From Promethearchaeota archaeon (GTDB lineage Archaea; Asgardarchaeota; Lokiarchaeia; Sigyniarchaeales; SOKP01), in NCBI GenBank assembly GCA_048939995.1, contig JBHLOY010000001.1, forward strand, positions 224,001 through 288,000: a DNA stretch of 64,000 nt, written 5' to 3'. Below the pieces are notes generated by a model that saw only the letters and a program-made list of their open reading frames with translations, was not told the origin of the DNA and did not search any database. Positions 1 through 64,000 of this stretch are shown in pieces (the first letter of the stretch is position 1; every line of letters starts with the position of its first letter). The translations under genes and the position numbers were made by a program.

Positions 1-1
1 A

Positions 2-799
2 ATTTTCAGTGAAATTTTACTAAGAGACATTATACTTTTTGCAGTTCTATTTTTATTTACGTTAGCCCAGTCTTGGGATAATATATTTCTATTTTTATTT
101 CCAATTATTAGTTTTGCCTATACAATTTTCTTTAGAATTATTAGCACGAATAATTGGAGGATTAAAGGTCGTTCTAGTTCAATTATTTATAATCCGTTAG
201 GATTAGAGAAAAAGCATGCTAATAGACTTGTTTTTTGTACTCTAATTCAACTCATCTTATTGTTATGGATTGGTGCAGAATCTCTATACCATCCACAATT
301 GATAGATGATTATGATATCTATTTCAATATTCTCTTTTTGTTTATTTACTCATTTGGATTTTATTGGATAATTTCAGACACCTGGAAACATTGTAAAATT
401 GATTTAGGAGATACTTCAATTTCGTTCTTAAATAGGAAAAAGTATAACCAAATCCTAATAATAAGTCTAACAACATTTATCGCTCTAAATATTTCAAATG
501 TTTTATATGCTTTAGCCATTCTAACCAATTTAACTAAAGGAATAAATATTTATTTGCCAGGAACAGGAATAGAATCTTCTGGGCCAATGCAAATTACTAT
601 CATCTCAATTTTTATTCTTTTAATTTCTCCATTGTTAACGACCTTCTTACTCATAATAATTTATAGAGATATTAACAATTTCTCAACTGAAAACTTATAT
701 AATGCATTAAAAGATGTCCCTGAAAACTCAAAACAACAAATATTGGATAATCTTAAAAATTTAAATAAAAAATTAGAAGAATCTTTATCAAGGGAATAA
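2..799 (+). CDS. Multi-pass membrane protein of unknown function, 5'-truncated by the window edge
   Basis: Frame 2 is open from nt 2 (IFSEILLRDIILFAVLFLFTLAQSWDN...) into the 260..799 ORF. Several hydrophobic segments and a charged C-terminal helix. Confidence 0.75.
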   Translation: MFSEILLRDIILFAVLFLFTLAQSWDNIFLFLFPIISFAYTIFFRIISTNNWRIKGRSSSIIYNPLGLEKKHANRLVFCTLIQLILLLWIGAESLYHPQLIDDYDIYFNILFLFIYSFGFYWIISDTWKHCKIDLGDTSISFLNRKKYNQILIISLTTFIALNISNVLYALAILTNLTKGINIYLPGTGIESSGPMQITIISIFILLISPLLTTFLLIIIYRDINNFSTENLYNALKDVPENSKQQILDNLKNLNKKLEESLSRE

Positions 800-851
800 A
801 AATTTATAGTATAAATCTATATAATTTTTAATATAATTTTATTAACTAGAC

Positions 852-1394
852 ATGACACAAATAGCTGATCAGAATCGAAGGTACCTTTTTAAAATTGTAG
901 TAGTCGGTGATGGTGGTGTTGGAAAGAGCACTATGGTTCAGAGACTGATAACAGGGAGGTTTGTGCCCATGAAGATCACAATAGGCACTGATCTGGCTAC
1001 TAAAGAGTTACAAGTAGATTCTAATCAGATAAAGCTCCAAGTTTGGGATTTTGCTGGAGAAAAGAGGTTCCGATTTTTCTTACCAAATTACACAAGGGGA
1101 GCAAAAGGATGTCTATTATGTTATGATATCTCAAGATATTCTAGTTTTCAGAATTTACCTGAATGGTATAACATCGTTAAAAATAATGCTGGAGAACCCA
1201 GTTTTATACTAGTCGGATGCAAACAAGATTTAGCGGAGTTAAAAAGAACTGTTTCTATTGAAGAAGCTAAAAAATTTCAACAAGAATATGATATTCCATA
1301 CTTTTTTGAAACTTCAAGCAAAACAGGATATCAAAATGAAAAAATCTTTGAAATTTTAAGTAGGACATTATACGAAAAAGTATCACGAAATTAA
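852..1394 (+). CDS. Rab-like small GTPase (Ras superfamily)
   Basis: FKIVVVGDGGVGKST (G1), TIGTD (G2), WDFAGE (G3), LVGCKQDL (G4), FETSSK (G5). Rab-like RYLFK start. No C-terminal Cys prenylation motif. Confidence 0.93.
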   Translation: MTQIADQNRRYLFKIVVVGDGGVGKSTMVQRLITGRFVPMKITIGTDLATKELQVDSNQIKLQVWDFAGEKRFRFFLPNYTRGAKGCLLCYDISRYSSFQNLPEWYNIVKNNAGEPSFILVGCKQDLAELKRTVSIEEAKKFQQEYDIPYFFETSSKTGYQNEKIFEILSRTLYEKVSRN

Positions 1395-1434
1395 TTTTTA
1401 AGAGAAAAAAAAGTAAAAGAAATTTACTCAGACC

Positions 1435-2373
1435 TTATTCCAATAAATCCTTAAATTCATTAAAGTTTAGTTTCAAATATCTGGCAGTGATTAAATCTGT
1501 ACCCATAAGAGTTTTAAAATTCTTTTTTCGTTTGTTGTTAAGGAATTTTTTCATTTCGCTTAAATCTGGTTCCTTATTTGTTATTTCAAGATATTTCTTT
1601 TTTACTGCGTGATCAACTACTTTTTGTCCAATATCCGTTCTAATGATCAGGAAAGCTTCACCTGAACCTTTAGGAGCTCCCCATGAACTATATGAAATAT
1701 CAGAAAACTCACCAGAGAAATCAGTACAATATTTACAAGCATCCATACCTCCTGTTGAGCATGCCATTGCTATCTTTAGGGAAGTTCTTTCTGCCCCAGT
1801 ATTGAAATCGCTAACAAGTATTTTGGCTAATCCCTGAAAATGGCAAGGGTTAGCAATGATTCCAATATCTCTTTTTTTATCAAGATAAGCTTTTCCAATA
1901 CCAGTAATTAATGGACCTGCATTTTGAGGTGTCTTTTCGGGAACATATTTTTTACCATCTTGCGCTTTATCAATAATTACTGGAAATGCGGGAGAAGTCT
2001 TATCTTTTTTTTCGCTTAAGACAAAATGTTTAACGATTCCCGACTCGAAAGCGGCTAAAACTAAATTATAGAGAATACTGTCTTTTGTCTTCGACTTAAC
2101 TTGGATAATATCTTTATAAACTCCTACTGCTAGATCAACTCTTGATTGACCGAATAATTTTTCTTCAATTTCGGAAACTGGTAAGAAAGTCCTTGGACAT
2201 GCATTATAACATAATCCTACAGTCTCAGCACATTCATCTACTACATAAGCTTCACCAGTTTTCTCATCAAAATCCATATGCGGGCAAAATGCATTACAGC
2301 TACCACAATGAATGCATAAACCAGCATAAATTACCTCATTTTCGAGATCCTGGCTAGATTTTTCAATCTTCAT
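1435..2373 (-). CDS. Coenzyme F420 hydrogenase/dehydrogenase beta-subunit (FrhB/FdhB-like) protein with N-terminal ferredoxin domain, divergent
   Basis: CIHCGSCNAFCP and C...CYNACP ferredoxin motifs, ANPCH, CKYCTDFSGEFSDIS, LIIRTDIG typical of FrhB_FdhB domains. Confidence 0.8.
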   Translation of the reverse strand: MKIEKSSQDLENEVIYAGLCIHCGSCNAFCPHMDFDEKTGEAYVVDECAETVGLCYNACPRTFLPVSEIEEKLFGQSRVDLAVGVYKDIIQVKSKTKDSILYNLVLAAFESGIVKHFVLSEKKDKTSPAFPVIIDKAQDGKKYVPEKTPQNAGPLITGIGKAYLDKKRDIGIIANPCHFQGLAKILVSDFNTGAERTSLKIAMACSTGGMDACKYCTDFSGEFSDISYSSWGAPKGSGEAFLIIRTDIGQKVVDHAVKKKYLEITNKEPDLSEMKKFLNNKRKKNFKTLMGTDLITARYLKLNFNEFKDLLE

Positions 2374-2592
2374 GTCATCTTTTCATAAAAATGGGTTATT
2401 TTTTGTTATTATGTTAAATTTTTGATTGCAAATAAATTTAGTGTGAAATTTCATTTCTTGCATTTCATCAAAAAACATCAAAGAAAATATCGAATTCGCA
2501 CCAAAGTTTTTTGAATATCATGATAATATTACCTTATTTTAAGTATGCCTTCATCTTAATATTCAGTAAAAATAACAATTGGACAACGGATC

Positions 2593-3030
2593 TTGGCAGT
2601 ATACTTAAAAGACTTTCTCGTGTTTAAAGAAGGAGGAAAAGTGATTTTTAGCACAACTTCAGGCTTAATTAAGGATACTCTTTTATTTGGTGGTTTTATT
2701 GAAGCATTAAACTCATTTTATAATATTTCTCTTAATGATGATTTATATCAAATAGAAGGAGTTAAATATAGAATTATGTTTTTGACCAAATCGGACACAC
2801 AATTCATTGGAATCTCCTTAATAAATGTGAATCGAAATAAAGCATTAGAAGAACTTGAGTTTTTTACCACTAGATTTTTAGAACTTTTTCCTGAGATTCA
2901 AAATAAAAAATATGAAAACGATGTTAGAATTTTTCAAAAATTCTTTTTAGAAATCAATAAAACTAGAAAATCTTATACAGGAAAAGAATTTGAGAGCAAT
3001 TATCTAACATACTTATTAGAAGATTGGTAA
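2593..3030 (+). CDS. Longin-like domain protein (Asgard type)
   Basis: beta-beta-alpha-beta-beta-beta-alpha-alpha pattern: FLVFKEGGKVIFS, LLFGGFIEALNSF, LEFFTTRFLELF, NDVRIFQKF. Confidence 0.6.
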   Translation: MAVYLKDFLVFKEGGKVIFSTTSGLIKDTLLFGGFIEALNSFYNISLNDDLYQIEGVKYRIMFLTKSDTQFIGISLINVNRNKALEELEFFTTRFLELFPEIQNKKYENDVRIFQKFFLEINKTRKSYTGKEFESNYLTYLLEDW

Positions 3031-3038
3031 TATTGACG

Positions 3039-3329
3039 TTAACATTCTTTTTCTTCATCTTTTAACAGTTGAGAACAAGTCTTATCTAATTTCTTAATTA
3101 TTCGATCTCTATCCTTCCAAATTAGCCATGTGCCACCACTCTTCTCGAAATTAAATCCATCATAGTTGTTAACCATACTTTTCAATGTTTTTTTAATAAA
3201 ACTCCAAGAAAATCCTGTTTTTTCAACTAATTCAGAAATAGCAATTGGGTGATTGATTTGTAACTTATTATTAAAAAATTCTATTATTCTTTCTAATCCC
3301 GTTTTCGGAGAGGAGTCTTTCTTAACCAT
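3039..3329 (-). CDS. Small winged helix-turn-helix protein
   Basis: PIAISELVEKTGFSWSFIKKTL helix-turn-helix followed by beta wing FEKSGGTWLIWK. Confidence 0.65.
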   Translation of the reverse strand: MVKKDSSPKTGLERIIEFFNNKLQINHPIAISELVEKTGFSWSFIKKTLKSMVNNYDGFNFEKSGGTWLIWKDRDRIIKKLDKTCSQLLKDEEKEC

Positions 3330-3451
3330 AATTTCTTCTTAATTAATAATATATTTTATCCTACTATTTAATACAAATTAAGATTGTTATATCAATCTTA
3401 ATATTATGAAAATTGCCTGTTTCATTAGCCAAACTAGAAAAATAAAGACTA

Positions 3452-4639
3452 TTACTTCATTTTAATAAAATTACCCGTTTTCATTAATTCACAAGGTTTA
3501 ATATAGGTTATTCCAATTTTATCTGAAAGTTCTTCAAGCATATTGGACCATTTGATATAATTATTTTTCCCAGGTCCAAATGGCCCAGGCATATCCATTC
3601 CTGCGAGCATTGTATCATCAATTGTCTTGTAATTAGAGACAATCCCTTCCTTTAAAAGCCTACAACCCTCATTCAATTGAATTGCATAATAGAATTCAGG
3701 ATTAGCTAAATTAGCTTTCCCTTTACCTTGTATAATTGGTTTTCCCTCCTTCCACTCATATAAACCTTTACCTGTTTTCTTTCCTAGGTTTCCTTCTTTA
3801 ACTAGATTTGTAAGAGTCCTCCCAGGTGCAAATTCGGGTGAAAGGGTTTTAGCAAAATAATTCAAACTATCCCATATCACATCAAGACCTAAATAGTCCC
3901 ATTTTATGTAAGGTCCCCATTCTGGAGGACTTACAAAATCATTATCTACTTTTTCATAAGCAATTCCTCTTTCAGTTGCTATATCTAATAACCTATTTAA
4001 TAATAGACTTGAAGCAATAGTGAGACGATTTACAATAAATCCTGGGCTTTCCTTATCTATTTTGGCTATATATCTCTTTCCTTTTAAAGCAGGCATTCTT
4101 TTTCCTAGCTCAACTGCTGTATCAAATGTCTCTTGCGATGTTTTTTCTCCTTTAATAACTTCTATTAATCTAAGTACAGGTATTGGTATGAAGAAATGCA
4201 TACCTACAACTTGCTGGGGACGATTTGAAGCTTCAGCTATTTTAGTAATACTCATTGTTGACGTATTTGTAGCCAAAATAGCTTGGCTAGGCGCTAGATT
4301 TCCTAAGTCTCGAAATAAATCTTGCTTTAGTTCCATTACTTCAGGAATAGCTTCTACAATAAAGTCTGCTCTATGAATAGACTTAGCTAAATTATAATCT
4401 TTAATGAGAGGCTCCATTAATGACTCGCTTGATACGTTCTCACGGGGTAATCCTTTCAATAACATTTTTTTTATTCCATTTTCAATATAGATTGTTGCAT
4501 TATCTAAGATACTTTTATTGATATCATTTAATATAACATTCTTGAATAATTCAGACATCAAAGCAACTTGAGCGATTTCTCGACCCATCGTGCCTGCTCC
4601 AATTACAACAAATGTTTCAATTTTATCGATATTTACCAA
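3452..4639 (-). CDS. 3-hydroxyacyl-CoA dehydrogenase (duplicated C-terminal domain); start probably TTG at 4639
   Basis: VIGAGTMG, IVEAIPE, LATNTST, GMHFF, PGFIVNR, GKKTGKGLY. The track's GTG at 4651 lies inside an AGGTGA SD motif. Confidence 0.92.
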   Translation of the reverse strand: MVNIDKIETFVVIGAGTMGREIAQVALMSELFKNVILNDINKSILDNATIYIENGIKKMLLKGLPRENVSSESLMEPLIKDYNLAKSIHRADFIVEAIPEVMELKQDLFRDLGNLAPSQAILATNTSTMSITKIAEASNRPQQVVGMHFFIPIPVLRLIEVIKGEKTSQETFDTAVELGKRMPALKGKRYIAKIDKESPGFIVNRLTIASSLLLNRLLDIATERGIAYEKVDNDFVSPPEWGPYIKWDYLGLDVIWDSLNYFAKTLSPEFAPGRTLTNLVKEGNLGKKTGKGLYEWKEGKPIIQGKGKANLANPEFYYAIQLNEGCRLLKEGIVSNYKTIDDTMLAGMDMPGPFGPGKNNYIKWSNMLEELSDKIGITYIKPCELMKTGNFIKMK

Positions 4640-4724
4640 AATGAAATTCACCTTTAGATAATTTATAGAAAAAGTTACAGATTTTTTAAAAATTTTGATT
4701 ATTGAAACGAGAAAATTTGTTCGA

Positions 4725-5780
4725 TTAAATTATTGAAATTATATACCATGAGAGTAGCATTGTCGCTATACCCAAAAAAATTGAAATGGGAAGCCCCGGC
4801 AAAACTTTATTCCGCTTCAGTCCCATTATGGTTATACCAGTTCCAATTAAAATCGCTATAGCCGTAAAAATCATTACAAGTAAACTATTTGATTGAAGAA
4901 GTGCACTTGATGTAAGCATGCTATAAAAAGCTAAATCTCCAATTCCAATTTCTAATTTAGAAGTATCGTATACAGCTTCCCCTTTTTTAATCTTCTCTTG
5001 AATACTTTCATTTGTCTCTGCTTCAAGTCCTTGTGAGGTGATATCAATCATTTCTTTTATTGGCCCTTTCTTATAAAGTACAGCAAACATATCCCAAATC
5101 GAAATTCCTATTAGAATAGCTAATGTAGTCCAAAGTGGCATAAATACGCCCATGGCAGCTCCGATTAACAATCCCATATATAATACGATAATATTCTTGG
5201 TTTTAATAGACCTTGAGGTGAAATACTTATATAGAATCAGAACAGTACAAATACCTATAGATATCGGCAAAATTACATACCCTATTATGAAATAAATAAG
5301 ATTTAATAGCTCAGACGCGGGGAATACTGAAAAGATTATATCTACTATTATTGAAATAAAAAATAAGGATAAAAAAAATCCTAAAAATGCTAAGCTTCCT
5401 CCGAAAATATATTTTAAAATATCAATTCCTCGCTTTTTAACAAGAAATATTATTATAAATGCTGAAACAGCAGCCAGAGTTGTAAATATTATCCCATTTA
5501 AAACTCCTGCTAATGCTCCAAATTCCTCTTCGGGAATATAACCACCATCTATTTGGATTTCAGCTATCACGTATGTAAGGTAAGATAATAATCCCGCAAT
5601 TATAACTACTGTTATAATAGGCAATGCATAAAACTTAGAACTAATTCGATAGGTTGGCAAAAAATGTGGAATAAAATCTTTTTCTATTACTTCTTTTTTA
5701 GAATCTTCATGATCTGATTCTTTTTGATTATTTACTTTGTTTTCATCGTTATTTGGTAATCTCTTGAGATTATCTGACAT
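4725..5780 (-). CDS. Presenilin-family intramembrane aspartyl protease (peptidase A22)
   Basis: About 9 TM segments; ISIWDMFAVLYKKGP (YD-equivalent Asp), EIGIGDLAFYSML (GxGD), LPGLPISI (PAL-equivalent). Confidence 0.92.
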   Translation of the reverse strand: MSDNLKRLPNNDENKVNNQKESDHEDSKKEVIEKDFIPHFLPTYRISSKFYALPIITVVIIAGLLSYLTYVIAEIQIDGGYIPEEEFGALAGVLNGIIFTTLAAVSAFIIIFLVKKRGIDILKYIFGGSLAFLGFFLSLFFISIIVDIIFSVFPASELLNLIYFIIGYVILPISIGICTVLILYKYFTSRSIKTKNIIVLYMGLLIGAAMGVFMPLWTTLAILIGISIWDMFAVLYKKGPIKEMIDITSQGLEAETNESIQEKIKKGEAVYDTSKLEIGIGDLAFYSMLTSSALLQSNSLLVMIFTAIAILIGTGITIMGLKRNKVLPGLPISIFLGIATMLLSWYIISII

Positions 5781-5898
5781 ATTGATTTTTTGTATTTTTT
5801 AGGAATTAATTATTTAAGGTTATAATATAATTAATAATTTAAATATCTGTTATTTATAGAAAACTATTTTGAAAAACATAGGTTTTCTATCTAAAATT

Positions 5899-6573
5899 AT
5901 GTCAAAATTTCAAAATTATGCAAGAAAAACGCAGGATCTTAGCCTAGCCGTTTATAAGAAAAGTATTAGAGGCTTAACTCACAATTTGTTATATCCATGC
6001 CAATTAGGCATTATATTTTTTGACGGCGAGAGCCATTCTTTGTTTGAAAAATTAAAAATAGAAATAAATACTATTTTTGATTCGTATTTCTCTAAAATTA
6101 AAAAAAATATAATGCAGAATCCTTTTTCTATAGAAAAGAGAGTAATATCAAGAAAAATTTCAAAACAAGTGCTTCTATATCCTACCAATCAGTTTTATGA
6201 AAAAATCTCTGAACTAAAAGTAAGAGCGGCTTTTGAAATAGGAGTTGGAATAACAGATTTACCAATTTATTCGAGTAGTGCTAATAATCTAGTATTTTTG
6301 TACGGAGAAGCCCACCTAAACCATAATTGTGCAATCGTTTCTAATTATAATTTGAAATATGAATTAAACTCTTCATCAAATACACTTCAGCGAAGAGTTA
6401 TTAAAGAAGTTATTCATGAAGTTGGACATATTATTTTAGGCCCAAGCCATTGTAGAAATAAATTATGTGTTATGACTTTTTCTAAAAGTGTCGCAGATAT
6501 TGACAAAAAAGCTTCAGATTTCTGCAAAGAATGTAAATGCAAATTAGAAGAGATTATAGAGATTTTGAATTAA
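5899..6573 (+). CDS. Archaemetzincin-family zinc metalloprotease
   Basis: LVFLYGEA, RRVIKEVIHEVGHIILGPSHCRNKLCVMTFS, DKKASDFCKECK (Cys4 zinc site). Start taken as ATG 5899; TTG 5869 is the alternative. Confidence 0.88.
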   Translation: MSKFQNYARKTQDLSLAVYKKSIRGLTHNLLYPCQLGIIFFDGESHSLFEKLKIEINTIFDSYFSKIKKNIMQNPFSIEKRVISRKISKQVLLYPTNQFYEKISELKVRAAFEIGVGITDLPIYSSSANNLVFLYGEAHLNHNCAIVSNYNLKYELNSSSNTLQRRVIKEVIHEVGHIILGPSHCRNKLCVMTFSKSVADIDKKASDFCKECKCKLEEIIEILN

Positions 6574-7820
6574 AAGTAAACATTAGGTAAATTCCTAACA
6601 AATTCTTTGACGAGATTTACTCCATGCCGTCTTTCTTCTCTGTGATAGCGAAGAGGATACAATTGATCAATAGCAAATTTATACAGTTCAACCCATGTTT
6701 TGGCTATTTTATCAATTCTATAATTCTGAGCTATTTTTTTAGCATTCTTTCCGAATTCTTCTCTGAGAGTATCATTTTTTAATAATTTTATGACATAATC
6801 ACTGAATTGATCTAAGTTATTTGCTAAATAGCCAGTGACCCCATGTCTAATTACATTAGCGATACCAGTCGCATTAGCTCCTACACTTGGAGTACCTTGA
6901 GCCATAGCTTCGGTTAAAACAAGACCTTCAGCTTCTATCCAAGACCAAAGACATGTTAAATCAGCAGCATTATATAGTTTTAATAAATCATCGAATGGTA
7001 CTTGACCGGCATATGATATACAATCTCTATACTTTTTCTTTTTGATAATTTTTTCTACAGCTTCAGTCGAAGGTCCTGGGCTTCCTACTAGAAGTAAATG
7101 AGAATCAGGAACTTTTTTATGAATCTTTTTTACAAAAGTTTTTATAATTCTTATTGGATGTTTTTCTGGAGATAATCTTGAAGCATATAACATTATTTTC
7201 TTATTTTCTAGATTATATTTTTCTCTTATTCCGTTCCTTTTTAATTCTTTAAAGTAATATTCATTTATTCCATTGGATAAAGCAATAATTGGTTCTTTAA
7301 ATCTATAGTTAAGCAATAAGTCTTTTTTTGTTTTAGTAGGAACGTGGGTTAGGTCATACTTCTCTAAAACATGGCGTTCATAACGCCAAATAAAATCATT
7401 TTTACTTAAGAATTTACCAAAGATTGGGATATATTGTGCTGTATAAAAAGCCATAGGACTATGGTGTGAACCAACGAGAGGAATTCCCAGATATTTAGCC
7501 CAATTGATTGCCATTGCCCCTATTGTTTCATGTGTATGTACATGGGCAACATCCAAATAATCCTCTTGGCAAAGGAATATTTTATGAAATGGGACGCTTA
7601 AAATAAACTCAGTCTTGTGCCCAATTTGAACTCCACCTAGATCGTGAAAGTGGAGAGTCTTTGGCTTTTTATAGCCATCCTTAATACCTGGAGCGAAGAC
7701 ATGTACATTATGGCCTAATTTTGCTAAGGCTTCACTTAAAAATCTGACGGCATGAGCAGTTCCGTTTATTTGACTGTACATAACGCTAAAGATTCCAATG
7801 TCTAGCGTATTTTTTGCCAT
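6570..7820 (-). CDS. Glycosyltransferase family 4 (GT-B)
   Basis: GHNVHVFAP, SNGI, YASRLSPEK, EAEGLVLTEAMAQGTP (EX7E), GVTGYL. Confidence 0.92.
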   Translation of the reverse strand: MAKNTLDIGIFSVMYSQINGTAHAVRFLSEALAKLGHNVHVFAPGIKDGYKKPKTLHFHDLGGVQIGHKTEFILSVPFHKIFLCQEDYLDVAHVHTHETIGAMAINWAKYLGIPLVGSHHSPMAFYTAQYIPIFGKFLSKNDFIWRYERHVLEKYDLTHVPTKTKKDLLLNYRFKEPIIALSNGINEYYFKELKRNGIREKYNLENKKIMLYASRLSPEKHPIRIIKTFVKKIHKKVPDSHLLLVGSPGPSTEAVEKIIKKKKYRDCISYAGQVPFDDLLKLYNAADLTCLWSWIEAEGLVLTEAMAQGTPSVGANATGIANVIRHGVTGYLANNLDQFSDYVIKLLKNDTLREEFGKNAKKIAQNYRIDKIAKTWVELYKFAIDQLYPLRYHREERRHGVNLVKEFVRNLPNVYF

Positions 7821-8050
7821 AAAGTAAAGCCTAAAATAAGTAAAAGTATATATTTATCTAGATGCTCTTTTATTAAAAAAGATAACTGTTTAATAAAATT
7901 TCATTGATTTTTTAATAAAATCTCATTCAGACTTTTTATATTTTACTATATCATTACAAAAATCGCTTCTTTTAAGGTGATTACTTGAAAAGATTAAAAT
8001 GCAATATTAAAATAATAAAATTTTTTTCTTAAGAGATTTTATTCTATTTT

Positions 8051-8227
8051 ATGGATTCTGAGGAAGAAAAAAAGATAGTCGAAGAAATTTTAAAAGATAG
8101 AAGGTTAGCTTATTCGATTGAAATACTTGATGCTGAAGGAGATAAATATGTTGTTCGTAATAATTTTGGCACAACAATCACCTATCATAAAAAAGGAGAA
8201 CATTACTTTTTAACTGAGGAATTGTAA
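8051..8227 (+). CDS. 58-aa small protein not in the ORF track (MDSEEEKKIVEEILKDRRLAYSIEILDAEGDKYVVRNNFGTTITYHKKGEHYFLTEEL)
   Basis: ATG 8051 to TAA 8225-8227. Purine-rich, coding-like composition inside an otherwise AT-rich spacer; plausible helix plus beta-strand pattern. Confidence 0.7.
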   Translation: MDSEEEKKIVEEILKDRRLAYSIEILDAEGDKYVVRNNFGTTITYHKKGEHYFLTEEL

Positions 8228-8410
8228 AAATAAATCTTAGTTTAAATTGAATAGTTATTTTTACTTGTTATAATTTTTAATTTTCACTTAATTTCATCAG
8301 TCCATATATATTAAATAATAAAAATCTGTTGAATCATTTGAATATTCATAGTTAAGATTATAAGATTGTAATTTTTTTTTATTCATAGCAATAAGAAAAT
8401 AGAAAAACTC

Positions 8411-9601
8411 ATGAGAAGGAGAAAAATTAAATCAGAGAGTTCTGAAGGAAAGTTAAAAGAAAAATTTCGAGCTGTAATAGATGGGTCAACCTCATTATCT
8501 ATGTATAATGAAAAGAAAAGGTCCATTTGTATAATAAAAAAAAACTTAGCAAAAGACTATGAAATTGAAGTTGATGCCTCAGAAGCTCCAATTCTTAATA
8601 AGATGGCTGAAACTCCTGAGCCTTATGAGAATTCTATTGCTGATCTTAAAATTTTAGAAGATGAAGTTTTCCCATTAATTAAAGCATACAAAACTGTCTT
8701 TGGTGAAGAGAAAGAAATAGACCTATATTCAATCAAATTAGCCATTGGAGGAAGTTACAATGACTATGTTACAATTAGAGAAAATGATTTAATAAAATAT
8801 GACGTAGAACCCACTCTAACCGGTTTGAGTGACTTTATCAAAGAAAATAATGAAAGCATTTTAGGTTTTTTGGACAGCGAATATATCAGTGAAGAAGGAA
8901 ATGTTATATATTTGAGTTGTGGAAAAAAAAATGTTTCAGATAATATTTTTTCTTTAAAAATAGTTATTCTTGCCTCTTTGCAGCAGAGAGGTTATTTTTT
9001 ACAGCAAGAACATAAATATTATGGACTTCAGTTATTTATTATTTTGGAATCTAGAAAAGAAAATGATGATAAATTATTGGAATTTCTAAAGGAATTAGGC
9101 ATTGATTGGGAATTAATATTTTTTAGACGAAAGTTAGCTATACATGATTGGACTGAAATTGAATGTCAAAGAGATTCAGAAAATTTGAAAAACTATTTAC
9201 GTGCAAGATTTGACACGCTTAATTATTTTGATATTAATCATATAATTAGACTAATAGTTAAAAATCAATTACCATTTAAAGTGGCTGACAAGATGGCTTC
9301 ACTTCTTTACAAAATGAAATCCGAAAGGGCATTACAAATACATGAAAAGAAATATGAGCAATCAGCTTTTAAAGAAAGAATGTATGTTGACGATTCTGTA
9401 TCAAATCTTTCCAGACGAAATAATTATGATGACAAAATCCAAGCTGTTGATGAATATTCTCTTACTCTTAAAAAAGCGGAGATAGTAGCTGCTGCTAAAA
9501 TTGCGTGTGCATACTTAGGAATTCAAACTGAGATAAAGTTTGACAGGGATATTCCTTTGGATGAGATATCAAAATATCAAGAGGAATTAACTAATTTCTA
9601 A
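8411..9601 (+). CDS. Hypothetical soluble protein, 396 aa
   Basis: Long ORF with normal composition; no motif recognised. Confidence 0.75.
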   Translation: MRRRKIKSESSEGKLKEKFRAVIDGSTSLSMYNEKKRSICIIKKNLAKDYEIEVDASEAPILNKMAETPEPYENSIADLKILEDEVFPLIKAYKTVFGEEKEIDLYSIKLAIGGSYNDYVTIRENDLIKYDVEPTLTGLSDFIKENNESILGFLDSEYISEEGNVIYLSCGKKNVSDNIFSLKIVILASLQQRGYFLQQEHKYYGLQLFIILESRKENDDKLLEFLKELGIDWELIFFRRKLAIHDWTEIECQRDSENLKNYLRARFDTLNYFDINHIIRLIVKNQLPFKVADKMASLLYKMKSERALQIHEKKYEQSAFKERMYVDDSVSNLSRRNNYDDKIQAVDEYSLTLKKAEIVAAAKIACAYLGIQTEIKFDRDIPLDEISKYQEELTNF

Positions 9602-9629
9602 TTATTAATTTTTAAAAAAAAGTTAAATT

Positions 9630-10634
9630 TTAATTGAATCCAAAAGAATTCTTTAATAATTCGTAATTTAAGGATCCAACAGTTAAAGATTTTCCAGTTT
9701 TAATATTATTTACCGTATAAATAGCGGGGGCAAATAATCCAGGATCTATTTTATAAAAGTCATAACCTGCTTCCTTAAAAATTATATTAAAAGGTTTACC
9801 ATAACTAGGAGACTGATTAGCGGGTGCTTTTCTTAGCAGGTTAAATAAATCATCTTCCCTCTCTTTATCGACGTCAATAGTATAGAATGTTTTTCCTCCA
9901 GCAATTATAGAATCGTTAGTCGTACCCATTGCTGCAAAATCATCAGCAACAATAGGCGCAATTGAAGTTGTTCCAAATCCATTCTTTATTACTTCTAATG
10001 GAAAATGAATCTCATGAAGCTTATGAATACCTGTTTCTACTATTCTTGCTGCCACTTGAATTGAACCTGTTAAACATGCTGTAGGGGCACAAATCGCATA
10101 AGTATTTTCTGGGCTCACATTACATTTTTCTGAAACAATAGCCATGACTTCTTCATTAGGCATCTTTCTCGTCTCAAAAATTATAATAGCACAATCGGAA
10201 TCGTCTATATAATTTATTTCTTCAAAAATCTTTTCAGTTTTAGCTTTTGCTCGAGCAGGTCCTGAACCCAATGATTGAAATATCACTTTCTTCTTAAGTT
10301 CTCCATTTTTTTCAACTTCTTTTTTCAATTTCACTGACCATCCTGCCAATTGAGATGCCATACATGAAATTATAGGTTCAGAAGTATATACATTTACAGC
10401 AGGCAAATAATACCCTTCTAAGTTAAATGATGTGAAGTTCAAAGTTCCAAGTCCACCCATACAAATTTCTGCTACTAATTTTCCTCCCAACCATGATGCA
10501 TTAGTCATATCTACTACTGTAGAGTCATTATTCAATTTGGTTATTTCTGCTTTATAGTAGTCTTTATTTCCTATAATCTTTTTTACTATTTTTAATGCAA
10601 GATTATTAATTTTAATATGCTGCATTATCATCAC
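9630..10634 (-). CDS. mch: Methenyltetrahydromethanopterin cyclohydrolase
   Basis: EICMGGLG, SCMASQLAGW, GSGPARA, APTACLTGSIQVAARIVETGIHK, AMGTTND, SPSYGKPF, FYKIDPGLFAPA. Start may be ATG 10625. Confidence 0.96.
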   Translation of the reverse strand: MMIMQHIKINNLALKIVKKIIGNKDYYKAEITKLNNDSTVVDMTNASWLGGKLVAEICMGGLGTLNFTSFNLEGYYLPAVNVYTSEPIISCMASQLAGWSVKLKKEVEKNGELKKKVIFQSLGSGPARAKAKTEKIFEEINYIDDSDCAIIIFETRKMPNEEVMAIVSEKCNVSPENTYAICAPTACLTGSIQVAARIVETGIHKLHEIHFPLEVIKNGFGTTSIAPIVADDFAAMGTTNDSIIAGGKTFYTIDVDKEREDDLFNLLRKAPANQSPSYGKPFNIIFKEAGYDFYKIDPGLFAPAIYTVNNIKTGKSLTVGSLNYELLKNSFGFN

Positions 10635-10718
10635 TTAAATAACAATATTAATTGAGTATATATTATTAATTTCTTATTTTAATATATTAAAGTAAGTTCA
10701 TATTAAAATTATATAAAA

Positions 10719-12233
10719 ATGGATGAATTAATTTCAAAATTAACAAAATTAAAAGATGACTTAATAGAAACCAAAGATTTTTTTTTTAAGGTATTAAATC
10801 AAAGTAATTCATCCATTCAAATCTATACTCATTTGGATTCAGATGGTTTATCTGCGGGTGCCATATTAGGCAAAGCGCTATATAGAGAAAGATTGCCATT
10901 TCATATTACAATATTAAAACAATTAGAGAAAAAAGAAATATTAAAGATTAGAGAATGTGTACAAGAAGGTAAATTTCCTATATTTTGTGACTTTGGAAGT
11001 GGTCAATATTTAGATTTAATTGAACAATTTAAAATCGGTAAGAATCAGTTAAATCCATTTATTATAATTGATCACCATATCCCTCAAAATATAACCGATA
11101 AAAGGGATACACGAATCCATGAAGTTTATAAGGAGACTAGACCTTGGCATGTGAATCCGTATTTTCATGACATTGATGGCAGTCTTGAGGTTTCTGGGGC
11201 GGGTTTATGTTATTTTTTTGCCAAAATATTAAATGAAAAGAATAAAGATCTTTCTTCTATAGCTTTAGTTGGTGCTACAGGAGATATACAAAACAAAGGA
11301 GCTAAAAAGTCATTTATTGGGATTAATAAGTTAATTCTTTATGATGCGATAAATATGAATCTTCTACAGGAGGTAAATGATTTAAATTTTTCTCCAATCA
11401 AGCCATTAAATGAAGCAATTGCCTATTCTTCAGATTTTAATATTCCAGGTTTAACAGGAGATCCGAATAAAGTATTAATTTTTTTGCAGAGATTAGGTAT
11501 TTTAGTCGAAAATACAGATGGTAGAGTCAAAACTTTAAATGAATTAAATCAAAATGAAAAACAAAAGGTTACTTCAGCTATTATAAGATATATATCAGTT
11601 AAACTAAATCTTAATCCAAATGAAATTGTGGATAAATTAATTATTAACAGATATGTATTTAAAAATGAAATCAAGGCATCAGAACTTAATGATTTGAATG
11701 AATTTTCAAACTTATTGAATTCTTGTGGAAGAACAGATAATGGAGCCTTAGGGATTGCTGTCGCTATGGGTGATAGAAAGACAGCATTCCAAAAATCACA
11801 AGAAAATTTAATTATTTACAAACAATCTATATTAAAAGCTTTATTATGGATTCACGAGGAGGGTAAAATTCAACAAAAAGAGTATATACAATACTTTTTC
11901 GGTGAAGATATAATTCCAGACAACCTCATAGGAACAATTTGTTCCATGCTAATTTTTGATGAAAATGAAATGGTTGAGAGCTCAAAACCATTATTTGGGC
12001 TTGCTAAAAGAACGGATGAGAATGTATATAAACTTTCAGCTAGAGCTGATGAGGAGTTATTAAACAAAGGTTTAAATTTATCAGAAATCATAAGAGATGC
12101 CTTAAAATTGACAAATATCGACACTCTTGGTGGAGGTCATCCCCTCGCTGCGGGTGCTAAAATTCCACTCGATAGGGTAGATGAGTTTTTAGAACATTGT
12201 AACATTATAGTAAAAAAGCAATTAGGATACTAA
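10719..12233 (+). CDS. recJ: Archaeal RecJ/GAN (Cdc45-related) DHH-family nuclease
   Basis: THLDSDG, FCDFGSG, IIIDHH, VNPY, VSGAG, GATGD, LLNSCGR, GGGHPLAAGA (DHHA1). Confidence 0.9.
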   Translation: MDELISKLTKLKDDLIETKDFFFKVLNQSNSSIQIYTHLDSDGLSAGAILGKALYRERLPFHITILKQLEKKEILKIRECVQEGKFPIFCDFGSGQYLDLIEQFKIGKNQLNPFIIIDHHIPQNITDKRDTRIHEVYKETRPWHVNPYFHDIDGSLEVSGAGLCYFFAKILNEKNKDLSSIALVGATGDIQNKGAKKSFIGINKLILYDAINMNLLQEVNDLNFSPIKPLNEAIAYSSDFNIPGLTGDPNKVLIFLQRLGILVENTDGRVKTLNELNQNEKQKVTSAIIRYISVKLNLNPNEIVDKLIINRYVFKNEIKASELNDLNEFSNLLNSCGRTDNGALGIAVAMGDRKTAFQKSQENLIIYKQSILKALLWIHEEGKIQQKEYIQYFFGEDIIPDNLIGTICSMLIFDENEMVESSKPLFGLAKRTDENVYKLSARADEELLNKGLNLSEIIRDALKLTNIDTLGGGHPLAAGAKIPLDRVDEFLEHCNIIVKKQLGY

Positions 12234-13531
12234 ATTTTATAAATTTCTCCAGTTTCAGGAGCAACTGAATTAAAGCCTTCATTAGCTAAATCTCGAGCGA
12301 ATAAAGTTGTAGCTTTATCATCTCCATGCACACAAAACACAAATTTGGAATTATTATTAAATTTTTGATAATATAGGTATTTCAATAAATGGGTTCTGTC
12401 AGCATGACTCGAGAAATCATAATAATCAATAATACAGTCTGCCTTTTTTATTATTTTATACATATCATTTTTTATGTTGTTAGATTGATATTCAAAAACT
12501 TTTTCCTCTAATAATTTTCTGCCAGGAGTTCCTTCGACTTGATATCCAACCATATAGATCGCAGATTGAGGATCATCCAATATCAATTTGAGGTAATCAA
12601 TAGCTGCTCCACCTTTCAACATACCAGAAGGAGATATGATTATAGATCTAGATTTTTTTCCTATTTTCTTCCGCATTTTTTCAGAAACAAATTGAACTTT
12701 CTTTAATGACCTTTTATATGCACCAAAGTCTCTAAATGCTAAAGGAAAGTTTGAATATGCCACTCCCACTTTTCTTGCAAGTCCATCCATATAAATTTGG
12801 CCATTTAAGCCATATTTATTTAAAATCAAGAGAATCTCTTGTGATCTGGCCACTCCAAAAGCAGGAATGAGTACTCTGCCACCATTTTCACTAACATTTA
12901 AGATTTCTTCAACAAATTTCTTTTCAAGTTCATTTCTGGATGGATGTTCTCTTAAAGCATAAGTTGATTCAGTTATTATAGCATCTATTTTTTTATCAAT
13001 TGATGTATCTGCTGGGTAGATCAAGTTGGTATTAATCAAATTAATATCACCAGTGTAAAGAATTTTTTTTTCATCTACCTCAACTAAAATTGAAACGCTA
13101 CCTGGTATATGGCCAGCATTATAAAAAGTAATGTAAAAGTCTTCACTAATCTTTTTTGTAATTTGATTTTCTAAAAATAGAGTATTTTGTCTTATTTTTT
13201 CTATTTCTCTATATCCAAAAGGATATGGAAATTTAGAGACCTTTATCATATCTTTTAATAGAATTTCAGTGATTCGCAAAGTTAATGGATTGATATAAAG
13301 AGGTACGTTAAATTTCTTAAAAAGGTAAGGTAGCCCTCCTGAATGATCTATATGACAATGAGTTAGAGCAACTGCTTTAAGATTACTTAAATTTGAATCA
13401 TATGGTAAACGATCATTTTCCGTAAATCTTACACCATAGTCTAATACACATTTTTCACCATGATCAGATTCAATTAATATCGCAGAACGTCCTACTTCCC
13501 TACACCCTCCCAAAAATGAAATTTTTACCAT
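12230..13531 (-). CDS. Metallo-beta-lactamase/beta-CASP ribonuclease (KH-less aCPSF type)
   Basis: LGGCREVGRS, LTHCHIDHSG, AGHIPGS, YTGD, ESTY, PAFGVARSQE, SGMLKGG, FSSHAD, VHGD. Confidence 0.92.
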   Translation of the reverse strand: MVKISFLGGCREVGRSAILIESDHGEKCVLDYGVRFTENDRLPYDSNLSNLKAVALTHCHIDHSGGLPYLFKKFNVPLYINPLTLRITEILLKDMIKVSKFPYPFGYREIEKIRQNTLFLENQITKKISEDFYITFYNAGHIPGSVSILVEVDEKKILYTGDINLINTNLIYPADTSIDKKIDAIITESTYALREHPSRNELEKKFVEEILNVSENGGRVLIPAFGVARSQEILLILNKYGLNGQIYMDGLARKVGVAYSNFPLAFRDFGAYKRSLKKVQFVSEKMRKKIGKKSRSIIISPSGMLKGGAAIDYLKLILDDPQSAIYMVGYQVEGTPGRKLLEEKVFEYQSNNIKNDMYKIIKKADCIIDYYDFSSHADRTHLLKYLYYQKFNNNSKFVFCVHGDDKATTLFARDLANEGFNSVAPETGEIYKI

Positions 13532-13654
13532 TTGTCTTGTCTGTTGTTACTTTAATGATCAATATTAATTTGAAATCTTCAAGAGTTATCAATTTTTTCT
13601 TTATATTCAAGAAGAATTTCTTGAAAGTATTAAATAAAAAGATTAGTAGAGAAG

Positions 13655-14404
13655 TTATTTGATTTTTTTTATAGCATTAGTGAGTAAAGAGATAACATTA
13701 TTCACGTTTTTGCCAAAAATCTCTAAAATTTCTTCCCAAGTTACTGGAGTTTCATCATCTTTCCAACAATCATAATCAGTAGACATTGCTACCGCAGCAT
13801 AAGGGATGCTTGCTTCATTTGCTAAAATAGTTTCGGGAGCAATACTCATATTTATAATATCAGCACCCCATATTCTGAACATTTCTGACTCAGCTCTTGT
13901 GGAAAATCTCGGTCCTTCAATAGTAACTACTGTTCCTTTTTCATGATATTTAAGATTCAATTCTTTAGCGCTTTCAATTAGAATTTGTCTTAACTCTTCT
14001 GAATACGGATAAGCCATAGTAGCATGTTTCGGCTCGTGAGGAGGAAATTCTTCAAAAAAACTTAATTTCCGGAGGCGTGTGAAATCAATAAACTGATCAA
14101 TAATCACAAAATCCCCTCTTCCAATTTTTTCTCTCAAGCTTCCACACGCAGTTGTAGCTAAAATGTGTGTACAACCTTGATCTTTTAGTGCTTGTATATT
14201 TGCCCTATAATTTACTTGAGTAGGAGGAATTGTATGTTCCCTACCATGTCTAGCTAAAAGAACAACTTCCACACCGTGAATCTTTCCTACTTTTAAAGAT
14301 GAGCTTGGTTTTCCATAAGAAGTGTTAACTTCTAAATCCATTGCATCCTTTAAAATATCTGGATTATCTAGTCCTGATCCCCCAATAATACCTATTTTAA
14401 CCAT
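13655..14404 (-). CDS. mtnP: S-methyl-5'-thioadenosine phosphorylase
   Basis: IGIIGGSG, LARHGREH, VNYRANI, IEGPRFSTRAES, INMS, STDYDCW. Confidence 0.95.
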   Translation of the reverse strand: MVKIGIIGGSGLDNPDILKDAMDLEVNTSYGKPSSSLKVGKIHGVEVVLLARHGREHTIPPTQVNYRANIQALKDQGCTHILATTACGSLREKIGRGDFVIIDQFIDFTRLRKLSFFEEFPPHEPKHATMAYPYSEELRQILIESAKELNLKYHEKGTVVTIEGPRFSTRAESEMFRIWGADIINMSIAPETILANEASIPYAAVAMSTDYDCWKDDETPVTWEEILEIFGKNVNNVISLLTNAIKKIK

Positions 14405-14561
14405 AATATATCATTAATTAGAGAATTTAATTAATATAGTTATATATTTGAAAACTCTAATTTTAATATAATTTACTTATAAAAAAAATAATCATCTAAA
14501 TAAGATTTTAATATAGAATGTATTAAATATAATATATTAATTTCTATACTTTTGAAGTTTT

Positions 14562-15560
14562 ATGGCAAAAACTAAGGTTCTAGTTCTCGGATCATTAGCA
14601 TTTGATTACATTATGAGCTTTAAGGAAAATTTCGTTAATGCTGTGTCAATTGATCACGAAAAGGAAGTATATCAAAGCACTATTACTGCTGATAGCCGTA
14701 ATTTACATTTTGGTGGAACTGCAGGAAATATTGCTTATAATTTGGGTTTGTTAAACATTGCCAAGGTTGTATTAGTAGGATCAGTAGGAAAGGATTTTGA
14801 GAGTTTAGGCTATAAAGATCATATTAAGCAGTTTAAAAATATTGAACTTTCTATTGAAGAATATGATGATTTATTTACAGCTGCTTGTTATATTGTAAAT
14901 GATGTTAAGTCAAATCAAATGATAGTTTTTCATGGTGGGGCATTAGAAAAATGCAAGGATATTAAGTTAAAGGAAAAAATACAGCATCCAGATGAATTCG
15001 CCTATGCTATTAATTCTACTCAGAGTGTTGAGGCTATGAGTAATTTTGCAGAACAATTATTTGACTTAAGAATTCCAACAATCCTAGATCCTGGTCAAGT
15101 AACACCTCTTTTCCCAAGAGAAATTCTTATTAATACAATAAAAAAGTCAGAGATCATAATCGGAAATATTTATGAAATCGAACAAATAAAAAAGAAAACT
15201 GAGTTTACTGAAGAAAAAATAATGGAGTTTGTTAAAGCCGTTATAGTAACAAAAGGTTCAAAAGGTTCTGAATTAATTTATAGAGATGATAAAGGTAGGA
15301 TATTTAGAATAGAGATTCCTATAGCGACTCCAGAGAGGATAGAAGATACTACTGGGGCAGGAGATGGATACCGTGCAGGGATACTGAGTGGTTTAATTTT
15401 AAATATGACCATTTTAGATTCTTGCAGATTAGGTTCTATAATTGGATCATTTGTTATTGAAACAAGTGGAGCTCAAACTCAAAATTTTAATATTGAACAA
15501 ATTAGAAAAAGATTTTTTAAAACCTATGGTTATACTCCACCAGAGTTGGAGAGAATATAA
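14562..15560 (+). CDS. PfkB-family nucleoside/adenosine kinase
   Basis: GSLAFDYIM, FGGTAGNIAYNL, DPGQ, VTKGSKGS, DTTGAGDGYRAG. Confidence 0.88.
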   Translation: MAKTKVLVLGSLAFDYIMSFKENFVNAVSIDHEKEVYQSTITADSRNLHFGGTAGNIAYNLGLLNIAKVVLVGSVGKDFESLGYKDHIKQFKNIELSIEEYDDLFTAACYIVNDVKSNQMIVFHGGALEKCKDIKLKEKIQHPDEFAYAINSTQSVEAMSNFAEQLFDLRIPTILDPGQVTPLFPREILINTIKKSEIIIGNIYEIEQIKKKTEFTEEKIMEFVKAVIVTKGSKGSELIYRDDKGRIFRIEIPIATPERIEDTTGAGDGYRAGILSGLILNMTILDSCRLGSIIGSFVIETSGAQTQNFNIEQIRKRFFKTYGYTPPELERI

Positions 15561-15591
15561 TAAAACTTTGCACCTTTCATTATAAAATACT

Positions 15592-17028
15592 TCAATCATG
15601 CAACACAGGTCTTCGTGCTGCAATAACTGCATCTAACCGCCCAATTGGTGTGTTATGGGGTGCATTTTTTACAAGTTCAGGATTATTATATGTTTCTTCA
15701 TATATCGTATACATAACTTTAATGAAATTATCAAGGGAATTTTTTGATTCTGTTTCTGTAGGTTCAATCATAATAGCTCCATTAACTATCAGAGGGAAAT
15801 AAACGGTAGGTGCGTAAATTCCAAAATCTAAGATTCTTTTAGCTATATCTTCTGTTGTAATCTCATTTGGCATACCTTGATCTGATAATACAAATTCATG
15901 TTGACAGATTCTGTTATAAGGGAGTTTATATTTTTTTTGTAATATTACTCTTAGATAATTTGCATTTAATACAGAAATTTGACCAACTCGTTTAAGTCCC
16001 TCACGTCCTAATGATAAAATATAACTATATGCTCTAACAATTACTCCAAAATTACCCCAGAATGATTTTACTCTTCCTATAGAATTTTCATTATCTGACT
16101 GGCAAATAATTCCTTCACTAGTTTTTATAATACAAGGTTTAGGTAGAAATTCAACTAGGCTATCTACTACTCCAACCGGTCCTGAGCCCGGACCACCACC
16201 TCCATGAGGAGTTGAAAATGTTTTATGTAGATTTAAATGAACAATATCAAATCCCATGTCTTTTGGTCTACAAATTCCTAACATTGGATTTAGGTTTGCT
16301 CCATCATAATAGCAAAGCCCTCCATTTTCATGTACTATAGCAGTTATTTCTTTAATCTGCCGATCAAAGACACCTAAAGTATTTGGATTAGTTAGCATAA
16401 TTCCTGCTACATCGCCTCCTTGCATAGCAAACTTAAGTTGATCTAATGGAAGTTCGCCGTACATATTAGATTCTAATTCAACAATTGAAAATCCTGCCAT
16501 CTTTGCTGATGCGGGATTAGTACCATGGGCAGAATCCGGTACAATTATTTTGGTTTTCTTGATATTCTTGCTTTGAAAGTACTTCTTTATAATCAATAAC
16601 CCAGTTAATTCGCCATGAGCACCAGCAGCAGGTTGTAAAGTAAATCCTTTCATACCCGTTATTTCTCCTAACATATTTGAAATATCATTTAAAAGTTCTA
16701 ATGAGCCTTGGTTTTCTTCTTGCAGAGGGTGTATTTGAGAAAAACCAGGTAATCTCGCCGCAATTTCATTAACTTTGGGGTTATATTTCATTGTGCAAGA
16801 TCCTAGTGGATAAATACCATTATCCACTCCGTAATTTTTAAGGCTTAAATTAATATAATGCCTTACTATCTCAATTTCAGGAATATTTGGGATATTTAAT
16901 TCAGTCCTTTGATAATTCAATGGGATTATTTTATTAATATCTATAGGCTCAATATCTAATTCTGGAATGAAGTTTTTATGAGAATATTCAATATTCTTAT
17001 CAAAAATCAATTTACTGTCTGATTTCAT
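15592..17028 (-). CDS. gcvPB: Glycine dehydrogenase (decarboxylating) subunit 2
   Basis: YPLGSCTMKYNP, QPAAGAHGE, SAHGTNPAS, NLHKTFSTPHGGGGPG (PLP lysine). Confidence 0.97.
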   Translation of the reverse strand: MKSDSKLIFDKNIEYSHKNFIPELDIEPIDINKIIPLNYQRTELNIPNIPEIEIVRHYINLSLKNYGVDNGIYPLGSCTMKYNPKVNEIAARLPGFSQIHPLQEENQGSLELLNDISNMLGEITGMKGFTLQPAAGAHGELTGLLIIKKYFQSKNIKKTKIIVPDSAHGTNPASAKMAGFSIVELESNMYGELPLDQLKFAMQGGDVAGIMLTNPNTLGVFDRQIKEITAIVHENGGLCYYDGANLNPMLGICRPKDMGFDIVHLNLHKTFSTPHGGGGPGSGPVGVVDSLVEFLPKPCIIKTSEGIICQSDNENSIGRVKSFWGNFGVIVRAYSYILSLGREGLKRVGQISVLNANYLRVILQKKYKLPYNRICQHEFVLSDQGMPNEITTEDIAKRILDFGIYAPTVYFPLIVNGAIMIEPTETESKNSLDNFIKVMYTIYEETYNNPELVKNAPHNTPIGRLDAVIAARRPVLHD

Positions 17029-17029
17029 T

Positions 17030-18370
17030 TCAAATTACCCCTTTTTTATTTTTAGCTACACTTTTTGCGGCATCTATGAATTCATTGATTGCTTGTTGAG
17101 AACAGGTCTCGGTAACACATACTAAAGCGGTATTATCTAATTCTGGATAATATTTTGATAAGTCTAATGGAGGAAGCAAATCTCTCTTTTTGCACTCATT
17201 AATTAATCCTTTAATATTCTGGCATTTCAACAAGAATTCATTATAAGTAGGTTTTTTATTTAATATCTCGTAACCTGATATTTTTTTAAGTTCATTTTTA
17301 AGATGATGAGCTTTTTGAAAATTCTGTAGAGCAATTTCCTTTAAACCCGCTTTACCAAGCGATAAAAGATAAACTAAAGCTGCTAATGAACATAGAGCTT
17401 GATTAGTACAAATATTTGAACTTGCTTTTTCTCTTCGTATATGTTGCTCACGAGCTTGAAGAGTTAATATGAAACCAATTTTCTCTCCATGGAGCTCTTT
17501 AGTTTTCCCAACCAACCGACCAGGCACTTTTCGCATGAATTTTTCTTTAGTTGTGAAAATACCTAATCCTGGACCTCCAAAAGAAGGGGATATACCAAAA
17601 GCTTGACCTTCGGCTACAAATATATCAATATCTAATTCTCCAGGAGGCTTTAATATCCCTAAACAAGTAGGGTCAGTCATTAGCTGGACTATTAAACATT
17701 TTTCTGATCTTTTGCGAACATTTTCAACCAATTTTTCGATATCCTCAATTTCACCAAAAAAATTCGGGCTCTGAAATAAAAATCCCCCTACATCTTCCGT
17801 AATCTCTTCACTTAAATTTTTTTCATTAATTATTTTATATTTAATACCTTGACCCCAACAATATGTTGTAACCACTTCGAGATATTCAGGGTGAATTCCC
17901 TCTAAAATTAAAATTAAATTTTTACCGCTAATAGCTGTAGCCATTATCGCCGCTTCTGCTAAAGCGGTTGAACCATCATACATACTTGCGTTTGCTATAT
18001 CCATCTGAGTTAATCTTGAAATTATTGTTTGATATTCATAAATGGCTTGTAAGAATCCTTGACTTGCTTCAGCTTGATATGGCGTATATGCAGTATAGAA
18101 TTCTGAGCGTTGAATGATAAAATCCACAAGAGAGGGAATATAATGGTAATAACAACCTGCTCCTAAAAAATTATTAGAATAGATTTTATTTTCTGAAGCA
18201 AGGTTTATTAAATGCCTTAATAAATCAGGTTCTGATAATCCCAAGGATAAATTTAACTTTTTAATCTTCAAATCGCTCGGGATATCTTGAAATAAATCAT
18301 CTAAAGTATTCACACCTATAGCTTTAAGCATTTCATTAATAGTTTCTTCATTATGAGGTATATAATCCAT
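17030..18370 (-). CDS. gcvPA: Glycine dehydrogenase (decarboxylating) subunit 1
   Basis: FYTAYTPYQAEASQG, NASMYDG, LQAREQHIRREKASSNICTNQAL. Confidence 0.97.
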   Translation of the reverse strand: MDYIPHNEETINEMLKAIGVNTLDDLFQDIPSDLKIKKLNLSLGLSEPDLLRHLINLASENKIYSNNFLGAGCYYHYIPSLVDFIIQRSEFYTAYTPYQAEASQGFLQAIYEYQTIISRLTQMDIANASMYDGSTALAEAAIMATAISGKNLILILEGIHPEYLEVVTTYCWGQGIKYKIINEKNLSEEITEDVGGFLFQSPNFFGEIEDIEKLVENVRKRSEKCLIVQLMTDPTCLGILKPPGELDIDIFVAEGQAFGISPSFGGPGLGIFTTKEKFMRKVPGRLVGKTKELHGEKIGFILTLQAREQHIRREKASSNICTNQALCSLAALVYLLSLGKAGLKEIALQNFQKAHHLKNELKKISGYEILNKKPTYNEFLLKCQNIKGLINECKKRDLLPPLDLSKYYPELDNTALVCVTETCSQQAINEFIDAAKSVAKNKKGVI

Positions 18371-18425
18371 TATCTAACAACTCATATATTGTAATAAAAA
18401 AATGAATTAATTGAATAAGAAAAAG

Positions 18426-18821
18426 TTATTTCTCTTCATTTTTAACTAGTACTTTATACTCATCAACAGACAGGAGATTACTTATTTCATCAGAATTAGA
18501 GTATTTTATTTTTACAATCCACCCGTCATTAAAAGGCGAAGTATTGAGGAGTTCTGGTCGATCAATTAGATTTTGATTTATTTCAAAAATTTTTCCAGAT
18601 AACGGCATAATTAATTCTCCAACTGCTTTGACAGATTCAATCTCCCCGATTGTAGCTTCTTTCTTAACATCGATTCCTATTTCAGGTAATTCAATAAAAA
18701 CTACATCTCCTAATTGATGTTGAGCATAATCAGTTATTCCAACTATAGCAATATTGCTTTCTAATTTGACCCATTCATGAGTTTTAGTGTACTTTAAATA
18801 AGCAGGGAATTTATAATCCAT
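18426..18821 (-). CDS. gcvH: Glycine cleavage system H protein
   Basis: YTKTHEW, GITDYAQHQLGDVVF, IESVKA (lipoyl lysine). Confidence 0.97.
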   Translation of the reverse strand: MDYKFPAYLKYTKTHEWVKLESNIAIVGITDYAQHQLGDVVFIELPEIGIDVKKEATIGEIESVKAVGELIMPLSGKIFEINQNLIDRPELLNTSPFNDGWIVKIKYSNSDEISNLLSVDEYKVLVKNEEK

Positions 18822-18840
18822 CCTTTTTCACGTCCAATTC

Positions 18841-19938
18841 TTATATATTTCGAAAAAATGGTATAGATATTATTTGTCCTTTCAATAATTTTCCACGTAT
18901 TTCAATCTCCAGTTTAGTTCCGACTTGGCTGAATTCAGTTTTCACCAATCCTAATCCAATAGTTTTATCTAGTGTCGGTGAAAAACCCCCTGAAGTCACA
19001 TATCCGATTTCTTCACTATTTTTAAAAATTTTATATCTTTCTCTAATTATACCTCTTTCTAATAAGTTTAAACCTACTAAAATTCTATCAGTACCCTGAG
19101 ATTTTTGCATTTCTAGAATATCTTTACCAATATATGTTATCCCAGGCTTGGGTTTGGCAAGCCAATTAAGTCCAGCCTCTATGGGTGTTATTGAATCACT
19201 TATTTCATGCCCATAAAGTGAATAACATGCTTCTAATCTTAGAGAATCTCTTGCACCTAAACCCACTGGCCTAGCTCCAGTATTTAATAAAATATTCCAT
19301 ATCTTATCGGCAAACTCATTCTCAAATGATATTTCTACACCTTTTTCTCCAGTATATCCTGTTCTAGCAAGAAAAATTGGGATATTCTTTAGATTGCAAT
19401 GAGCAAAGTAGAATCGATTTATTTTTGATAAATCCACATCAATTAAGGGTTGTAGTAGTTTGTCTGAATTTGGTCCCTGAAATGCTAATCGACAACGTTT
19501 ATTAGATAAATTGCTAACTTTAACATCTTGATTTCCTATATGATTGCGTAACCACTCAAAATCTTTTTCTATGTTCCCAGCGTTTACAATCATTCTAAAT
19601 TTTTCTGGTGTTTCCTCATAATACACTAAATCATCTACAACTGTTCCATTTTCATAACACATTATTGAATATTGCCCTTTAGATGGCTCTAGTAAGCTTA
19701 AGTCATTAATCATTATATATTGGAGAAATGGAATGACATCCTTGCCTTCCAGTAAAAATTCACCCATATGTGAGATATCAAATACACCCGCATTTGAGCG
19801 GACGGCTTTATGCTCCTTTATAATACTCTCAAACTGTACAGGCATATAGAAACCCGCAAATTCAACCAATCTTGCACCTAATTTAACATGGGTATCATAA
19901 AGTGGTGTCTTCTTAATGTTTTCAGTCTTTTCCTTCGT
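18841..19938 (-). CDS. gcvT: Glycine cleavage system aminomethyltransferase T; N-terminus extends upstream of the track ORF, candidate ACG start at 19938
   Basis: FDISHMGE, ARTGYTGEKGVE, GLGARDSLRLEA, VTSGGFSPTL. The conserved KKTPLYDTHVKLGAR is in frame upstream of TTG 19869. Confidence 0.95.
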   Translation of the reverse strand, partial: TKEKTENIKKTPLYDTHVKLGARLVEFAGFYMPVQFESIIKEHKAVRSNAGVFDISHMGEFLLEGKDVIPFLQYIMINDLSLLEPSKGQYSIMCYENGTVVDDLVYYEETPEKFRMIVNAGNIEKDFEWLRNHIGNQDVKVSNLSNKRCRLAFQGPNSDKLLQPLIDVDLSKINRFYFAHCNLKNIPIFLARTGYTGEKGVEISFENEFADKIWNILLNTGARPVGLGARDSLRLEACYSLYGHEISDSITPIEAGLNWLAKPKPGITYIGKDILEMQKSQGTDRILVGLNLLERGIIRERYKIFKNSEEIGYVTSGGFSPTLDKTIGLGLVKTEFSQVGTKLEIEIRGKLLKGQIISIPFFRNI

Positions 19939-20054
19939 TAGATCTACACCTTTTTGTATATTGAATTTAATATTGTGAGTATAAAGTAGTAAGAATTATT
20001 TAAATTTTCAGCCTTAACTAAATTCGTGAAAAAAATTGTGAGAATAGGATTTAA

Positions 20055-20582
20055 TTATTCTTCTACGGGTATTTTTATTAATGATAATATATCATAACCT
20101 TGTATTAGATCTCGTCCATGTAAACTTCCAGTAAGTTCAATTATGAATGAAATCCCAACCACTATCCCACCAGATTTTTCAATCAAACTACATGCTGCTT
20201 TGGCAGTGCCTCCAGTTGCTAGTAAATCATCAAAAAGTAAAACTTTCTCTCCTTTTTCAATGGCATCGATATGCATTTCTATAGTATCTGTACCGTATTC
20301 AAGCTCATAAGTCTCACTAATAGTTTTATATGGTAATTTTCCTGGTTTCCTTATTAAAACAAACCCTGCATCTAATTTATAGGCTATAACACCACCCCAA
20401 ACATAGCCTCTAGCTTCTATTGCTGCGACCTTATCAATTCCCATATCCTTATAATAATCAATTATTTGATTGCATGATTCTTTGAAAGCATTATTATCTT
20501 TGCATAAGGTAGTAACATCTTTAAATTGAATTCCAGGTTTGGGCCAATCTGGAACATTCCTGATATATGTTTCTAAATCCAT
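20055..20582 (-). CDS. apt: Adenine phosphoribosyltransferase
   Basis: IRNVPDWPKPGIQFKDVT, IEARG, RKPGKLP, YELEYG, LFDDLLATGGT. Confidence 0.96.
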   Translation of the reverse strand: MDLETYIRNVPDWPKPGIQFKDVTTLCKDNNAFKESCNQIIDYYKDMGIDKVAAIEARGYVWGGVIAYKLDAGFVLIRKPGKLPYKTISETYELEYGTDTIEMHIDAIEKGEKVLLFDDLLATGGTAKAACSLIEKSGGIVVGISFIIELTGSLHGRDLIQGYDILSLIKIPVEE

Positions 20583-20804
20583 TAATATAGACCTTTTCTA
20601 AATATTTCAAATCAAATTTAATTTTAGTTAATGTTTATACTATTAAGAGTAATTAAAAATTATATTTAATTGAATCGTCCATAGGTAAACTTCAAATTTC
20701 AATTAATCAAAATTCAATTAATCTTATAATAATTAGAAAAAATTAAATAAATCATAATTTATAACAAATATATTATATAGTAAATTTTTTAAAAAAAAAA
20801 CCTC

Positions 20805-20843
20805 CTTCAGCAGAGCAGTTTGTATCTCTCTGCTTTACTGAAG
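20805..20843. other. Bulged stem-loop next to an A10/T10 run between divergent apt and the Rag-like GTPase
   Basis: CTTCAG (20805-10) pairs with CTGAAG (20838-43); CAGAG (20811-15) pairs with CTCTG (20828-32). GC-richer than the spacer. Function unknown. Confidence 0.5.
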
Positions 20844-20864
20844 CAATCCAATTATTTATATGAG

Positions 20865-21827
20865 TTGATTAAAATTAAGATACTCCTCTTTGGACCTCAA
20901 AACGCAGGTAAAACCAGCCTGATGAGAACGACATGCTTGGGATACAACTTCATGAAAGTTTTGAATCTTAAACCAACTAAAGGGATCTCAAGAGAGAATT
21001 TTATATTCCGTGGAATCATGGAGCTCAATGTGTGGGACAGTGGAGGTCAAGAACGCTATATGGAGAGATACTTTTCCGAAACACAGAGAGAACTTATATT
21101 TTCTGAAGTTACGACAGCAGTATTTATGGCTGAAGCTACTGTTATTGAACCTCGAGTGAAGGAGATTTTTGATAAATTTTTGACCTATATTTTTGAATTT
21201 AGCCCTCATTTAGAAAATATTTACGTATTATTAAATAAAATAGATTTACAAGACTCAAAAGAAGATGAGCTCTATAAATTATTAATTAAAGGAGTATCAG
21301 ATGACATAAGAGTGAAGTTAGCTTTCACACCAGTCTCTGTAAAAGAAGGAACTGCTCAACATCGTTTAATAGAAATATTAGATTATGAAATCCAAAAGAA
21401 TACTCTTGCCTTACAAAAGTTAGGAAAAATAAGACATTTATTAGATCAACTTAAGGTAAATACTTTATCAGAGTATCTTTTATTCAATCAACCTGATGGT
21501 TTGTTGATTGCTTCAACTCTCGGAAAAATCGAAACAAAACCTCTTCAATTCATGAAATTTGAGATTGGAACACTTGATTCGAATATATACCAAATTTTCA
21601 CTAAAATTATGGAGCTTATGAGTACTTCTGTTACACCTTTAGAATTAACAACTATTATATATGAAAGTGAAAACAATTATATCCTCGTCAGGGAAGTAAG
21701 TAACGGATCTGTTTTAATGGCGGTCACGCACAACAAAAAAAATGAAGTTTTTACCGGTGTCATGGATAGTCTAACAGGGGAAGATTTTGAAAATTTGAAG
21801 AAATATTTAGAAAATTCTGATTTTTGA
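20865..21827 (+). CDS. RagA/Gtr1-like GTPase with C-terminal roadblock-like domain
   Basis: KILLFGPQNAGKTSLM, LKPT, LNVWDSGGQERYMERYF..QRELIFSEV, VLLNKIDL. C-terminal EYLLFNQPDGLLIAST...IIYESENNYILVREV..SVLMAVT roadblock pattern. Start TTG 20865 preferred over TTG 20820. Confidence 0.85.
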   Translation: MIKIKILLFGPQNAGKTSLMRTTCLGYNFMKVLNLKPTKGISRENFIFRGIMELNVWDSGGQERYMERYFSETQRELIFSEVTTAVFMAEATVIEPRVKEIFDKFLTYIFEFSPHLENIYVLLNKIDLQDSKEDELYKLLIKGVSDDIRVKLAFTPVSVKEGTAQHRLIEILDYEIQKNTLALQKLGKIRHLLDQLKVNTLSEYLLFNQPDGLLIASTLGKIETKPLQFMKFEIGTLDSNIYQIFTKIMELMSTSVTPLELTTIIYESENNYILVREVSNGSVLMAVTHNKKNEVFTGVMDSLTGEDFENLKKYLENSDF

Positions 21828-21884
21828 ATTAAAAATAAAAATAGGAATTTAAGAAATATTTTTAAAAATTAGAAGTATAATCTA

Positions 21885-22727
21885 TTATTGTTCTTTATCC
21901 ATAAGTGCTTTTTTAATTAAGATATGTTGTTTTGCATGGTGTGGTGTTCGAACTACACTATCATTTACTTTCTCAATCTCTCTTGCTTGATCGCACATTA
22001 ATGCTGCTGTTCGCATCATTTCGTGAGCTGCAGCTAATAAAGGCATATAATCTTCTCTCTCTTTTAAGACAAAACAAGCCTTCCCCGTTATTTTAGAGAC
22101 TGAAGCCGCTAATTCAAAAGCCGCGATTGCTTTTGCGCGTGCATAAGGATTTGAAAACCTAGCAGCTTCAGTAGCATTTGTAGCATCAATTTCAATTTGG
22201 GGTAAAGCTGGAGTTCTTCCCTCTAACATATCTAATAATACTTTATTTAATTCATTTACAATCACGTTTAAAGCTCCTGTAATAGCAAGAACTTTTAACA
22301 GGTCCGAGTTAAAGCAGCTCATTTCTGTTGGATCTAAGAAAGGTCTTCTTGCTCCTATCATTGAATCGCAACCAACAATGATATAACCCATATTTTTTTC
22401 TTTGAATTCCTCAATAGCTTTTTTTGCAGGGGCATCGGAGATTATAATAGTTGGAATATTCCCTGCTAAATCTCTAGCAGCTTTTGGTCCTTTTAATGCC
22501 GCATTAGGACTTGACATTAAGATTAATTCTGGATTAAATTCTAATAGTTTTTTCATTGTTTCTACACATTCTTCTGGTGGATGCATTTTTGCTCCAGATG
22601 TAACTTCCCGGACATTTATCCTTATTGATTCAGCTCGCTCATCCAAAAGAAAAGCAAGTAAAAGAGAAGACCCAATTGTTCCATTTTTGAGGATGCCTAT
22701 GTTTAATATTTTACCTTCTTCACTCAA
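21885..22727 (-). CDS. mtd: F420-dependent methylenetetrahydromethanopterin dehydrogenase
   Basis: LLDERA, TSGAKM, SPNAALKGP, DSMIGARRPFLDPTEM, FSNPYARAKA, AREIEK..D.V.RTPH. Confidence 0.96.
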   Translation of the reverse strand: MSEEGKILNIGILKNGTIGSSLLLAFLLDERAESIRINVREVTSGAKMHPPEECVETMKKLLEFNPELILMSSPNAALKGPKAARDLAGNIPTIIISDAPAKKAIEEFKEKNMGYIIVGCDSMIGARRPFLDPTEMSCFNSDLLKVLAITGALNVIVNELNKVLLDMLEGRTPALPQIEIDATNATEAARFSNPYARAKAIAAFELAASVSKITGKACFVLKEREDYMPLLAAAHEMMRTAALMCDQAREIEKVNDSVVRTPHHAKQHILIKKALMDKEQ

Positions 22728-22887
22728 CTTTATTCACTTTGCCAAAATATTATATTAATTTAAGCTGTTATTTTACTTACAATTACCCACTATTTTTAAT
22801 ATTTTTTTAATTGACTCTCAATTTTAATAATTTTATATAAAATCAATGTCTAATTATTAATACAATCTATGAAAAAATAAGACTGTT

Positions 22888-23805
22888 ATGAAAATGCAAA
22901 TAAATGGAGTTGAAATTGTAGATACTTTTTGTGAGGCCTTTACCGCAGTATTCACCCGAATATTAGTAACTGCAAAAAATGAAAAATGGGTAAAAATTGC
23001 AGCTCAAGTAGCAACTGGGTATGGAACTTCTACTATACACTGTGATGCTGAAGCAGGCATTGATGTTTTTGTTCCTGCTGAAAAAACGCCTGATAAGCGG
23101 CCGGGAGTCGTTTTAATGTTTTTTAAAACCAAAAAGGATCAGATGGATAATGTATTACTAAACAGAATTGGACAATGCATTTTAACATGTCCAACAACTG
23201 CTTGTTTTGATGCGTTAGAAGGTTCCGTTGAACCAGAAAAAGAGTTTGAAATTAAAACTGGTTATAAATTGAAATTTTTTGGGGATAAGTTTGAAGAAAA
23301 AGTGGAAGGGCTTTACCCTTTCGAAGTATGGAAAATCCCAGTAATGGATGGTGAGTTTATAGTTCAAAGTAATTTCAAGGTTGGAAAAGGTATTGCGGGA
23401 GGGAACTTTTTAATACTTACAGAAAATCAGGATTCAGGATTAAAAGCTGCTGAAGCCGCAATTGATTCAATAAATGATATTGAGAATGTCATTGCTCCAT
23501 TCCCAGGAGGAATTGCACGATCTGGATCGAAAGTAGGGTCTAAGTATTCTTTTCTCAACGCATCGACAAATGATCCTCTCTGTCCTACTTTAAGAACAAA
23601 AATTGATAATTCGCAACTAGATGAAAATGATAATTGTGTTTATGAAGTAATTTTGGATGGAGCCACTGAGAATTCGATTAAAGAAGCGATGAGATTAGGA
23701 ATTATGGCTGCTGTAAAGGTTCCTGGAGTTAATAAAATTACTGCAGGAAATTATGGTGGGAATTTAGGAAAGTTTAACTATCAATTGCATGATATATTAA
23801 GATAA
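22888..23805 (+). CDS. ftr: Formylmethanofuran--tetrahydromethanopterin N-formyltransferase
   Basis: INGVEIVDTFCEAF, CDAEAGID, TPDKRPG, RIGQCILTCPTTA, PFPGGIARSGSKVGSKY, TAGNYGGNLG. Confidence 0.97.
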   Translation: MKMQINGVEIVDTFCEAFTAVFTRILVTAKNEKWVKIAAQVATGYGTSTIHCDAEAGIDVFVPAEKTPDKRPGVVLMFFKTKKDQMDNVLLNRIGQCILTCPTTACFDALEGSVEPEKEFEIKTGYKLKFFGDKFEEKVEGLYPFEVWKIPVMDGEFIVQSNFKVGKGIAGGNFLILTENQDSGLKAAEAAIDSINDIENVIAPFPGGIARSGSKVGSKYSFLNASTNDPLCPTLRTKIDNSQLDENDNCVYEVILDGATENSIKEAMRLGIMAAVKVPGVNKITAGNYGGNLGKFNYQLHDILR

Positions 23806-23830
23806 GTTAAACAGATAAAATTTTTTCTTT

Positions 23831-25522
23831 TTATTTTAATTTTCTTTTTATTTTTCTCTGAGGAGGTTGTTTTACTGGTTCTACTTCAGGCTTTATCTCC
23901 TTAACTTCTTCCTTTTTCGATTCTTTTTCGACAGTCTTAACTTCCTTCTTTTTTGAAGGAATTTCTTTTTTCCTTGATATCTCAACGGATTTAACTTTTA
24001 TTCGCTTATAAGAAAATGCGATTCCTAATAATAACCCAAATATTATCCCAATACTTAATGTAATCCAAGGCAATATTGGAGTTAAAGTATCTGGAATGAT
24101 CCTGATTTCTTTTGGCCCTAAGCCATAATCAGATGTAAGATGTGTAACACCGCCATCTATATCAGTTGCAGAAATATAAATATACCATATCCCTGTAATT
24201 AGATTAACAGAACTCACTTTAATCACCATATTATCAGAAAAAACTTCTGATACATTATACCATTCATCGTTTTCATCTAATAATCCAATTGTTACATAAG
24301 ATATTGTATCTTCAATGTCAGAAATATTAAATGTGAAAAGAATATTTTCACCATAATTAATTGCAATACTTTCTTGAATAGTTCTGCCATTTATCCAATA
24401 ATCGTGAATTATGGGTGGATTATTTACGACAATTAAGGTAGTGTTATACTTTTCTTTTCCGCTATATTGATCTTTAGCTTCCAATAATGCTTGATAAATT
24501 CCAGTTGGTTTATCAGCAGCAATAGAAAAAGTTTTTTCAAATGTCCAATCTTTATTGTTGGTCAAAAGAATAGGGCTTTCTCTTAATCCCATAGGAGTGA
24601 TTAATATTAATGATACATTAGTTCGTCCTGCTTTTGCATTTGGATCGATATCAGAAATATTCAATGATATTTGACACTCTTCGGTTCTTTTAAATTCGAA
24701 TTTTGAAAAATTAACTGAGGAGATAATGATTTCTGGAACGGAATTCATAACCTTGAACGGAATATAGGCAGCTTTCCTTATAAATGGTGAGTTATCTGAC
24801 ATATTGAGTTTAATATAATAAACTTTATCTGGTTGAGTAAATCTCTCATCGATTTGAAATGAAGCTTGCTGAACATTATTTCCTAAATTAAGAAGATTCA
24901 ATTGACTAGTTTCAGATATAGTATCAACAACAGTTATATTCCAATTGAAATTATACACATCATAATCATCTATATAAAATTCAGCATAGAGTGTTTCTCC
25001 TCTGTTTTGTTCATAACTATTAATATACGCTAAGTAATTCGATTTAATTGTAAAATTTGAGTATGTAGTATGGGCATTTATTACCAGATCTGATGTATTG
25101 TAAATCAAAAAGCTAACATTCTGGAACCCTAATGGAGCATAAGATTTAGGAGAATAAACATATTGATATTGATTAATACCTATAAAGGACATATAATAAT
25201 TTTCTATAGTATTATTAGAAAAATCTATTTGCATGATTGTATAATCTACATCGTTGAAACCAGATGTATCCAAAGTAAATTCAATCGATTCAAAGACTCG
25301 ATAAATTTCTGTAGTATTTCGAGAGATATCTGAATAATTTAGGGCTAAATGGTTAATTTGAGCGGTTTTTAAATCGATAGAAATATCATCGTCAGGATTT
25401 TTGGTATATATAGGGTCAGATTGTTGTTGAATAACAGTAGTATTACAACCAATTACTATGAATAGAATTCCAATAAATGTAGTAACTACTAATTTTTCGT
25501 ACTTTACCATTACTATGGTCAT
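23831..25522 (-). CDS. Single-pass membrane-anchored surface glycoprotein with beta-sandwich (Ig-like) repeats
   Basis: N-terminal hydrophobic signal, many N-x-S/T sequons, repeated N..P.I...(N/S)ISD.D modules, C-terminal TM and a Lys/Glu-rich tail. Confidence 0.72.
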   Translation of the reverse strand: MTIVMVKYEKLVVTTFIGILFIVIGCNTTVIQQQSDPIYTKNPDDDISIDLKTAQINHLALNYSDISRNTTEIYRVFESIEFTLDTSGFNDVDYTIMQIDFSNNTIENYYMSFIGINQYQYVYSPKSYAPLGFQNVSFLIYNTSDLVINAHTTYSNFTIKSNYLAYINSYEQNRGETLYAEFYIDDYDVYNFNWNITVVDTISETSQLNLLNLGNNVQQASFQIDERFTQPDKVYYIKLNMSDNSPFIRKAAYIPFKVMNSVPEIIISSVNFSKFEFKRTEECQISLNISDIDPNAKAGRTNVSLILITPMGLRESPILLTNNKDWTFEKTFSIAADKPTGIYQALLEAKDQYSGKEKYNTTLIVVNNPPIIHDYWINGRTIQESIAINYGENILFTFNISDIEDTISYVTIGLLDENDEWYNVSEVFSDNMVIKVSSVNLITGIWYIYISATDIDGGVTHLTSDYGLGPKEIRIIPDTLTPILPWITLSIGIIFGLLLGIAFSYKRIKVKSVEISRKKEIPSKKKEVKTVEKESKKEEVKEIKPEVEPVKQPPQRKIKRKLK

Positions 25523-28290
25523 CTCCTTAGCAGTTTATGTTTGATCTCTTTATTTTTATAAAATATAACAATTCCAATCGGAATAATTATGGGTAATAGA
25601 TAAAATATAATAAAGTTGAATGGAGTTAGCTCAACTTTTACTTTAAAGTAATACTGGGCAATAATTTCATTTGAATTATCTCTTAATATGAAACCATATG
25701 ATTTGGTTTCAAAATCATAGGGATTAATGGTAGGTAATATTTTCGCGATAATTCTGTTTTCACCAGGCCCTAATCCATTTATATTCGTTTCTATTCTTTC
25801 CCCATTAACATACAACGAAATTAATTCTGAAATTTTTTGATTATTTTGAATAACCATAATAAAATAGGCATATTCTCCCTGGGGTACAAGATCGGGAAAA
25901 TGAACACTTAGAATTTCAAATTTTCTAATGATTTGGATAGTAAATAATTTTGAATATAAAATTGTAGTTCCTTTTTTAATATTCATTTCTATATCAATAC
26001 TATTAAATATGATGTTCTCTGCTAAATTAAGGGTATAGTATAAAGTTTTAGTTTCGCTTTTTAACAAAATAACCTCTTCTAATAATTCTTGAGCTAAATA
26101 ATCTCCAGAGAAACTTATGTTTACATATTGAGAACTATTTGGTAAAAAATTCGTAAGTGTTAAAGCAACTCTTACATTTCCTCCACTTATTGCACTATCT
26201 TCATAAAAGAAGTTAAAATAATCGAAAGAATATCCGATATTAATTGGTTTAATAATTTCTAAGTAGAGGATATTATCTTTTTTAAGTTGCCATGTTATCT
26301 GATTAGGACCTAATTTTGCGTCGAGTACTGTCTTTAGGTTAAATGATATATTAGTTAAAACTTGAGATGGGAAGAATATTACCTTTGATTCATTGAATAT
26401 GTCATAACCCTGCATGGATAAATTTAAAGTAACATCATCTTTTCGCGTGTTATTTATTTGAAGGGTTATATTTAGAGTGGGACCCTGATAAAGTGTGCTA
26501 GGTAATCCCAATATCTTAACATTAACTAATCCAGAGGCTATATTATAACGTTTCAAAGCAAATGCTGTTGCAAAAATGGAGCTATTTGCATATATATAAA
26601 GATAATAATCATTCCCAATTGGCATGGTATCATTTATATTATATATTAGAGTTATTGAATTACCTAATATTTGACGCTCTCTTTTTTCTAGGAGTGTACC
26701 ATTTGGAAATTTAAATAAGTATGAAATGTCTGCACTATTAATATAATAAATACTCTCGAATGTCTTATATCTACCTTCAGTAAAATTATAATATTCAATT
26801 TCTTTCTCAAAAGCATAATTACAAGTAATATTCATATTATCTTGATTAAATATAAAGTCTGGTATAGGTTCTGATCTATTATATTGGGCATTAATAACTG
26901 TGCTATTATAAATTTCAAATGCATATAAGTATGCTTCACTCAGTTTTAAATTTGCATAGAAATCCTTATTATTATTAAGAGGAGAGTCTATAGAACGTCT
27001 GTATGCATTTACTGCTCCATCATAAAAGCTATTTTCAAAAGTTTCGTGTAATTGCCAAGCTCGATTATAATATGTAGAATTTCCAGTAGTTTCGAATAAT
27101 TTTAAACAAGCAGTTAACATTATTGAATTTGCTTCTAGTTCAATAGCAGGATTAGCTCCTGAGATATCCCATACGCCATCACGACTATATTCGTATCCGT
27201 TAAATCCGGCATCCCACATCACTTCTAGCTTATTAAAAATGTTCTCCGCTAATTGAAGATATGTATCGTTTTGTAGACCGAATTCTTTCCAAAAATCGAT
27301 TAATGTTATTATTCCCAGAGCGTTAACATGTAAATATTTATAATTGCTACCTATATTCCAATTACTTAATGCATAATATCCAAATCCGCCATTTGCTTGA
27401 TCCCATAATTTCAATAAAAGCTTTTTCATTGTGGTATCTGCTAAAAAGAAAGCTCTATTTCTTATTGTAGGGGCTATATTTAGCTTTTTATACAATTTAT
27501 GCAACTCTAAATTTGCCAGGATTGCATATAAGTTACTTTCTGTATATTTATCAGTTGTTGAGTTATGATGGTAAAAACCTTCATTTGTAGAATCCCAAAA
27601 TTCTGAAGAATTTATTAGGAAAAATAATTCATCAATAGAATCTTTTGGATAATTTCCTCCAATATTAATATTGTTTATCTCAGAACCAATATTCTCAATC
27701 ATAAGAAAAATTGGCATTAAATTATCAATCAAATATCGATCATCATTAAAAACATCTTTAGTGCTGTTATCAGCTGAATTAACAAATCCATATTTATATT
27801 GGTTAATATTTCCCTCAAACCATAAAGGATATTCTTTTAATTTTAAATAATTACTATATGTTTCAATTGGAGTGATATCCTCTTTCAATAGAGATTTATA
27901 AAGCAATAAATTATCAAGTGGATATACTTTATCATCAATTATCGTACCCAAATTATTCCCTTCTCTATAGAAGGTATCTATATCCAATTCTAATTCAGAT
28001 ACGTACTTATTTCCAAAAAATTGCCACATGTCATCAAAATTCTTTTTAAAAGGATCTTGAAAAAGATATCCAATATCTGCTGAGTTTGGAAATTGTTTTT
28101 CTATAATTTCATTGTTATTATTTTCATCTTCTAAAAAAGTCACCTCGTTATTAGGCCAAGAGAAATCCTTAAGAAAAAATATAGCACTAATGGTAATAGT
28201 GAAAATTATGAGCAAACTGATAAATTGCTTCATTTTTACTGTGCGTATTCCACGATTTTTCCGAAAAGCAGATGTGTTCATGAGTTTCAT
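25519..28290 (-). CDS. Large surface protein: helical (alpha/alpha)6 glycoside-hydrolase-like region, beta-sandwich stalk and C-terminal TM
   Basis: Signal anchor; repeats FWDSTNEGF, LWDQANGGF, MWDAGFNGY, FYDGAVNAY each followed by K...N..helix; LFETTGNSTYYNRA; C-terminal TM. Stop overlaps the next start (ATGA). Confidence 0.7.
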   Translation of the reverse strand: MKLMNTSAFRKNRGIRTVKMKQFISLLIIFTITISAIFFLKDFSWPNNEVTFLEDENNNNEIIEKQFPNSADIGYLFQDPFKKNFDDMWQFFGNKYVSELELDIDTFYREGNNLGTIIDDKVYPLDNLLLYKSLLKEDITPIETYSNYLKLKEYPLWFEGNINQYKYGFVNSADNSTKDVFNDDRYLIDNLMPIFLMIENIGSEINNINIGGNYPKDSIDELFFLINSSEFWDSTNEGFYHHNSTTDKYTESNLYAILANLELHKLYKKLNIAPTIRNRAFFLADTTMKKLLLKLWDQANGGFGYYALSNWNIGSNYKYLHVNALGIITLIDFWKEFGLQNDTYLQLAENIFNKLEVMWDAGFNGYEYSRDGVWDISGANPAIELEANSIMLTACLKLFETTGNSTYYNRAWQLHETFENSFYDGAVNAYRRSIDSPLNNNKDFYANLKLSEAYLYAFEIYNSTVINAQYNRSEPIPDFIFNQDNMNITCNYAFEKEIEYYNFTEGRYKTFESIYYINSADISYLFKFPNGTLLEKRERQILGNSITLIYNINDTMPIGNDYYLYIYANSSIFATAFALKRYNIASGLVNVKILGLPSTLYQGPTLNITLQINNTRKDDVTLNLSMQGYDIFNESKVIFFPSQVLTNISFNLKTVLDAKLGPNQITWQLKKDNILYLEIIKPINIGYSFDYFNFFYEDSAISGGNVRVALTLTNFLPNSSQYVNISFSGDYLAQELLEEVILLKSETKTLYYTLNLAENIIFNSIDIEMNIKKGTTILYSKLFTIQIIRKFEILSVHFPDLVPQGEYAYFIMVIQNNQKISELISLYVNGERIETNINGLGPGENRIIAKILPTINPYDFETKSYGFILRDNSNEIIAQYYFKVKVELTPFNFIIFYLLPIIIPIGIVIFYKNKEIKHKLLRR

Positions 28291-28420
28291 ATTGAAAATT
28301 ATTTAGATTTTAAATTTTTATAAATTAAAGCTATATTTTTTTAAAAAATTTTCTTCTCTTTAAAATTTTTTTCTGAAAATCTCTTTTTTTTTGAGATATT
28401 TTAACTTTAATTTCAACCTA

Positions 28421-29902
28421 TTATTTATTTATTATATTTAGAATTTCAGAAGTGCTCACTCTAAATTGATCCATAGAATCTCTATTTCGAATTGTGACTG
28501 TGTTATCTTCAAGAGATTGATAATCTATAGTTATGCAAAATGGAGTTCCTAATTCATCTTGTCTACGATATCTCTTTCCAATAGAACCTGATTCATCATA
28601 AAAAGATTTAATACGATGCTCAAGCAAATTTCGATGAATTTTTAAGGCTAGATTTCTTATGTTTTCCTTGTTTTTTACTAATGGAAAGACTGCTATAGTA
28701 TTAGGTGCTAATTCCTTCTCTAATTTTAGATTTATTCTGCCATCTTCTACATTGAATGCATTTTCCAGTAATGTATACATAATTCGATCGATTCCAAAAG
28801 CGATTTCAAGAATTTGTGGTATTTCTTTTATATTTGGATCGAGCCCCATACTTACTTTGAAATCTTGTTTTGAATATTCTGCATGTCTTTGTAAATCGTA
28901 ATCAGTTCGATCATGAACACCACAGATCTCAACCCACCCAAATTGATTAGTTTTTATTTCTAAGTCCCAAGCATCATCAGCATAGTGAGCCCTCTCATGT
29001 GGGGAGTGTTGTCTATATCTTATTGAGTTATCAGGAATTCCTATTTTCTGTGTTAAATAGTAGCCCAAAAAGAGACAATATGCGAAAGCAGGTTTCTTAA
29101 TTATTCCATTTTTTATTGCTTGTTCAAGAGAGATTAATTTTGGAGCTTCCAACTTTTTTTCTTGAAGTTTCCAATCTAAAAGGGGTAATTTGTTATTTTC
29201 TACCTCTCGATAATCTTCAAAATCCATTTCTTGCTCTTTACCTATAAATAATTGAAGTTCGAGTTGATCAAAAGCCCTCATTCTTAATATTAATTGTCTT
29301 GGAGAGATTTCATTTCTATATGCTTTTCCAAATTGATATATCTTAATGGGATATTGCCTTCTAGCATCTTGGTTTAATCGATTGAAAAGTAAGTATGTTG
29401 TAGTAGCAGTTTCAGGCCTTAAGTATGCAATTGAATCATTTCCGATTACAGTTTTAAGCATTAAATTATATTCTTCAATTTTTTGAAAAGCTTTACCACA
29501 TTTTGGGCATGAGATGTTATTCTTTTTTATTAAATCTTCCATTTTTTCTATTGAGAGGCCGTCAATCATAGTTCCCGGGAGAACATCTTGAAGTAAATTA
29601 TCTACCCTATAGAGAGAATTGCAATCTTTACATTTTACTACTGGATCTATAAAACGGTCTAGATGGCCTGAAGCACTCCATACGATTTCAGGCATAATCG
29701 TAGGGCATTCAACTTCTCCAAATCCAAAATATCTCAATTCTCTTCTAAACATTGACAAGATATTGTTTTTTAATTCCATTCCCGCCGGACCATATGAATA
29801 AAAACCAGCTAAACCACCATAAATCTCGGGACTGGGGCCCCATATGAATCCTCTTCGTTTTAATAATGAATTAAAAGTTTCGATATTATCATCTATTTTC
29901 AT
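28421..29902 (-). CDS. glyS: Glycine--tRNA ligase (archaeal/eukaryotic alpha2 type)
   Basis: KRRGF..PSPEIYGG, ASGH, YLRPETA, GKAYRNEISPR, ERAHYA, RTDYDL, FGIDR, SIGKRYRRQDELGTPFCITID. Confidence 0.96.
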   Translation of the reverse strand: MKIDDNIETFNSLLKRRGFIWGPSPEIYGGLAGFYSYGPAGMELKNNILSMFRRELRYFGFGEVECPTIMPEIVWSASGHLDRFIDPVVKCKDCNSLYRVDNLLQDVLPGTMIDGLSIEKMEDLIKKNNISCPKCGKAFQKIEEYNLMLKTVIGNDSIAYLRPETATTTYLLFNRLNQDARRQYPIKIYQFGKAYRNEISPRQLILRMRAFDQLELQLFIGKEQEMDFEDYREVENNKLPLLDWKLQEKKLEAPKLISLEQAIKNGIIKKPAFAYCLFLGYYLTQKIGIPDNSIRYRQHSPHERAHYADDAWDLEIKTNQFGWVEICGVHDRTDYDLQRHAEYSKQDFKVSMGLDPNIKEIPQILEIAFGIDRIMYTLLENAFNVEDGRINLKLEKELAPNTIAVFPLVKNKENIRNLALKIHRNLLEHRIKSFYDESGSIGKRYRRQDELGTPFCITIDYQSLEDNTVTIRNRDSMDQFRVSTSEILNIINK

Positions 29903-30064
29903 TTTATCTCTATTCTCTTCTTGTATTGATTTTAGAAATTTTTAATTATATTTGTATTTTAAGAATTCAAGATATCTATTCTAATAATATAAATTTTTAT
30001 ATAACTAAAAGATAGTATTATTATAATTTAAGTTGAAATAACAAAATAATTATTACTGATAATT

Positions 30065-30916
30065 ATGATATTTCAAGATTTCCAATTTTTTGATATTTGG
30101 GATGCAATTGAATCGGGATTATATTATGTAATAGTAGGATATTATTTTCTAATTTTTGCCTACTTCTTATTGATGAGATTTAGAACTTCAAAGAAATACT
30201 TTTGGTTATATTTTTCAATTTTATTTTTATGCTTAGCAGGTGGACGTGTTTTTTTCATAGTATATTATTTTTATGCACCCGAACTGGAAGGCTTTATTTC
30301 TAACACTGAACTTGTCAATTTATTAATGATAGAATATCGTTTAGCAACATTTTCAACCTGGTTAGGGATTGCTAGTTTAATGGGAGTATTTGGAATTCTA
30401 ATCTTTCCTCCACTAACTGGAGCTGAAGTAGCAACTAATAAAGAAGGATTTAAGGAAGATTTTAAAAGATTTACAGAGAATAAGAAAGTAAGATTTTTCT
30501 TCAAAATTTTTTTAATAATAATTCCAATCATAATAGGTATACTTGCTTTAACTCTACCAGATTCACTATTTATGGATCCAGACTTTGTAGATAGATATGG
30601 GGTTGATCCAAATAGTTTGGTGGTCATATTTGGATATCCTGCTGGAAGAGCTGTATTGAATTTCATTTTATTGCCTGTTTTTGTTGCAATCATTCCGTTC
30701 TTATTTATAAATCTTGCGATAAGGACTTTTGGTGTTCTGCGGAGATCTTATGCTTTAAATGCCATTGGGTTTCTTATTTATTTTATTGGTCGAATACTTC
30801 AAGGTGTTCTCGATACTTTCGAATGGCATCATGTAAGGGCGGTTTTACCTCCATTGCTTATATTACTTTCATTGTTAATTATCGTTATAGCCAATAACTA
30901 TGAACAATTAAGATAA
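30065..30916 (+). CDS. About 7-TM membrane protein of unknown function
   Basis: About seven hydrophobic segments and no soluble catalytic domain. Confidence 0.75.
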   Translation: MIFQDFQFFDIWDAIESGLYYVIVGYYFLIFAYFLLMRFRTSKKYFWLYFSILFLCLAGGRVFFIVYYFYAPELEGFISNTELVNLLMIEYRLATFSTWLGIASLMGVFGILIFPPLTGAEVATNKEGFKEDFKRFTENKKVRFFFKIFLIIIPIIIGILALTLPDSLFMDPDFVDRYGVDPNSLVVIFGYPAGRAVLNFILLPVFVAIIPFLFINLAIRTFGVLRRSYALNAIGFLIYFIGRILQGVLDTFEWHHVRAVLPPLLILLSLLIIVIANNYEQLR

Positions 30917-31005
30917 ATTTTTTCCTAAAAAAATAAAATTTTTAGTAATAATTAATTTGGTATTTTTAACCCCTATTATTAAATATAGTTCAAGAGGCTT
31001 ATTTT

Positions 31006-32637
31006 ATGTCAATTCATGGAAATCAATATATTTTACCGTTATTCAACACCCCACCAACTATAGCTCCAATTAAAGAAAATGATGAATTAGCTTTAGCATT
31101 TTATCTGTTATCGAAAAATCTACAACCTTATGAAAAGGCTATTTCCTTTTCAAGATTATTATGGCCTTTTTTGTGTATTCAAGGCGTAATTGGTACGCAT
31201 ATCATTTTGGATGGTATTAAGGTATTTATTAAAAAAGGAAAACTAACAAATCCACCACGTCAACCTCTAATTGGGCATATTCTAAGAAATATTGATAATA
31301 GATCAGAAATTGAGCAGTTAAATAAAATAAAAGAGATCTTAGTGTATAAAGATGTGGGTGCAGAGGAGATCGGAAAGGGAGAAGAGTCTGAGTTCCAAGA
31401 ACTTCAAATCAATGGTTTGGTTAACCCAGATTTTCTTCAATCGCTAGTACAACTCATCAATCTAGTAGAATACAAACCAGTTTCAGAATATATGCCATTA
31501 GATTATGGATTGTCTACCGAAGAAGCTTTGGATGTAGCTGATAAGTACAGAAATTTGATTGATTATATGAAAGGAAATGCATATAGATGGATTACTCAAA
31601 TAGAATTAATTGAGAGGGAGGTTGAAAAATGGTTGATAAACTTAAATGTTAAATTAAAGGATCTCAAAACTAGATTTACATCACAGATAACTAAAACATC
31701 TCAAATAATCGATGCTAATCAGATAAAAGAACTAATTGCTTTAGAGAGTGATAAAATTGACCAATGGAAGGTTAATGAAAAAAAAAACATAATCGAAAAT
31801 ATATCGGTTTTATTTAAAACAATAGAAAGACAGCTTGAAGAGATTATTAAAAAAAATAAATTATTTACTAATACAGAAACTTTGAAAACTAAAGTTTTTG
31901 AAGATATTACAGATTCTTTTGAAAATCATTTTGCCTTTTTATTAGATCAAGGTAATAAATTTTTGGAAGATGTAAATTCTCTTACTGCTAAATATATGGA
32001 ATTAAAAGAACGTACTTATCAAATTAATGAAGAAGCAAGGAAGAAGTTAGAAACTTTTTCAGAAGATTTAAATGTAAAATTAAGAGATAGAAATGAACAT
32101 CTCTCTGCTTTTGAGAAAGAAAAAGAAGAGAAAATTTCAGAAATTATGATTTTGAAAGGTCAGATTGAAGAATTATTTTCAGAATTGAAGATTATCATCC
32201 AAAACAAACAGGGAATATGTTTACAAGAAGCTAAAGATTTAATTGCTTGGTCCTTAAACGATGGGCAAGCAGAATTATTTTCTAGACCAATCCAATGGGT
32301 TTATATGCCATTATATGGCATGCTTATTGAAAATACGAATACTAATGAAGAAGCTTTGAAATTTGTATTTCCGGGTAACATTAAGGCAGATATTTCGAAT
32401 CTGTACACAGAATTATCAGATGCGATGAAAAGCTTGAACACTACAATTTCCGAAAAGATAGAAACTGATATGGCATTAAGATCTAATTTTGAATTTTCGT
32501 GCGAAAATAAAAATTTACTCAAGGATTTAAGCTTTATAAAAAAGATTCAACAAGGTGTTTCAATTTTAAGGGGAAATGGTATCATAGATAATCAGATTGA
32601 GGATAAAATAAGAGAAAAACTTAAATCATTAGACTAA
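31006..32637 (+). CDS. Coiled-coil protein with globular N- and C-terminal segments
   Basis: Residues about 170-410 are E/K/L-rich and helical with no Pro; flanking aromatic beta motifs SRLLWPFLCI and QWVYMPLYGM. Confidence 0.75.
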   Translation: MSIHGNQYILPLFNTPPTIAPIKENDELALAFYLLSKNLQPYEKAISFSRLLWPFLCIQGVIGTHIILDGIKVFIKKGKLTNPPRQPLIGHILRNIDNRSEIEQLNKIKEILVYKDVGAEEIGKGEESEFQELQINGLVNPDFLQSLVQLINLVEYKPVSEYMPLDYGLSTEEALDVADKYRNLIDYMKGNAYRWITQIELIEREVEKWLINLNVKLKDLKTRFTSQITKTSQIIDANQIKELIALESDKIDQWKVNEKKNIIENISVLFKTIERQLEEIIKKNKLFTNTETLKTKVFEDITDSFENHFAFLLDQGNKFLEDVNSLTAKYMELKERTYQINEEARKKLETFSEDLNVKLRDRNEHLSAFEKEKEEKISEIMILKGQIEELFSELKIIIQNKQGICLQEAKDLIAWSLNDGQAELFSRPIQWVYMPLYGMLIENTNTNEEALKFVFPGNIKADISNLYTELSDAMKSLNTTISEKIETDMALRSNFEFSCENKNLLKDLSFIKKIQQGVSILRGNGIIDNQIEDKIREKLKSLD

Positions 32638-32658
32638 TATACTTCTCTTCCTAAGATT

Positions 32659-33333
32659 ATGAATCCTAAAGAAACAAAATTCAGTAAAAAAGTAGTATTA
32701 AAGAGGAAATTTCTAAGATCTCTTTTTTTAAGTATTGAGAAAGATAAAGAAAAAGGTAAAGCCAGTGATCTTGAAAAACAAATTCTTGAAGAAGGTATGG
32801 TATATGTTCAGATGAGGCTGCCAGTAGATAAAATAACAAAAAAGTTTGAGAGTCAACTAAAAGAAAAAATAGAGCATAACATTTTCCATGCAAATATTAG
32901 AGAGGCTACCGAGAAAGACTTACAAACGATTGTTGATATCTATAATAAATCTTGGCTGACAGCGAATACACCGTTTAGACCAATAGCGAGGGAAACCATG
33001 AAAAAGATTTTTGCTGACTCCGACACTGTATTCTTAATTGCAAGAGTTTATGGAATAGATGGAGCTTTTGTTATTCTAGATTTTGAAGGTGAACATAATG
33101 AATATGGTATTATTGCAGGATTAGGAGTATTACCCCGCTTTCAAAGAAAAGGATTAGGAACTGTATTAGGGTTAGCAGCTTGGGAATACTTTAAGAATAA
33201 AGGTGTTAAAGAGCTTAGATGCGAGGTTTATAAAGGAAATGAAAGATCTTTCAATTTTATAAAAGGACTTAATTTTGAAATATATGGGGAAAAGGCTTAT
33301 CACAAAAGCGATTTTGAGTTAGAAAACACATAA
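32659..33333 (+). CDS. GNAT-family N-acetyltransferase (copy 1)
   Basis: IREATEKDL, LGVLPRFQRKGLGTVL (motif A), LRCEVYKGNERSFNFIKGLNF. Confidence 0.92.
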   Translation: MNPKETKFSKKVVLKRKFLRSLFLSIEKDKEKGKASDLEKQILEEGMVYVQMRLPVDKITKKFESQLKEKIEHNIFHANIREATEKDLQTIVDIYNKSWLTANTPFRPIARETMKKIFADSDTVFLIARVYGIDGAFVILDFEGEHNEYGIIAGLGVLPRFQRKGLGTVLGLAAWEYFKNKGVKELRCEVYKGNERSFNFIKGLNFEIYGEKAYHKSDFELENT

Positions 33334-33391
33334 GATTTTTTTAAAATCTGATTTTTTATTTAAACAGCCCATTTATTATCTATATTTGATA

Positions 33392-34042
33392 ATGTCAAAG
33401 TCAAGGATTAATTTTAAGAAGAGAAAAATTAGAAGTCTATTTTTAGCTTCAGATAAAAAAAAGGCGTGCAAAGAAGATCTCGAAAGTGAACTAACAGCAA
33501 AAGGTTTGGAATATATTCAGATGAGATTACCAATTCAAAAAATAACCCCAGAATTTGAAAATAAAATAAAAGAAAGGGTAGAAGGAAATATTCTTAAAGC
33601 AAAAATCCGAGAAGCTTCAGAAAATGACTTAGAAAGTGTTGTGTATCTACATAATAGGGCTTGGATGACATCAAATGAACCATTTTCACCTTTATCTATT
33701 GAGTCATTAAAGAATTTATTTGAATATCCTGAAATCAAAATTTTTATTGCTAAAGTATATGGTATTGACGCTGGATTTGTAATTCTAGATTTTGAAGGTC
33801 CAAATGATGAATATGGTATTATTGCAGGATTAGGAGTTCTTACTAGATTTCAACGTAAAGGATTGGGGACTGTATTAGGGATGGCAGTGTGGAACTATCT
33901 TAAGGAAAAAGGAATTAAAGAACTTAGATGTGAGGTTTATAAAGACAATCAAGTTTCATATAATTTTATTAAATCATTAGGATTCGAAGAATATGACACT
34001 AAAATTTATAAATGTGAAGATTTTGAAATAAATAATAGATAA
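33392..34042 (+). CDS. GNAT-family N-acetyltransferase (copy 2, tandem paralogue)
   Basis: IREASENDL, LGVLTRFQRKGLGTVL, LRCEVYKDNQVSYNFIKSLGF. ATG at 33392. Confidence 0.92.
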   Translation: MSKSRINFKKRKIRSLFLASDKKKACKEDLESELTAKGLEYIQMRLPIQKITPEFENKIKERVEGNILKAKIREASENDLESVVYLHNRAWMTSNEPFSPLSIESLKNLFEYPEIKIFIAKVYGIDAGFVILDFEGPNDEYGIIAGLGVLTRFQRKGLGTVLGMAVWNYLKEKGIKELRCEVYKDNQVSYNFIKSLGFEEYDTKIYKCEDFEINNR

Positions 34043-34061
34043 GTTTTGTAGGAGTACTATT

Positions 34062-35222
34062 TTGAAGGGGATTAATAGCATTGAGATAACTAAAGGAATT
34101 GCAGTTATCATTATCATATTTACAAATACAATAAACTATTGGTTAAATTATAGCATTGAATTCAGCTATTTCTTGAGTTTATTAATAACAATTTTTGAAT
34201 TATTTGGCTCTTCTTTATTAATATTTGTATTTTCATTTTCAATTATATTTGCTTTAAGGAAGAAAATGGGGATTTTCGCTGATAGAAAAAACCGCAATAA
34301 ATTGTTAAAACAATTTATTCTCTTAATTTTATTAGGTATTGCATATAACTTAATTTTCAATTATCTTGGAAATAGATCGATTGTATTTTGGGGTTGGAAT
34401 ATTTTAATTTTTGTTGGAGTTGGTCAAATTATATGCTATTATATATTTAAATTATTACGATGGGCGAGAATTGTAATTGGTATCATTATTATATTAATTA
34501 CACCATATATAAGAGAAGTCTTATTTTTTTGGAAGGAAAGTAATATCATAGTTTACTTTTTCCATCAAATTCTAGTATCTAGCACCCCAGTTTATCCATT
34601 TTTGCCTTTTGCTTCATTATGGTTTTTTTCAACTATTTTTTCCGAATTAATCTACGAATCTTTTCTCTTAGAGTCGGAAATAGCGCCATTAAATGCGGTA
34701 CGTTCAATTATTAAATACGCTTTTATCTTTATTATATTAAGTTTTATTTATTCTGCAATACAATTCCTCCCATTTATCGACTCATTTACTTATGATCCAA
34801 ATGCATATCCATTTATCGATAGCTTACCTATTCTAAGAGGAACGACCATCATTTATGTTCCAGGTATACCAGAAGCTCTAATAAAAGGAACTATTCAAAA
34901 TATTTTTTTCATAACTGGAACTTCTTTATTAATTATTGGTCTAACTTTTTATTTTAGGGAAATTAGAAAGAAAAAGAGTAAAATTTCCAATGTTTTAACT
35001 ATTTTTGGTAAGAGTGCTATAACTTTATTATTTTTTCAATGGCTTTTTTTACCATTATTCAATCAATTATTAACTTATTATATATATCTTCCAATTTCAC
35101 TGAGTTATGTAATCATTATTGGATTGATTATCTACTTATGGGAAAAAAATATTAATTTGAAATATAACATTGAATGGTTAATAAGAATAATAAGCAGAAA
35201 AGAAAATGAAGAAGTTATTTAA
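34062..35222 (+). CDS. Multi-pass membrane protein, probably DUF1624/HGSNAT-like transmembrane acyltransferase family
   Basis: INSIEITKGIAV resembles the family SIDxxRG motif; GWNILIFVG, YPFLPF, IFGKSAITL; about 10 TM. Confidence 0.6.
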   Translation: MKGINSIEITKGIAVIIIIFTNTINYWLNYSIEFSYFLSLLITIFELFGSSLLIFVFSFSIIFALRKKMGIFADRKNRNKLLKQFILLILLGIAYNLIFNYLGNRSIVFWGWNILIFVGVGQIICYYIFKLLRWARIVIGIIIILITPYIREVLFFWKESNIIVYFFHQILVSSTPVYPFLPFASLWFFSTIFSELIYESFLLESEIAPLNAVRSIIKYAFIFIILSFIYSAIQFLPFIDSFTYDPNAYPFIDSLPILRGTTIIYVPGIPEALIKGTIQNIFFITGTSLLIIGLTFYFREIRKKKSKISNVLTIFGKSAITLLFFQWLFLPLFNQLLTYYIYLPISLSYVIIIGLIIYLWEKNINLKYNIEWLIRIISRKENEEVI

Positions 35223-35228
35223 CTTTTT

Positions 35229-36647
35229 TCATTTCTTTTTCAATGATTTTATCTTCTCCGAAATTAAGTCAAGATTATATTGATCTTGCAAATCTTGATA
35301 GTATAACTGCGACCTATTAAAATAATTTGAAGCTTCTTGAAATTTATTGTTATCCAAACATAAATCTCCTAATTTGTTTAATATTTCTGCCGCTTGTTTT
35401 ATGTAATTTAAAGTTTCAAATATTTCTAATGCTTCTTCATAATATTCACGTGCTTTATTAGGATCTTGTAAGTGTGTGTTATAAATTCTGGCTGATTCAC
35501 TTTTTATTTCAGCAATTTTAACTTTATCTCCATATTTCTTATAGATATTACTTGCATAATTCAAAAATTCAATAGATTTCTTATCTTCTCCTTTAAGTAA
35601 ATATAATTGCGCTAAACTTTCTAAAATTATACCCTGGTTTATGTGATCTTCTTCTTCAAAAGTTCTAATTGCTTCTAAACTTCTAATCAAGTTAACCTCT
35701 GCCAATTCATCATTGTTCCATATGAGATTCAGTTTTCCTATATAAAGGTAACATTCCCATTCTAATTTAGCTTTCAAAAAGACAGATATTTTATCTCTTA
35801 TATTATCTATAAGCTCTAATGCATTATTAAAATATTGGTAAGATTCCTCATAATAAATTTCTCCAAGTAAATAATTTAATTTACCATATTTTATGAGAGT
35901 TTGAATCAAACCATATATATCTTGATTTTTTTCAAAAAATTCAGAATTTCTTCTTAGAATTTTTGAGATTCTATCATAATCTTTGAAATTAAAAAGAATT
36001 TCAACTAAATTACTAGCTGATTTTACAGCTTCTAATTCAAAGTGGTTTATTTCAGCTAAGGTTAAAGCTTCTTGGTAATATTCATATGATTTTTCTAAAT
36101 CCTTCAGAAGATAATATACATTTCCCAAATTGTTTAATACATGAACAATTTTCATGTTATCTTTGTTATTCTTGAGGATTGTTAGGGATTCCTCAAAATG
36201 AAAGATAGCCTGATCGAAGTATCCTCTTTCCTCGTGGATCAACCCTATTTCATTATGGCAGATTGCCACCTGAGGCAAATCTTTTTCTTCTATGAAATTT
36301 TTTAAGGCTAGTTCTAAATTTGAAAGGCTTTTTGAAAAATCTCTTACTTTATAATATAGGCTGGCTTTTTTTAATAATAATTTACCCATTATTTCTCCTT
36401 GAAGCTCTCTTTGCCTTAACTCATTATCAATCTCTAATAGTTTAAGTTCAATTTCTTTATCTTCTATCGAATTTTTATCGGGTTCTTGTTCAAAATCAGT
36501 ATAAAAATAAGATTTATCTTTATATGAGGAGGAAGAATCATCAAATAAAAAATCATCTAAGTTTGTAATTAATGGTTTTCCACATTTATGACAATATAGC
36601 CAATAACTTTCTATTAATTCCTTACAATAAGGACATGTATAAGTCAT
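35229..36647 (-). CDS. Zinc-ribbon plus tetratricopeptide repeat protein
   Basis: CPYC...YCHKCG at the N-terminus; long TPRs such as NEIGLIHEERGYFDQAIFHFEESL and NNLGNVYYLLKDLEKSYEYYQEAL. Confidence 0.88.
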   Translation of the reverse strand: MTYTCPYCKELIESYWLYCHKCGKPLITNLDDFLFDDSSSSYKDKSYFYTDFEQEPDKNSIEDKEIELKLLEIDNELRQRELQGEIMGKLLLKKASLYYKVRDFSKSLSNLELALKNFIEEKDLPQVAICHNEIGLIHEERGYFDQAIFHFEESLTILKNNKDNMKIVHVLNNLGNVYYLLKDLEKSYEYYQEALTLAEINHFELEAVKSASNLVEILFNFKDYDRISKILRRNSEFFEKNQDIYGLIQTLIKYGKLNYLLGEIYYEESYQYFNNALELIDNIRDKISVFLKAKLEWECYLYIGKLNLIWNNDELAEVNLIRSLEAIRTFEEEDHINQGIILESLAQLYLLKGEDKKSIEFLNYASNIYKKYGDKVKIAEIKSESARIYNTHLQDPNKAREYYEEALEIFETLNYIKQAAEILNKLGDLCLDNNKFQEASNYFNRSQLYYQDLQDQYNLDLISEKIKSLKKK

Positions 36648-36673
36648 CAGATATTAGAAAAAAGATAATTTCT

Positions 36674-37600
36674 TTATTTATAATTATTGTTACTTTTTAA
36701 TATCTCCTCAAAATCCTCCTTATTTAATCCAAGAGACCTTAAGAGAATTTTTAATTGCATGATTGCGTTTTTAGCATTTACTTGATTTGCCAAATGTAGG
36801 GCTTTGATAAACTTTCCTTGAGCTTTTTTAGCTTGACCTTGAAGAAATAGAATTTCTCCGACATAACTTAGACCTTTAATGATTAATTCTGAAAAGTTAC
36901 TTTTTGTAGCAAGATCTGTACCTTGTTTAAAATATTTCAAGGCTTCTATAAGCTTTTTTTCCTTCTTTTGAAGAATACCTAGATTAAATGTAGTTACAAT
37001 TATACCTTTATTATCTTTTAATCGTTTGAAAGCCTCTAATGATTTGAGATATAATTCGTTTAATATATCCCAATTTTCTTTCTTTTCATAAATATATATC
37101 AAGTTTCCTAAGCAATCTAATAAATTATAAATATCGTCATTATCTGAACAAATAGCACTACATTCTAAAAAGATCTCACATGCGTTATCTAATGTATTCA
37201 GTTTAATATAATTGTTTCCTATTCCTTTTAAACAAGTTATTTCCTCTTGAATTTGATTCAATTCTTTATAAATTTCGAAAGCTTCTGTATAAAATTCAAT
37301 TGATTTCTCATATTCATCTTTCTTATAAAATAAAACACCAAGTAATCCTAAAACAGCAGCTTGTCCTAATCTATCACGCTGATTTTTAAAATGTTTTAAA
37401 CACAATAACAAATTGTTTTCAGCTTCAGTGTAATTCTCCAACTCAATCTGAAGAAGTGCTAGATTACTTAATTCTTTGATATAGTTGGAATCTTTACCAA
37501 ATTTTTCTAATTCTTCAAGTTTATTTTTTGATTCCTCAACTAATTTTTCTATTTCCTCTTGATTCAGAGCAAAGTCTTTTCTAATGTAAATAGAACACAA
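36674..37600 (-). CDS. Tetratricopeptide repeat protein
   Basis: LGLLGVLFYKKDEYEKSIEFYTEAFEI, FNLGILQKKEKKLIEALKYF; about 40-aa TPR repeats. Start uncertain. Confidence 0.88.
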   Translation of the reverse strand: MCSIYIRKDFALNQEEIEKLVEESKNKLEELEKFGKDSNYIKELSNLALLQIELENYTEAENNLLLCLKHFKNQRDRLGQAAVLGLLGVLFYKKDEYEKSIEFYTEAFEIYKELNQIQEEITCLKGIGNNYIKLNTLDNACEIFLECSAICSDNDDIYNLLDCLGNLIYIYEKKENWDILNELYLKSLEAFKRLKDNKGIIVTTFNLGILQKKEKKLIEALKYFKQGTDLATKSNFSELIIKGLSYVGEILFLQGQAKKAQGKFIKALHLANQVNAKNAIMQLKILLRSLGLNKEDFEEILKSNNNYK

Positions 37601-37720
37601 TCACCATTAAAATATTGTTTAGTCTTTAATTTTTAATTTGAAACTAACGTTATGAACAAATAATTATAACATTCCTTAACTAATATTTATTTAATAAATG
37701 ATATTTGGTGTAAATTACTT

Positions 37721-38833
37721 ATGAAAAAGAAGGCTAGACTATGGGAAAAAATTGGAGATCATAAAGTAAAATGCCATGTATGCGCAAATGAATGTATTAT
37801 TACGTCTGGAAAGTTAGGAATTTGCCGTACTAGAAAAAATTTCGATGGTGAACTATTTACACTTATATATGGGTCATTAATATCTAAAGGTAGCTTAGAT
37901 CCCATAGAGAAAAAGCCACTCTACAATTTTTGGCCAGGTGCTATAGCTTACTCAATTGCATCTATAGGATGCTCATTTAGGTGTCAAAATTGCCAGAATT
38001 GGAATATCTCGCAGGCTACACCAAGTGATAATGGAAAGAATGGGCATTTTGACCTTGAAGGTTATAGAAATCGTGGAATTTCTTTAGTAGAGATGAAACC
38101 AGATGAGCTAGTAAAGAGAGTAGTAAATAGTGGAGCTAAGACTTTAGCATACACGTATAATGAACCACTAATATGGCATGAGTGGATTTTAGACACCACT
38201 AAACTATTAAAGGAAAAAGATATTAAAGTAATATTAGTTACTAATGGATATTCCACGCCTGAGGCTACAAAAGAATTGATTGACGTTGGAATAGATGCTG
38301 CAAATATTGACATTAAAGCGATGTCTGATAGTTTTTATAAGGAAATATGTGGAGTAAAATCTGTACAACCAGTTCTAGATACAGCAAAAAAGTTTAAAAC
38401 TGGTGGAATTCATGTAGAAATTACAAATTTAGTAATACCAAAATTAAATGATACTCAAGAGGATTTTAAGAAGTTATCTGAATGGTTGGTTGAAAACTTG
38501 GGAAAAGATACACCCCTCCATTTTTCAGCTTATCATCCTGACTTCAAAATGCCTTCAATGGAAAACACTCCATATCAAACCTTAAACCTTGCTTATAATA
38601 CTGCAAAAAAGTCTGGATTGAGTTATGTGTACGTAGGAAATATTTCTCATGAAAAAGGTGGAAATACATATTGTCCCAATTGTAACCATTTAATTATTGG
38701 TAGAAGAGGATATAGTTTTACTAATATGGATATTACTGACCATAAAAAATGCTCAAATTGTGGTTATGATTTAAATCAAGAGATTAAGGGAGAAATTAAT
38801 AGGAATTCTTCTCTTAGATTTAGCATCTTTTAA
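37721..38833 (+). CDS. amrS: AmmeMemoRadiSam-system radical SAM enzyme (PFL-activase-like)
   Basis: CHVCANEC..GIC, DPIEKKPLYNFWPG, GCSFRCQNCQNWNISQ, AYTYNEP, PLHFSAYHP, YVYVGN, TYCPNC...CSNCG. Confidence 0.92.
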   Translation: MKKKARLWEKIGDHKVKCHVCANECIITSGKLGICRTRKNFDGELFTLIYGSLISKGSLDPIEKKPLYNFWPGAIAYSIASIGCSFRCQNCQNWNISQATPSDNGKNGHFDLEGYRNRGISLVEMKPDELVKRVVNSGAKTLAYTYNEPLIWHEWILDTTKLLKEKDIKVILVTNGYSTPEATKELIDVGIDAANIDIKAMSDSFYKEICGVKSVQPVLDTAKKFKTGGIHVEITNLVIPKLNDTQEDFKKLSEWLVENLGKDTPLHFSAYHPDFKMPSMENTPYQTLNLAYNTAKKSGLSYVYVGNISHEKGGNTYCPNCNHLIIGRRGYSFTNMDITDHKKCSNCGYDLNQEIKGEINRNSSLRFSIF

Positions 38834-38886
38834 TTTTTTATAAAATAAATGAGAAAAAATAAGACTAAATATAAGAAAAAATTAAT

Positions 38887-39561
38887 TTAGAAAATTCCTG
38901 TTATTGAAACACCGACCACTAGAAGCAGAAATCCTTGAAGTATGCAAAATGCTGAAATCACAAATGCTATTGGTGGCCAAGACACACCTTTAGAAATTTT
39001 CATCAAGCCCCCTATATAGAACTTAGTTGTAAGTGCAACAATCGCAAAAATGACGATAAATAGGATAATAAAGAATAACTTCGGATTCATGGCAAGCCCA
39101 ATTATAATGTATGCTTCTTCAGGCATTACAAAAATAAGTATTAACACTACTGCGGAGCCAGCGAGCAATCCTAAAACACTTGCAATAGGCATATCATTAA
39201 TAGGTTTTAAAAATGTTAGAATACCAAATATTATTAAAAAAGCAGAAGTAAATATACTTACTTGATCTCCAGTGCCACTTATATATGCTACACTTGGTGC
39301 AATATTATACATTAAACCAGAAATTCCACATAAAAGACTAAAAACTCCTACTACAAATCCAAAATAAGTGAGTATTTTTAAAAACTTTGTAGGTTCAGCA
39401 TGCTCCCACTCTTCTACCTTTCTTTTTTCAAAGGAGCCTCTTCTTTTGGTCTCGTAAATGGCATAAATCAACCACATTAAACCTAAAATCAATAGGAAAA
39501 AACCTGCAAATGCACCTAAAGGTTTAAAGAAATTATCAACAAAATTCCATTCAAAAAACAC
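38887..39561 (-). CDS. Membrane protein of unknown function (about 6 TM)
   Basis: Alternating hydrophobic segments; SD-like GGAGTGA upstream. Confidence 0.75.
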   Translation of the reverse strand: MFFEWNFVDNFFKPLGAFAGFFLLILGLMWLIYAIYETKRRGSFEKRKVEEWEHAEPTKFLKILTYFGFVVGVFSLLCGISGLMYNIAPSVAYISGTGDQVSIFTSAFLIIFGILTFLKPINDMPIASVLGLLAGSAVVLILIFVMPEEAYIIIGLAMNPKLFFIILFIVIFAIVALTTKFYIGGLMKISKGVSWPPIAFVISAFCILQGFLLLVVGVSITGIF

Positions 39562-39686
39562 CTTATTTCACTCCATAAATTGAATTAAGATTTATTATTA
39601 TATAGATAATCATATGATTAAAATATATATTTAGTGGAGTCCAATAATTCAGAATATTAAAAAAGAATTAACTTCGAAATTAGGAA

Positions 39687-41384
39687 TCAATCTTTTATGA
39701 ATGCCATTATTTTTTTGATATAATTTAAATAGTTTCTGATCTCTTTATTTTTCTTGTTATCGTCCCAGAGATATTCTTTTGCCATTAGATCTGCAACTCT
39801 TTCAGCCGCTTCTGCGGCCTCTCGATGGTCTACCCATAATGACATCTCAGATCTTCTGCAAAAAACATCAATCAAATGAGTAGTTAATTCATACCTTAGT
39901 GTATAGATAATTTCAGCGCAGATGAAATAATAATCTTCTAATATCTTTTGTTTGAGGGTTTCATCTTCTTTGATGAGTTCGAGGATTTTAATTGCACCCT
40001 TTCCATATTGCTGATATAAGTGCTCAATGACATCCGCTTGCAATTCTATTCCAGACGCTTTCAATTTCTCATACCATTCCCTTTCTTCTAATCCTATAAT
40101 GAATTTTTGTCTGGAAAAATGTTTTGGTCTCTGAATATTGGGAAATATTTTTTTTTCTTCAATGTGATTAAATAAATCTTCTGCCATGGCTCTCCATTCA
40201 GTTAGTTTTCCCCCTGTAATAGTTAACAACCCATCATCAGAAAAGAAAATTATATGCTTTCTTGAAACTTCACTTTCAGATTTACCTTTTTGCATAACCA
40301 AGGGTCTTATTCCTGCATATGTAGATAAAATATTATTATAATCTATTTCTGCATTTGGAAAATAATACTTAACAGATTCTATTAAATAATCTGCATCTTC
40401 CTTATAACAAAAAGGATCTGCATAATCTTCCTTATAATCTGTATCTGTAGTACCTATTATTGTGAATTCTTTATTACGCGGTAATACGAAAAATGCCCTT
40501 CCATCCGAAATTGAGAACACTATTGCTGCCATATTATTTCTTATATGCTTTCTCCTATATTGCAAATGAACTCCTTTTGTAGGGCGAATTAAGGGTTTTG
40601 GAATCTCCTCAGGATAATTCTCTAATAAACCATCAGTCCAGACTCCAGTGGCATTGATTACTAATGTAGTTTTTATATCGAATTCACTACTCTTTTCTAA
40701 ATCCTTACATTTAACACCTACAATTTTACCGTTTTCTTTAAGATAACCAATCACTTCACAATAATTGATCGCATCTGCTCCCCTTATTACTGCTTCTTTA
40801 ATAGTTTCTATAGTCAATCGTGCGTCATCAACATTATTATCATAATAAACAGCTCCCCCTAAATTTCCGTCTCTTATGTATTCTGGCTCCATCTCAAAGA
40901 TTTCTTCAGGAGAATACCATTTATGTTTTTTATAGTTTTTATACTCTGAATCTTTATCACTTAAAATATCATAAATTTTGCATGCGCCCACTATATCACG
41001 CTTCTTGTATTTCCCATCTTTTAAAGTTACAAAAAGAAAAGGGATAGGACGAACTAAGTGAGGAATATGTGCTCTCATCCAGTTCCTTTCTCTCGTCGCT
41101 TCTTTGACTAAATCTATATCACCATGACTAAGATATCTAATACCTCCATGTGCCAATTTAGAGCTTCTCGAAGAGGTCCCAGCAGAGAAATCTTGCATAT
41201 CTAAAATCGCCACCTTCAATCCCCTCATAGCAGCTTCTCTTGCTACACCTGCACCTGTAATTCCAGCTCCAATTACTACAATATCATAACTTCTTCTTTT
41301 CAAATTATTTAAAATTGAATCTCTTGACTTTTGATTCCAAGTTTGGTCAAAAAGTTTTTCTTCTAAATTGCTCATGAATATCAT
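39687..41384 (-). CDS. glpD: FAD-dependent glycerol-3-phosphate dehydrogenase/oxidase (GlpD/GlpA family)
   Basis: VIGAGITGAGVA, DFSAGTSSRSSKLAHGGIRYL, DDARL, INATGVW, TKGVH, GTTD, YAGIRPL, SRKH, TGGKLT. Confidence 0.92.
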   Translation of the reverse strand: MIFMSNLEEKLFDQTWNQKSRDSILNNLKRRSYDIVVIGAGITGAGVAREAAMRGLKVAILDMQDFSAGTSSRSSKLAHGGIRYLSHGDIDLVKEATRERNWMRAHIPHLVRPIPFLFVTLKDGKYKKRDIVGACKIYDILSDKDSEYKNYKKHKWYSPEEIFEMEPEYIRDGNLGGAVYYDNNVDDARLTIETIKEAVIRGADAINYCEVIGYLKENGKIVGVKCKDLEKSSEFDIKTTLVINATGVWTDGLLENYPEEIPKPLIRPTKGVHLQYRRKHIRNNMAAIVFSISDGRAFFVLPRNKEFTIIGTTDTDYKEDYADPFCYKEDADYLIESVKYYFPNAEIDYNNILSTYAGIRPLVMQKGKSESEVSRKHIIFFSDDGLLTITGGKLTEWRAMAEDLFNHIEEKKIFPNIQRPKHFSRQKFIIGLEEREWYEKLKASGIELQADVIEHLYQQYGKGAIKILELIKEDETLKQKILEDYYFICAEIIYTLRYELTTHLIDVFCRRSEMSLWVDHREAAEAAERVADLMAKEYLWDDNKKNKEIRNYLNYIKKIMAFIKD

Positions 41385-41460
41385 CTATAAGAATATTTGA
41401 AGATAAATTAAGTTTGTTGACATATTATCCCCAAAGATTTGGTATTTTTAATAGTTAAAA

Positions 41461-42102
41461 TTAGACTTTTTCAAATATAAATGCAATCATATGCTCAACC
41501 CCAAATTCTTTAGAGCTTTGAACTTCTCGATAAATTTTAAGAAGATTCATCCCTAATGGTTTAAATATTTCTAAAACTTCCTCTTCAGGATACGGACGTG
41601 AATACATTTTTTCTCCCATAATTTCAATAAAAATTTCATTGTCTACATTTACTCCTTTCACACGGGGTTCATTTAAAGACAGATAAAATAAACCTTTATT
41701 TTTTAGTGAGCAAACTATTCTCTTCGCAACATCCCTAAAATATGGTGGATCAAGTAAAAGCATTGAATAAGAAGAAAAAACTCCATCAAATTCATTCTCA
41801 AAATTTATGAGGGTTATGGATAATTGTCTAAAGGAGGCTTGAGGCACATTTTTTTGTGCGATTTCTATCATCTTTTCGGATATATCAATACCAAGTACTT
41901 TGAAACCTCTTTCTACCATAAATTTCACATAGGGGATTCCTGTTCCAGAGCCTAAATCTAAAATATAACCATTTTTGGGAAGTTTTTCACAAAATAACTC
42001 AACTAACGGATTAATTTTCCCATAACCTATTTTTTCATACCGTTCTGCTAGATTATTCCATGCTCTCTTATTTAATGATATGATATCTATTCTGTCTCTC
42101 AT
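41461..42102 (-). CDS. Class I SAM-dependent methyltransferase
   Basis: ILDLGSGTG, GIDISEKMI, FDGV. Confidence 0.9.
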   Translation of the reverse strand: MRDRIDIISLNKRAWNNLAERYEKIGYGKINPLVELFCEKLPKNGYILDLGSGTGIPYVKFMVERGFKVLGIDISEKMIEIAQKNVPQASFRQLSITLINFENEFDGVFSSYSMLLLDPPYFRDVAKRIVCSLKNKGLFYLSLNEPRVKGVNVDNEIFIEIMGEKMYSRPYPEEEVLEIFKPLGMNLLKIYREVQSSKEFGVEHMIAFIFEKV

Positions 42103-42132
42103 ATTATTTTTTAAGAAATCTTAAAAAATAAA

Positions 42133-43104
42133 TCATTCTTCTATTAATTTATGAAGGAGTAACGGCATAGAATAGATATCATAATAATTATGTTCTATAA
42201 CTTTCTTAATTAATCCTCCATTTCTAAAAGGATCTTCTAGATACTTCTTATAAAAAAAACCTGCTAAAACTCCTGGAATATCAAGGTTTCTTTTTATATC
42301 TAATAGTTCCTTTTCCATGTTTGTGAGAGTAAATCCTTCAAAATCTTCTTTGAATTTCCTTCTACAGTTATGGTATAAATCAATATGATGAAATTTCGTA
42401 TTAAAGTCTTCATAGGGAGTATCTTGGTCTGTGATCATTGGATTGTTGTCAAAATAATAAAGAAATCGATTAGCAATATAAGGAATATCAAAACTCTTAC
42501 CATTATATGTCACAAAACACTTAAAATGAGGAATAATTTCATTCTTGAAATGCTCAAGTAGAGTAATTTCTTCAGAAAAATCTCGAGCAAATAGGATATG
42601 AATCTCAAAAGTTTGGTTTCTGAAAAATCCAATTCCTATTATTATGATTGGACTATTATATGTGCCCATTGTTTCTATATCAAGAAAAAGTAAATCCTCT
42701 AGCTCAAAACAAAAAGCTACATCTAGATCATTAATGTATCGATTCCCACATAAACGGAAATAATCTTTATTTTTAATAAGATTTAAGAGATTATTCACTG
42801 AATGCATATACTTAAAATTAATCTTCAAATCATATAATGATTTTACCCCTCGTCGTATCAGTTTTTGCTCGATTTTATCTCCAATATAGTAAACGGTTTT
42901 AAGGTTTTGCAGTAAATTGATCTTTAATTTATTGAGGTTAATATTACAAGCACATAGGGATTCATTCCATGTAAGTTCCATAAATTCGCCCATAGCATTT
43001 TTTGTAATCTTATAATTCTGAAATAAATCTTCTAATTTTGTTTCCTTACCTCCATTAATTAAAGGAGATATATCAAAACCTTCAAAATTATAATAAGAGT
43101 CCAT
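42133..43104 (-). CDS. YprB-type RNase H-like (DEDD) exonuclease domain protein with HhH-like motif
   Basis: LFLDIETMG, VTYNGKSFDIPYI, HIDL, HNYYDI; TVYYIGDKIEQKL..RGV HhH-like segment. Confidence 0.85.
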   Translation of the reverse strand: MDSYYNFEGFDISPLINGGKETKLEDLFQNYKITKNAMGEFMELTWNESLCACNINLNKLKINLLQNLKTVYYIGDKIEQKLIRRGVKSLYDLKINFKYMHSVNNLLNLIKNKDYFRLCGNRYINDLDVAFCFELEDLLFLDIETMGTYNSPIIIIGIGFFRNQTFEIHILFARDFSEEITLLEHFKNEIIPHFKCFVTYNGKSFDIPYIANRFLYYFDNNPMITDQDTPYEDFNTKFHHIDLYHNCRRKFKEDFEGFTLTNMEKELLDIKRNLDIPGVLAGFFYKKYLEDPFRNGGLIKKVIEHNYYDIYSMPLLLHKLIEE

Positions 43105-43306
43105 TATTTGTTCTAATTAATTAGGTTTATTTAAAAAGTAATTCTGTTGAGATTTATAGTAAAACTGAAAAGAGATAAAATTTAATATTTAGTTAATTTG
43201 ACTAGGATCATTAAGATGCGACCAAAAAGCTCTTATCCTATAGAATATATTAATAATATTCTTTATGAAGTGGAACAATGAAAAATTAAAAGAAAAGATG
43301 CTTGTG

Positions 43307-44599
43307 TTATTGCTTATATCTAAAAAGTCTTCTTGATTCGCTATCTTCTAGAACATAGTTCGATCCCCCTCCATGTACCATACAATAGGGGTCAAGAAGT
43401 CCGATTTCATTAGCATATTGCCTTGTAAAGCCACGTCCACCCATAGTTCTGAAACAATGTATAGAGGATTCAAACCCTAATTCCGTAGCGCTAACTTTAA
43501 GACCCATGGCATTTACTGCCATTAATTTTGAACTCGCTAATTCGGGATGCTCATCAAGTTGTCGTGCATAATTAAATAAAGCAGAAATGTGTAAGTTTAA
43601 TTCGCGAATTTTTTCCGAAATAGGATATCTTATAACCTGATATTGATGTAATCTTTTTTCGAATTGTACACGTTGTAAGGCATATGCATGAGAATATAAT
43701 AACTTTTTCATTGCGTCCCCTAACGCTTCAGCACTGATAACTAGTCTCTCTTCTGTAAGTTGATGAAAGGCTATATCCAAGCCATGTCCGTTTAAGAGGT
43801 TTTCTTTTGGAATTTCAGTTCCATCAAAGATTAAACGACTTACAAAAGCATCAGTCATTCCATAAGTACTGATTCTTGTGCTTTTAAAATTCTTCAATTC
43901 TTGATGTTCAGTATCAAGTACCACCGCCCCAAGTTCGCCATTATCCAATCTACCATATAAAATGATATAGTCTGCTATCATACCATTGGTGATAAATAAT
44001 TTTTTACCTTTTGCGATTATTTTATCATTTTCTTCATGTAAAGATAATTCCATTCTAAAGATATCTGATCCTGCATTGAATTCTGTCATTGCTGAGGCTC
44101 CAATTTGGCCATCTTTTGCAACAGGAACTAGAAAACTTTCATTTTGCCATTTGTTTGACGCATAATTAACGGGATTGCAATATAATGTACCTCCTGCTAA
44201 TCTTCCCATCTCAACGCTATAATTACCTGCAATATATTTTTCACTATGTTCGCTCCAACGCCCTCCACATAATGCATAAGCAATTAAAGCATTTCTTGTA
44301 ATTCGTCCCACTTCAAATTCTTCAGTATTTAAAATAGTTGAATAATAACCTTTTTCAGCTAGTTTCTTCATAATGCCTATAACAATCTCTTTTTTCTTAT
44401 CTTCTGTAGGTTGTTCTATGTAATAGTTTAATTCCTCTAATTTCCTTAAATCTTTATCAAGTCTATTTTCGAGGAACTCATAAAACTCTGCTAGAAATTC
44501 TTTTTCCTTATCGTTTAGAACTGGATTGTTCAATAAGTCTAGCTCAGGGACATATCTTTGAATTCTTATCTTTTCAAATTCACTGATTCTTGTATCCAT
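43307..44599 (-). CDS. Acyl-CoA dehydrogenase family protein
   Basis: AMTEFNAGSD, GKKLFITNG, LTEERL, YALQRVQFEKRLHQYQVI, MGGRGF, HGGGSN. Confidence 0.92.
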   Translation of the reverse strand: MDTRISEFEKIRIQRYVPELDLLNNPVLNDKEKEFLAEFYEFLENRLDKDLRKLEELNYYIEQPTEDKKKEIVIGIMKKLAEKGYYSTILNTEEFEVGRITRNALIAYALCGGRWSEHSEKYIAGNYSVEMGRLAGGTLYCNPVNYASNKWQNESFLVPVAKDGQIGASAMTEFNAGSDIFRMELSLHEENDKIIAKGKKLFITNGMIADYIILYGRLDNGELGAVVLDTEHQELKNFKSTRISTYGMTDAFVSRLIFDGTEIPKENLLNGHGLDIAFHQLTEERLVISAEALGDAMKKLLYSHAYALQRVQFEKRLHQYQVIRYPISEKIRELNLHISALFNYARQLDEHPELASSKLMAVNAMGLKVSATELGFESSIHCFRTMGGRGFTRQYANEIGLLDPYCMVHGGGSNYVLEDSESRRLFRYKQ

Positions 44600-44763
44600 A
44601 AAAGATCATAAACATTTTTGTAATTTAAAATTAGAATGTTAATTATTAGAAATGTTTTAATCAAAATAAAACATAACAATAAAATATCAGATCTATTAAA
44701 AATATAACTACAAAAACCAAATGAAAGAAAATTAAAGAAAGAAATAATATAATGTGAAAAATA

Positions 44764-46185
44764 ATGATAAAATTTAGTGATAAACAATTAAAGATACCTA
44801 AATTGATGAGACCAGTATATCTGGCTACAGTAGGAATGTCTAAATTTGATAGAGCTTTTCCAGAGACTCGCACTGAAGAGCTTTGCGTTGATGCATTTAC
44901 TGCTGCTGCTGATTTTGTGAATATGACCCCTTCTGAATTAAAAAGTTATATTCATACATGTTATTATGGTCATTTTGCGGATCATTTTGGTGATCAACTC
45001 CTTGGAGAGGCTGTTATTCATGATAGATTAGGTTTAGATCCATTGGGAAATATTGGTGTAAAAACAGGTGGCGCAACTGGAGGATCAGCCATGTGGGAAG
45101 CTGTTAAGACAGTAGCCTCAGGGTATAGTGATTGTGCTCTAGCATTGGGGTGGGAGAGGATGGATGAAGTTCCTACGGATGAGGGAAATCATTTAATTTC
45201 ATGTGCTGCAGACAAGGATTGGGAAACTCCATTAGGTCATATTTATACTGGCTATTATGCTGTAATGGCTCAGAGGTATTGGAAAATATTTGGCAAAGAA
45301 GAACCTTCTTTTAGAGATACAATGGCAGAAATTGCAGTAAAAAATCGTGGATATGCTAGAATGAATCCTCATGCTCAAGGTCCTATGAAGATCACAATAG
45401 AAGATGTTAAAAATTCGCCCATAGTAGCTTATCCTCTAAGAGCTTTAGATTGCTGTTTAATGAGTGTAGGATCTGCATGTGGAATCGTTTGTGATGAGAA
45501 GACAGCTTATGAGATTACAGACAAACCGCTCAGAATTTATATTGCTGCCGGAAGTCACACACTAAGAGTGGCTGATCGAAGAAATATGAATATCCCATTA
45601 TTACCTAATGAAGAACCAGGTCAATATGACAATTTGGGTAAGCAATTTCCAGGAGGAGATCGATATCCTGGTTTCACGGGTTTTTTGGCTGCTCGTATGG
45701 CAGCCTATTATGCTTATAGAATGGCTGGTGTGATGGATCCAACAGATGATTTAGATATTGTTGAATTGCATGATGCATTTACAATCAGTGATATTCAAAC
45801 CTATGAAGATATAGGAATACGACCATATGGTCATGGGCGCGAATATATTGAATCTGGTGATGCTTATGTTATTAATCCAAAAACCAATAAGCCTGGAAAA
45901 TTACCTAGCAATCCATGTGGGGGCCTAATAGGTTGCATGCACGCTGTAGGAGCTACTGGATTAATGCAAATAGCTGAAATCGGTTATCATATATGGAATA
46001 GATGGGATGAAATTCATGAACCAAAAGAAAAATGGAAAGCATTTGATCGTGAAAAGCCAGAAGATTGGACGAGTTTACAAGTCAAAGGTGCTAAGCGTGG
46101 ATTAGCTATAAGTCATGCAGGTGTAGGCTCTCATGTAACTTGTACTATTTTAATGGATCCAAATCATTTAATTAAGGAGGATTGA
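44764..46185 (+). CDS. SCP2-type thiolase-fold protein lacking the N-terminal catalytic Cys
   Basis: VKTGGATGGSA at the usual xCxSG site, GWERM, AVKN, ELHDAFT, NPCGGLIGCMHAVGATG. Confidence 0.88.
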   Translation: MIKFSDKQLKIPKLMRPVYLATVGMSKFDRAFPETRTEELCVDAFTAAADFVNMTPSELKSYIHTCYYGHFADHFGDQLLGEAVIHDRLGLDPLGNIGVKTGGATGGSAMWEAVKTVASGYSDCALALGWERMDEVPTDEGNHLISCAADKDWETPLGHIYTGYYAVMAQRYWKIFGKEEPSFRDTMAEIAVKNRGYARMNPHAQGPMKITIEDVKNSPIVAYPLRALDCCLMSVGSACGIVCDEKTAYEITDKPLRIYIAAGSHTLRVADRRNMNIPLLPNEEPGQYDNLGKQFPGGDRYPGFTGFLAARMAAYYAYRMAGVMDPTDDLDIVELHDAFTISDIQTYEDIGIRPYGHGREYIESGDAYVINPKTNKPGKLPSNPCGGLIGCMHAVGATGLMQIAEIGYHIWNRWDEIHEPKEKWKAFDREKPEDWTSLQVKGAKRGLAISHAGVGSHVTCTILMDPNHLIKED

Positions 46186-46189
46186 AAAG

Positions 46190-46792
46190 ATGCCTAAACT
46201 AGAAGATGAAAAGGGATTTGTTAAAATTGTGAAAGGAAAGTATAAACCTCGAGGGAAATTTCATAATATCGAAAAAAATCAACCAATTTATAATGAAGAT
46301 ACAGGAATGTTAGCAGGAGTTACAAATCCAAGAGATATGACCTATATTCATTCATATGGTGGAGAAAGTATCTTTTTTGAATCATTGGGGAAAGGAAAAT
46401 TAATGGCAACCCGTTGTGATAATGATAAATGCGAGTCAAAGGGATCCATCTTTGAACCTTTTAGAATCTACTGTCCTGATTGCTTGAGAAAAGCTACTGT
46501 TGTTGACATTACCCAAAAAGCTCAAGATTCTGCTAAGATTCATTCATTTATTATCACCCATCGTTCAGGAGCTTTTAATACACTTCCTAAACCAATAAAG
46601 TTCATAAACGTTGAGTTTGATGAAGAAGTAGTAACAATTCTTATGAGTGTATTAGTTGTAGGAGAGCCTGAAATTGGAGAAAGAGTCGTACCAATTTTCC
46701 GAACCAAAAGCCCAACTTATACAATTATGGATTTAATGTTTGTTATTAAAGGTACATCTGAGGCAGAGTTACCAGAAGGATTTACTTTCTAG
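46190..46792 (+). CDS. DUF35/ChsH2-type Zn-ribbon plus OB-fold protein
   Basis: FFESLGKGKLMATRCDNDKC...FEPFRIYCPDC, PEIGERVVPIF; immediately after the thiolase. Confidence 0.88.
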   Translation: MPKLEDEKGFVKIVKGKYKPRGKFHNIEKNQPIYNEDTGMLAGVTNPRDMTYIHSYGGESIFFESLGKGKLMATRCDNDKCESKGSIFEPFRIYCPDCLRKATVVDITQKAQDSAKIHSFIITHRSGAFNTLPKPIKFINVEFDEEVVTILMSVLVVGEPEIGERVVPIFRTKSPTYTIMDLMFVIKGTSEAELPEGFTF

Positions 46793-46942
46793 TAAAAAGA
46801 ACTAAACTTTAATTAAAAATTTAATTTAATTTTTCTATTTTCTAATCGTAGAATATTTGTATCTAAAAGATTTTAAGTGATAAAATAGATTATAATTTAT
46901 TTTTTAATAAAATCCAATCCAATTAATTAGAAGTAGATAAAA

Positions 46943-48013
46943 GTGAGTATAAAATTTGGGATTCAACATGGTGCTAATGTTGGAGAATTAGAGTTAAAAA
47001 CTAAGGATTACATTAAATCAATAAATTATGTTGAAAAAGCGGGATACGACTCTATTTTTATTTGGGATCATTTAAATGCGACTAATACTAAAGAAGTTCC
47101 AAGTTGTAGTGTTTTATTAACTGTCACTTCTTTAGAAACAGAGAAAGTAAGGATAGGATCATGTGTTTGTGATTCATATAGGAGACATCCTTCTCAAATA
47201 GCTTTAGATTCACTAACGCTACAAAAAATATCAAATGATAGGTTTATTTTAGGTCTAGGCGCTGGAGAAGTTATGAATTTAAACAATTTCGGAATAAATT
47301 GGAATAAACCAGCTCTAAGATTGAAAGAATCTGTAGAAGTCATAAAGAAATTATGGAGTACAACTCAATCAGAAAATGCAGTTAATTATTCTGGCAGGTT
47401 TTTTAGTTTAGACAATGCTCGTTTACAATACTCAGTGAATCAACTACCTGAGCTTTGGTTAGCTGCAAATGGACCACGATTGATTGAATTTACGGGAAAA
47501 ATTGCTGATGGATGGATTCCTTCTGCTCATAATGCTAAACTATATAAAAAGAACTTGAAAATTTTAGGAAAGGGAGGGAGATTAGATGAAATTGAGAAAG
47601 CTTGTGAAGTTTTTGTAGTAATTAGTAAGGATAATCCCGAATTAGCACGACAGATGGCTCGATTGGGAGGCGCATCAATAAGTGTGAATCCATATATTCT
47701 TGAAGATTTGAATATAAAAATCCCTGATAACATTCCTCATGGTCGTTATTACAAGGAAACAATAAGAGAATTAGAAAGTGAGGAAAAAGCAAAAGAGATT
47801 TCTGAGTTTGCTAAAGAATACATACCTCAAGATGTTATTGATTCAATGATTATCTCTGGAAGCCCAGAAGAATGCATTGAACAAATTGATGAGTATATCA
47901 ATGCTGGCGTAGAACATTTTTTAATTGAAGTTTGGGGGTTAGGGAAATATTTTCAGGCGTTAGAGTTATTTACTGATACTGTATTTAGTTATTTTAAAGA
48001 ACTTTACGATTGA
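46943..48013 (+). CDS. LLM-class (luciferase-like) flavin/F420-dependent oxidoreductase
   Basis: GYDSIFIWDH, RIGSCV, RRHP, RFILGLGAG, LWLAANGP, IADGW, SGSPEEC. Confidence 0.88.
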   Translation: MSIKFGIQHGANVGELELKTKDYIKSINYVEKAGYDSIFIWDHLNATNTKEVPSCSVLLTVTSLETEKVRIGSCVCDSYRRHPSQIALDSLTLQKISNDRFILGLGAGEVMNLNNFGINWNKPALRLKESVEVIKKLWSTTQSENAVNYSGRFFSLDNARLQYSVNQLPELWLAANGPRLIEFTGKIADGWIPSAHNAKLYKKNLKILGKGGRLDEIEKACEVFVVISKDNPELARQMARLGGASISVNPYILEDLNIKIPDNIPHGRYYKETIRELESEEKAKEISEFAKEYIPQDVIDSMIISGSPEECIEQIDEYINAGVEHFLIEVWGLGKYFQALELFTDTVFSYFKELYD

Positions 48014-48185
48014 ATTCGAAGTTAGATTTATTTTAAGGCTTTCAAAATCATTCTTTTTCAATTTTGTAATCTAAATAGCTTAATTCTAAAGAAACCTTTA
48101 TATTTTTTAAATCCGATAAATTATAAACCCTATATATTGAAATAAGATTAATTATAAAATAAAATTAAAATAGAGTGATAAAAAA

Positions 48186-49157
48186 ATGTCTAATGTATTG
48201 ACATCATGGCGTGATAAGTGTATAATTACTTGTGCTCTTACGGGCTCAGCTACAATACCATCTCAAACACCTTATTTACCAATAACTCCTGAAGAGATCG
48301 CTGAAGAAGCTAAAAAAGCATGTGATGCAGGTGCAGCTGTTGTTCATGTTCATGTTAGAGACCCTAAAACTGCTATGCCATCTTCGGATTTGGGGATTTG
48401 GAGAGAGACTCTCGAGAAAATTAAATCTAAAACTAATGTGATAGTTTGTTGCACAACTGGAGGAGGTGCTGGAATGACGGCAGAAGAAAGAATTTCTGTA
48501 GTGCCAGAATTTAAACCAGAGATGTGTTCATTTAATTGTGAATCCATGAATTTTTCAATTTTTCCATTATTGGAAAGAATTCAAGAGTGGAAGTATCCTT
48601 GGGAAAAAGCACTTGTAACTATGAGTAAAGGATTAGTTTTTCAGAATAGTTTTGTAGATTTAGAGAAATTTGTTAAAACCATGTATGAAAATAATGTTAA
48701 ACCTGAACTTGAAATTTACAGCACCAGTGGTCTCTGGAATGCGGGGGCTATGGTTAGATTTGGATGGTTAAAACTTCCTCTTCATATGCAATTTGTATTA
48801 GGAGTATTAGGTGGAACAGGAAACACTCCCTGGGAATTGATGCATTTACATACTGAAGCTTTTAGACTTCTTGGAGAGAGAAATTTCACTTGGTCCGTGA
48901 TTGGGCTAGGATATCCGAGAGAGTTTCATTTAGGAGCAATTTCAGCAACAATGGGTGGCCATATAAGAGTTGGTTTAGAAGATAATATCTCTTTAGGATA
49001 TGATGTTGAAAAGAAGGAACGAATATTGGCGAAAAGTAATGCTGAATTAGTTGAAAAAATGGTAAGAATAGTTAATGACTTGGGGCGTGAAGTAGCTACT
49101 CCTGATGAAGCAAGAAAAATGCTCAAACTTAAAGGTCTTGATAAAGTTAACTATTAA
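48186..49157 (+). CDS. Beta-keto acid cleavage enzyme (Kce/BKACE, DUF849)
   Basis: IITCALTG, LPITPEEIA, AGAAVVHVHVRD, TTGG, PELEIY, GGHIRVGLEDN, SNAELV, ATPDEAR. Confidence 0.95.
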   Translation: MSNVLTSWRDKCIITCALTGSATIPSQTPYLPITPEEIAEEAKKACDAGAAVVHVHVRDPKTAMPSSDLGIWRETLEKIKSKTNVIVCCTTGGGAGMTAEERISVVPEFKPEMCSFNCESMNFSIFPLLERIQEWKYPWEKALVTMSKGLVFQNSFVDLEKFVKTMYENNVKPELEIYSTSGLWNAGAMVRFGWLKLPLHMQFVLGVLGGTGNTPWELMHLHTEAFRLLGERNFTWSVIGLGYPREFHLGAISATMGGHIRVGLEDNISLGYDVEKKERILAKSNAELVEKMVRIVNDLGREVATPDEARKMLKLKGLDKVNY

Positions 49158-49337
49158 AATTAGGAGATTTTTTCTTTTTTTTATTTTAAACAAAACTGTT
49201 AAAGATCTTGCCAGAAAGTTAAATCATCACAGATTTATCATATTCTATTTATCTAATTAAAAATTATTAATATAAGATTCTATCAATAATATATTAATTT
49301 CAATTTAAATGACTAAAAAGTAATTAGGTAAGTCAAG

Positions 49338-50480
49338 ATGGATAAAGTTGCGATAGTAGGAGTTGCTCAAACTAAATATGAAGCAGAGAAGATAGATCAA
49401 ACATATATGGAGCTTGTCTTTGAAGTTGTAAAGAAATTATATAATGATCTAGGAATAATTAATGATGATGTTGGGTCTGTTATAACAAGTTCAAACGATT
49501 TTAATGATGGTAGAACTATTGCTAATATGGGAATTCAAGATGCTGTAGGATCAATTGGAAAATCAGAATCTAGAGTCTCTGGTGATGGTGCTTTTGCGTA
49601 TGTTTATGCTGCAATGAGAATACTATCTAGAGAATATGACACTGTAATGGTTGTTTCTCATTGTAAGTGTTCTGAAGTGAATCAGTATCTTGTAAATAAT
49701 ACTATTTTTGATCCATATTATCAAAGACATTTAGGTTTAGATCAAATCTCTTCTGCTGGCTTAATGGCAAATATGTATATGACAAAATATGGCATAACTA
49801 AAGAACAGGCAGCCAAAGTGGTAGTAAAGAACAGAAAAAATGCTCTAAATAATCCTTATGCTCACTTACAGAAAGAAGTATCCCGTGAGGAAGTCCTCAA
49901 TTCACCAATGATGGCTTATCCCTTAAAAAAATTAGAATTTCCACCTTTTTCAGATGGTGCAGTTGCAATGTTGTTAACTAATGAGAAAATAGCAAGAAAG
50001 TTCACAGATACTCCTGTATGGTTAAAAGGATATGGAAATTGTACTGATGCATATTATCTAGGACATCGTAATATGACAGACTTGATTGGACTTGAATTAG
50101 CTGCAAAAGAAGCATATAAAATGGCAGATATTAAAAATCCTGTGGAAGAATTAGATGTTGCTGAAGTTTATGATGCTTTTTCGGTTCATGAATTGATGAG
50201 TTATGAAGCTTTGGGTTTCTGTAACAAGGGAAAGGGTGGTGAATTTATGGATAGTGGTCAATCTTATATGAATGGAAATATACCAGTAAATCCCTCAGGA
50301 GGTGTGCTTTCAAGTAATCCAACAATGGCAAATGGTCTGATTCGCGTAGCAGAAATTGCTCTCCAATTAATGGGTAAAGCTGATAAGAGACAGATTAATG
50401 GTGCTAAAATAGGTTTAGCAAATGGCATGAATGGAATATGTTCCCAAGGAAATTGCGTTTTAATTTTTGGAGGTGAATAA
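49338..50480 (+). CDS. Thiolase-fold protein, Ltp4-like (non-thiolytic, aldolase-type)
   Basis: SSNDFNDGR, ESRVSGDGAFA (no Cys), FDPYY, SDGA, LGHRN, EVYDAF, NPSGGVLSSNPTMANGLIR, GICSQGNCV. Confidence 0.85.
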   Translation: MDKVAIVGVAQTKYEAEKIDQTYMELVFEVVKKLYNDLGIINDDVGSVITSSNDFNDGRTIANMGIQDAVGSIGKSESRVSGDGAFAYVYAAMRILSREYDTVMVVSHCKCSEVNQYLVNNTIFDPYYQRHLGLDQISSAGLMANMYMTKYGITKEQAAKVVVKNRKNALNNPYAHLQKEVSREEVLNSPMMAYPLKKLEFPPFSDGAVAMLLTNEKIARKFTDTPVWLKGYGNCTDAYYLGHRNMTDLIGLELAAKEAYKMADIKNPVEELDVAEVYDAFSVHELMSYEALGFCNKGKGGEFMDSGQSYMNGNIPVNPSGGVLSSNPTMANGLIRVAEIALQLMGKADKRQINGAKIGLANGMNGICSQGNCVLIFGGE

Positions 50481-50484
50481 GAGA

Positions 50485-51651
50485 ATGGCTAAAAATGATG
50501 TGGCTATTGTTGGGATAGGGCAAACAAAATTTAGAAGTAAACGGAGAGATGTAAATATTCCTGAAATGATCTATGAAGCCACAAAAATGGCTTTGGATGA
50601 TGCTCAACTTGAACCTAAAGATATTGACGCCATAATTATTGGCAATATGGACCATTTTGAAGGAGTTAATTTCTCAGAAATGTGGTGTGGAATTGATGCA
50701 GCACCAGGTTATTTAAAGCCAGTTGTTAAAGTTGCAACAGGTGGTACAACTGGAAGTTCATTAGCAATTTGCGGATATTATAATGTTGCTTCAGGAATTT
50801 ATGATAAAGTACTGGTTATTGGGTGGGAAAAATTAAATGAAGGAGGAGCAACAACAGGGATCATTACCGCTTTTGATCCCGTTTGGGAAAGACCATCATT
50901 AGCAGGAGCTTTAGGTCCTTTGGCTCTTATGGCAAGTACCTACGCAGCAAAATACGGAATAACACCAGAACAAGCTGCAAAAGTAACAGTTAAAAATAGA
51001 AGTAATGCAGCAAACAATCCATTTGCTCATCTACAAATGCCTAATATCACTGTAGATTATGTAATGAGCTCTCAATTGATATCTCCTCCTTTAAGACTGC
51101 ATGATTGCTGCCCTCAGAGTGAAGGTGCTTGCGCAATTATTTATGCTAATAAGGAAGAAACGAAGAAGATAAGAGACAACCCCGCGTGGGTTCATTCAGT
51201 TGCAACAGCTCATTATTATACTTATGGAACCGATACATTAATGTACGATTTGCCTTCAGCAACCATAGCTGCAAAAGTGGCTTATAAAAAGGCTGGGATT
51301 AAAGATCCCGTTAAAGATTTAGACGTTGCTGAAATTTATGAACCTACTTCTTGGAGCGAGTTAGCATGGACAGAAGGTCTACTTTTCTGTGAAAAGGGAG
51401 AGGGTGGGAAAATACTAGATGAAGGAATTACTCAAATGAGCGGTGAATTACCTGTTAATCCATCAGGTGGCGTTTTAAGTACTAATCCCATTGGGGCCAC
51501 AGCTTTAGTACGAGTAGCAGAAGCAGCAACCCAAGTAATGGGTAGAGGTGAAAAGAGACAAGTCCCAGAAGTAGAGAAAGCTCTTTCTATGGGATTTGGA
51601 GGAAGTTTATGGACTGAATTATTAATATTAGGTAAAGAACCAATGAGGTGA
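50485..51651 (+). CDS. Thiolase-fold protein, Ltp3-like (non-thiolytic, aldolase-type)
   Basis: GIGQTKFRSKRRDV, DHFEGV, KVATGGTTGSS (no Cys), GWEK, NPFAHLQ, CPQSEGAC, EIYEPTSWSELAW, NPSGGVLSTNPIGAT. SD GGAGGTGA at 50469-76, ATG 50485. Confidence 0.88.
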   Translation: MAKNDVAIVGIGQTKFRSKRRDVNIPEMIYEATKMALDDAQLEPKDIDAIIIGNMDHFEGVNFSEMWCGIDAAPGYLKPVVKVATGGTTGSSLAICGYYNVASGIYDKVLVIGWEKLNEGGATTGIITAFDPVWERPSLAGALGPLALMASTYAAKYGITPEQAAKVTVKNRSNAANNPFAHLQMPNITVDYVMSSQLISPPLRLHDCCPQSEGACAIIYANKEETKKIRDNPAWVHSVATAHYYTYGTDTLMYDLPSATIAAKVAYKKAGIKDPVKDLDVAEIYEPTSWSELAWTEGLLFCEKGEGGKILDEGITQMSGELPVNPSGGVLSTNPIGATALVRVAEAATQVMGRGEKRQVPEVEKALSMGFGGSLWTELLILGKEPMR

Positions 51652-51656
51652 ACTTA

Positions 51657-52145
51657 ATGAGTAAAAAGAAAAACCAAGAAAAAGTATTTGAGATAAAATG
51701 GAAAACAGATCTACCATATCGATATTCAATTGGAAAACTCGCTGTCAAGTTTTTTGAAGAACTAAAAATGAATAAGAAAATTTTAGGTAGTAAGTGTTCA
51801 AAATGCGGTAAGGTTCACTTTCCTCCAAGAGCCGTATGCGCAGATTGTTTAGTTGAGATGACTATTAAAGATATGGTGGAATTGTCCACAAGAGGTACTT
51901 TAGCAGGGTTTACAGTTGTAAATTATCCTTTTATTGACCCCAATACAGGTGGTATGCGCCCATTTCCTTATGGTTATGCTATATTCAAGTTAGATGGGGC
52001 AGATACATATACTATGCATTTCTTGGATGAAACCGATCATACCAAAATGCGTGTTGGCCAGCGAGTTGAGGCTGTATTCAAAGAGGAAAGAGAAGGAAAT
52101 ATCGGTGATATTCCATACTTTAGAATTATAAAGGAGGAAAAATAA
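51657..52145 (+). CDS. DUF35/ChsH2-type Zn-ribbon plus OB-fold protein
   Basis: GSKCSKCGKVHFPPRAVCADC, LDGADT, MRVGQRVEAVF. SD GAGGTGA at 51645-51. Confidence 0.92.
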   Translation: MSKKKNQEKVFEIKWKTDLPYRYSIGKLAVKFFEELKMNKKILGSKCSKCGKVHFPPRAVCADCLVEMTIKDMVELSTRGTLAGFTVVNYPFIDPNTGGMRPFPYGYAIFKLDGADTYTMHFLDETDHTKMRVGQRVEAVFKEEREGNIGDIPYFRIIKEEK

Positions 52146-52158
52146 CGAGGTGAATCTA

Positions 52159-52608
52159 ATGGGAGAAGAGATTGAAAAGAAAATATTTAAAGGAAGGATT
52201 AAAGTTCCTTACAAACATACTGCTGGGGCTTATGTAGAGAAGTTTATTACACATATTGGAAAGGAACATAAAATTATGGGAGTTAAGTGCCCAAAATGCA
52301 AAAAAGTGTTTGTTCCTCCAAAAATGATATGTTTTGAATGCTTTGAAAAAATGGAAGAATGGATTGAAGTAGAAAATATTGGCACAGTGACAGGTTTCAC
52401 TGTTATTACGCATTCTACACCTGTGTTGCCATTGGAATCCCCCTTTGCTTATGCCAGAATTAGATTAAACGGCGCAGATACCGATTTTGTACATTTGATA
52501 AATGAAAGTGATCCTAATAAGTTACGCGTTGGTATGAAAGTTGAAGCTGTTTTTAAAGAAAAACCAAGAAAAAGAATCTTAGATATTGAGTATTTTAAAC
52601 CAATATAA
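52159..52608 (+). CDS. DUF35/ChsH2-type Zn-ribbon plus OB-fold protein (tandem paralogue)
   Basis: GVKCPKCKKVFVPPKMICFEC, LNGADT, LRVGMKVEAVF. SD GAGGTGA at 52147-53. Confidence 0.92.
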   Translation: MGEEIEKKIFKGRIKVPYKHTAGAYVEKFITHIGKEHKIMGVKCPKCKKVFVPPKMICFECFEKMEEWIEVENIGTVTGFTVITHSTPVLPLESPFAYARIRLNGADTDFVHLINESDPNKLRVGMKVEAVFKEKPRKRILDIEYFKPI

Positions 52609-52623
52609 TAAAAGATTAATTTC

Positions 52624-52634
52624 TTTTTTTTTTT
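52624..52634 (+). terminator. Oligo-T tract, probable archaeal terminator of the ltp4-ltp3-DUF35-DUF35 unit
   Basis: T11 run shortly after the stop codon at 52608. Confidence 0.45.
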
Positions 52635-52678
52635 ATCTTATTAAATTAACATCAATAAAAATTTAGATTTGATCAAAT

Positions 52679-53503
52679 ATGAGTGAAAATGTTATCTTAA
52701 TTGAAGAGGATGAGGATAAAACTATTACAACCATAAAAATGAATCGGATTGCGAAAAAGAATGCAATCAATTATGATTTAATGGTAGGTCTTCAAAAAGC
52801 TATAGATCAAGTGGAACGCTCTGATACAAGGGTTGTCATCATCACTGGTGGAGATGAATTATTTAGCTCTGGAATTGATTTAAACTTCCTAACTGGGCAA
52901 GAAAAAGATCCTGAGGGCGTAATACCTGATTTACGAGTTCCAAGAAATTTCAGATACTTTGCTAATACATGGATTCATTCAATATTCACAAAAATTGAAA
53001 AAATGGAAAAACCAGTAATCGCTAAAATCAACGGTTATTGCTTTGGAATGGCATTTGAGCTTGCTTTGGCGTGTGACTTTCGATTTTGCACCGAATCGGC
53101 TCAATTTCACATGCTTGAAAGTAAGATCGGTATGAACCCAGATGTGGGGGGTACAATAAGGTTAACAAGGCTTGTAGGTATTCAAAATGCTAAAGATATA
53201 ATTTTAACTGGACGTATGTTTGATGGAAATGAAGCTTATAGATTAGGAGTCGTAAATCGAGTAACTAAAACACACCAAGAATTAGATTCTATAATTAAAA
53301 TGTATACAGATGAGCTTATAGACAGCGCACCTCTAGCTGTAGGGCTTACTAAAAAATTAATTGATGATTGTTATGGCAAGGATACTGCTTTTGGACTAGA
53401 GCTTGAAACTTTGGTAAGTTCACAATTGCTTCAAACAAAAGATGCTGTATCTGGAGCTTTAGCAAGATTACAGAAAACAAAACCAAAATGGAAATGGAAA
53501 TAA
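52679..53503 (+). CDS. Enoyl-CoA hydratase/isomerase family protein
   Basis: MNRIAKKNA, FSSGIDL, KPVIAKINGYCFGMAFELALACDFR, ESKIGMNPDVGG. Confidence 0.93.
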   Translation: MSENVILIEEDEDKTITTIKMNRIAKKNAINYDLMVGLQKAIDQVERSDTRVVIITGGDELFSSGIDLNFLTGQEKDPEGVIPDLRVPRNFRYFANTWIHSIFTKIEKMEKPVIAKINGYCFGMAFELALACDFRFCTESAQFHMLESKIGMNPDVGGTIRLTRLVGIQNAKDIILTGRMFDGNEAYRLGVVNRVTKTHQELDSIIKMYTDELIDSAPLAVGLTKKLIDDCYGKDTAFGLELETLVSSQLLQTKDAVSGALARLQKTKPKWKWK

Positions 53504-53525
53504 TTTTTTTTATACTTTTTTTTTT
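53504..53525 (+). terminator. Double oligo-T tract between convergent genes, probable terminator
   Basis: T8 and T10 runs directly after the enoyl-CoA hydratase stop codon. Confidence 0.45.
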
Positions 53526-53528
53526 AGA

Positions 53529-54728
53529 TTAAAAGTCAACATCCTTACCTTCAAATGCATATTTGTAGATGTTTTCAAAGTCCGCTTTGGAAGGTAGTCT
53601 TGGACACATAGAGCCGCTGGCATCTTGGAAGCATAAATTAACTAAGGTGTCGAGGTTTTTATCTAAATCTTCTCTTGAAATACCTATATCTTGAATTTTT
53701 TCTGGAAATCCCACCTCTCTATAGAGCTCTTTTAATTTTTTTAGAACCATATTAGCCGCTGTTTTATCACCCTCGTCCCATTTAGCCCAGCCAAGTTGTT
53801 TTGCCAGTTTCGCATAAATTTCAGTTGATGGATCGGTTTTATCAGGGTTGTTCAAACAATATTGCGTTACATATTTCAACATTAGTCCTACACATCTACC
53901 GTGAGGAGTTTGAAATACAGCACCAAGGCAATGTCCAGTAGTATGCCCTATATGTAAATTAGCATTCCCAAATGCTAATCCTCCCATTGTTGCAGCTTGA
54001 TGGAGATAGTCTCGAGCTTCCTTATTTTTTCCATTCTTATAAGCAATAGGTAGGTAACTAAATATCAGTTCTATGGCTTTAGTAGCTAAAGCATTACCAA
54101 ATTCGTTTCTCCCATTTGCAATCAATGCTTCAATTGCATGTGCTAATACATCCATTGCAGTATCTAGAGTTAGACTCGAAGGCATACCTAATGGAAAAAT
54201 AGGATCTAATATAGAATAAGTGGGAACTAATCCTCTATGAGCTTGAATTAATTTTTGCCACACACCATCATTATATCTTGAAATAACTGCTGCATAAGTT
54301 GCATCAGCTCCTGTTCCAGAAGTAGTAGGAATGGCGATCAATTTAGCTTTTTTCCCCAATTCATATAGAGAAATATTAAAAATATGAAGATCATCTATCC
54401 CAAATTCTGGAAACTCGTACATGGCCCAAACTCCCTTTGCAGTATCTATAACAGACCCTCCTCCCAACGCGATAATTAAATCTGGTTTATAGGTTAAACA
54501 GGATTCCTTAGCTTTTAGCAGTATTTCTTCTTTTGGGTCAGGTTCAACTTCAGTAAATAATTCGGAAACTTTTCCTAATTTATCCAATTTATTTGTCAAA
54601 ATTTTAGTATAACCTAAACTTTCTATATTCTTGTCAGTAATTATAAAACATTTACCTCCTGCAATATTTTCCAAAAAATCTAACGCATCTTCTCCATAGA
54701 CAATATTAGGACTATTAAAAAACCACAT
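53529..54728 (-). CDS. Iron-containing (group III) alcohol dehydrogenase
   Basis: VEPDP, IIALGGGSVIDTAK, IPTTSGTG, DVLAHAIE, GHTTGH, PHG. ATG 54728 follows a GAGTGA SD. Confidence 0.93.
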   Translation of the reverse strand: MWFFNSPNIVYGEDALDFLENIAGGKCFIITDKNIESLGYTKILTNKLDKLGKVSELFTEVEPDPKEEILLKAKESCLTYKPDLIIALGGGSVIDTAKGVWAMYEFPEFGIDDLHIFNISLYELGKKAKLIAIPTTSGTGADATYAAVISRYNDGVWQKLIQAHRGLVPTYSILDPIFPLGMPSSLTLDTAMDVLAHAIEALIANGRNEFGNALATKAIELIFSYLPIAYKNGKNKEARDYLHQAATMGGLAFGNANLHIGHTTGHCLGAVFQTPHGRCVGLMLKYVTQYCLNNPDKTDPSTEIYAKLAKQLGWAKWDEGDKTAANMVLKKLKELYREVGFPEKIQDIGISREDLDKNLDTLVNLCFQDASGSMCPRLPSKADFENIYKYAFEGKDVDF

Positions 54729-54797
54729 ATAAAATATCACTCATCAATTTTAATTTTCATAAAAATTAATTATTTAAAAAGAAAATAGTTTAAAAAG

Positions 54798-55199
54798 TTA
54801 TAAAAATTCAGTTTCGACTCTTTGTAAGCTATTTACGATTTCTTGAGCAGCTCTAGTGGCTCGCATCAATTTTGCCATATTTCCTACTAGTCTTAGTTTC
54901 CCAGACATTACTCCTTGAATAGTATCTAATTCTTTTTTAGCAATCTTAACCCAGTTATCATAGGGTCCAGAAAGTGTAAATTCTACATCCATTTTCTCAC
55001 CTTCCTCTAATAGTTTAACACTAGTGCATTCTCCGTGATAAAGTCCAAGAAAAAATCTGACTTCATGATCTAAGGGACCACTAGGTTCGATTACACATAA
55101 CATATCTCCTTCCCACCATGATGCGGCTTCACTATAGGCAGGATTATCGTTAATGGCCTTTCCAAAATCATCTAACCACTCTTTTGTTAAAATTTTCAT
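54798..55199 (-). CDS. SCP2 sterol/lipid-binding domain protein
   Basis: EWLDDFGKAIN, W.GD, FTLSGPYDNW, GVMSGKLRLVGNMAKLMR. Confidence 0.9.
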   Translation of the reverse strand: MKILTKEWLDDFGKAINDNPAYSEAASWWEGDMLCVIEPSGPLDHEVRFFLGLYHGECTSVKLLEEGEKMDVEFTLSGPYDNWVKIAKKELDTIQGVMSGKLRLVGNMAKLMRATRAAQEIVNSLQRVETEFL

Positions 55200-55276
55200 T
55201 AATATCCACCTAATAAAATATATTTCCTTATTTTATTTTTAAATATTTAATATTTTATAGTATTTATCAAAATGGG

Positions 55277-56473
55277 TTAGGTTAAAGTTAAATCAAGATG
55301 GATATCTGTTAAAGGATAAGAGACACAGGGATGAATAAATCCAAAATCCTTGTCAACTTCACGGATAGTGACCCAAGGAGGTACAAAAATTTTTCCAGAG
55401 ATCAATTTTGTTCTGCATAATGCACACTCTCCTGAACGACAGCCATTTGCAATTCCAATCCCCGGTAATTTTAGACGTTCTATACTATTTAGAAGTGGTT
55501 CTATACAAGAAGCTTTAAATTCTATTTTTTCAGCAGCACTACCTTTCCTAAGATCAATTTCTATTTTAATCTCCTGTGAAGCATCAACTTCTTTTGGCCA
55601 TCCCATAATTTGGGCTATATCTTCTGGAATTCCAAATGCTTCATAATAGATTTTATGTTCTGGCACCCCTATAGTACTCATTTCAGCTTTAATAAATTCA
55701 TACATAGGAAGATTTCCTACAACATAGAAATACTTGTTCTTTATTGAACCTATCTCATTTAAAATCTTATCTTTTGTAATGAAGCCGCATTCTCCACTCC
55801 AATCAGGCTCTGGTTCAGATAATATGAATTTTATCCTTATATTTGTCCTTCTTTTTTGAATATCTTCTAATTCATCTCTAAAGAGAATATCTTTTTCAGT
55901 TAAACAGCCATAAATCAGTGAAATATTCAATGGTAAAGCTTTCTCAGAGATGTCTCTTAGCATCGAAATAAATGGAGTTATCCCGCATCCTCCAGCGATA
56001 AATACAAGATGATCTCCATGAAAGAGAGGGTTATAAAATAAGTTTCCTAAAGGTTCAGTTGCTTCATAAATATCTCCGATCTTTGCAGATTCGAATAAGT
56101 AAGGACTAACAAAGCCACCTTGCTTCTTTCTAATGCCTAACTCATAATAAGCAAGTTGATTAGGTGATGATACTAATGAATAAGGACGTGATGTTCTGAC
56201 TCCATCAATTTCCAAAGTAACACCTATGTATTGGCCCGCCCGAAATGGTGCTAAAGCCTTTTTTGGTTTCGCTGATATAAATCGAAATAATTTTGTATCA
56301 TGAGAAAGGTCTTCAATATCAGTTAGTTTTAGTAATTGATTTCCAGGATGTATTCTTTCACATAAATTTTCTAAACCATCAAAATACCAAGGAATTGGTT
56401 GAATTTCTTCACGCAACTTTTTCAATTTTTCAGCTTTTTGATATTTCTTTATATCTTCCATCATGTTTACCAT
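55277..56473 (-). CDS. FAD/NAD(P)-binding FNR-type reductase with C-terminal 2Fe-2S ferredoxin (KshB/PaaE/Hcr architecture)
   Basis: FRAGQY, RPYSLVSSP, GGFVS, IAGGCGITPFISM, YEAFG, CRSGECALC...HPC. Confidence 0.92.
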   Translation of the reverse strand: MVNMMEDIKKYQKAEKLKKLREEIQPIPWYFDGLENLCERIHPGNQLLKLTDIEDLSHDTKLFRFISAKPKKALAPFRAGQYIGVTLEIDGVRTSRPYSLVSSPNQLAYYELGIRKKQGGFVSPYLFESAKIGDIYEATEPLGNLFYNPLFHGDHLVFIAGGCGITPFISMLRDISEKALPLNISLIYGCLTEKDILFRDELEDIQKRRTNIRIKFILSEPEPDWSGECGFITKDKILNEIGSIKNKYFYVVGNLPMYEFIKAEMSTIGVPEHKIYYEAFGIPEDIAQIMGWPKEVDASQEIKIEIDLRKGSAAEKIEFKASCIEPLLNSIERLKLPGIGIANGCRSGECALCRTKLISGKIFVPPWVTIREVDKDFGFIHPCVSYPLTDIHLDLTLT

Positions 56474-58020
56474 CTCCCTTCGATTTTATCTTTTAAATAA
56501 ATCCCTGAAGCAATCCTACCTCCAAGTATGGTGGAAGAAAAACCACCTCCAAAATTTGTCCATGCACCTACTTGATAAAGTCCAGGAATTGCCCCTCTAC
56601 TAGTTAATCTAAATAATGGCCCGTTAGTGACATCTTGAGTTGTACCATAAATAGCACCTTCAAGATTCTTCGAATATCGGTAGTATGTTAGAGGACTTGC
56701 TGCTACAGCAACTTCTATATAGTCTCGGATTTCTGGACATATTGTTTCTTCCACTAATGAGATCATACCATCCGCGATTTCATCCTTAAGCTGAAAGTAT
56801 TGATCTGGGGGGACACTTTGCCATAGTTTACCCATTTGTAAAGTAGTTAATACAAGTTGTGTTGTCCCAGGAGGTGATATATCCTCATAAATATGATTAT
56901 AGCAGGCCGCTACGATATATTTCGGTACCTCTAATTTGTGAAACATTTCATATGCTTCATTCATATTGTAACTATTATTGATGAAGGTCTCGTGAGCAGT
57001 TAAGCCCAAGTCTTTATAAGAAGCGTTCAGTCCAATATAAACTGAGAATCCTGAGGGTCCAATCTCAGGGGTATAAATTTTTTTCTTGTATTCTTCAGGA
57101 ACAGTCTCAGGTGGTAACATTTTCATTGTAGTACATATTGGGTTAACATTAGAAATCAGTGCCTTACACTTGTAAATGTCTCCATTAATCAATTCCACAC
57201 CGCAAACTCTTCCATTTTCTACTAATACCTTATTTACTAAAGCATTATATCTTATTTCTCCGCTAAACTTTTCAAATGCTTCGACCATTGCGTTTACTAA
57301 TGAATGAGATCTTCCCATAGGAAATGCTGCGCCCCATTTTAAATAAAAGATTAACATGGCAATAAAGGCATATGCATTTAATCTATCTGGTGGTAATCCA
57401 ACGTATCCCCAAAGTTGTGAAATTAGAGCAATCAACTTCTTGTCAGTAAAGAATTTTGAGTATAATTCAGATAAGGTAATACCAGAGACACGTGGAAGCC
57501 AAGGATGATCTTTAAGAACTTCTTGAGGCTTGAATTTCCCTCTTTTTGAAGCAACATATTCAATTCCTCTTAATACCGCTTTACACATCTCCATGAATTC
57601 TTCTATACCTTTTTTTTCGGAAGGAAAAAGCTCAATTAATTTTGCAGTGTATTCTTCTACACCCAATGGCATTGTAATGTCAAATCCATCGAGAAATACA
57701 CTTCTATAAAATTCTGGCACTTGTTTAAATTGTAATCTATCCGGAATAATTTCTAATCTCTCTAAAAAGCGATATAAACTGCCTTTATTATCTTTTGTGC
57801 CTATATCACTAAGTTCATGAAGTGCACCTTCAAATTCGAATCTTCCTCGTACGAAAGAAGTAGCAAAACCTCCTGGAACATTATGTTTTTCGAGTAATAA
57901 AACTTTTTCTCCTCTTAATACCAATTGACATGCTGCACCAAGTCCTCCAAGTCCAGCTCCAACAACTATAACTGGATATGTAGAAATAACTCTATTCTCA
58001 TCATAAGTACTATTTATCAT
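56467..58020 (-). CDS. Phytoene desaturase/retinol saturase (CrtI/RetSat)-family FAD oxidoreductase
   Basis: VVGAGLGGL, LLEKHNVPGGFATSFVRGRFEFE, FPMGRS, ASPLTYYRYS...GAIYG, IPGLYQVGAW..GGG. Confidence 0.88.
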   Translation of the reverse strand: MINSTYDENRVISTYPVIVVGAGLGGLGAACQLVLRGEKVLLLEKHNVPGGFATSFVRGRFEFEGALHELSDIGTKDNKGSLYRFLERLEIIPDRLQFKQVPEFYRSVFLDGFDITMPLGVEEYTAKLIELFPSEKKGIEEFMEMCKAVLRGIEYVASKRGKFKPQEVLKDHPWLPRVSGITLSELYSKFFTDKKLIALISQLWGYVGLPPDRLNAYAFIAMLIFYLKWGAAFPMGRSHSLVNAMVEAFEKFSGEIRYNALVNKVLVENGRVCGVELINGDIYKCKALISNVNPICTTMKMLPPETVPEEYKKKIYTPEIGPSGFSVYIGLNASYKDLGLTAHETFINNSYNMNEAYEMFHKLEVPKYIVAACYNHIYEDISPPGTTQLVLTTLQMGKLWQSVPPDQYFQLKDEIADGMISLVEETICPEIRDYIEVAVAASPLTYYRYSKNLEGAIYGTTQDVTNGPLFRLTSRGAIPGLYQVGAWTNFGGGFSSTILGGRIASGIYLKDKIEGRW

Positions 58021-58094
58021 TAAAGATCATTCTATCAGATAACATATAAAATTATAGATTTAATTCTGATTTTTACATTTTAGGAAATCAGAAA

Positions 58095-58910
58095 CTACCT
58101 ACCAATAAAATTGGGAGCTCTTTTTTCCTTTAGTGCTTGCATTGATTCATTAAAGTCTTTCGACGTGAAGCTTTTTCTTAGAGCTTTATTCTCTATATCC
58201 AGGGTCTTTGAAAGGATTTCTCTGAAATAACTATGCATTGTTTTTTTCATTAATTTTATCGATAAGTAGGGCCCTTTAGGAGGAATTAATCGTAAAGCTT
58301 GTTCTCTAGCGTAAGGAATCAATTTATCAGTTGGTAATACTTTATTTATTAAACCTAGCTCGTATGCTTGCTGAGCTGTGATTTTATCTCCGAAATATAC
58401 GATTTCTTTAGCTTTTTGAAAACCTAAATAAAATGGTAGTATAAAAGAGTTGGCAAATTCTGGAATTATCCCTCTTTTAACAAAAAAGAATCCGAGCCAT
58501 GCATCCTCAGACATATAAATTAGATCAGCACCAGCAAGTGGCATAGTAATGCCCCCTCCAATTGCCATTCCATTAATGGCAACAATAACGGGCTTATTGA
58601 AGTCCCAAAGTTTCATACATAATGTTTTCTGTGCAATATCCATAATATTAATTTCTGGATATTTCTTCATTTCTTCAAACATTTCAAGCTTAAAAAAACC
58701 ACCAGAAGTAAAAGCTTTCCCTTTAGGATCTCCAGTAATTATCAAGACTTTACTACTTTTATCTCCTTCCATATCTTCTAAAATAGTGTATAGTTCCAGA
58801 AATGTAATGTAAGTAACAGCATTTCTTCTTTCAGGTTTAGAAATGGTTGCAGTACATATTCCATTATCTTCTTTTTTATAAATTATGTCTTGAAAGTCAT
58901 CAATATTCAT
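58095..58910 (-). CDS. Enoyl-CoA hydratase/isomerase family protein
   Basis: KPERRNA, AFTSGG, KPVIVAINGMAIGGGITM, FVKRGIIPE. Confidence 0.92.
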   Translation of the reverse strand: MNIDDFQDIIYKKEDNGICTATISKPERRNAVTYITFLELYTILEDMEGDKSSKVLIITGDPKGKAFTSGGFFKLEMFEEMKKYPEINIMDIAQKTLCMKLWDFNKPVIVAINGMAIGGGITMPLAGADLIYMSEDAWLGFFFVKRGIIPEFANSFILPFYLGFQKAKEIVYFGDKITAQQAYELGLINKVLPTDKLIPYAREQALRLIPPKGPYLSIKLMKKTMHSYFREILSKTLDIENKALRKSFTSKDFNESMQALKEKRAPNFIGR

Positions 58911-58975
58911 TTTTGTGATAAAAACTAGAATGTATATACTATTTCAATAAAATAAAAAAAATTAAAAGAATTGGT

Positions 58976-60673
58976 TTAATCTTCACGTAATGCTCTTTTC
59001 AAAACTTTTCCTACCGTAGTTAAAGGCAACTCTTCTCTGAATTCCCAAATCTTTGGGACTTCATACTTTGAAAGATTTTCTTCTGCGTACTTTTGAATAC
59101 TTGCTTTTACTTCATCAGTTGCAGTCACACCTTCCTTTAACTGAATAACTGCTTTTACTATTTCAGCTCCGGGTCGATCGGGGTTCGGTACTCCAATTAT
59201 TGCTAGGATAGCTATGTCGGGATGTTTAGTCATAACTTCTTCTACGTGAACGCTGTAGACCTTAAAACCACTAACGATTAGCATATCTTTTGTACGATCT
59301 ACAATCTTCAAATATCCCTCTTCATCGAAGACACCTACATCTCCAGTATGAACGTAGCCCTCGTTATCAAAGGTTTTCGCTGTCGCTTCAGGTTTATTAT
59401 GATATCTTTTTGTGACTTGAGGTCCTTTGATTAGGATTTCACCAGGAGTCCCAATACCTACTTTTTCACCTGTTTCTACATCAACAAGCTTAATATCCGT
59501 ATCAGGTAGAGGTAACCCCACTGTTCCTATTTTCTTTTCTCCAAACATTGGATTTACAGTAGCCAGTACTGCTGTTTCAGTCATTCCATAGACCTCAACA
59601 AATTTGTTCTGAGAATGAAACTGCTTTTCAAATTGTCTTATCGCTTCAGGAGGAAATGGAGCGGCTCCACTAACATACAGAGTGATATTGTCTAATACTT
59701 CAGGTGGAATATCTTTTGACTTTGGATTTTGTTGAACCATTAAGAAGAGAGTTGGTACATTGCCAAAACTAGAAGGCTTCTTATCAATGAGTTCTTTAAT
59801 AATGTGATCAGTATCTCTCGGATTTGCGATTATAATCTGAGTTCCGCCAATATAATTCAAGAACAATCCAATAAAGTATCCTGCAATGTGGAAATAAGGA
59901 AATGCAGATAACGTAATCTCTTTTCCTTTTTCTCTATTAAGCCAAGTATCGAATTGATGCATGTTTGAAACCAAGTTAGCATGTACTATTTCAGTTCCTT
60001 TAGGAAGACCTGTCGTTCCTCCTGTATATTGAATTAATGCTAAATCAGTCTTGGGATCAATGTTCACTGGTTTTAAATCTATTTCAATATTAATAGCATC
60101 TAAAAATGGAACTACTGTTTTCCCTGGCCATGGTGTCATCTTTCCTTTAGGGATTTTTTTTATCAATTTTCCCATGAATACTTTAAATCCAGAAAAACCC
60201 ATGAATTCAGAAACATTAGTAGGAACAATTACCTGCAAATTTGGTAACCTGTCTAAAAATTTACTAAAGATTTTTTCATAAATAATGTCCATAGTTACAG
60301 CAACTTTAGCATTACAATCCCCAAGTTGATAAGCCATCTCTTCGGGACTTAAGAGTGGAGAACACCCAGAGACTGTTCCACCTGCAATATAGGTCCCATA
60401 AGCGGCAAATAAAAATTGAGGTGTATTTGGAAGACAAATAGCAACTACATCACCCTTTTGTAGCCCATTTTTTTGTAAAAAAGTCCCAAATTTCTGAGCG
60501 TATTCTAAAATTTCAGAAAAAGTGAAAGAACGATCCATAAAATGAAATCCTATTCTATCAGAATATGTGGTCATAGTTTCAGTTAAAATTGTCCCAAGAT
60601 CCTTATTTGGGTATGTTAAAGTGGATGGAACATGTTTATCATACGATTTCAACCAAAATTTTTCACTACTCAT
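58976..60673 (-). CDS. fadD: Long-chain fatty-acid--CoA ligase (AMP-binding)
   Basis: QYTGGTTGLPKG, YGMTE, HTGDVG, IVDRTKDM, LPLTTVGKVL. Confidence 0.9.
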   Translation of the reverse strand: MSSEKFWLKSYDKHVPSTLTYPNKDLGTILTETMTTYSDRIGFHFMDRSFTFSEILEYAQKFGTFLQKNGLQKGDVVAICLPNTPQFLFAAYGTYIAGGTVSGCSPLLSPEEMAYQLGDCNAKVAVTMDIIYEKIFSKFLDRLPNLQVIVPTNVSEFMGFSGFKVFMGKLIKKIPKGKMTPWPGKTVVPFLDAINIEIDLKPVNIDPKTDLALIQYTGGTTGLPKGTEIVHANLVSNMHQFDTWLNREKGKEITLSAFPYFHIAGYFIGLFLNYIGGTQIIIANPRDTDHIIKELIDKKPSSFGNVPTLFLMVQQNPKSKDIPPEVLDNITLYVSGAAPFPPEAIRQFEKQFHSQNKFVEVYGMTETAVLATVNPMFGEKKIGTVGLPLPDTDIKLVDVETGEKVGIGTPGEILIKGPQVTKRYHNKPEATAKTFDNEGYVHTGDVGVFDEEGYLKIVDRTKDMLIVSGFKVYSVHVEEVMTKHPDIAILAIIGVPNPDRPGAEIVKAVIQLKEGVTATDEVKASIQKYAEENLSKYEVPKIWEFREELPLTTVGKVLKRALRED

Positions 60674-60821
60674 TTGTATAACACATTTTTGATTTTATTT
60701 TTTTTATTATTTATTTTGCTCTTTTCATTTTTAAAAGTTAATTTTTGATTGATCAAAGTAATTGATAATAAATATTTTATCAATTTTTTAAATTTTTTAA
60801 TTTGTCAATTTTTTAAACTAG

Positions 60822-61577
60822 TTATAAGCCCGGAATCCTTGTTCTTTTGTATAGAATATCTAAGGCTTTGGAAACGAGAGTGATCACTACTAAGAAAAGT
60901 AGAGCTACAATAATATATGTAAATATTACTGCAAACGTTGCGAAAGCTACAGCATATGCTTGAGCAAAGAGGTCTGATACAGCAATGAAATATACAACGA
61001 CTGTATATTTTGGGAGATATGCTGCTTCATTAGACCATGCAGGAATAACACGACGTAAAGCTTGTGGTAAAATTACTCGCCTTATGCCAGCTCCTCGAGA
61101 CATACCTAAAGATTGAGCAGTAATTAGTTGTTCGCTACTAATAGAAATAATAGCGCCTCGGAAATATTCAGCTTGATATGCAGCACTGTTAAGACCTAAA
61201 GTAAGAATGGCTACCAAGGTTTGTGGGTTTAACCATATGACAGAAATGTTCTTGCCTAAGAATGTGGATACAGTTTTTAATTCCCAATTTCCTAAGGGGA
61301 GATTTAAACTAAGGGGGAGAAAATAGAAGAAGAATATTTGTGCAAGTAACGGCGTGCCACGTATAATTTCAATATATCCGGATGCAATCCAAGAAAGAGG
61401 GGTAGTATATGGAGGGTGAAAACTTTTACCATATACCCGAAGAATAGCAAGTAAAAGTCCAAGGAAAAATCCTATTATAAGTGCCCATAAATATAACCAC
61501 ATGGTCACTATGAAACCCGAGAGAATGAAATTCCAACGGTTTAATACTTGTTCTATAGGATTTGCTTGAATAATCAT
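60822..61577 (-). CDS. Polar amino acid ABC transporter permease (HisM/GlnP type)
   Basis: YIEIIRGTPLLAQ, NSAAYQAEYFRGAI, VILPQALR. Confidence 0.93.
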   Translation of the reverse strand: MIIQANPIEQVLNRWNFILSGFIVTMWLYLWALIIGFFLGLLLAILRVYGKSFHPPYTTPLSWIASGYIEIIRGTPLLAQIFFFYFLPLSLNLPLGNWELKTVSTFLGKNISVIWLNPQTLVAILTLGLNSAAYQAEYFRGAIISISSEQLITAQSLGMSRGAGIRRVILPQALRRVIPAWSNEAAYLPKYTVVVYFIAVSDLFAQAYAVAFATFAVIFTYIIVALLFLVVITLVSKALDILYKRTRIPGL

Positions 61578-62362
61578 TATCTTTCCTCCTCTGATATTTT
61601 TAAAAGTTCTTCATGGCTTCCATATAAAATTTGGAGTTGCTTGAGGAAAGTTTTAACCCTTTCAGACTTTGGGTTTGTAAAAAAGTGCTGTGGGGTACCG
61701 CGTTCTAAAATGATACCTTCTCCAAGAAAAATCATTTCCGATGCAACAGCTCTAGCAAATCCCATTTCATGAGTTACAACCACCATCGTAGTTCCTGATT
61801 TAGCAATATCTAACATTACTTGAAGTACTTCACCGATCAATTCTGGATCTAATGCAGAAGTAGGCTCATCAAATAGTATTACATCAGGCTCCATGGCTAA
61901 AGCACGTGCTATGCCTATGCGTTGTTGTTGACCTCCTGATAGCTGCGCGGGATAATGATCCGCCCATTTTGCCATTTTTACACTTTCTAATGCTTTAAGT
62001 GCTTTTTCTCTAGCTTCTTCCTTTGGTAAAAATTTTACGCGACGAAGTCCAATAGTGACATTGTTTATTGCTGTGAGGTGGGCAAACAAATTAAAATGTT
62101 GGAATACCATCCCAATTCTTGCTCGAATTTGATTAATACTAACTCCTTTTTCTCTTATGTTCTGTCCGCGGAGATATACCTCACCCTTATCCGGAGGATT
62201 TAGCATATTGATACAACGCAGTAATGTGCTTTTCCCAGAACCACTCGGTCCGAATATAACTTTAACATCTCCTTCAGCTACTTCAAAAGAAACTCCTTTC
62301 AGAACTTGCAAATTGTCATAGGATTTCCATATATCAACTAATTTTAGTACAGATTCACTTAT
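61577..62362 (-). CDS. Polar amino acid ABC transporter ATP-binding protein (GlnQ-like); candidate ATA start at 62362
   Basis: [49 protein letters not shown]. In-frame upstream [16 protein letters not shown] is the typical first ABC strand. Confidence 0.93.
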
Positions 62363-62364
62363 TT

Positions 62365-63423
62365 TTAACCACCTCCCATTCCTAACTTTTTAAGTTTTTT
62401 AGTTTGGCGTTCGCCAAATAATTTAGTTATTGGAAAAGTAAAAAGAAAGTAAGTAATTGCTACAACCCCCATAGATAGCGCCCATAACTCGCGAAAACTC
62501 ACAGATACATAATAAGCTGCTCTTGTCATCTCAATAATTCCCACCTCAAATGCAAACGAAGAATCTTTAATAACGACAGCATATTCATTGGACCAGCTAG
62601 GTAAAGCGAGTCTGAGTGCTTGAGGCATTAATATGTGCCGGAAAGCTTGGAATCGGGTCATTCCCACCGAATATGCAGCCTCTATTTGCCCTGGATTCAC
62701 TGATAATATAGCCCCACGAAAGATTTGAGATTGATAAGCACCACTGCGAACAGCTAATGCTAAAACTACACTATTAAGTGGAGAAATATTTGGAATTCCA
62801 AAATAGAATAGGTAAATCAGAACTAGAAGTGGAATTCCTCTAAACAGCTTCTCATAACCGATTCCTACTATACGTAATTCTACACCTCCATAAACACGCA
62901 TAATTGCTAATGAAATGCCAAGAAGAAATCCGAATATTAGACCTAAAACAGTTAGGATTAGTGTTTGAGGTAAACCATTTATAACTATAAATAAAAAAAT
63001 GTAAGGAGGGGTTGCAATAAAGGAAAAAACAAACCCTAGTATAAGTGTAATAAAAAAAAGAATTAATTGAATGACTATAACAAAAACAATTGATTCTCTA
63101 AATTCCTTTTTATAAATCAACATAATGACAAAAATGCCAATTAAAATGTTAATACTAGTACTAATTATTTCTGGAATAATATTCTCGTAGAATAGTGGGA
63201 AAAGTGCATAAAGAGTTGGAATATCTTTTATTAACCATACTATATTGACTATAGCTGATGTTTTGAGGGAGGTATCCCATACATTTGAATAGGGCTTATG
63301 CTTTTTCCTAGCATACCATCTCATTAATAAAATTCCAATCAAAAAGAGAATACACGGAATGATAATGCTTTTAAGATTACTTATTATTAAAGCAATATAT
63401 CCTAAATTTACTTGAAATAACAT
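62365..63423 (-). CDS. Polar amino acid ABC transporter permease with extra N-terminal TM domain
   Basis: [32 protein letters not shown] (EAA loop), [13 protein letters not shown]; about 140 additional hydrophobic residues at the N-terminus. Confidence 0.9.
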
Positions 63424-63504
63424 CTTAGAGTTTTTAATTTTATGTATATTTGATGAATATTAACTAAATAAATAAAAAAAAATTAATAAAGTTTGGAATT
63501 ACAA

Positions 63505-63999
63505 TTAGGCTGTAAAATTGAACCATTTCTGGAGACTATCATACATCCTTCCATCTAAAAAACTATCAAGTATAACGTTATTGATCTCATACATAAGTTC
63601 TGGCTCTCCATATCTGGTCCAAAGTGCAAACTCCTCTGTCCCTGTCCGAAGAATAACCTTGAGATCATACGTTTGTGACCAAGAAAGATAAACAGGTTCG
63701 TCTACATATACCGCTTCGATTGCTCCTCCAATTAAAGCTAACATCATTGCATCAACTGCAATATATTCTGTATATGTAGTCACTCCAGCAGCTATTATAT
63801 CTGCTAAAAGTGTTGAACCAGATTGAACACCTACGTTAGTTCCCTCAAGATCAGATAAATTTCCTATTACCAATACTGAATCATTCTTTACGACAACCGC
63901 TTGACCTACAGTAATGTATGTGATTGATGCCGCAAGATAGGTGGATCGATTTTCGGTGTATGTCATAGCCGCTGCAATCATATCAATTTGACCAGCAGC
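63505..63999 (-). CDS. Polar amino acid ABC transporter substrate-binding protein (family 3), 5' part beyond the window
   Basis: GQIDMIAAAMTYTENR, DLEGTNVGVQSGS, LIGGAIEAVYVD, DGRMYDSLQKWF. Frame is open to the window end. Confidence 0.88.
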   Translation of the reverse strand, partial: AAGQIDMIAAAMTYTENRSTYLAASITYITVGQAVVVKNDSVLVIGNLSDLEGTNVGVQSGSTLLADIIAAGVTTYTEYIAVDAMMLALIGGAIEAVYVDEPVYLSWSQTYDLKVILRTGTEEFALWTRYGEPELMYEINNVILDSFLDGRMYDSLQKWFNFTA

Positions 64000-64000
64000 A

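Follow-up and report, generated by a model that had tools for sequence, protein, structure and literature searches.

A gene island in an Asgard archaeon of the Lokiarchaeia may encode an O2-independent, non-thiolytic route (retro-aldol plus BKACE) by which a hydrophobic branched chain, possibly an acyclic isoprenoid, is broken down. This is the best overall explanation and is given about an even chance of being correct. The island occupies positions 43307-60673 of the window (the whole stretch of 64,000 nucleotides that was analyzed) in a genome that is 98% complete. All 16 of its genes are real, and the open reading frames stand where an earlier sequence-only reading had placed them, with the gene content and convergent blocks that it described. 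An acyl-CoA dehydrogenase (ACAD) gene on the minus strand is followed by nine plus-strand genes and then six minus-strand genes, the blocks converging at 53503/53529. Adjacent genes within ThlX-DUF35a, ThlA-ThlB-DUF35b-DUF35c, and the flavoprotein-reductase pair overlap by up to 14 nt or lie at most 4 nt apart. No paper describing this cluster was found in the literature.

The cluster is conserved and not random. Of 91 genomes of this Lokiarchaeia family, 41 carry its anchor gene, as do five of six genomes of one other Asgard family. In a sample of 18 Lokiarchaeia loci, chosen by the ThlB gene and including kin that are not independent, BKACE and the reductase are each found in 17, the flavoprotein in 16, each crotonase in 14, and the ACAD in 13. 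Order and membership are kept at 60-90% identity across a family, which largely rules out a chance collection of paralogues, the outcome that the sequence-only reading had named as fatal to itself, and upholds its account of a contiguous island in an Asgard host. The modules also occur separately: the flavoprotein pair is found without ThlB in several genomes, and ThlB without the flavoprotein pair in Freyarchaeota.

The putative cleavage module is built around three thiolase-fold proteins, all encoded on the plus strand: ThlX (44764..46185, 473 aa), ThlA (49338..50480, 380 aa), and ThlB (50467..51651, 394 aa, with the true start probably the ATG at 50485). At the position of the Cys in solved thiolases, they have Gly103, a shortened SGDGA loop, and Gly93, respectively; the nucleophilic Cys of the CxS motif is missing from all three, as had been noticed from the sequence. 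The acid/base site (HDCF or a C-terminal CxG) reads HDAF, YDAF, and YEPT, and the His of the GHP motif is retained in ThlX alone. With no nucleophilic Cys and altered acid/base Cys motifs, a thiolase (Claisen/thiolytic) identity is ruled out for these proteins.

ThlX lies near PRK06365 (675.6 bits against a cut-off of 695; orthologue in 10 of the 18 loci). It retains both His and has a non-canonical Cys391, and it lacks the base Tyr of Ltp2/Sal-type retro-aldolases. Its partner DUF35a (46190..46792, plus strand), 4 nt downstream, is divergent, with four zinc Cys and a weak match to PF01796 (E=0.003) that falls short of the cut-off; it also matches another DUF35 of the genome. In other loci, the ThlX site is occupied by a Cys-less pair of the PRK06066/PRK06065 type with two DUF35 genes. 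ThlA has neither the Cys nor the His, its Tyr278 is not conserved across the family, and it is probably a structural subunit. In ThlB, Gly93 and Asn340 are invariant among 45 family members, and Tyr291 is at least 90% conserved. Tyr291 aligns with the HDCF motif, whose position reads YDHF in Ltp2 and YDCY in Sal, where the Tyr is the proven base (PMC12329534). With YEPT, ThlB has neither the His nor the Cys of those motifs, and no counterpart of Tyr344 of Ltp2 or Cys304 of Sal, the general acids, was identified in it. ThlB thus combines Gly for Cys (Gly93), a Tyr at the base position (Tyr291), and a DUF35 partner, the marks of a retro-aldolase, and is predicted to carry the probable active site; the cleavage enzyme is likely to be an aldol-type lyase. 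Two adaptors follow on the plus strand, both identified by profile match: DUF35b (51648..52145), a zinc ribbon with an OB fold that is fused to the next DUF35 in one other case (L071), and DUF35c (52150..52608).

Among solved structures, the Ltp2-ChsH2(DUF35) (PDB 6ok1) and Sal-Shy(DUF35) (PDB 9myr) complexes share with ThlB the thiolase fold (TM 0.82-0.83), Gly for Cys, the position of the Tyr base, and a DUF35 partner. They differ in sequence (24-27% identity), in having YDHF/YDCY rather than YEPT, in that the island proteins form a heteromeric pair, and in that the island DUF35 is not fused to a MaoC hydratase. The nearest solved sequences and folds are the archaeal thiolase/DUF35 complexes (PDB 6esq; Saci_1121/1120), but 6esq keeps the Cys and HDCF that the island proteins have lost.

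BKACE (48186..49157, plus strand) passes the PF05853 Pfam cut-off at 323 bits. As in the rest of the family (DUF849, including PDB 3lot and the 3,5-dioxohexanoate-type NCBIfam model), the metal and catalytic residues are all kept (His-x-His as His54 and His56, Arg261, and Glu-Asp with Glu265). The protein lacks the Glu diagnostic of the lysine-fermentation enzyme and falls short of the cut-offs for all four substrate-defined NCBIfam models, the best being the 3,5-dioxohexanoate type (351 bits against 430). It is 81% identical to BKACEs that adjoin the same module in Freyarchaeota, where BKACE also flanks two paralogous modules. The BKACE slot is filled by at least three different paralogues with 36-41% mutual identity, yet a BKACE gene is kept. 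In anaerobic bacteria, more than 80 sequence clusters consist of DUF35-BKACE fusions, to whose DUF35 part DUF35c is 45% identical. The fusion operons contain SCP2-SCP2-DUF35, two Cys-less pairs, ECH, FadD, a CoA transferase, and ACADs, and the second of these Cys-less pairs and the Asgard pair are sister groups. This linkage and the fusions favor the proposal, made from the sequence alone, of non-thiolytic cleavage with BKACE; no paper tying BKACE to DUF35 or to thiolase-fold lyases was found in the literature.

The second module begins with a CrtI/CrtISO-fold flavoprotein (56467..58020, minus strand), which overlaps by 7 nt the gene for an FAD/NAD(P)/2Fe-2S reductase (55277..56473, minus strand), single copy in the genome and with a conserved N-terminal docking segment. 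Among solved structures, carotenoid desaturases come closest to the flavoprotein in fold, although its identity to carotenoid enzymes is just 17-25%. Modeled together, the two proteins score 0.87, against 0.18 for the best of three controls; in a rough calibration with our own alignments, 58 of 80 solved complexes scored at or above the mark, as did 2 of 110 mismatched pairs. The runs agree on at least 94% of contacts, the partner pLDDT is at least 86, and the reductase contributes its residues 3-42 and 2Fe-2S domain to the modeled interface. A complex of the two is therefore predicted from modeling. The pair has a phytoene-dehydrogenase fold with a dedicated 2Fe-2S electron partner, as expected of the CtmAB/RetSat type. 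In Castellaniella defragrans, the limonene dehydrogenase CtmAB/CtmEF has the same components (a phytoene-dehydrogenase-family flavoprotein, a 2Fe-2S ferredoxin, and a reductase), and as CtmABEF it begins anaerobic terpene breakdown (PMC4109377). The island pair, likened to this system by family and partners and not by sequence, would likewise stand upstream of alcohol dehydrogenase, aldehyde oxidation, and CoA ligase steps. Unlike CtmAB, it has one flavoprotein rather than two, and unlike CtmEF, its ferredoxin and reductase are a single fused protein with a docking segment. Retinol saturase is another related system of this kind.

The remaining genes encode familiar steps of lipid metabolism. 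On the minus strand are an iron-type alcohol dehydrogenase (Fe-ADH; 53529..54740; 9 of 18 loci, often beside AOR), an SCP2 lipid-binding protein (54798..55199; 8 of 18), and an AMP-forming acyl-CoA ligase (58976..60673), which profile matches and reverse comparison place in the long-chain FadD type and not with FadD19. AOR is not in this island but lies within the cluster in several relatives, a minority of loci, which lends weight to the alcohol-aldehyde-acid entry route suggested earlier. The ACAD (43307..44599) is a divergent 430-aa type by Pfam, motif positions, and alignment to solved ACADs; its catalytic Glu is at the IVD/LCAD position (LTEERL, E284), with none at the MCAD position. One crotonase (52679..53503, plus strand) has both catalytic Glu (E127, E147) of an enoyl-CoA hydratase. 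The other (58095..58910, minus strand) has neither and is a probable enoyl-CoA isomerase, given Glu151 in a PEF motif, which we take to be an isomerase sign. An LLM-family oxidoreductase (46943..48013, plus strand), probably F420-dependent, is an accessory gene of one sub-clade (3 of 18 loci); F420 ligase genes are present in the genome. As the sequence-only reading stated, no canonical thiolase or 3-hydroxyacyl-CoA dehydrogenase (HADH) lies inside the island. This says little because homologues of both sit elsewhere: an HADH gene is at 3452-4651 of the window, and genome-wide totals are six HADH, four classical-type thiolase, 12 ACAD, 17 crotonase, and 16 ligase homologues, along with 11 AOR genes and an acetoacetate-CoA ligase homologue.

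From these parts we infer the reactions, their order, and the substrate of a pathway in which an entry and a cleavage module are joined to handle a hydrophobic, branched, unsaturated chain that ordinary beta-oxidation cannot pass. In the entry module, the flavoprotein and its NAD(P)H/FAD/2Fe-2S reductase would alter an allylic position (by saturation, or by hydroxylation as in CtmAB), Fe-ADH and AOR would take the alcohol to the acid, FadD would form the CoA ester, and SCP2 would carry the lipid. The ACAD and hydratase could then yield a 3-hydroxyacyl-CoA, which the ThlA-ThlB heteromer with its two DUF35 adaptors would cut between C2 and C3 by retro-aldol cleavage, Tyr291 of ThlB acting as base, to give acetyl- or propionyl-CoA and a carbonyl compound. 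ThlX-DUF35a may perform the same cleavage on another intermediate. BKACE would convert acetyl-CoA and a free beta-keto acid to a shorter acyl-CoA and acetoacetate with no ATP. The island enzymes have no close homologue with a known substrate; a branched hydrophobic substrate is slightly favored, and an acyclic isoprenoid (phytol, polyprenol, or archaeal lipid chain), the leading candidate, is put forward tentatively.

Against this explanation, the genome lacks a step that would produce the free beta-keto acid. Neither biotin carboxyltransferase, which 37 of 38 genomes of the genus lack, nor acetone carboxylase was found in it. An acetone-carboxylase ABC operon occurs in 28 of 42 island carriers checked, unlinked to the island, and a third of carriers lack it; in Caldisphaera, it adjoins a Cys-less pair of this kind. 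Acetone carboxylase could supply BKACE with a substrate made from a methyl ketone.

A cycle of the Sal type would need no carboxylase, in keeping with the genome. Secondary 3-hydroxyacyl-CoAs of straight or 2-methyl chains would be cut to an aldehyde and acetyl- or propionyl-CoA, AOR (with ferredoxin) would oxidize the aldehyde, and FadD or a CoA transferase would re-activate the acid. Sal itself cuts a secondary 3-hydroxyacyl-CoA to an aldehyde (PMC12329534), and the earlier assumption that retro-aldol cleavage implies tertiary alcohols was too narrow. In Sterolibacterium, aldolases and an aldehyde dehydrogenase replace HADH and thiolase (PMC6678751), and several relatives have AOR, Fe-ADH, and SCP2 in the cluster. 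This cycle is nonetheless rather unlikely, since it leaves the BKACE link and the DUF35-BKACE fusions unaccounted for, most loci lack AOR, and for plain chains HADH and classical thiolases are already encoded in the genome.

Trimming of the side chains of sterols, bile acids, or hopanoic acids, of the kind performed by the heteromeric Ltp3-Ltp4 aldol-lyase with its tandem-DUF35 protein in Rhodococcus/Mycobacterium (C24-branched sterol side chains; PMC6678751), was suggested by a true likeness. ThlB is the genome's best match to Ltp3 (41-42% identity) and ThlA its best or second match to Ltp4 (26-30%). The tandem order (Ltp4-like, then Ltp3-like), the two DUF35 units, and the motifs around Gly93, Tyr291, and Asn340 place the pair in the broad Ltp3/Ltp4 family of Cys-less heteromers, as had been proposed. 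Related loci also have SCP2 domains and an OYE with BaiCD among its top models, and ring attack is not needed for acids whose side-chain carboxyl is free. However, the pair misses the NCBIfam cut-offs for PRK08313 and PRK07937 (373 of 514 and 192 of 419; Tsukamurella controls pass at 734 and 593). In the tree, it groups with anaerobes apart from actinobacterial Ltp3, and a clade of Asgard ThlB with the latter is rejected by the AU test (p=0.0003, the group having been named after the first tree). The island also adds BKACE and the flavoprotein-reductase pair. The wider likeness to the actinobacterial locus fell away: the LLM protein scores 92 against 335 for the Rv3520c family and the hydratase 166 against 400 for EchA19, while the genome's best matches to EchA19 and FadD19 lie outside the island, and orthology to all three is rejected. 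The actinobacterial partner set (fadD19, echA19, Rv3520c-type LLM, cyp125, and the biotin carboxylase needed by the published Ltp3/4 route, PMC6678751) was not found. A KstD model gave only FAD-motif matches of at most 28 bits, Cyp125 had no match, and none of the three molybdopterin proteins (431-678 aa) matches the steroid C25 dehydrogenase in size. Sterol or hopanoid ring degradation (9,10-seco or 2,3-seco), judged genome-wide by KstD and the molybdopterin proteins, lacks support, contrary to the earlier polycyclic sterol/hopanoid proposal, which had itself noted no ring-attacking enzymes in the window. A sterol substrate is unlikely, and side-chain trimming as a whole is doubtful.

The cleavage module could instead open CoA esters of alicyclic or ring-derived (di)carboxylic acids: from a cyclic substrate, or one of the 3-hydroxy-3-alkylglutaryl type, acetyl-CoA and a free beta-keto acid, the two substrates of BKACE, would be released directly. 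This would explain the coupling of aldolase and BKACE without a carboxylase; sister modules have acyl-CoA mutase, OYE, CoA transferase, and MaoC genes, and a few Asgard loci have a class III aminotransferase, a possible source of beta-keto acids. It is improbable all the same, for no ring-activating enzyme is a fixed neighbor, and the long-chain type of FadD, the SCP2, and the carotenoid-type flavoprotein suggest a long hydrophobic chain. Asgard thiolase/DUF35 pairs are abundant and have been taken to indicate fatty-acid synthesis (bioRxiv 10.1101/2024.07.05.601840), but a role like that of Saci_1121/1120, or a chance gathering in a genome rich in ACAD, crotonase, and ligase homologues, is very improbable given the absent Cys, the catabolic neighbors, and the conserved order and membership. 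Beyond the end of the window, the cluster extends with a further Cys-less thiolase, a DUF35, and an SCP2-like gene.

The 16-gene island at window positions 43307-60673 is a real, conserved and uncharacterised catabolic cluster. All 16 genes are present as the sequence-only reading described them, and the Promethearchaeota labels of the closest loci bear out its assignment of the host to the Asgard archaea (Lokiarchaeia; assembly of 3.75 Mb, 98% complete, 5% contaminated). ThlA and ThlB form an Ltp4-like/Ltp3-like pair of thiolase-fold proteins, and an orthologue of ThlB (50467-51651) was found in 41 of 91 genomes from the host's own family, in five of six from one other Asgard family (labelled Freyarchaeota) and in none of the remaining 28 families sampled. 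Among 18 loci picked via ThlB, with about 10 kb either side, orthologues were seen of the reductase and the second DUF35 gene (17 each), the flavoprotein (16), each crotonase (14), ACAD (13), the third thiolase-fold protein ThlX with its DUF35 (10), Fe-ADH (9), SCP2 (8), FadD (8, the flank cutting some off) and LLM (3); since the loci were picked via ThlB and are related to one another, these counts are descriptive and not a test. Synteny across Asgards shows a cluster conserved in this Lokiarchaeia family rather than a chance collection. Some genomes carry another Cys-less pair with two DUF35 genes in place of ThlX and its partner DUF35a, and the accessory genes of relatives include an aldehyde oxidoreductase (AOR), an OYE reductase, a second ligase and a class III aminotransferase.

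The cluster also extends beyond the window. Just past its end lie an SCP2-like gene, a DUF35 gene and a fourth Cys-less thiolase-fold gene (288482-290615 of contig C11; 4483-6616 of the extracted locus L031), and because these adjoin FadD in some relatives, the ABC transporter at 60822-64000 splits one cluster in two. On the left, genes for a FAD glycerol-3-phosphate dehydrogenase-like protein, a methyltransferase and an RNase H-like protein (39687-43104) are the usual neighbours in relatives and are probably context rather than pathway. Recent horizontal acquisition could be read from the GC content (34%, versus 30% elsewhere in the window), but the cluster's long-standing conservation across the family speaks against it. 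Scans for promoters, terminators and repeats gave nothing over chance (68 sites versus 76 expected) except paralogue likeness.

The predicted mode of the cluster is like that of the Ltp3-Ltp4, Ltp2 and Sal aldolases, outside the sterol pathway. As the sequence-only reading claimed, the nucleophilic Cys is missing from all three island thiolase-fold proteins, and the acid/base Cys is missing too. It was also right that the island holds no thiolase or 3-hydroxyacyl-CoA dehydrogenase (HADH); this is weak evidence, since the genome encodes four classical-type thiolase homologues and six HADH, one of them 39 kb away at 3452-4651 on the reverse strand. When Ltp3 and Ltp4 of real actinobacterial sterol loci are compared with the genome, ThlB and ThlA respectively rank first or second, and each places inside the corresponding broad family. 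In the ThlB family alignment, Gly93 and Asn340 never vary and Tyr291 hardly does; Tyr291 aligns with the His of the HDCF motif, where Ltp2 and Sal carry their catalytic Tyr (PMC12329534). The corresponding Tyr of ThlA is unconserved, so catalysis probably falls to ThlB, with ThlA in a structural role. The predicted model has a thiolase fold that matches both thiolases and aldolases (TM 0.82-0.90), a likeness that cannot tell one function from the other. Contig C28 carries another Ltp4/Ltp3-like pair together with two DUF35 genes (113662-116066).

A sterol substrate, part of the original proposal, fares poorly. The resemblance to the actinobacterial sterol locus holds for ltp3, ltp4 and DUF35, and all other parallels fail against positive controls: LLM as Rv3520c, ECH as EchA19 and FadD as FadD19 are ruled out. 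KstD and Cyp125 have no match in the genome. Phylogeny against sterol-degrading Actinobacteria also goes the other way, ThlB clustering with proteins of Methanolliviera, Bacillota, Spirochaetota and Acidobacteriota (support 100/97); constraining it to a clade with actinobacterial Ltp3 gives a tree that the AU test rejects (p=0.0003, the group having been defined after the first tree). The ACAD has a catalytic Glu of the IVD/LCAD type in an alignment of solved ACADs. Together with a probable isomerase, SCP2, a long-chain ligase and a carotenoid-enzyme fold, this points to a long, branched, unsaturated chain. In Caldisphaera (L096:3456-15057), one run of genes encodes a related Ltp4/Ltp3-like pair, DUF35, an ACAD, an acetone carboxylase and an acetoacetate-CoA ligase. 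This arrangement agrees with cleavage of a 3-methyl-branched substrate to a ketone and is a candidate for an aldol route that would take a short 3-methyl-branched acyl-CoA through acetone.

The beta-keto-acid cleavage enzyme (BKACE) requires a free beta-keto acid and acetyl-CoA. In 17 of the 18 loci its position in the island is filled, and the occupants belong to at least three paralogues sharing only 36-41% identity. BKACE occurs fused to a DUF35 domain in anaerobic bacteria (over 80 clusters of the fusion were returned). Four loci carry, in one operon, a Cys-less pair, SCP2-SCP2-DUF35, DUF35-BKACE and, variably, ECH, FadD and a CoA transferase, after which come a second pair and its two DUF35 genes, then TetR, ACADs and MaoC. 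The proteins of this second pair share 41% and 49% identity with ThlA and ThlB. DUF35 domains dock partner enzymes onto thiolase-fold proteins (PMC12329534), and the fusion therefore hints that BKACE acts on a product of the lyase. The literature search, outside which most subscription papers lie, found no relevant paper on BKACE with DUF35 and none describing a thiolase-fold lyase coupled to BKACE. Identification of this BKACE as the lysine-fermentation enzyme is ruled out, the signature belonging to another gene (C17:107317).

The chief weakness of the mechanism is the missing carboxylation step. In the Ltp3-Ltp4 route, carboxylation and hydration lead to a free beta-keto acid and acetyl-CoA, and the product must be re-thioesterified (PMC6678751). 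Neither this genome nor 37 of 38 from its genus yielded a biotin carboxyltransferase (PF01039), which rules out carboxylation-dependent branch removal of the Atu or Ltp3/4 type here. An acetone-carboxylase ABC operon, strongly matching solved alpha subunits, is present in 28 of 42 genomes with the island and could provide an alternative carboxylation of a methyl-ketone product. It is unlinked to the island, and is not found in the other 14 or in this 98% complete genome, so it cannot be an obligatory step. The operon (L149:8904-13808 and loci L150-L155) is carried by roughly half the genomes of the family, with varied neighbours. LLM lies in the island only in a sub-clade without acetone carboxylase and with a swapped BKACE, 81% identical to Freyarchaeota copies (here the two genes span 46943-49157); this co-occurrence is a single event and hence no test.

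The entry module comprises the CrtI-fold flavoprotein (56467..58020, reverse strand) and the FAD/NAD(P)/2Fe-2S reductase (55277..56473, reverse strand), whose genes adjoin in every intact locus seen, including outside the island. Their complex model scores 0.87 against 0.18 for the best control, with a mark reached by 58 of 80 solved pairs and by 2 of 110 mismatched ones (a rough calibration on our own alignments), contact agreement of at least 94% and partner pLDDT of at least 86. As a model, this supports binding of the two proteins rather than showing it; in the predicted complex, the reductase would dock via conserved residues 3-42, its 2Fe-2S domain contacting the flavoprotein. PDB searches returned distant single-protein relatives only, and the ESM Atlas generic phytoene-dehydrogenase names only. 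The island thus brings a predicted two-subunit CrtI-fold oxidoreductase without a characterised counterpart. A known parallel is CtmAB with CtmEF: it acts before an ADH, an aldehyde dehydrogenase and a CoA ligase, and hydroxylates limonene at its allylic methyl (PMC4109377). Double-bond reduction, with NAD(P)H as the partner in an anaerobe, would be at least as likely as such hydroxylation. The pair is found in 55 of 91 family genomes, some of them lacking ThlB, and Freyarchaeota yielded no copy of it; therefore, the entry and cleavage modules are separable. In a Ca. Lokiarchaeum ossiferum-type locus (L123:8782-12734), the pair stands head to head with a Rieske/VanA-type gene, near a tocopherol-cyclase-like gene, and the reductase there might have a second role serving the Rieske protein.

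One could consider, as a speculative and rather improbable reading, an undescribed biotin-free recycling of isoprenoid lipid chains (phytol, polyprenols, archaeal membrane chains) in Loki-type Asgard archaea. The two-subunit flavin/2Fe-2S enzyme would open the route, followed by alcohol and aldehyde oxidation; acetyl-CoA would be removed by retro-aldol cleavage at 3-methyl branches, the ketone carboxylated where an acetone-carboxylase homologue is present, and the product returned to the CoA pool by BKACE. A search on phytol decarboxymethylation and Asgard aldolase pathways found nothing relevant, most subscription papers being outside it. Little is known about how anaerobes cut methyl-branched lipids with neither oxygen nor biotin carboxylases, and the cluster offers a defined protein set for assaying this.

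Thiolase/DUF35 pairs of Asgard genomes have been taken as support for fatty-acid synthesis (bioRxiv 10.1101/2024.07.05.601840). If the isoprenoid route were true, most would be C-C lyases instead. The mostly Cys-less set in this genome bears on the lipid-divide debate: seven of its eight archaeal-type thiolase-fold proteins (contigs C11, C13, C28 and C38, including C38:30078) lack the nucleophilic Cys, and C13:218663 alone keeps both Cys and HDCF. Elsewhere, contig C28 (10000-25235) carries paralogues of SCP2 (55%) and Fe-ADH (62%) and the AOR nearest to that linked to the island in relatives, and contig C13 (172038-179668) holds, with crotonases, what we take by eye to be benzoyl-CoA reductase or 2-hydroxyacyl-CoA dehydratase-like subunits.

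What the first reader, a model, noticed from the sequence alone, without database searches (positions are those of the whole stretch)
49338..52608. Ltp4-Ltp3-DUF35-DUF35 operon: archaeal counterpart of the C24-branched sterol side-chain retro-aldolase
Seen: four tightly spaced genes, the three internal ones each behind a GAGGTGA SD, ending in a T11 tract. Both thiolase-fold proteins lack the Cys nucleophile, have Tyr at the HDxF His position (EVYDAF, EIYEPT) and Asn for the GHP His (SSNP, STNP). Motifs match mycobacterial Ltp4 (SSD...GR, ES.V..D.A.A, DPY, NPM.AAGL.R) and Ltp3 (GQTK...KR.DV, D.FEGV, EIY.P.SW.E..W, GGVLS.NPIGA) as recalled. Established: Ltp3/Ltp4 are needed for beta-sitosterol-type C24-branch removal, and the related Ltp2-DUF35 is a Tyr-dependent retro-aldolase. 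The actinobacterial double DUF35 is here two genes. Inference: a four-subunit retro-aldolase. Homologues also occur in other anaerobes, so the substrate may be a non-sterol branched acyl-CoA.
Basis: partly seen in the sequence, partly recalled or inferred. Interest (0 to 1): 0.78.

Follow-up and report, generated by a model that had tools for sequence, protein, structure and literature searches.

The report
Cysteine-less thiolase pair with DUF35 partners
A Loki-type Asgard archaeon has a four-gene operon for two thiolase-shaped proteins that have lost the thiolase catalytic residues plus two zinc-ribbon docking proteins. It is a real but distant relative of the bacterial Ltp3/Ltp4 sterol side-chain "aldol-lyase", is widespread in anaerobes, and probably cuts an unknown non-sterol acyl-CoA.

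Summary
Four tightly coupled genes (49338-52608) encode two SCP-x-type thiolase-fold paralogues (T1, T2) and two DUF35 proteins (D1, D2), behind GAGGTGA sites and ending in a T11 tract.

- **Lost residues:** both T proteins lack the nucleophilic Cys and both catalytic His.
- **Homology:** I fetched genuine Ltp4-Ltp3-tandem-DUF35 loci from Tsukamurella and Nocardia. T2 falls in a clade with Ltp3 (support 100/98). T1 falls with Ltp4 (91/99). Ltp2 lies outside both.
- **Orthology:** it is only family-level. A second cassette in the same genome sits nearer Ltp3 than T2 does.
- **Catalytic subunit:** the Tyr at the Ltp2/Sal base position is in 85 of 85 T2-family sequences but only 44 of 76 T1-family sequences. 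Ltp4 has His there. T2 is probably catalytic and T1 a scaffold.
- **Distribution:** the cassette is widespread in anaerobic bacteria and archaea, often beside a BKACE gene.
- **Substrate:** a sterol is unlikely. The genome has no acyl-CoA carboxyltransferase, which the C24-branch route needs.

Retro-aldolase activity is inferred, not shown. This scan has reported the same module on other DNA. I rate it a new variant of a known, barely characterised kind, of moderate interest.

The parts
49158..49337 (+). AT-rich intergenic spacer upstream of the operon. It follows the T-rich tract (49172-49192) that ends the BKACE gene and is the presumed promoter region.
   Evidence: Sequence read. The promoter itself was not mapped.
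49338..50480 (+). T1: a 380-aa SCP-x-type thiolase-fold protein of the Ltp4 family. Its active-site positions are degenerate (G84, Y278-D-A-F, N327). It is the probable non-catalytic partner subunit.
   Evidence: Pfam; NCBIfam (PRK07937, 191.7 bits, below the cut-off of 419); motifs; tree (T1+Ltp4 clade, 91/99).
50470..50477 (+). Shine-Dalgarno-like GGAGGTGA for T2, overlapping the end of T1.
50485..51651 (+). T2: a 388-aa SCP-x-type thiolase-fold protein of the Ltp3 family. It has G87 at the nucleophile position, an invariant Y285 (Y-E-P-T) at the Ltp2/Sal catalytic-base position, and N334. It is the probable catalytic subunit.
   Evidence: (PRK08313, 372.6 bits, best hit); tree (T2+Ltp3 clade, 100/98); AlphaFold2 pLDDT 89.9, thiolase fold.
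51337..51339 (+). Codon of T2 Tyr285, the proposed catalytic base.
   Evidence: Tyr is present in 85 of 85 T2-family sequences. It aligns with the Y of the Nocardia Ltp2 YDHF motif, which is the Y294DHF base of TcLtp2 according to PMC12329534.
51645..51651 (+). GAGGTGA Shine-Dalgarno-like site for D1, overlapping the T2 stop codon.
51657..52145 (+). D1: a 162-aa DUF35 protein (Cys4 zinc ribbon plus OB fold).
   Evidence: It is fused to D2 in genus g4 (L014, L016; P0156-P0158).
52147..52153 (+). GAGGTGA Shine-Dalgarno-like site for D2.
52159..52608 (+). D2: a 149-aa DUF35 protein (Cys4 zinc ribbon plus OB fold), 38% identical to D1.
52624..52634 (+). T11 tract, the likely archaeal terminator of the operon.
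52679..53503 (+). Crotonase-type enoyl-CoA hydratase directly downstream, the candidate supplier of the beta-hydroxyacyl-CoA substrate.
   Evidence: Pfam. The adjacency is conserved in L013, L023, L024 and L056. Its weak best NCBIfam hit is EchA19 (166 bits, cut-off 400).
48186..49157 (+). BKACE (beta-keto acid cleavage enzyme) directly upstream, a recurrent neighbour of the cassette.
   Evidence: Pfam. BKACE lies within the fetched flanks in 12 of 14 Asgard loci and 27 of 78 other loci. Best NCBIfam hit: 3,5-dioxohexanoate:acetyl-CoA transferase, 351 bits, below the cut-off of 430.

Best explanation
The operon encodes a predicted 1:1:1:1 complex. It has a pseudo-symmetric heterodimer of two ancient thiolase-fold paralogues (T1 of the Ltp4 family, T2 of the Ltp3 family), and each paralogue is capped by one DUF35 zinc-ribbon/OB protein (D1, D2). 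This would be the heteromeric counterpart of the alpha-beta-beta-alpha Ltp2-DUF35 and Sal-DUF35 aldolases. It cannot be a thiolase. T2 keeps an invariant Tyr at the position of the Ltp2/Sal catalytic base and a Gly where thiolases have the nucleophile. T2 most likely catalyses retro-aldol (reversibly, aldol) cleavage of the C-alpha-C-beta bond of a beta-hydroxyacyl-CoA made by the adjacent crotonase, releasing acetyl- or propionyl-CoA plus a carbonyl compound. T1 is probably a structural partner. The complex works inside an anaerobic acyl-CoA breakdown island (ligase, acyl-CoA dehydrogenase, two hydratases, BKACE, CrtI-like flavoprotein with reductase, SCP2, Fe-ADH). Its role would be to pass positions that a 3-hydroxyacyl-CoA dehydrogenase and a thiolase cannot process. 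The substrate is unknown. A beta-branched or isoprenoid-like acyl chain is my guess, and a sterol is unlikely. What is shown: gene structure, lost thiolase residues, family membership, conservation pattern and gene context. What is inferred: the complex, the catalytic subunit, the aldolase chemistry and the substrate class.
For: - **Lost residues:** Cys and both His are absent, judged against 6esq and the genome's own canonical thiolase.
- **Phylogeny:** T2+Ltp3 clade 100/98; T1+Ltp4 clade 91/99; T1 and T2 are sister families (91/99), with Ltp2 just outside (100/96).
- **Reference sequences are genuine:** Tsukamurella Ltp4 scores 593 bits on PRK07937 and Ltp3 scores 734 bits on PRK08313. They lie in a cluster with fadD19-, echA19-, cyp- and fadA5-type genes.
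- **Best hits:** T2's best NCBIfam family is PRK08313 (372.6 bits against 265.8 for the next). T2 and Ltp3 are reciprocal best hits at 42% identity.
- **Conservation:** the T2 family has Gly 85/85, Tyr 85/85 and Pro at +2 in 78/85, with 56 positions at least 95% conserved. T1 has 31 such positions and Tyr in only 44/76.
- **Catalytic-base position:** this Tyr is the base in TcLtp2 (Y294DHF) and CtSal (Y302DCY) (PMC12329534).
- **Stoichiometry:** D1 and D2 are fused into one tandem-DUF35 protein in Lokiarchaeial genus g4 (P0156-P0158). The nearest other long relatives of D1 include a Mycobacterium tandem OB-fold protein and a DUF35-MaoC hydratase fusion (P0167).
- **Cassette conservation:** T1, T2 and DUF35 genes occur together in 14 of 14 Asgard loci, and T1 and DUF35 in 64 and 63 of 78 other loci, from Thermodesulfobacteriota, Spirochaetota, Chloroflexota, Acidobacteriota, Bacillota and Methanolliviera.
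- **Hydratase:** a crotonase is adjacent and the adjacency is conserved.
- **Published role of relatives:** a review describes Ltp3-Ltp4 as a heteromeric aldol-lyase on genetic grounds (PMC6678751).
Against: - No enzyme of the Ltp3/Ltp4 family has been assayed, so 'aldolase' rests on analogy with Ltp2 and Sal.
- The second catalytic residue of those enzymes is missing. The Ltp2 Tyr344 position is Asn, and the Sal Cys304 position is Pro (T2) or Ala (T1). No alternative general acid was identified.
- The fold search cannot separate aldolases from thiolases (TM 0.83-0.92 to both).
- Complex formation could not be modelled, because only single chains can be folded here.
- Bacterial versions of the cluster also carry a class-I thiolase and a 3-hydroxyacyl-CoA dehydrogenase, so what the cassette adds there is unclear.
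- The frequent BKACE and CoA-transferase neighbours point to beta-keto acid or acetoacetate chemistry, which a simple aldolase model does not explain.
Confidence: 0.55

Rival explanations
1. It uses other chemistry in the same fold. The complex acts on beta-keto compounds (for example decarboxylation or hydrolysis of a 3-oxoacyl- or malonyl-type CoA ester, as reported for the Tyr-containing SCP2-thiolase-like protein TbSLP) and feeds or drains the neighbouring BKACE and acetoacetate CoA-transferase.
For: BKACE lies in 12 of 14 Asgard and 27 of 78 other loci, and CoA-transferase in 3 of 14 and 14 of 78. Jordarchaeial loci place two BKACE genes and CoA-transferase A/B subunits next to the cassette. 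TbSLP carries YDCF at the same motif and was reported to decarboxylate (PMC12329534). No general acid for an aldolase is evident in T2.
Against: The nearest outgroup with known function is Ltp2, an aldolase. [quoted passage not shown] A hydratase, not a dehydrogenase, is the conserved immediate neighbour in Lokiarchaeia.
Confidence: 0.15
2. It is a catalytically inert scaffold. The complex would be a pseudoenzyme that binds acyl-CoA or lipid and organises or channels between neighbouring enzymes (ECH, ACAD, BKACE), as DUF35 does in the thiolase/HMG-CoA synthase complex.
For: All canonical thiolase residues are lost in both subunits. T1 active-site positions drift freely, even between close orthologues. 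DUF35 proteins are known scaffolds (bioRxiv 10.1101/2024.07.05.601840).
Against: T2 keeps 56 positions at least 95% conserved. These include an invariant Tyr, Gly and Asn at the three former catalytic sites, across phyla and in Ltp3. That pattern indicates selection on a remodelled active site. Deleting ltp3 or ltp4 blocks a specific catabolic step in Rhodococcus (Wilbrink 2012, as cited in PMC6678751).
Confidence: 0.1
3. It does the same job as actinobacterial Ltp3/Ltp4: aldol cleavage of the carboxylated, hydrated C24 branch of phytosterol side chains.
For: Family membership of T1, T2 and D1/D2. An LLM-class F420-type oxidoreductase, a crotonase and an acyl-CoA ligase lie near the genes in both Tsukamurella/Nocardia and the window.
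Against: No carboxyltransferase (PF01039) was found in this 98%-complete genome, although the published route needs carboxylation of C28 (PMC6678751). The fetched Asgard loci show no cytochrome P450 or steroid-ring genes. The organism is a sediment-type anaerobe. The window cassette belongs to a subclade shared with sulfate reducers, syntrophs and alkane-oxidising archaea, not to the Ltp3/Ltp4 branch.
Confidence: 0.03
4. It is a ketothiolase/DUF35 pair of the archaeal fatty-acid synthase or mevalonate pathway (Claisen condensation), as 'acetyl-CoA C-acetyltransferase' annotations and counts of KT/DUF35 pairs in Asgard genomes imply.
For: Database names such as acetyl-CoA C-acetyltransferase. 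KT/DUF35 pairs are reported as abundant in Asgard genomes (bioRxiv 10.1101/2024.07.05.601840). The fold matches 6esq at TM 0.92.
Against: The nucleophilic Cys, the HDCF His and Cys, and the GHP His are all absent from both proteins. The genome has its own Cys-bearing SCP-x-type thiolase with a DUF35 partner (L110) and four class-I/II thiolases.
Confidence: 0.03

Closest known systems
Ltp3-Ltp4 with the tandem-DUF35 protein of actinobacterial sterol catabolism (M. tuberculosis Rv3523/Rv3522/Rv3521 type; examined here in Tsukamurella NZ_LR134446.1 and Nocardia NZ_LN868939.1)
   Same: Both have two adjacent, paralogous, Cys-less SCP-x-type thiolase-fold genes plus two DUF35 modules. T2 and Ltp3 share Gly at the nucleophile site, Y-x-P, and a one-residue deletion plus Asn at GHP. 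T1 and Ltp4 share the same deletion plus Asn. The clades are supported at 100/98 and 91/99. A crotonase, an acyl-CoA ligase and an LLM-class oxidoreductase lie nearby.
   Different: The gene order is T1-T2-D1-D2 rather than DD-Ltp4-Ltp3, and the DUF35 modules are two genes here (though fused in a sister genus). Identity is only 42% (T2/Ltp3) and 26% (T1/Ltp4), and scores fall below the NCBIfam cut-offs. Ltp4 has His where T1 has Tyr. The host is an anaerobic archaeon with BKACE as a neighbour, no sterol genes and no carboxylase. The biochemistry of Ltp3/Ltp4 is itself unmeasured.
Ltp2-ChsH2(DUF35) (PDB 6ok1) and Sal-Shy(DUF35) (PDB 9myr) steroid side-chain retro-aldolases
   Same: They share the thiolase fold without the nucleophile Cys (Gly instead), Tyr in place of the HDCF His as catalytic base, and an obligatory DUF35 partner. 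Ltp2 is the nearest characterised outgroup in the tree.
   Different: Those enzymes are homodimers with two identical DUF35 domains, each fused to a MaoC hydratase. Here there is a heterodimer with two free-standing DUF35 proteins and a crotonase-type hydratase. The second catalytic residue (Tyr344 or Cys304) is not conserved.
Archaeal acetoacetyl-CoA thiolase/HMG-CoA synthase/DUF35 complex (PDB 6esq/6et9) and the S. acidocaldarius ketothiolase-DUF35 fatty-acid synthase complex
   Same: They share the SCP-x-type thiolase fold (TM 0.91-0.92) and a DUF35 scaffold protein encoded in the same operon.
   Different: Those thiolases keep Cys, His and His and perform Claisen chemistry. T1 and T2 have lost all three.
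ST0096 thiolase-like protein of Sulfolobus tokodaii (PDB 4yzo)
   Same: It is the best PDB sequence hit for both T1 and T2 (E-values 1e-50 and 2e-46). It is archaeal and also lacks the nucleophile Cys.
   Different: It keeps both His residues (HD.. and GHP), like the other Cys-less class in this genome (Thl473 and the 422-aa protein). Its function is unknown.

Membership tests
Ltp3 family (NCBIfam NF006180 / PRK08313) | Whole-protein HMM score at or above the curated cut-off (514 bits) | tested here: not met
   T2 scores 372.6 bits. This is its best family by more than 100 bits but is below the cut-off. Genuine Tsukamurella Ltp3 scores 734 bits.
Ltp3 family (NCBIfam NF006180 / PRK08313) | Falls in one clade with genuine Ltp3, apart from Ltp2, Ltp4 and true thiolases | tested here: met
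   IQ-TREE LG+C20, 67 sequences: a 22-tip clade (20 T2-like plus 2 Ltp3) with support 100/98. T2 and Ltp3 are reciprocal best BLAST hits.
Ltp3 family (NCBIfam NF006180 / PRK08313) | Signature residues: Gly for the nucleophile Cys, Y-x-P for H-D-C, and a deletion plus Asn for G-H | tested here: met
   T2 reads TGGTTG / YEPT / S.TNPIG. Ltp3 reads TAGSVG / YVPF / S.SNPIG. Tyr is present in 85 of 85 family members.
Ltp3/Ltp4 system | Adjacent Ltp4-type paralogue and two DUF35 modules | tested here: met
   The order here is T1-T2-D1-D2. Actinobacteria have DD-Ltp4-Ltp3. D1-D2 fusions exist in genus g4.
Ltp3/Ltp4 system | Acts in C24-branched sterol side-chain removal (sterol gene context, with prior carboxylation of the branch) | tested here: not met
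   No sterol-ring or P450 genes occur in the island. No PF01039 carboxyltransferase was found in the 98%-complete genome.
Ltp4 family (NCBIfam NF005924 / PRK07937) | HMM score at or above the cut-off (419 bits), or a reciprocal best hit with Ltp4 | tested here: not met
   T1 scores 191.7 bits, and its best NCBIfam hit is PRK08313 at 270 bits. T1's best actinobacterial BLAST hit is Ltp3. Ltp4's best hit in this genome is the C28 paralogue.
Ltp4 family (NCBIfam NF005924 / PRK07937) | Falls in one clade with genuine Ltp4 | tested here: met
   A 31-tip clade (29 T1-like plus 2 Ltp4) has support 91/99. Ltp4 is a long branch nested among short proteobacterial T1 proteins (100/96).
Ltp2/Sal-type thiolase-fold retro-aldolases | Tyr as catalytic base in place of the HDCF His | tested here: met
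   T2 Y285 and T1 Y278 align with the Y of Ltp2 YDHF. The role of this Tyr is taken from PMC12329534.
Ltp2/Sal-type thiolase-fold retro-aldolases | Second catalytic residue (Tyr344 of Ltp2 at the GHP His position, or Cys304 of Sal in YDCY) | tested here: not met
   Asn occupies the GHP position in both subunits. Pro (T2) or Ala (T1) occupies the Cys position.
Ltp2/Sal-type thiolase-fold retro-aldolases | Measured retro-aldol activity and an alpha-beta-beta-alpha complex with DUF35 | not testable with these tools
   No multimer modelling or assay is available. The single-chain model has pLDDT 89.9 and a thiolase fold.
Thiolases (including archaeal KT/DUF35 pairs) | Nucleophilic Cys plus the His and acid/base Cys of HDCF and the His of GHP | tested here: not met
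   All are absent from T1 and T2. They are present in the genome's own L110 thiolase (GACASS, HDCF, GHP).
DUF35 (Pfam PF12172 zf-ChsH2 + PF01796 OB_ChsH2_C) | Both domains score above the gathering thresholds, with a Cys4 ribbon | tested here: met
   D1 scores 41.5 and 40.5 bits. D2 scores 32.4 and 44.6 bits. CxxC-x10-CxxC is present in both translations.

The most novel reading that the evidence does not exclude
The T1-T2-D1-D2 complex, its hydratase and the recurrent BKACE form a thiolase-independent, oxygen-independent route that removes carbon from beta-branched (isoprenoid-like, possibly archaeal-lipid- or phytol-derived) acyl chains. It would be shared by Asgard archaea, alkane-oxidising archaea and many anaerobic bacteria. 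The actinobacterial sterol Ltp3/Ltp4 would then be one late, specialised offshoot of this older module.
Probability: 0.2. Interest if true: 0.8.

Novelty: new variant of a known kind. Interest (0 to 1): 0.55.

Why it matters
- **A large untested family.** The only studied relatives, Ltp3/Ltp4, are known from knock-outs in sterol-degrading actinobacteria and have never been assayed. This family is large and old and sits mainly in anaerobes. Its general substrate is therefore not a sterol, and a tractable homologue could finally define the chemistry.
- **Annotation and the 'lipid divide'.** Eight SCP-x-type thiolase-fold genes were found in this Asgard genome, and seven lack the nucleophilic Cys. 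Databases nevertheless call them acetyl-CoA acetyltransferases. Counts of 'ketothiolase/DUF35 pairs' have been used to argue that Asgard archaea can make fatty acids, and such counts need a residue check.
- **Anaerobic breakdown of branched lipids.** If the link with BKACE is functional, it points to an undescribed way of passing blocked positions in acyl chains without oxygen. That bears on how branched or isoprenoid lipids are degraded in anoxic sediments.

Tried and rejected
I studied synteny through the genome search, the fetch from genomes and the search for related loci instead.
- **Literature:** searches for PRK08313/PRK07937 and for BKACE plus DUF35 found nothing. 4yzo has no functional paper.
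- **Branch carboxylation then an HMG-CoA-lyase-like cleavage to a beta-keto acid for BKACE:** no carboxyltransferase (PF01039) was found in the genome or in the bacterial neighbourhoods I annotated.
- **Retro-aldol to a methyl ketone then acetone-carboxylase-type carboxylation:** no hydantoinase-B family gene was found.
- **DUF35-BKACE fusion** (a lead from earlier notes): not found in my 92 loci. Two apparently long BKACE ORFs (L085, L048) are ORF-calling artefacts of GC-rich DNA. The 'longer' BKACE search started at 567 aa, so it could not see a fusion of about 450 aa. The lead therefore remains open.
- **Fold search** as a way to separate aldolase from thiolase: uninformative.
- **"No canonical thiolase in the organism":** rejected. 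Four class-I/II thiolases with Cys lie elsewhere in the genome.
- **Crude ORF calling** in GC-rich loci makes the neighbour counts lower bounds.

Full report
**Observation**

The window is about 30% G+C and is contig C11:224001-288000 of a 3.75-Mb, 98%-complete genome bin. The best protein hits are named Promethearchaeota, Lokiarchaeota or Hodarchaeota, so the host is a Loki-type Asgard archaeon.

Four same-strand ORFs fill 49338-52608. Homologues of the second gene are 388-390 aa, so its true start is ATG 50485 and not the TTG at 50467. The real starts of genes 3 and 4 are ATG 51657 and ATG 52159.

- Each internal start lies 5-7 nt behind GGAGGTGA or GAGGTGA, which overlaps or abuts the preceding stop codon.
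- A T11 run follows the last stop.
- A T-rich tract and a 180-nt AT-rich spacer precede the first gene.

**What the genes are**

T1 (380 aa) and T2 (388 aa) match Thiolase_N plus the SCP-x-type Thiolase_C_1 domain. D1 and D2 match the zf-ChsH2 ribbon plus the OB_ChsH2_C domain, together known as DUF35. Both DUF35 proteins carry CxxC-x10-CxxC.

I aligned T1 and T2 with the M. thermolithotrophicus thiolase 6esq and with this genome's own canonical SCP-x-type thiolase, which reads GACASS, HDCF and GHP. All three catalytic sites are changed.

| Thiolase site | T1 | T2 |
|---|---|---|
| Nucleophile Cys | Gly84 | Gly87 |
| HDCF | Y278-D-A-F | Y285-E-P-T |
| GHP | one-residue deletion plus Asn327 | one-residue deletion plus Asn334 |

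The positions were confirmed. An AlphaFold2 model of T2 is confident (pLDDT 89.9, pTM 0.93) and superposes on SCP-x-type thiolases, Ltp2 and Sal alike (TM 0.83-0.92). The fold is certain but does not settle the chemistry.

**Test of the Ltp3/Ltp4 claim**

I needed genuine reference sequences. A tblastn search of the plasmid collection found two mis-filed chromosome pieces of Mycobacteriales. The Tsukamurella record carries this gene order: LLM F420 oxidoreductase ... crotonase - AMP-ligase - 309-aa OB-fold protein - 359-aa thiolase-domain protein - 390-aa thiolase-domain protein ... P450 - steroid 3-ketoacyl-CoA thiolase. That is the cholesterol-cluster arrangement.

- The 359-aa protein scores 593 bits on PRK07937 and the 390-aa protein 734 bits on PRK08313, both above their cut-offs. 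These two NCBIfam families therefore correspond to Ltp4 and Ltp3.
- A Nocardia protein scores 711 bits on PRK07855, the Ltp2 family.
- T2's best family is PRK08313 (372.6 bits against 265.8 for the next family), but it falls below the cut-off of 514.
- T1 scores only 191.7 bits on PRK07937.

I built an IQ-TREE (LG+C20+F+G4) tree of 67 thiolase-fold proteins. They comprised window and own-genome paralogues, Asgard orthologues, 80 loci from the search for related loci thinned at 72% identity, Ltp2, Ltp3 and Ltp4, and canonical thiolases. Support values are ultrafast bootstrap / SH-aLRT.

| Clade | Tips | Support |
|---|---|---|
| T2-like plus Ltp3 | 22 | 100/98 |
| T1-like plus Ltp4 | 31 | 91/99 |
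| T1 and T2 families as sisters | 53 | 91/99 |
| The above plus one further gene pair and Ltp2 with a Methanolliviera protein | 57 | 100/96 |

Homology at the family level is therefore real, and the T1/T2 duplication is old.

Specific orthology is not supported.

- The window's T2 sits in a 13-tip subclade with proteins of Thermodesulfobacteriota, Methanolliviera and other groups.
- Ltp3 groups (82/94) with a second cassette of this same genome, which has the order D-T1'-T2'-D (C28; L025).
- T2 and Ltp3 are reciprocal best hits at 42% identity.
- T1's best actinobacterial hit is Ltp3. Ltp4's best hit in this genome is the C28 paralogue at 31%, against 26% for T1.

**The DUF35 proteins**

D1 and D2 are 38% identical. 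Both halves of the actinobacterial tandem protein match them at 29-33% identity. In Lokiarchaeial genus g4 the two genes are fused into one 319-332-aa protein (P0156-P0158).

The next longer relatives of D1 include a 331-aa Mycobacterium OB-fold protein (38% identity) and a deltaproteobacterial DUF35-MaoC fusion. The fusions argue for equal amounts of D1 and D2 in one complex. That fits one DUF35 per thiolase-fold subunit, as in the solved Ltp2 and Sal complexes (PMC12329534).

**Which subunit works**

I compared conservation across the two families. The Asn count for T2 was part of my selection rule, so it carries no weight.

| Feature | T2 family (85 sequences, with Ltp3) | T1 family (76 sequences, with Ltp4) |
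|---|---|---|
| Nucleophile position | Gly 85/85 | Gly 74, Ala 2 |
| HDCF His position | Tyr 85/85 | Tyr 44, Ser 19, His 4, others 9 |
| Position +2 | Pro 78/85 | Ala 46, varied |
| Positions at least 95% conserved | 56 | 31 |

An orthologue of T1 from the same genus, 83% identical, reads SENF at this motif. One Jordarchaeial copy reads SEAF, and Ltp4 reads HAPF. This Tyr is the catalytic base of TcLtp2 (Y294DHF) and CtSal (Y302DCY). I infer that T2/Ltp3 is the catalytic subunit and T1/Ltp4 a structural partner.

The general acid of the known aldolases is not conserved. Ltp2 Tyr344 aligns with the GHP His, which is Asn here. Sal Cys304 aligns with Pro in T2 and Ala in T1.

**Distribution and context**

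In 150 other genomes of the phylum, close orthologues of T2 (at least 73% identity) occur in about half of the genomes of the window's own family. They also occur in 5 of 6 genomes of a family that corresponds to Jordarchaeia or Freyarchaeia. More distant copies (44-48%) occur in two other families.

Outside Asgard, a scan of species-representative genomes returned 80 loci at 53-59% identity. They come from Syntrophaceae and other Thermodesulfobacteriota (including the isolate Desulfatibacillum alkenivorans), Spirochaetota, Chloroflexota, Acidobacteriota, Bacillota, Ca. Methanolliviera and others. The gene order there is D-T1-T2-D or T1-T2-D-D.

Neighbours within the fetched flanks were counted. 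The figures are lower bounds because my ORF calling is crude in GC-rich DNA.

| Neighbour | Asgard loci (of 14) | Other loci (of 78) |
|---|---|---|
| BKACE | 12 | 27 |
| CrtI/amine-oxidase-like flavoprotein | 7 | 21 |
| Acyl-CoA dehydrogenase | 5 | 42 |
| Class-I thiolase | not seen | 22 |
| CoA-transferase | 3 | 14 |

In the window the order is acyl-CoA dehydrogenase(-), Thl473 plus a 200-aa partner, LLM, BKACE, [T1 T2 D1 D2], crotonase, Fe-ADH(-), SCP2(-), FNR-2Fe2S reductase(-), CrtI-like flavoprotein(-), a second crotonase(-) and a long-chain acyl-CoA ligase(-). A crotonase directly after D2 is conserved in five Lokiarchaeial loci.

The genome has four BKACE genes. It has no PF01039 carboxyltransferase and no hydantoinase-B or acetone-carboxylase homologue. 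The published C24-branch route needs carboxylation of the branch before hydration and cleavage (PMC6678751), so that route is unlikely here. The genome does hold four Cys-bearing class-I/II thiolases elsewhere.

**Mechanism**

My best reading is a T1-T2 heterodimer clamped by D1 and D2. T2 Tyr285 would deprotonate the beta-hydroxyl of a 3-hydroxyacyl-CoA delivered by the crotonase. That would break the C-alpha-C-beta bond to give acetyl- or propionyl-CoA and an aldehyde or ketone.

- **Shown:** the gene anatomy, the loss of thiolase residues, the family membership, the conservation asymmetry between T1 and T2, and the gene context.
- **Inferred:** the complex, the chemistry, the direction of the reaction and the substrate.

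The CrtI/HpnE-like flavoproteins, the SCP2 gene and the tertiary-carbinol substrates of Ltp2 and of the proposed Ltp3/Ltp4 reaction make a beta-branched, isoprenoid-like chain a reasonable guess. It is only a guess. The BKACE link is strong statistically but remains mechanistically unexplained. Close BKACE homologues (49-53% identity) are fused to ketopantoate-reductase-like dehydrogenases. This suggests their beta-keto acid comes from oxidation of a free beta-hydroxy acid.

**Rivals**

I considered four alternatives:

- other chemistry on beta-keto compounds;
- an inert scaffold;
- the sterol C24 role itself;
- a true ketothiolase.

The last two are disfavoured by the sequence and genome content given above.

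**Novelty**

I found no paper on the anaerobe cassette. The archaeal fatty-acid-synthase preprint counts ketothiolase/DUF35 pairs in Asgard genomes (3.8 per genome) without a residue check. Here only one of the eight SCP-x-type thiolase-fold genes has the Cys.

Earlier notes of this scan describe the same module in other genomes and reach similar readings. Their lead of a DUF35-BKACE fusion was not reproduced in my loci.

**Limits**

- No multimer modelling was possible.
- Neighbour labels rest on BLAST against a small reference set.
- Ltp4 is a long branch in the tree.

Noticed in passing
window 44764-46792 (+): A 473-aa thiolase-fold protein scores 675.6 bits on PRK06365, just under the cut-off of 695. 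It has TGGATG at the nucleophile site (no Cys) but keeps HDAF and GH. It is followed by a 200-aa partner with only a weak DUF35-like match (PF01796, 19.8 bits). This is a second, different Cys-less class, like PDB 4yzo.
   Followed up: partly
G000:C28:113.2-116.6 kb (L025:9201-12616): A second paralogous cassette in the same genome has the order DUF35-T1'-T2'-DUF35. T2' reads YSPF and TNAIG and scores 352 bits on PRK08313. In the tree it groups nearer actinobacterial Ltp3 than the window's T2 does.
   Followed up: partly
L026:2483-4616 (just beyond the window end, minus strand): An operon encodes a 422-aa Cys-less thiolase-fold protein (TGGATG, HDAF, GHAVG), a DUF35 protein and a small third gene (123 aa).
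   Followed up: partly
G000:C38:30117-31298 (L111:3079-4302, minus strand): A 407-aa SCP-x-type thiolase-like protein has Pro at the nucleophile position (NGPASG) but keeps HDAF and GHP. It scores 418 bits on PRK06064, just under the cut-off of 420, and lies next to an Fe-ADH gene.
   Followed up: no
window 55277-58020 (-): A CrtI/carotenoid-isomerase-like flavoprotein overlaps an FNR-type FAD/NAD/2Fe-2S reductase by 7 nt. Similar CrtI/HpnE-like genes (463 and 509 aa) recur beside the bacterial cassettes (21 of 78 loci). The link is therefore older than Asgard archaea.
   Followed up: partly
L014:8353-9351 and L016:8255-9214 (Lokiarchaeial genus g4): D1 and D2 are fused into one tandem-DUF35 protein with a short Lys/Glu-rich linker. 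This mirrors the actinobacterial Rv3521-type protein.
   Followed up: yes
L017, L018, L019 (Jordarchaeia/Freyarchaeia loci): The cassette lies beside one or two BKACE genes (81% identical to the window's), CoA-transferase A and B subunits, an OYE plus pyridine-nucleotide-disulphide reductase (FadH-like, 665 aa) and a lipoate-ligase-like gene. This is a different neighbourhood from the Lokiarchaeial island, but BKACE is again present.
   Followed up: partly
P0171-P0176: Proteins 49-53% identical to the window's BKACE are fused to a ketopantoate-reductase/3-hydroxyacyl-CoA-dehydrogenase-like NAD(P) domain (about 665 aa) in Firmicutes and metagenomes. This hints that a free beta-hydroxy acid is oxidised to the BKACE substrate.
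   Followed up: no
L015:982-4425 and L023:15177-18638: A third cassette type occurs in close relatives (a 414-aa and a 387-aa thiolase-fold protein plus two DUF35 proteins, with DDRF and YDPF motifs). It occupies the position where the window has Thl473 and its partner, and it branches just outside the T1+T2 superclade.
   Followed up: partly
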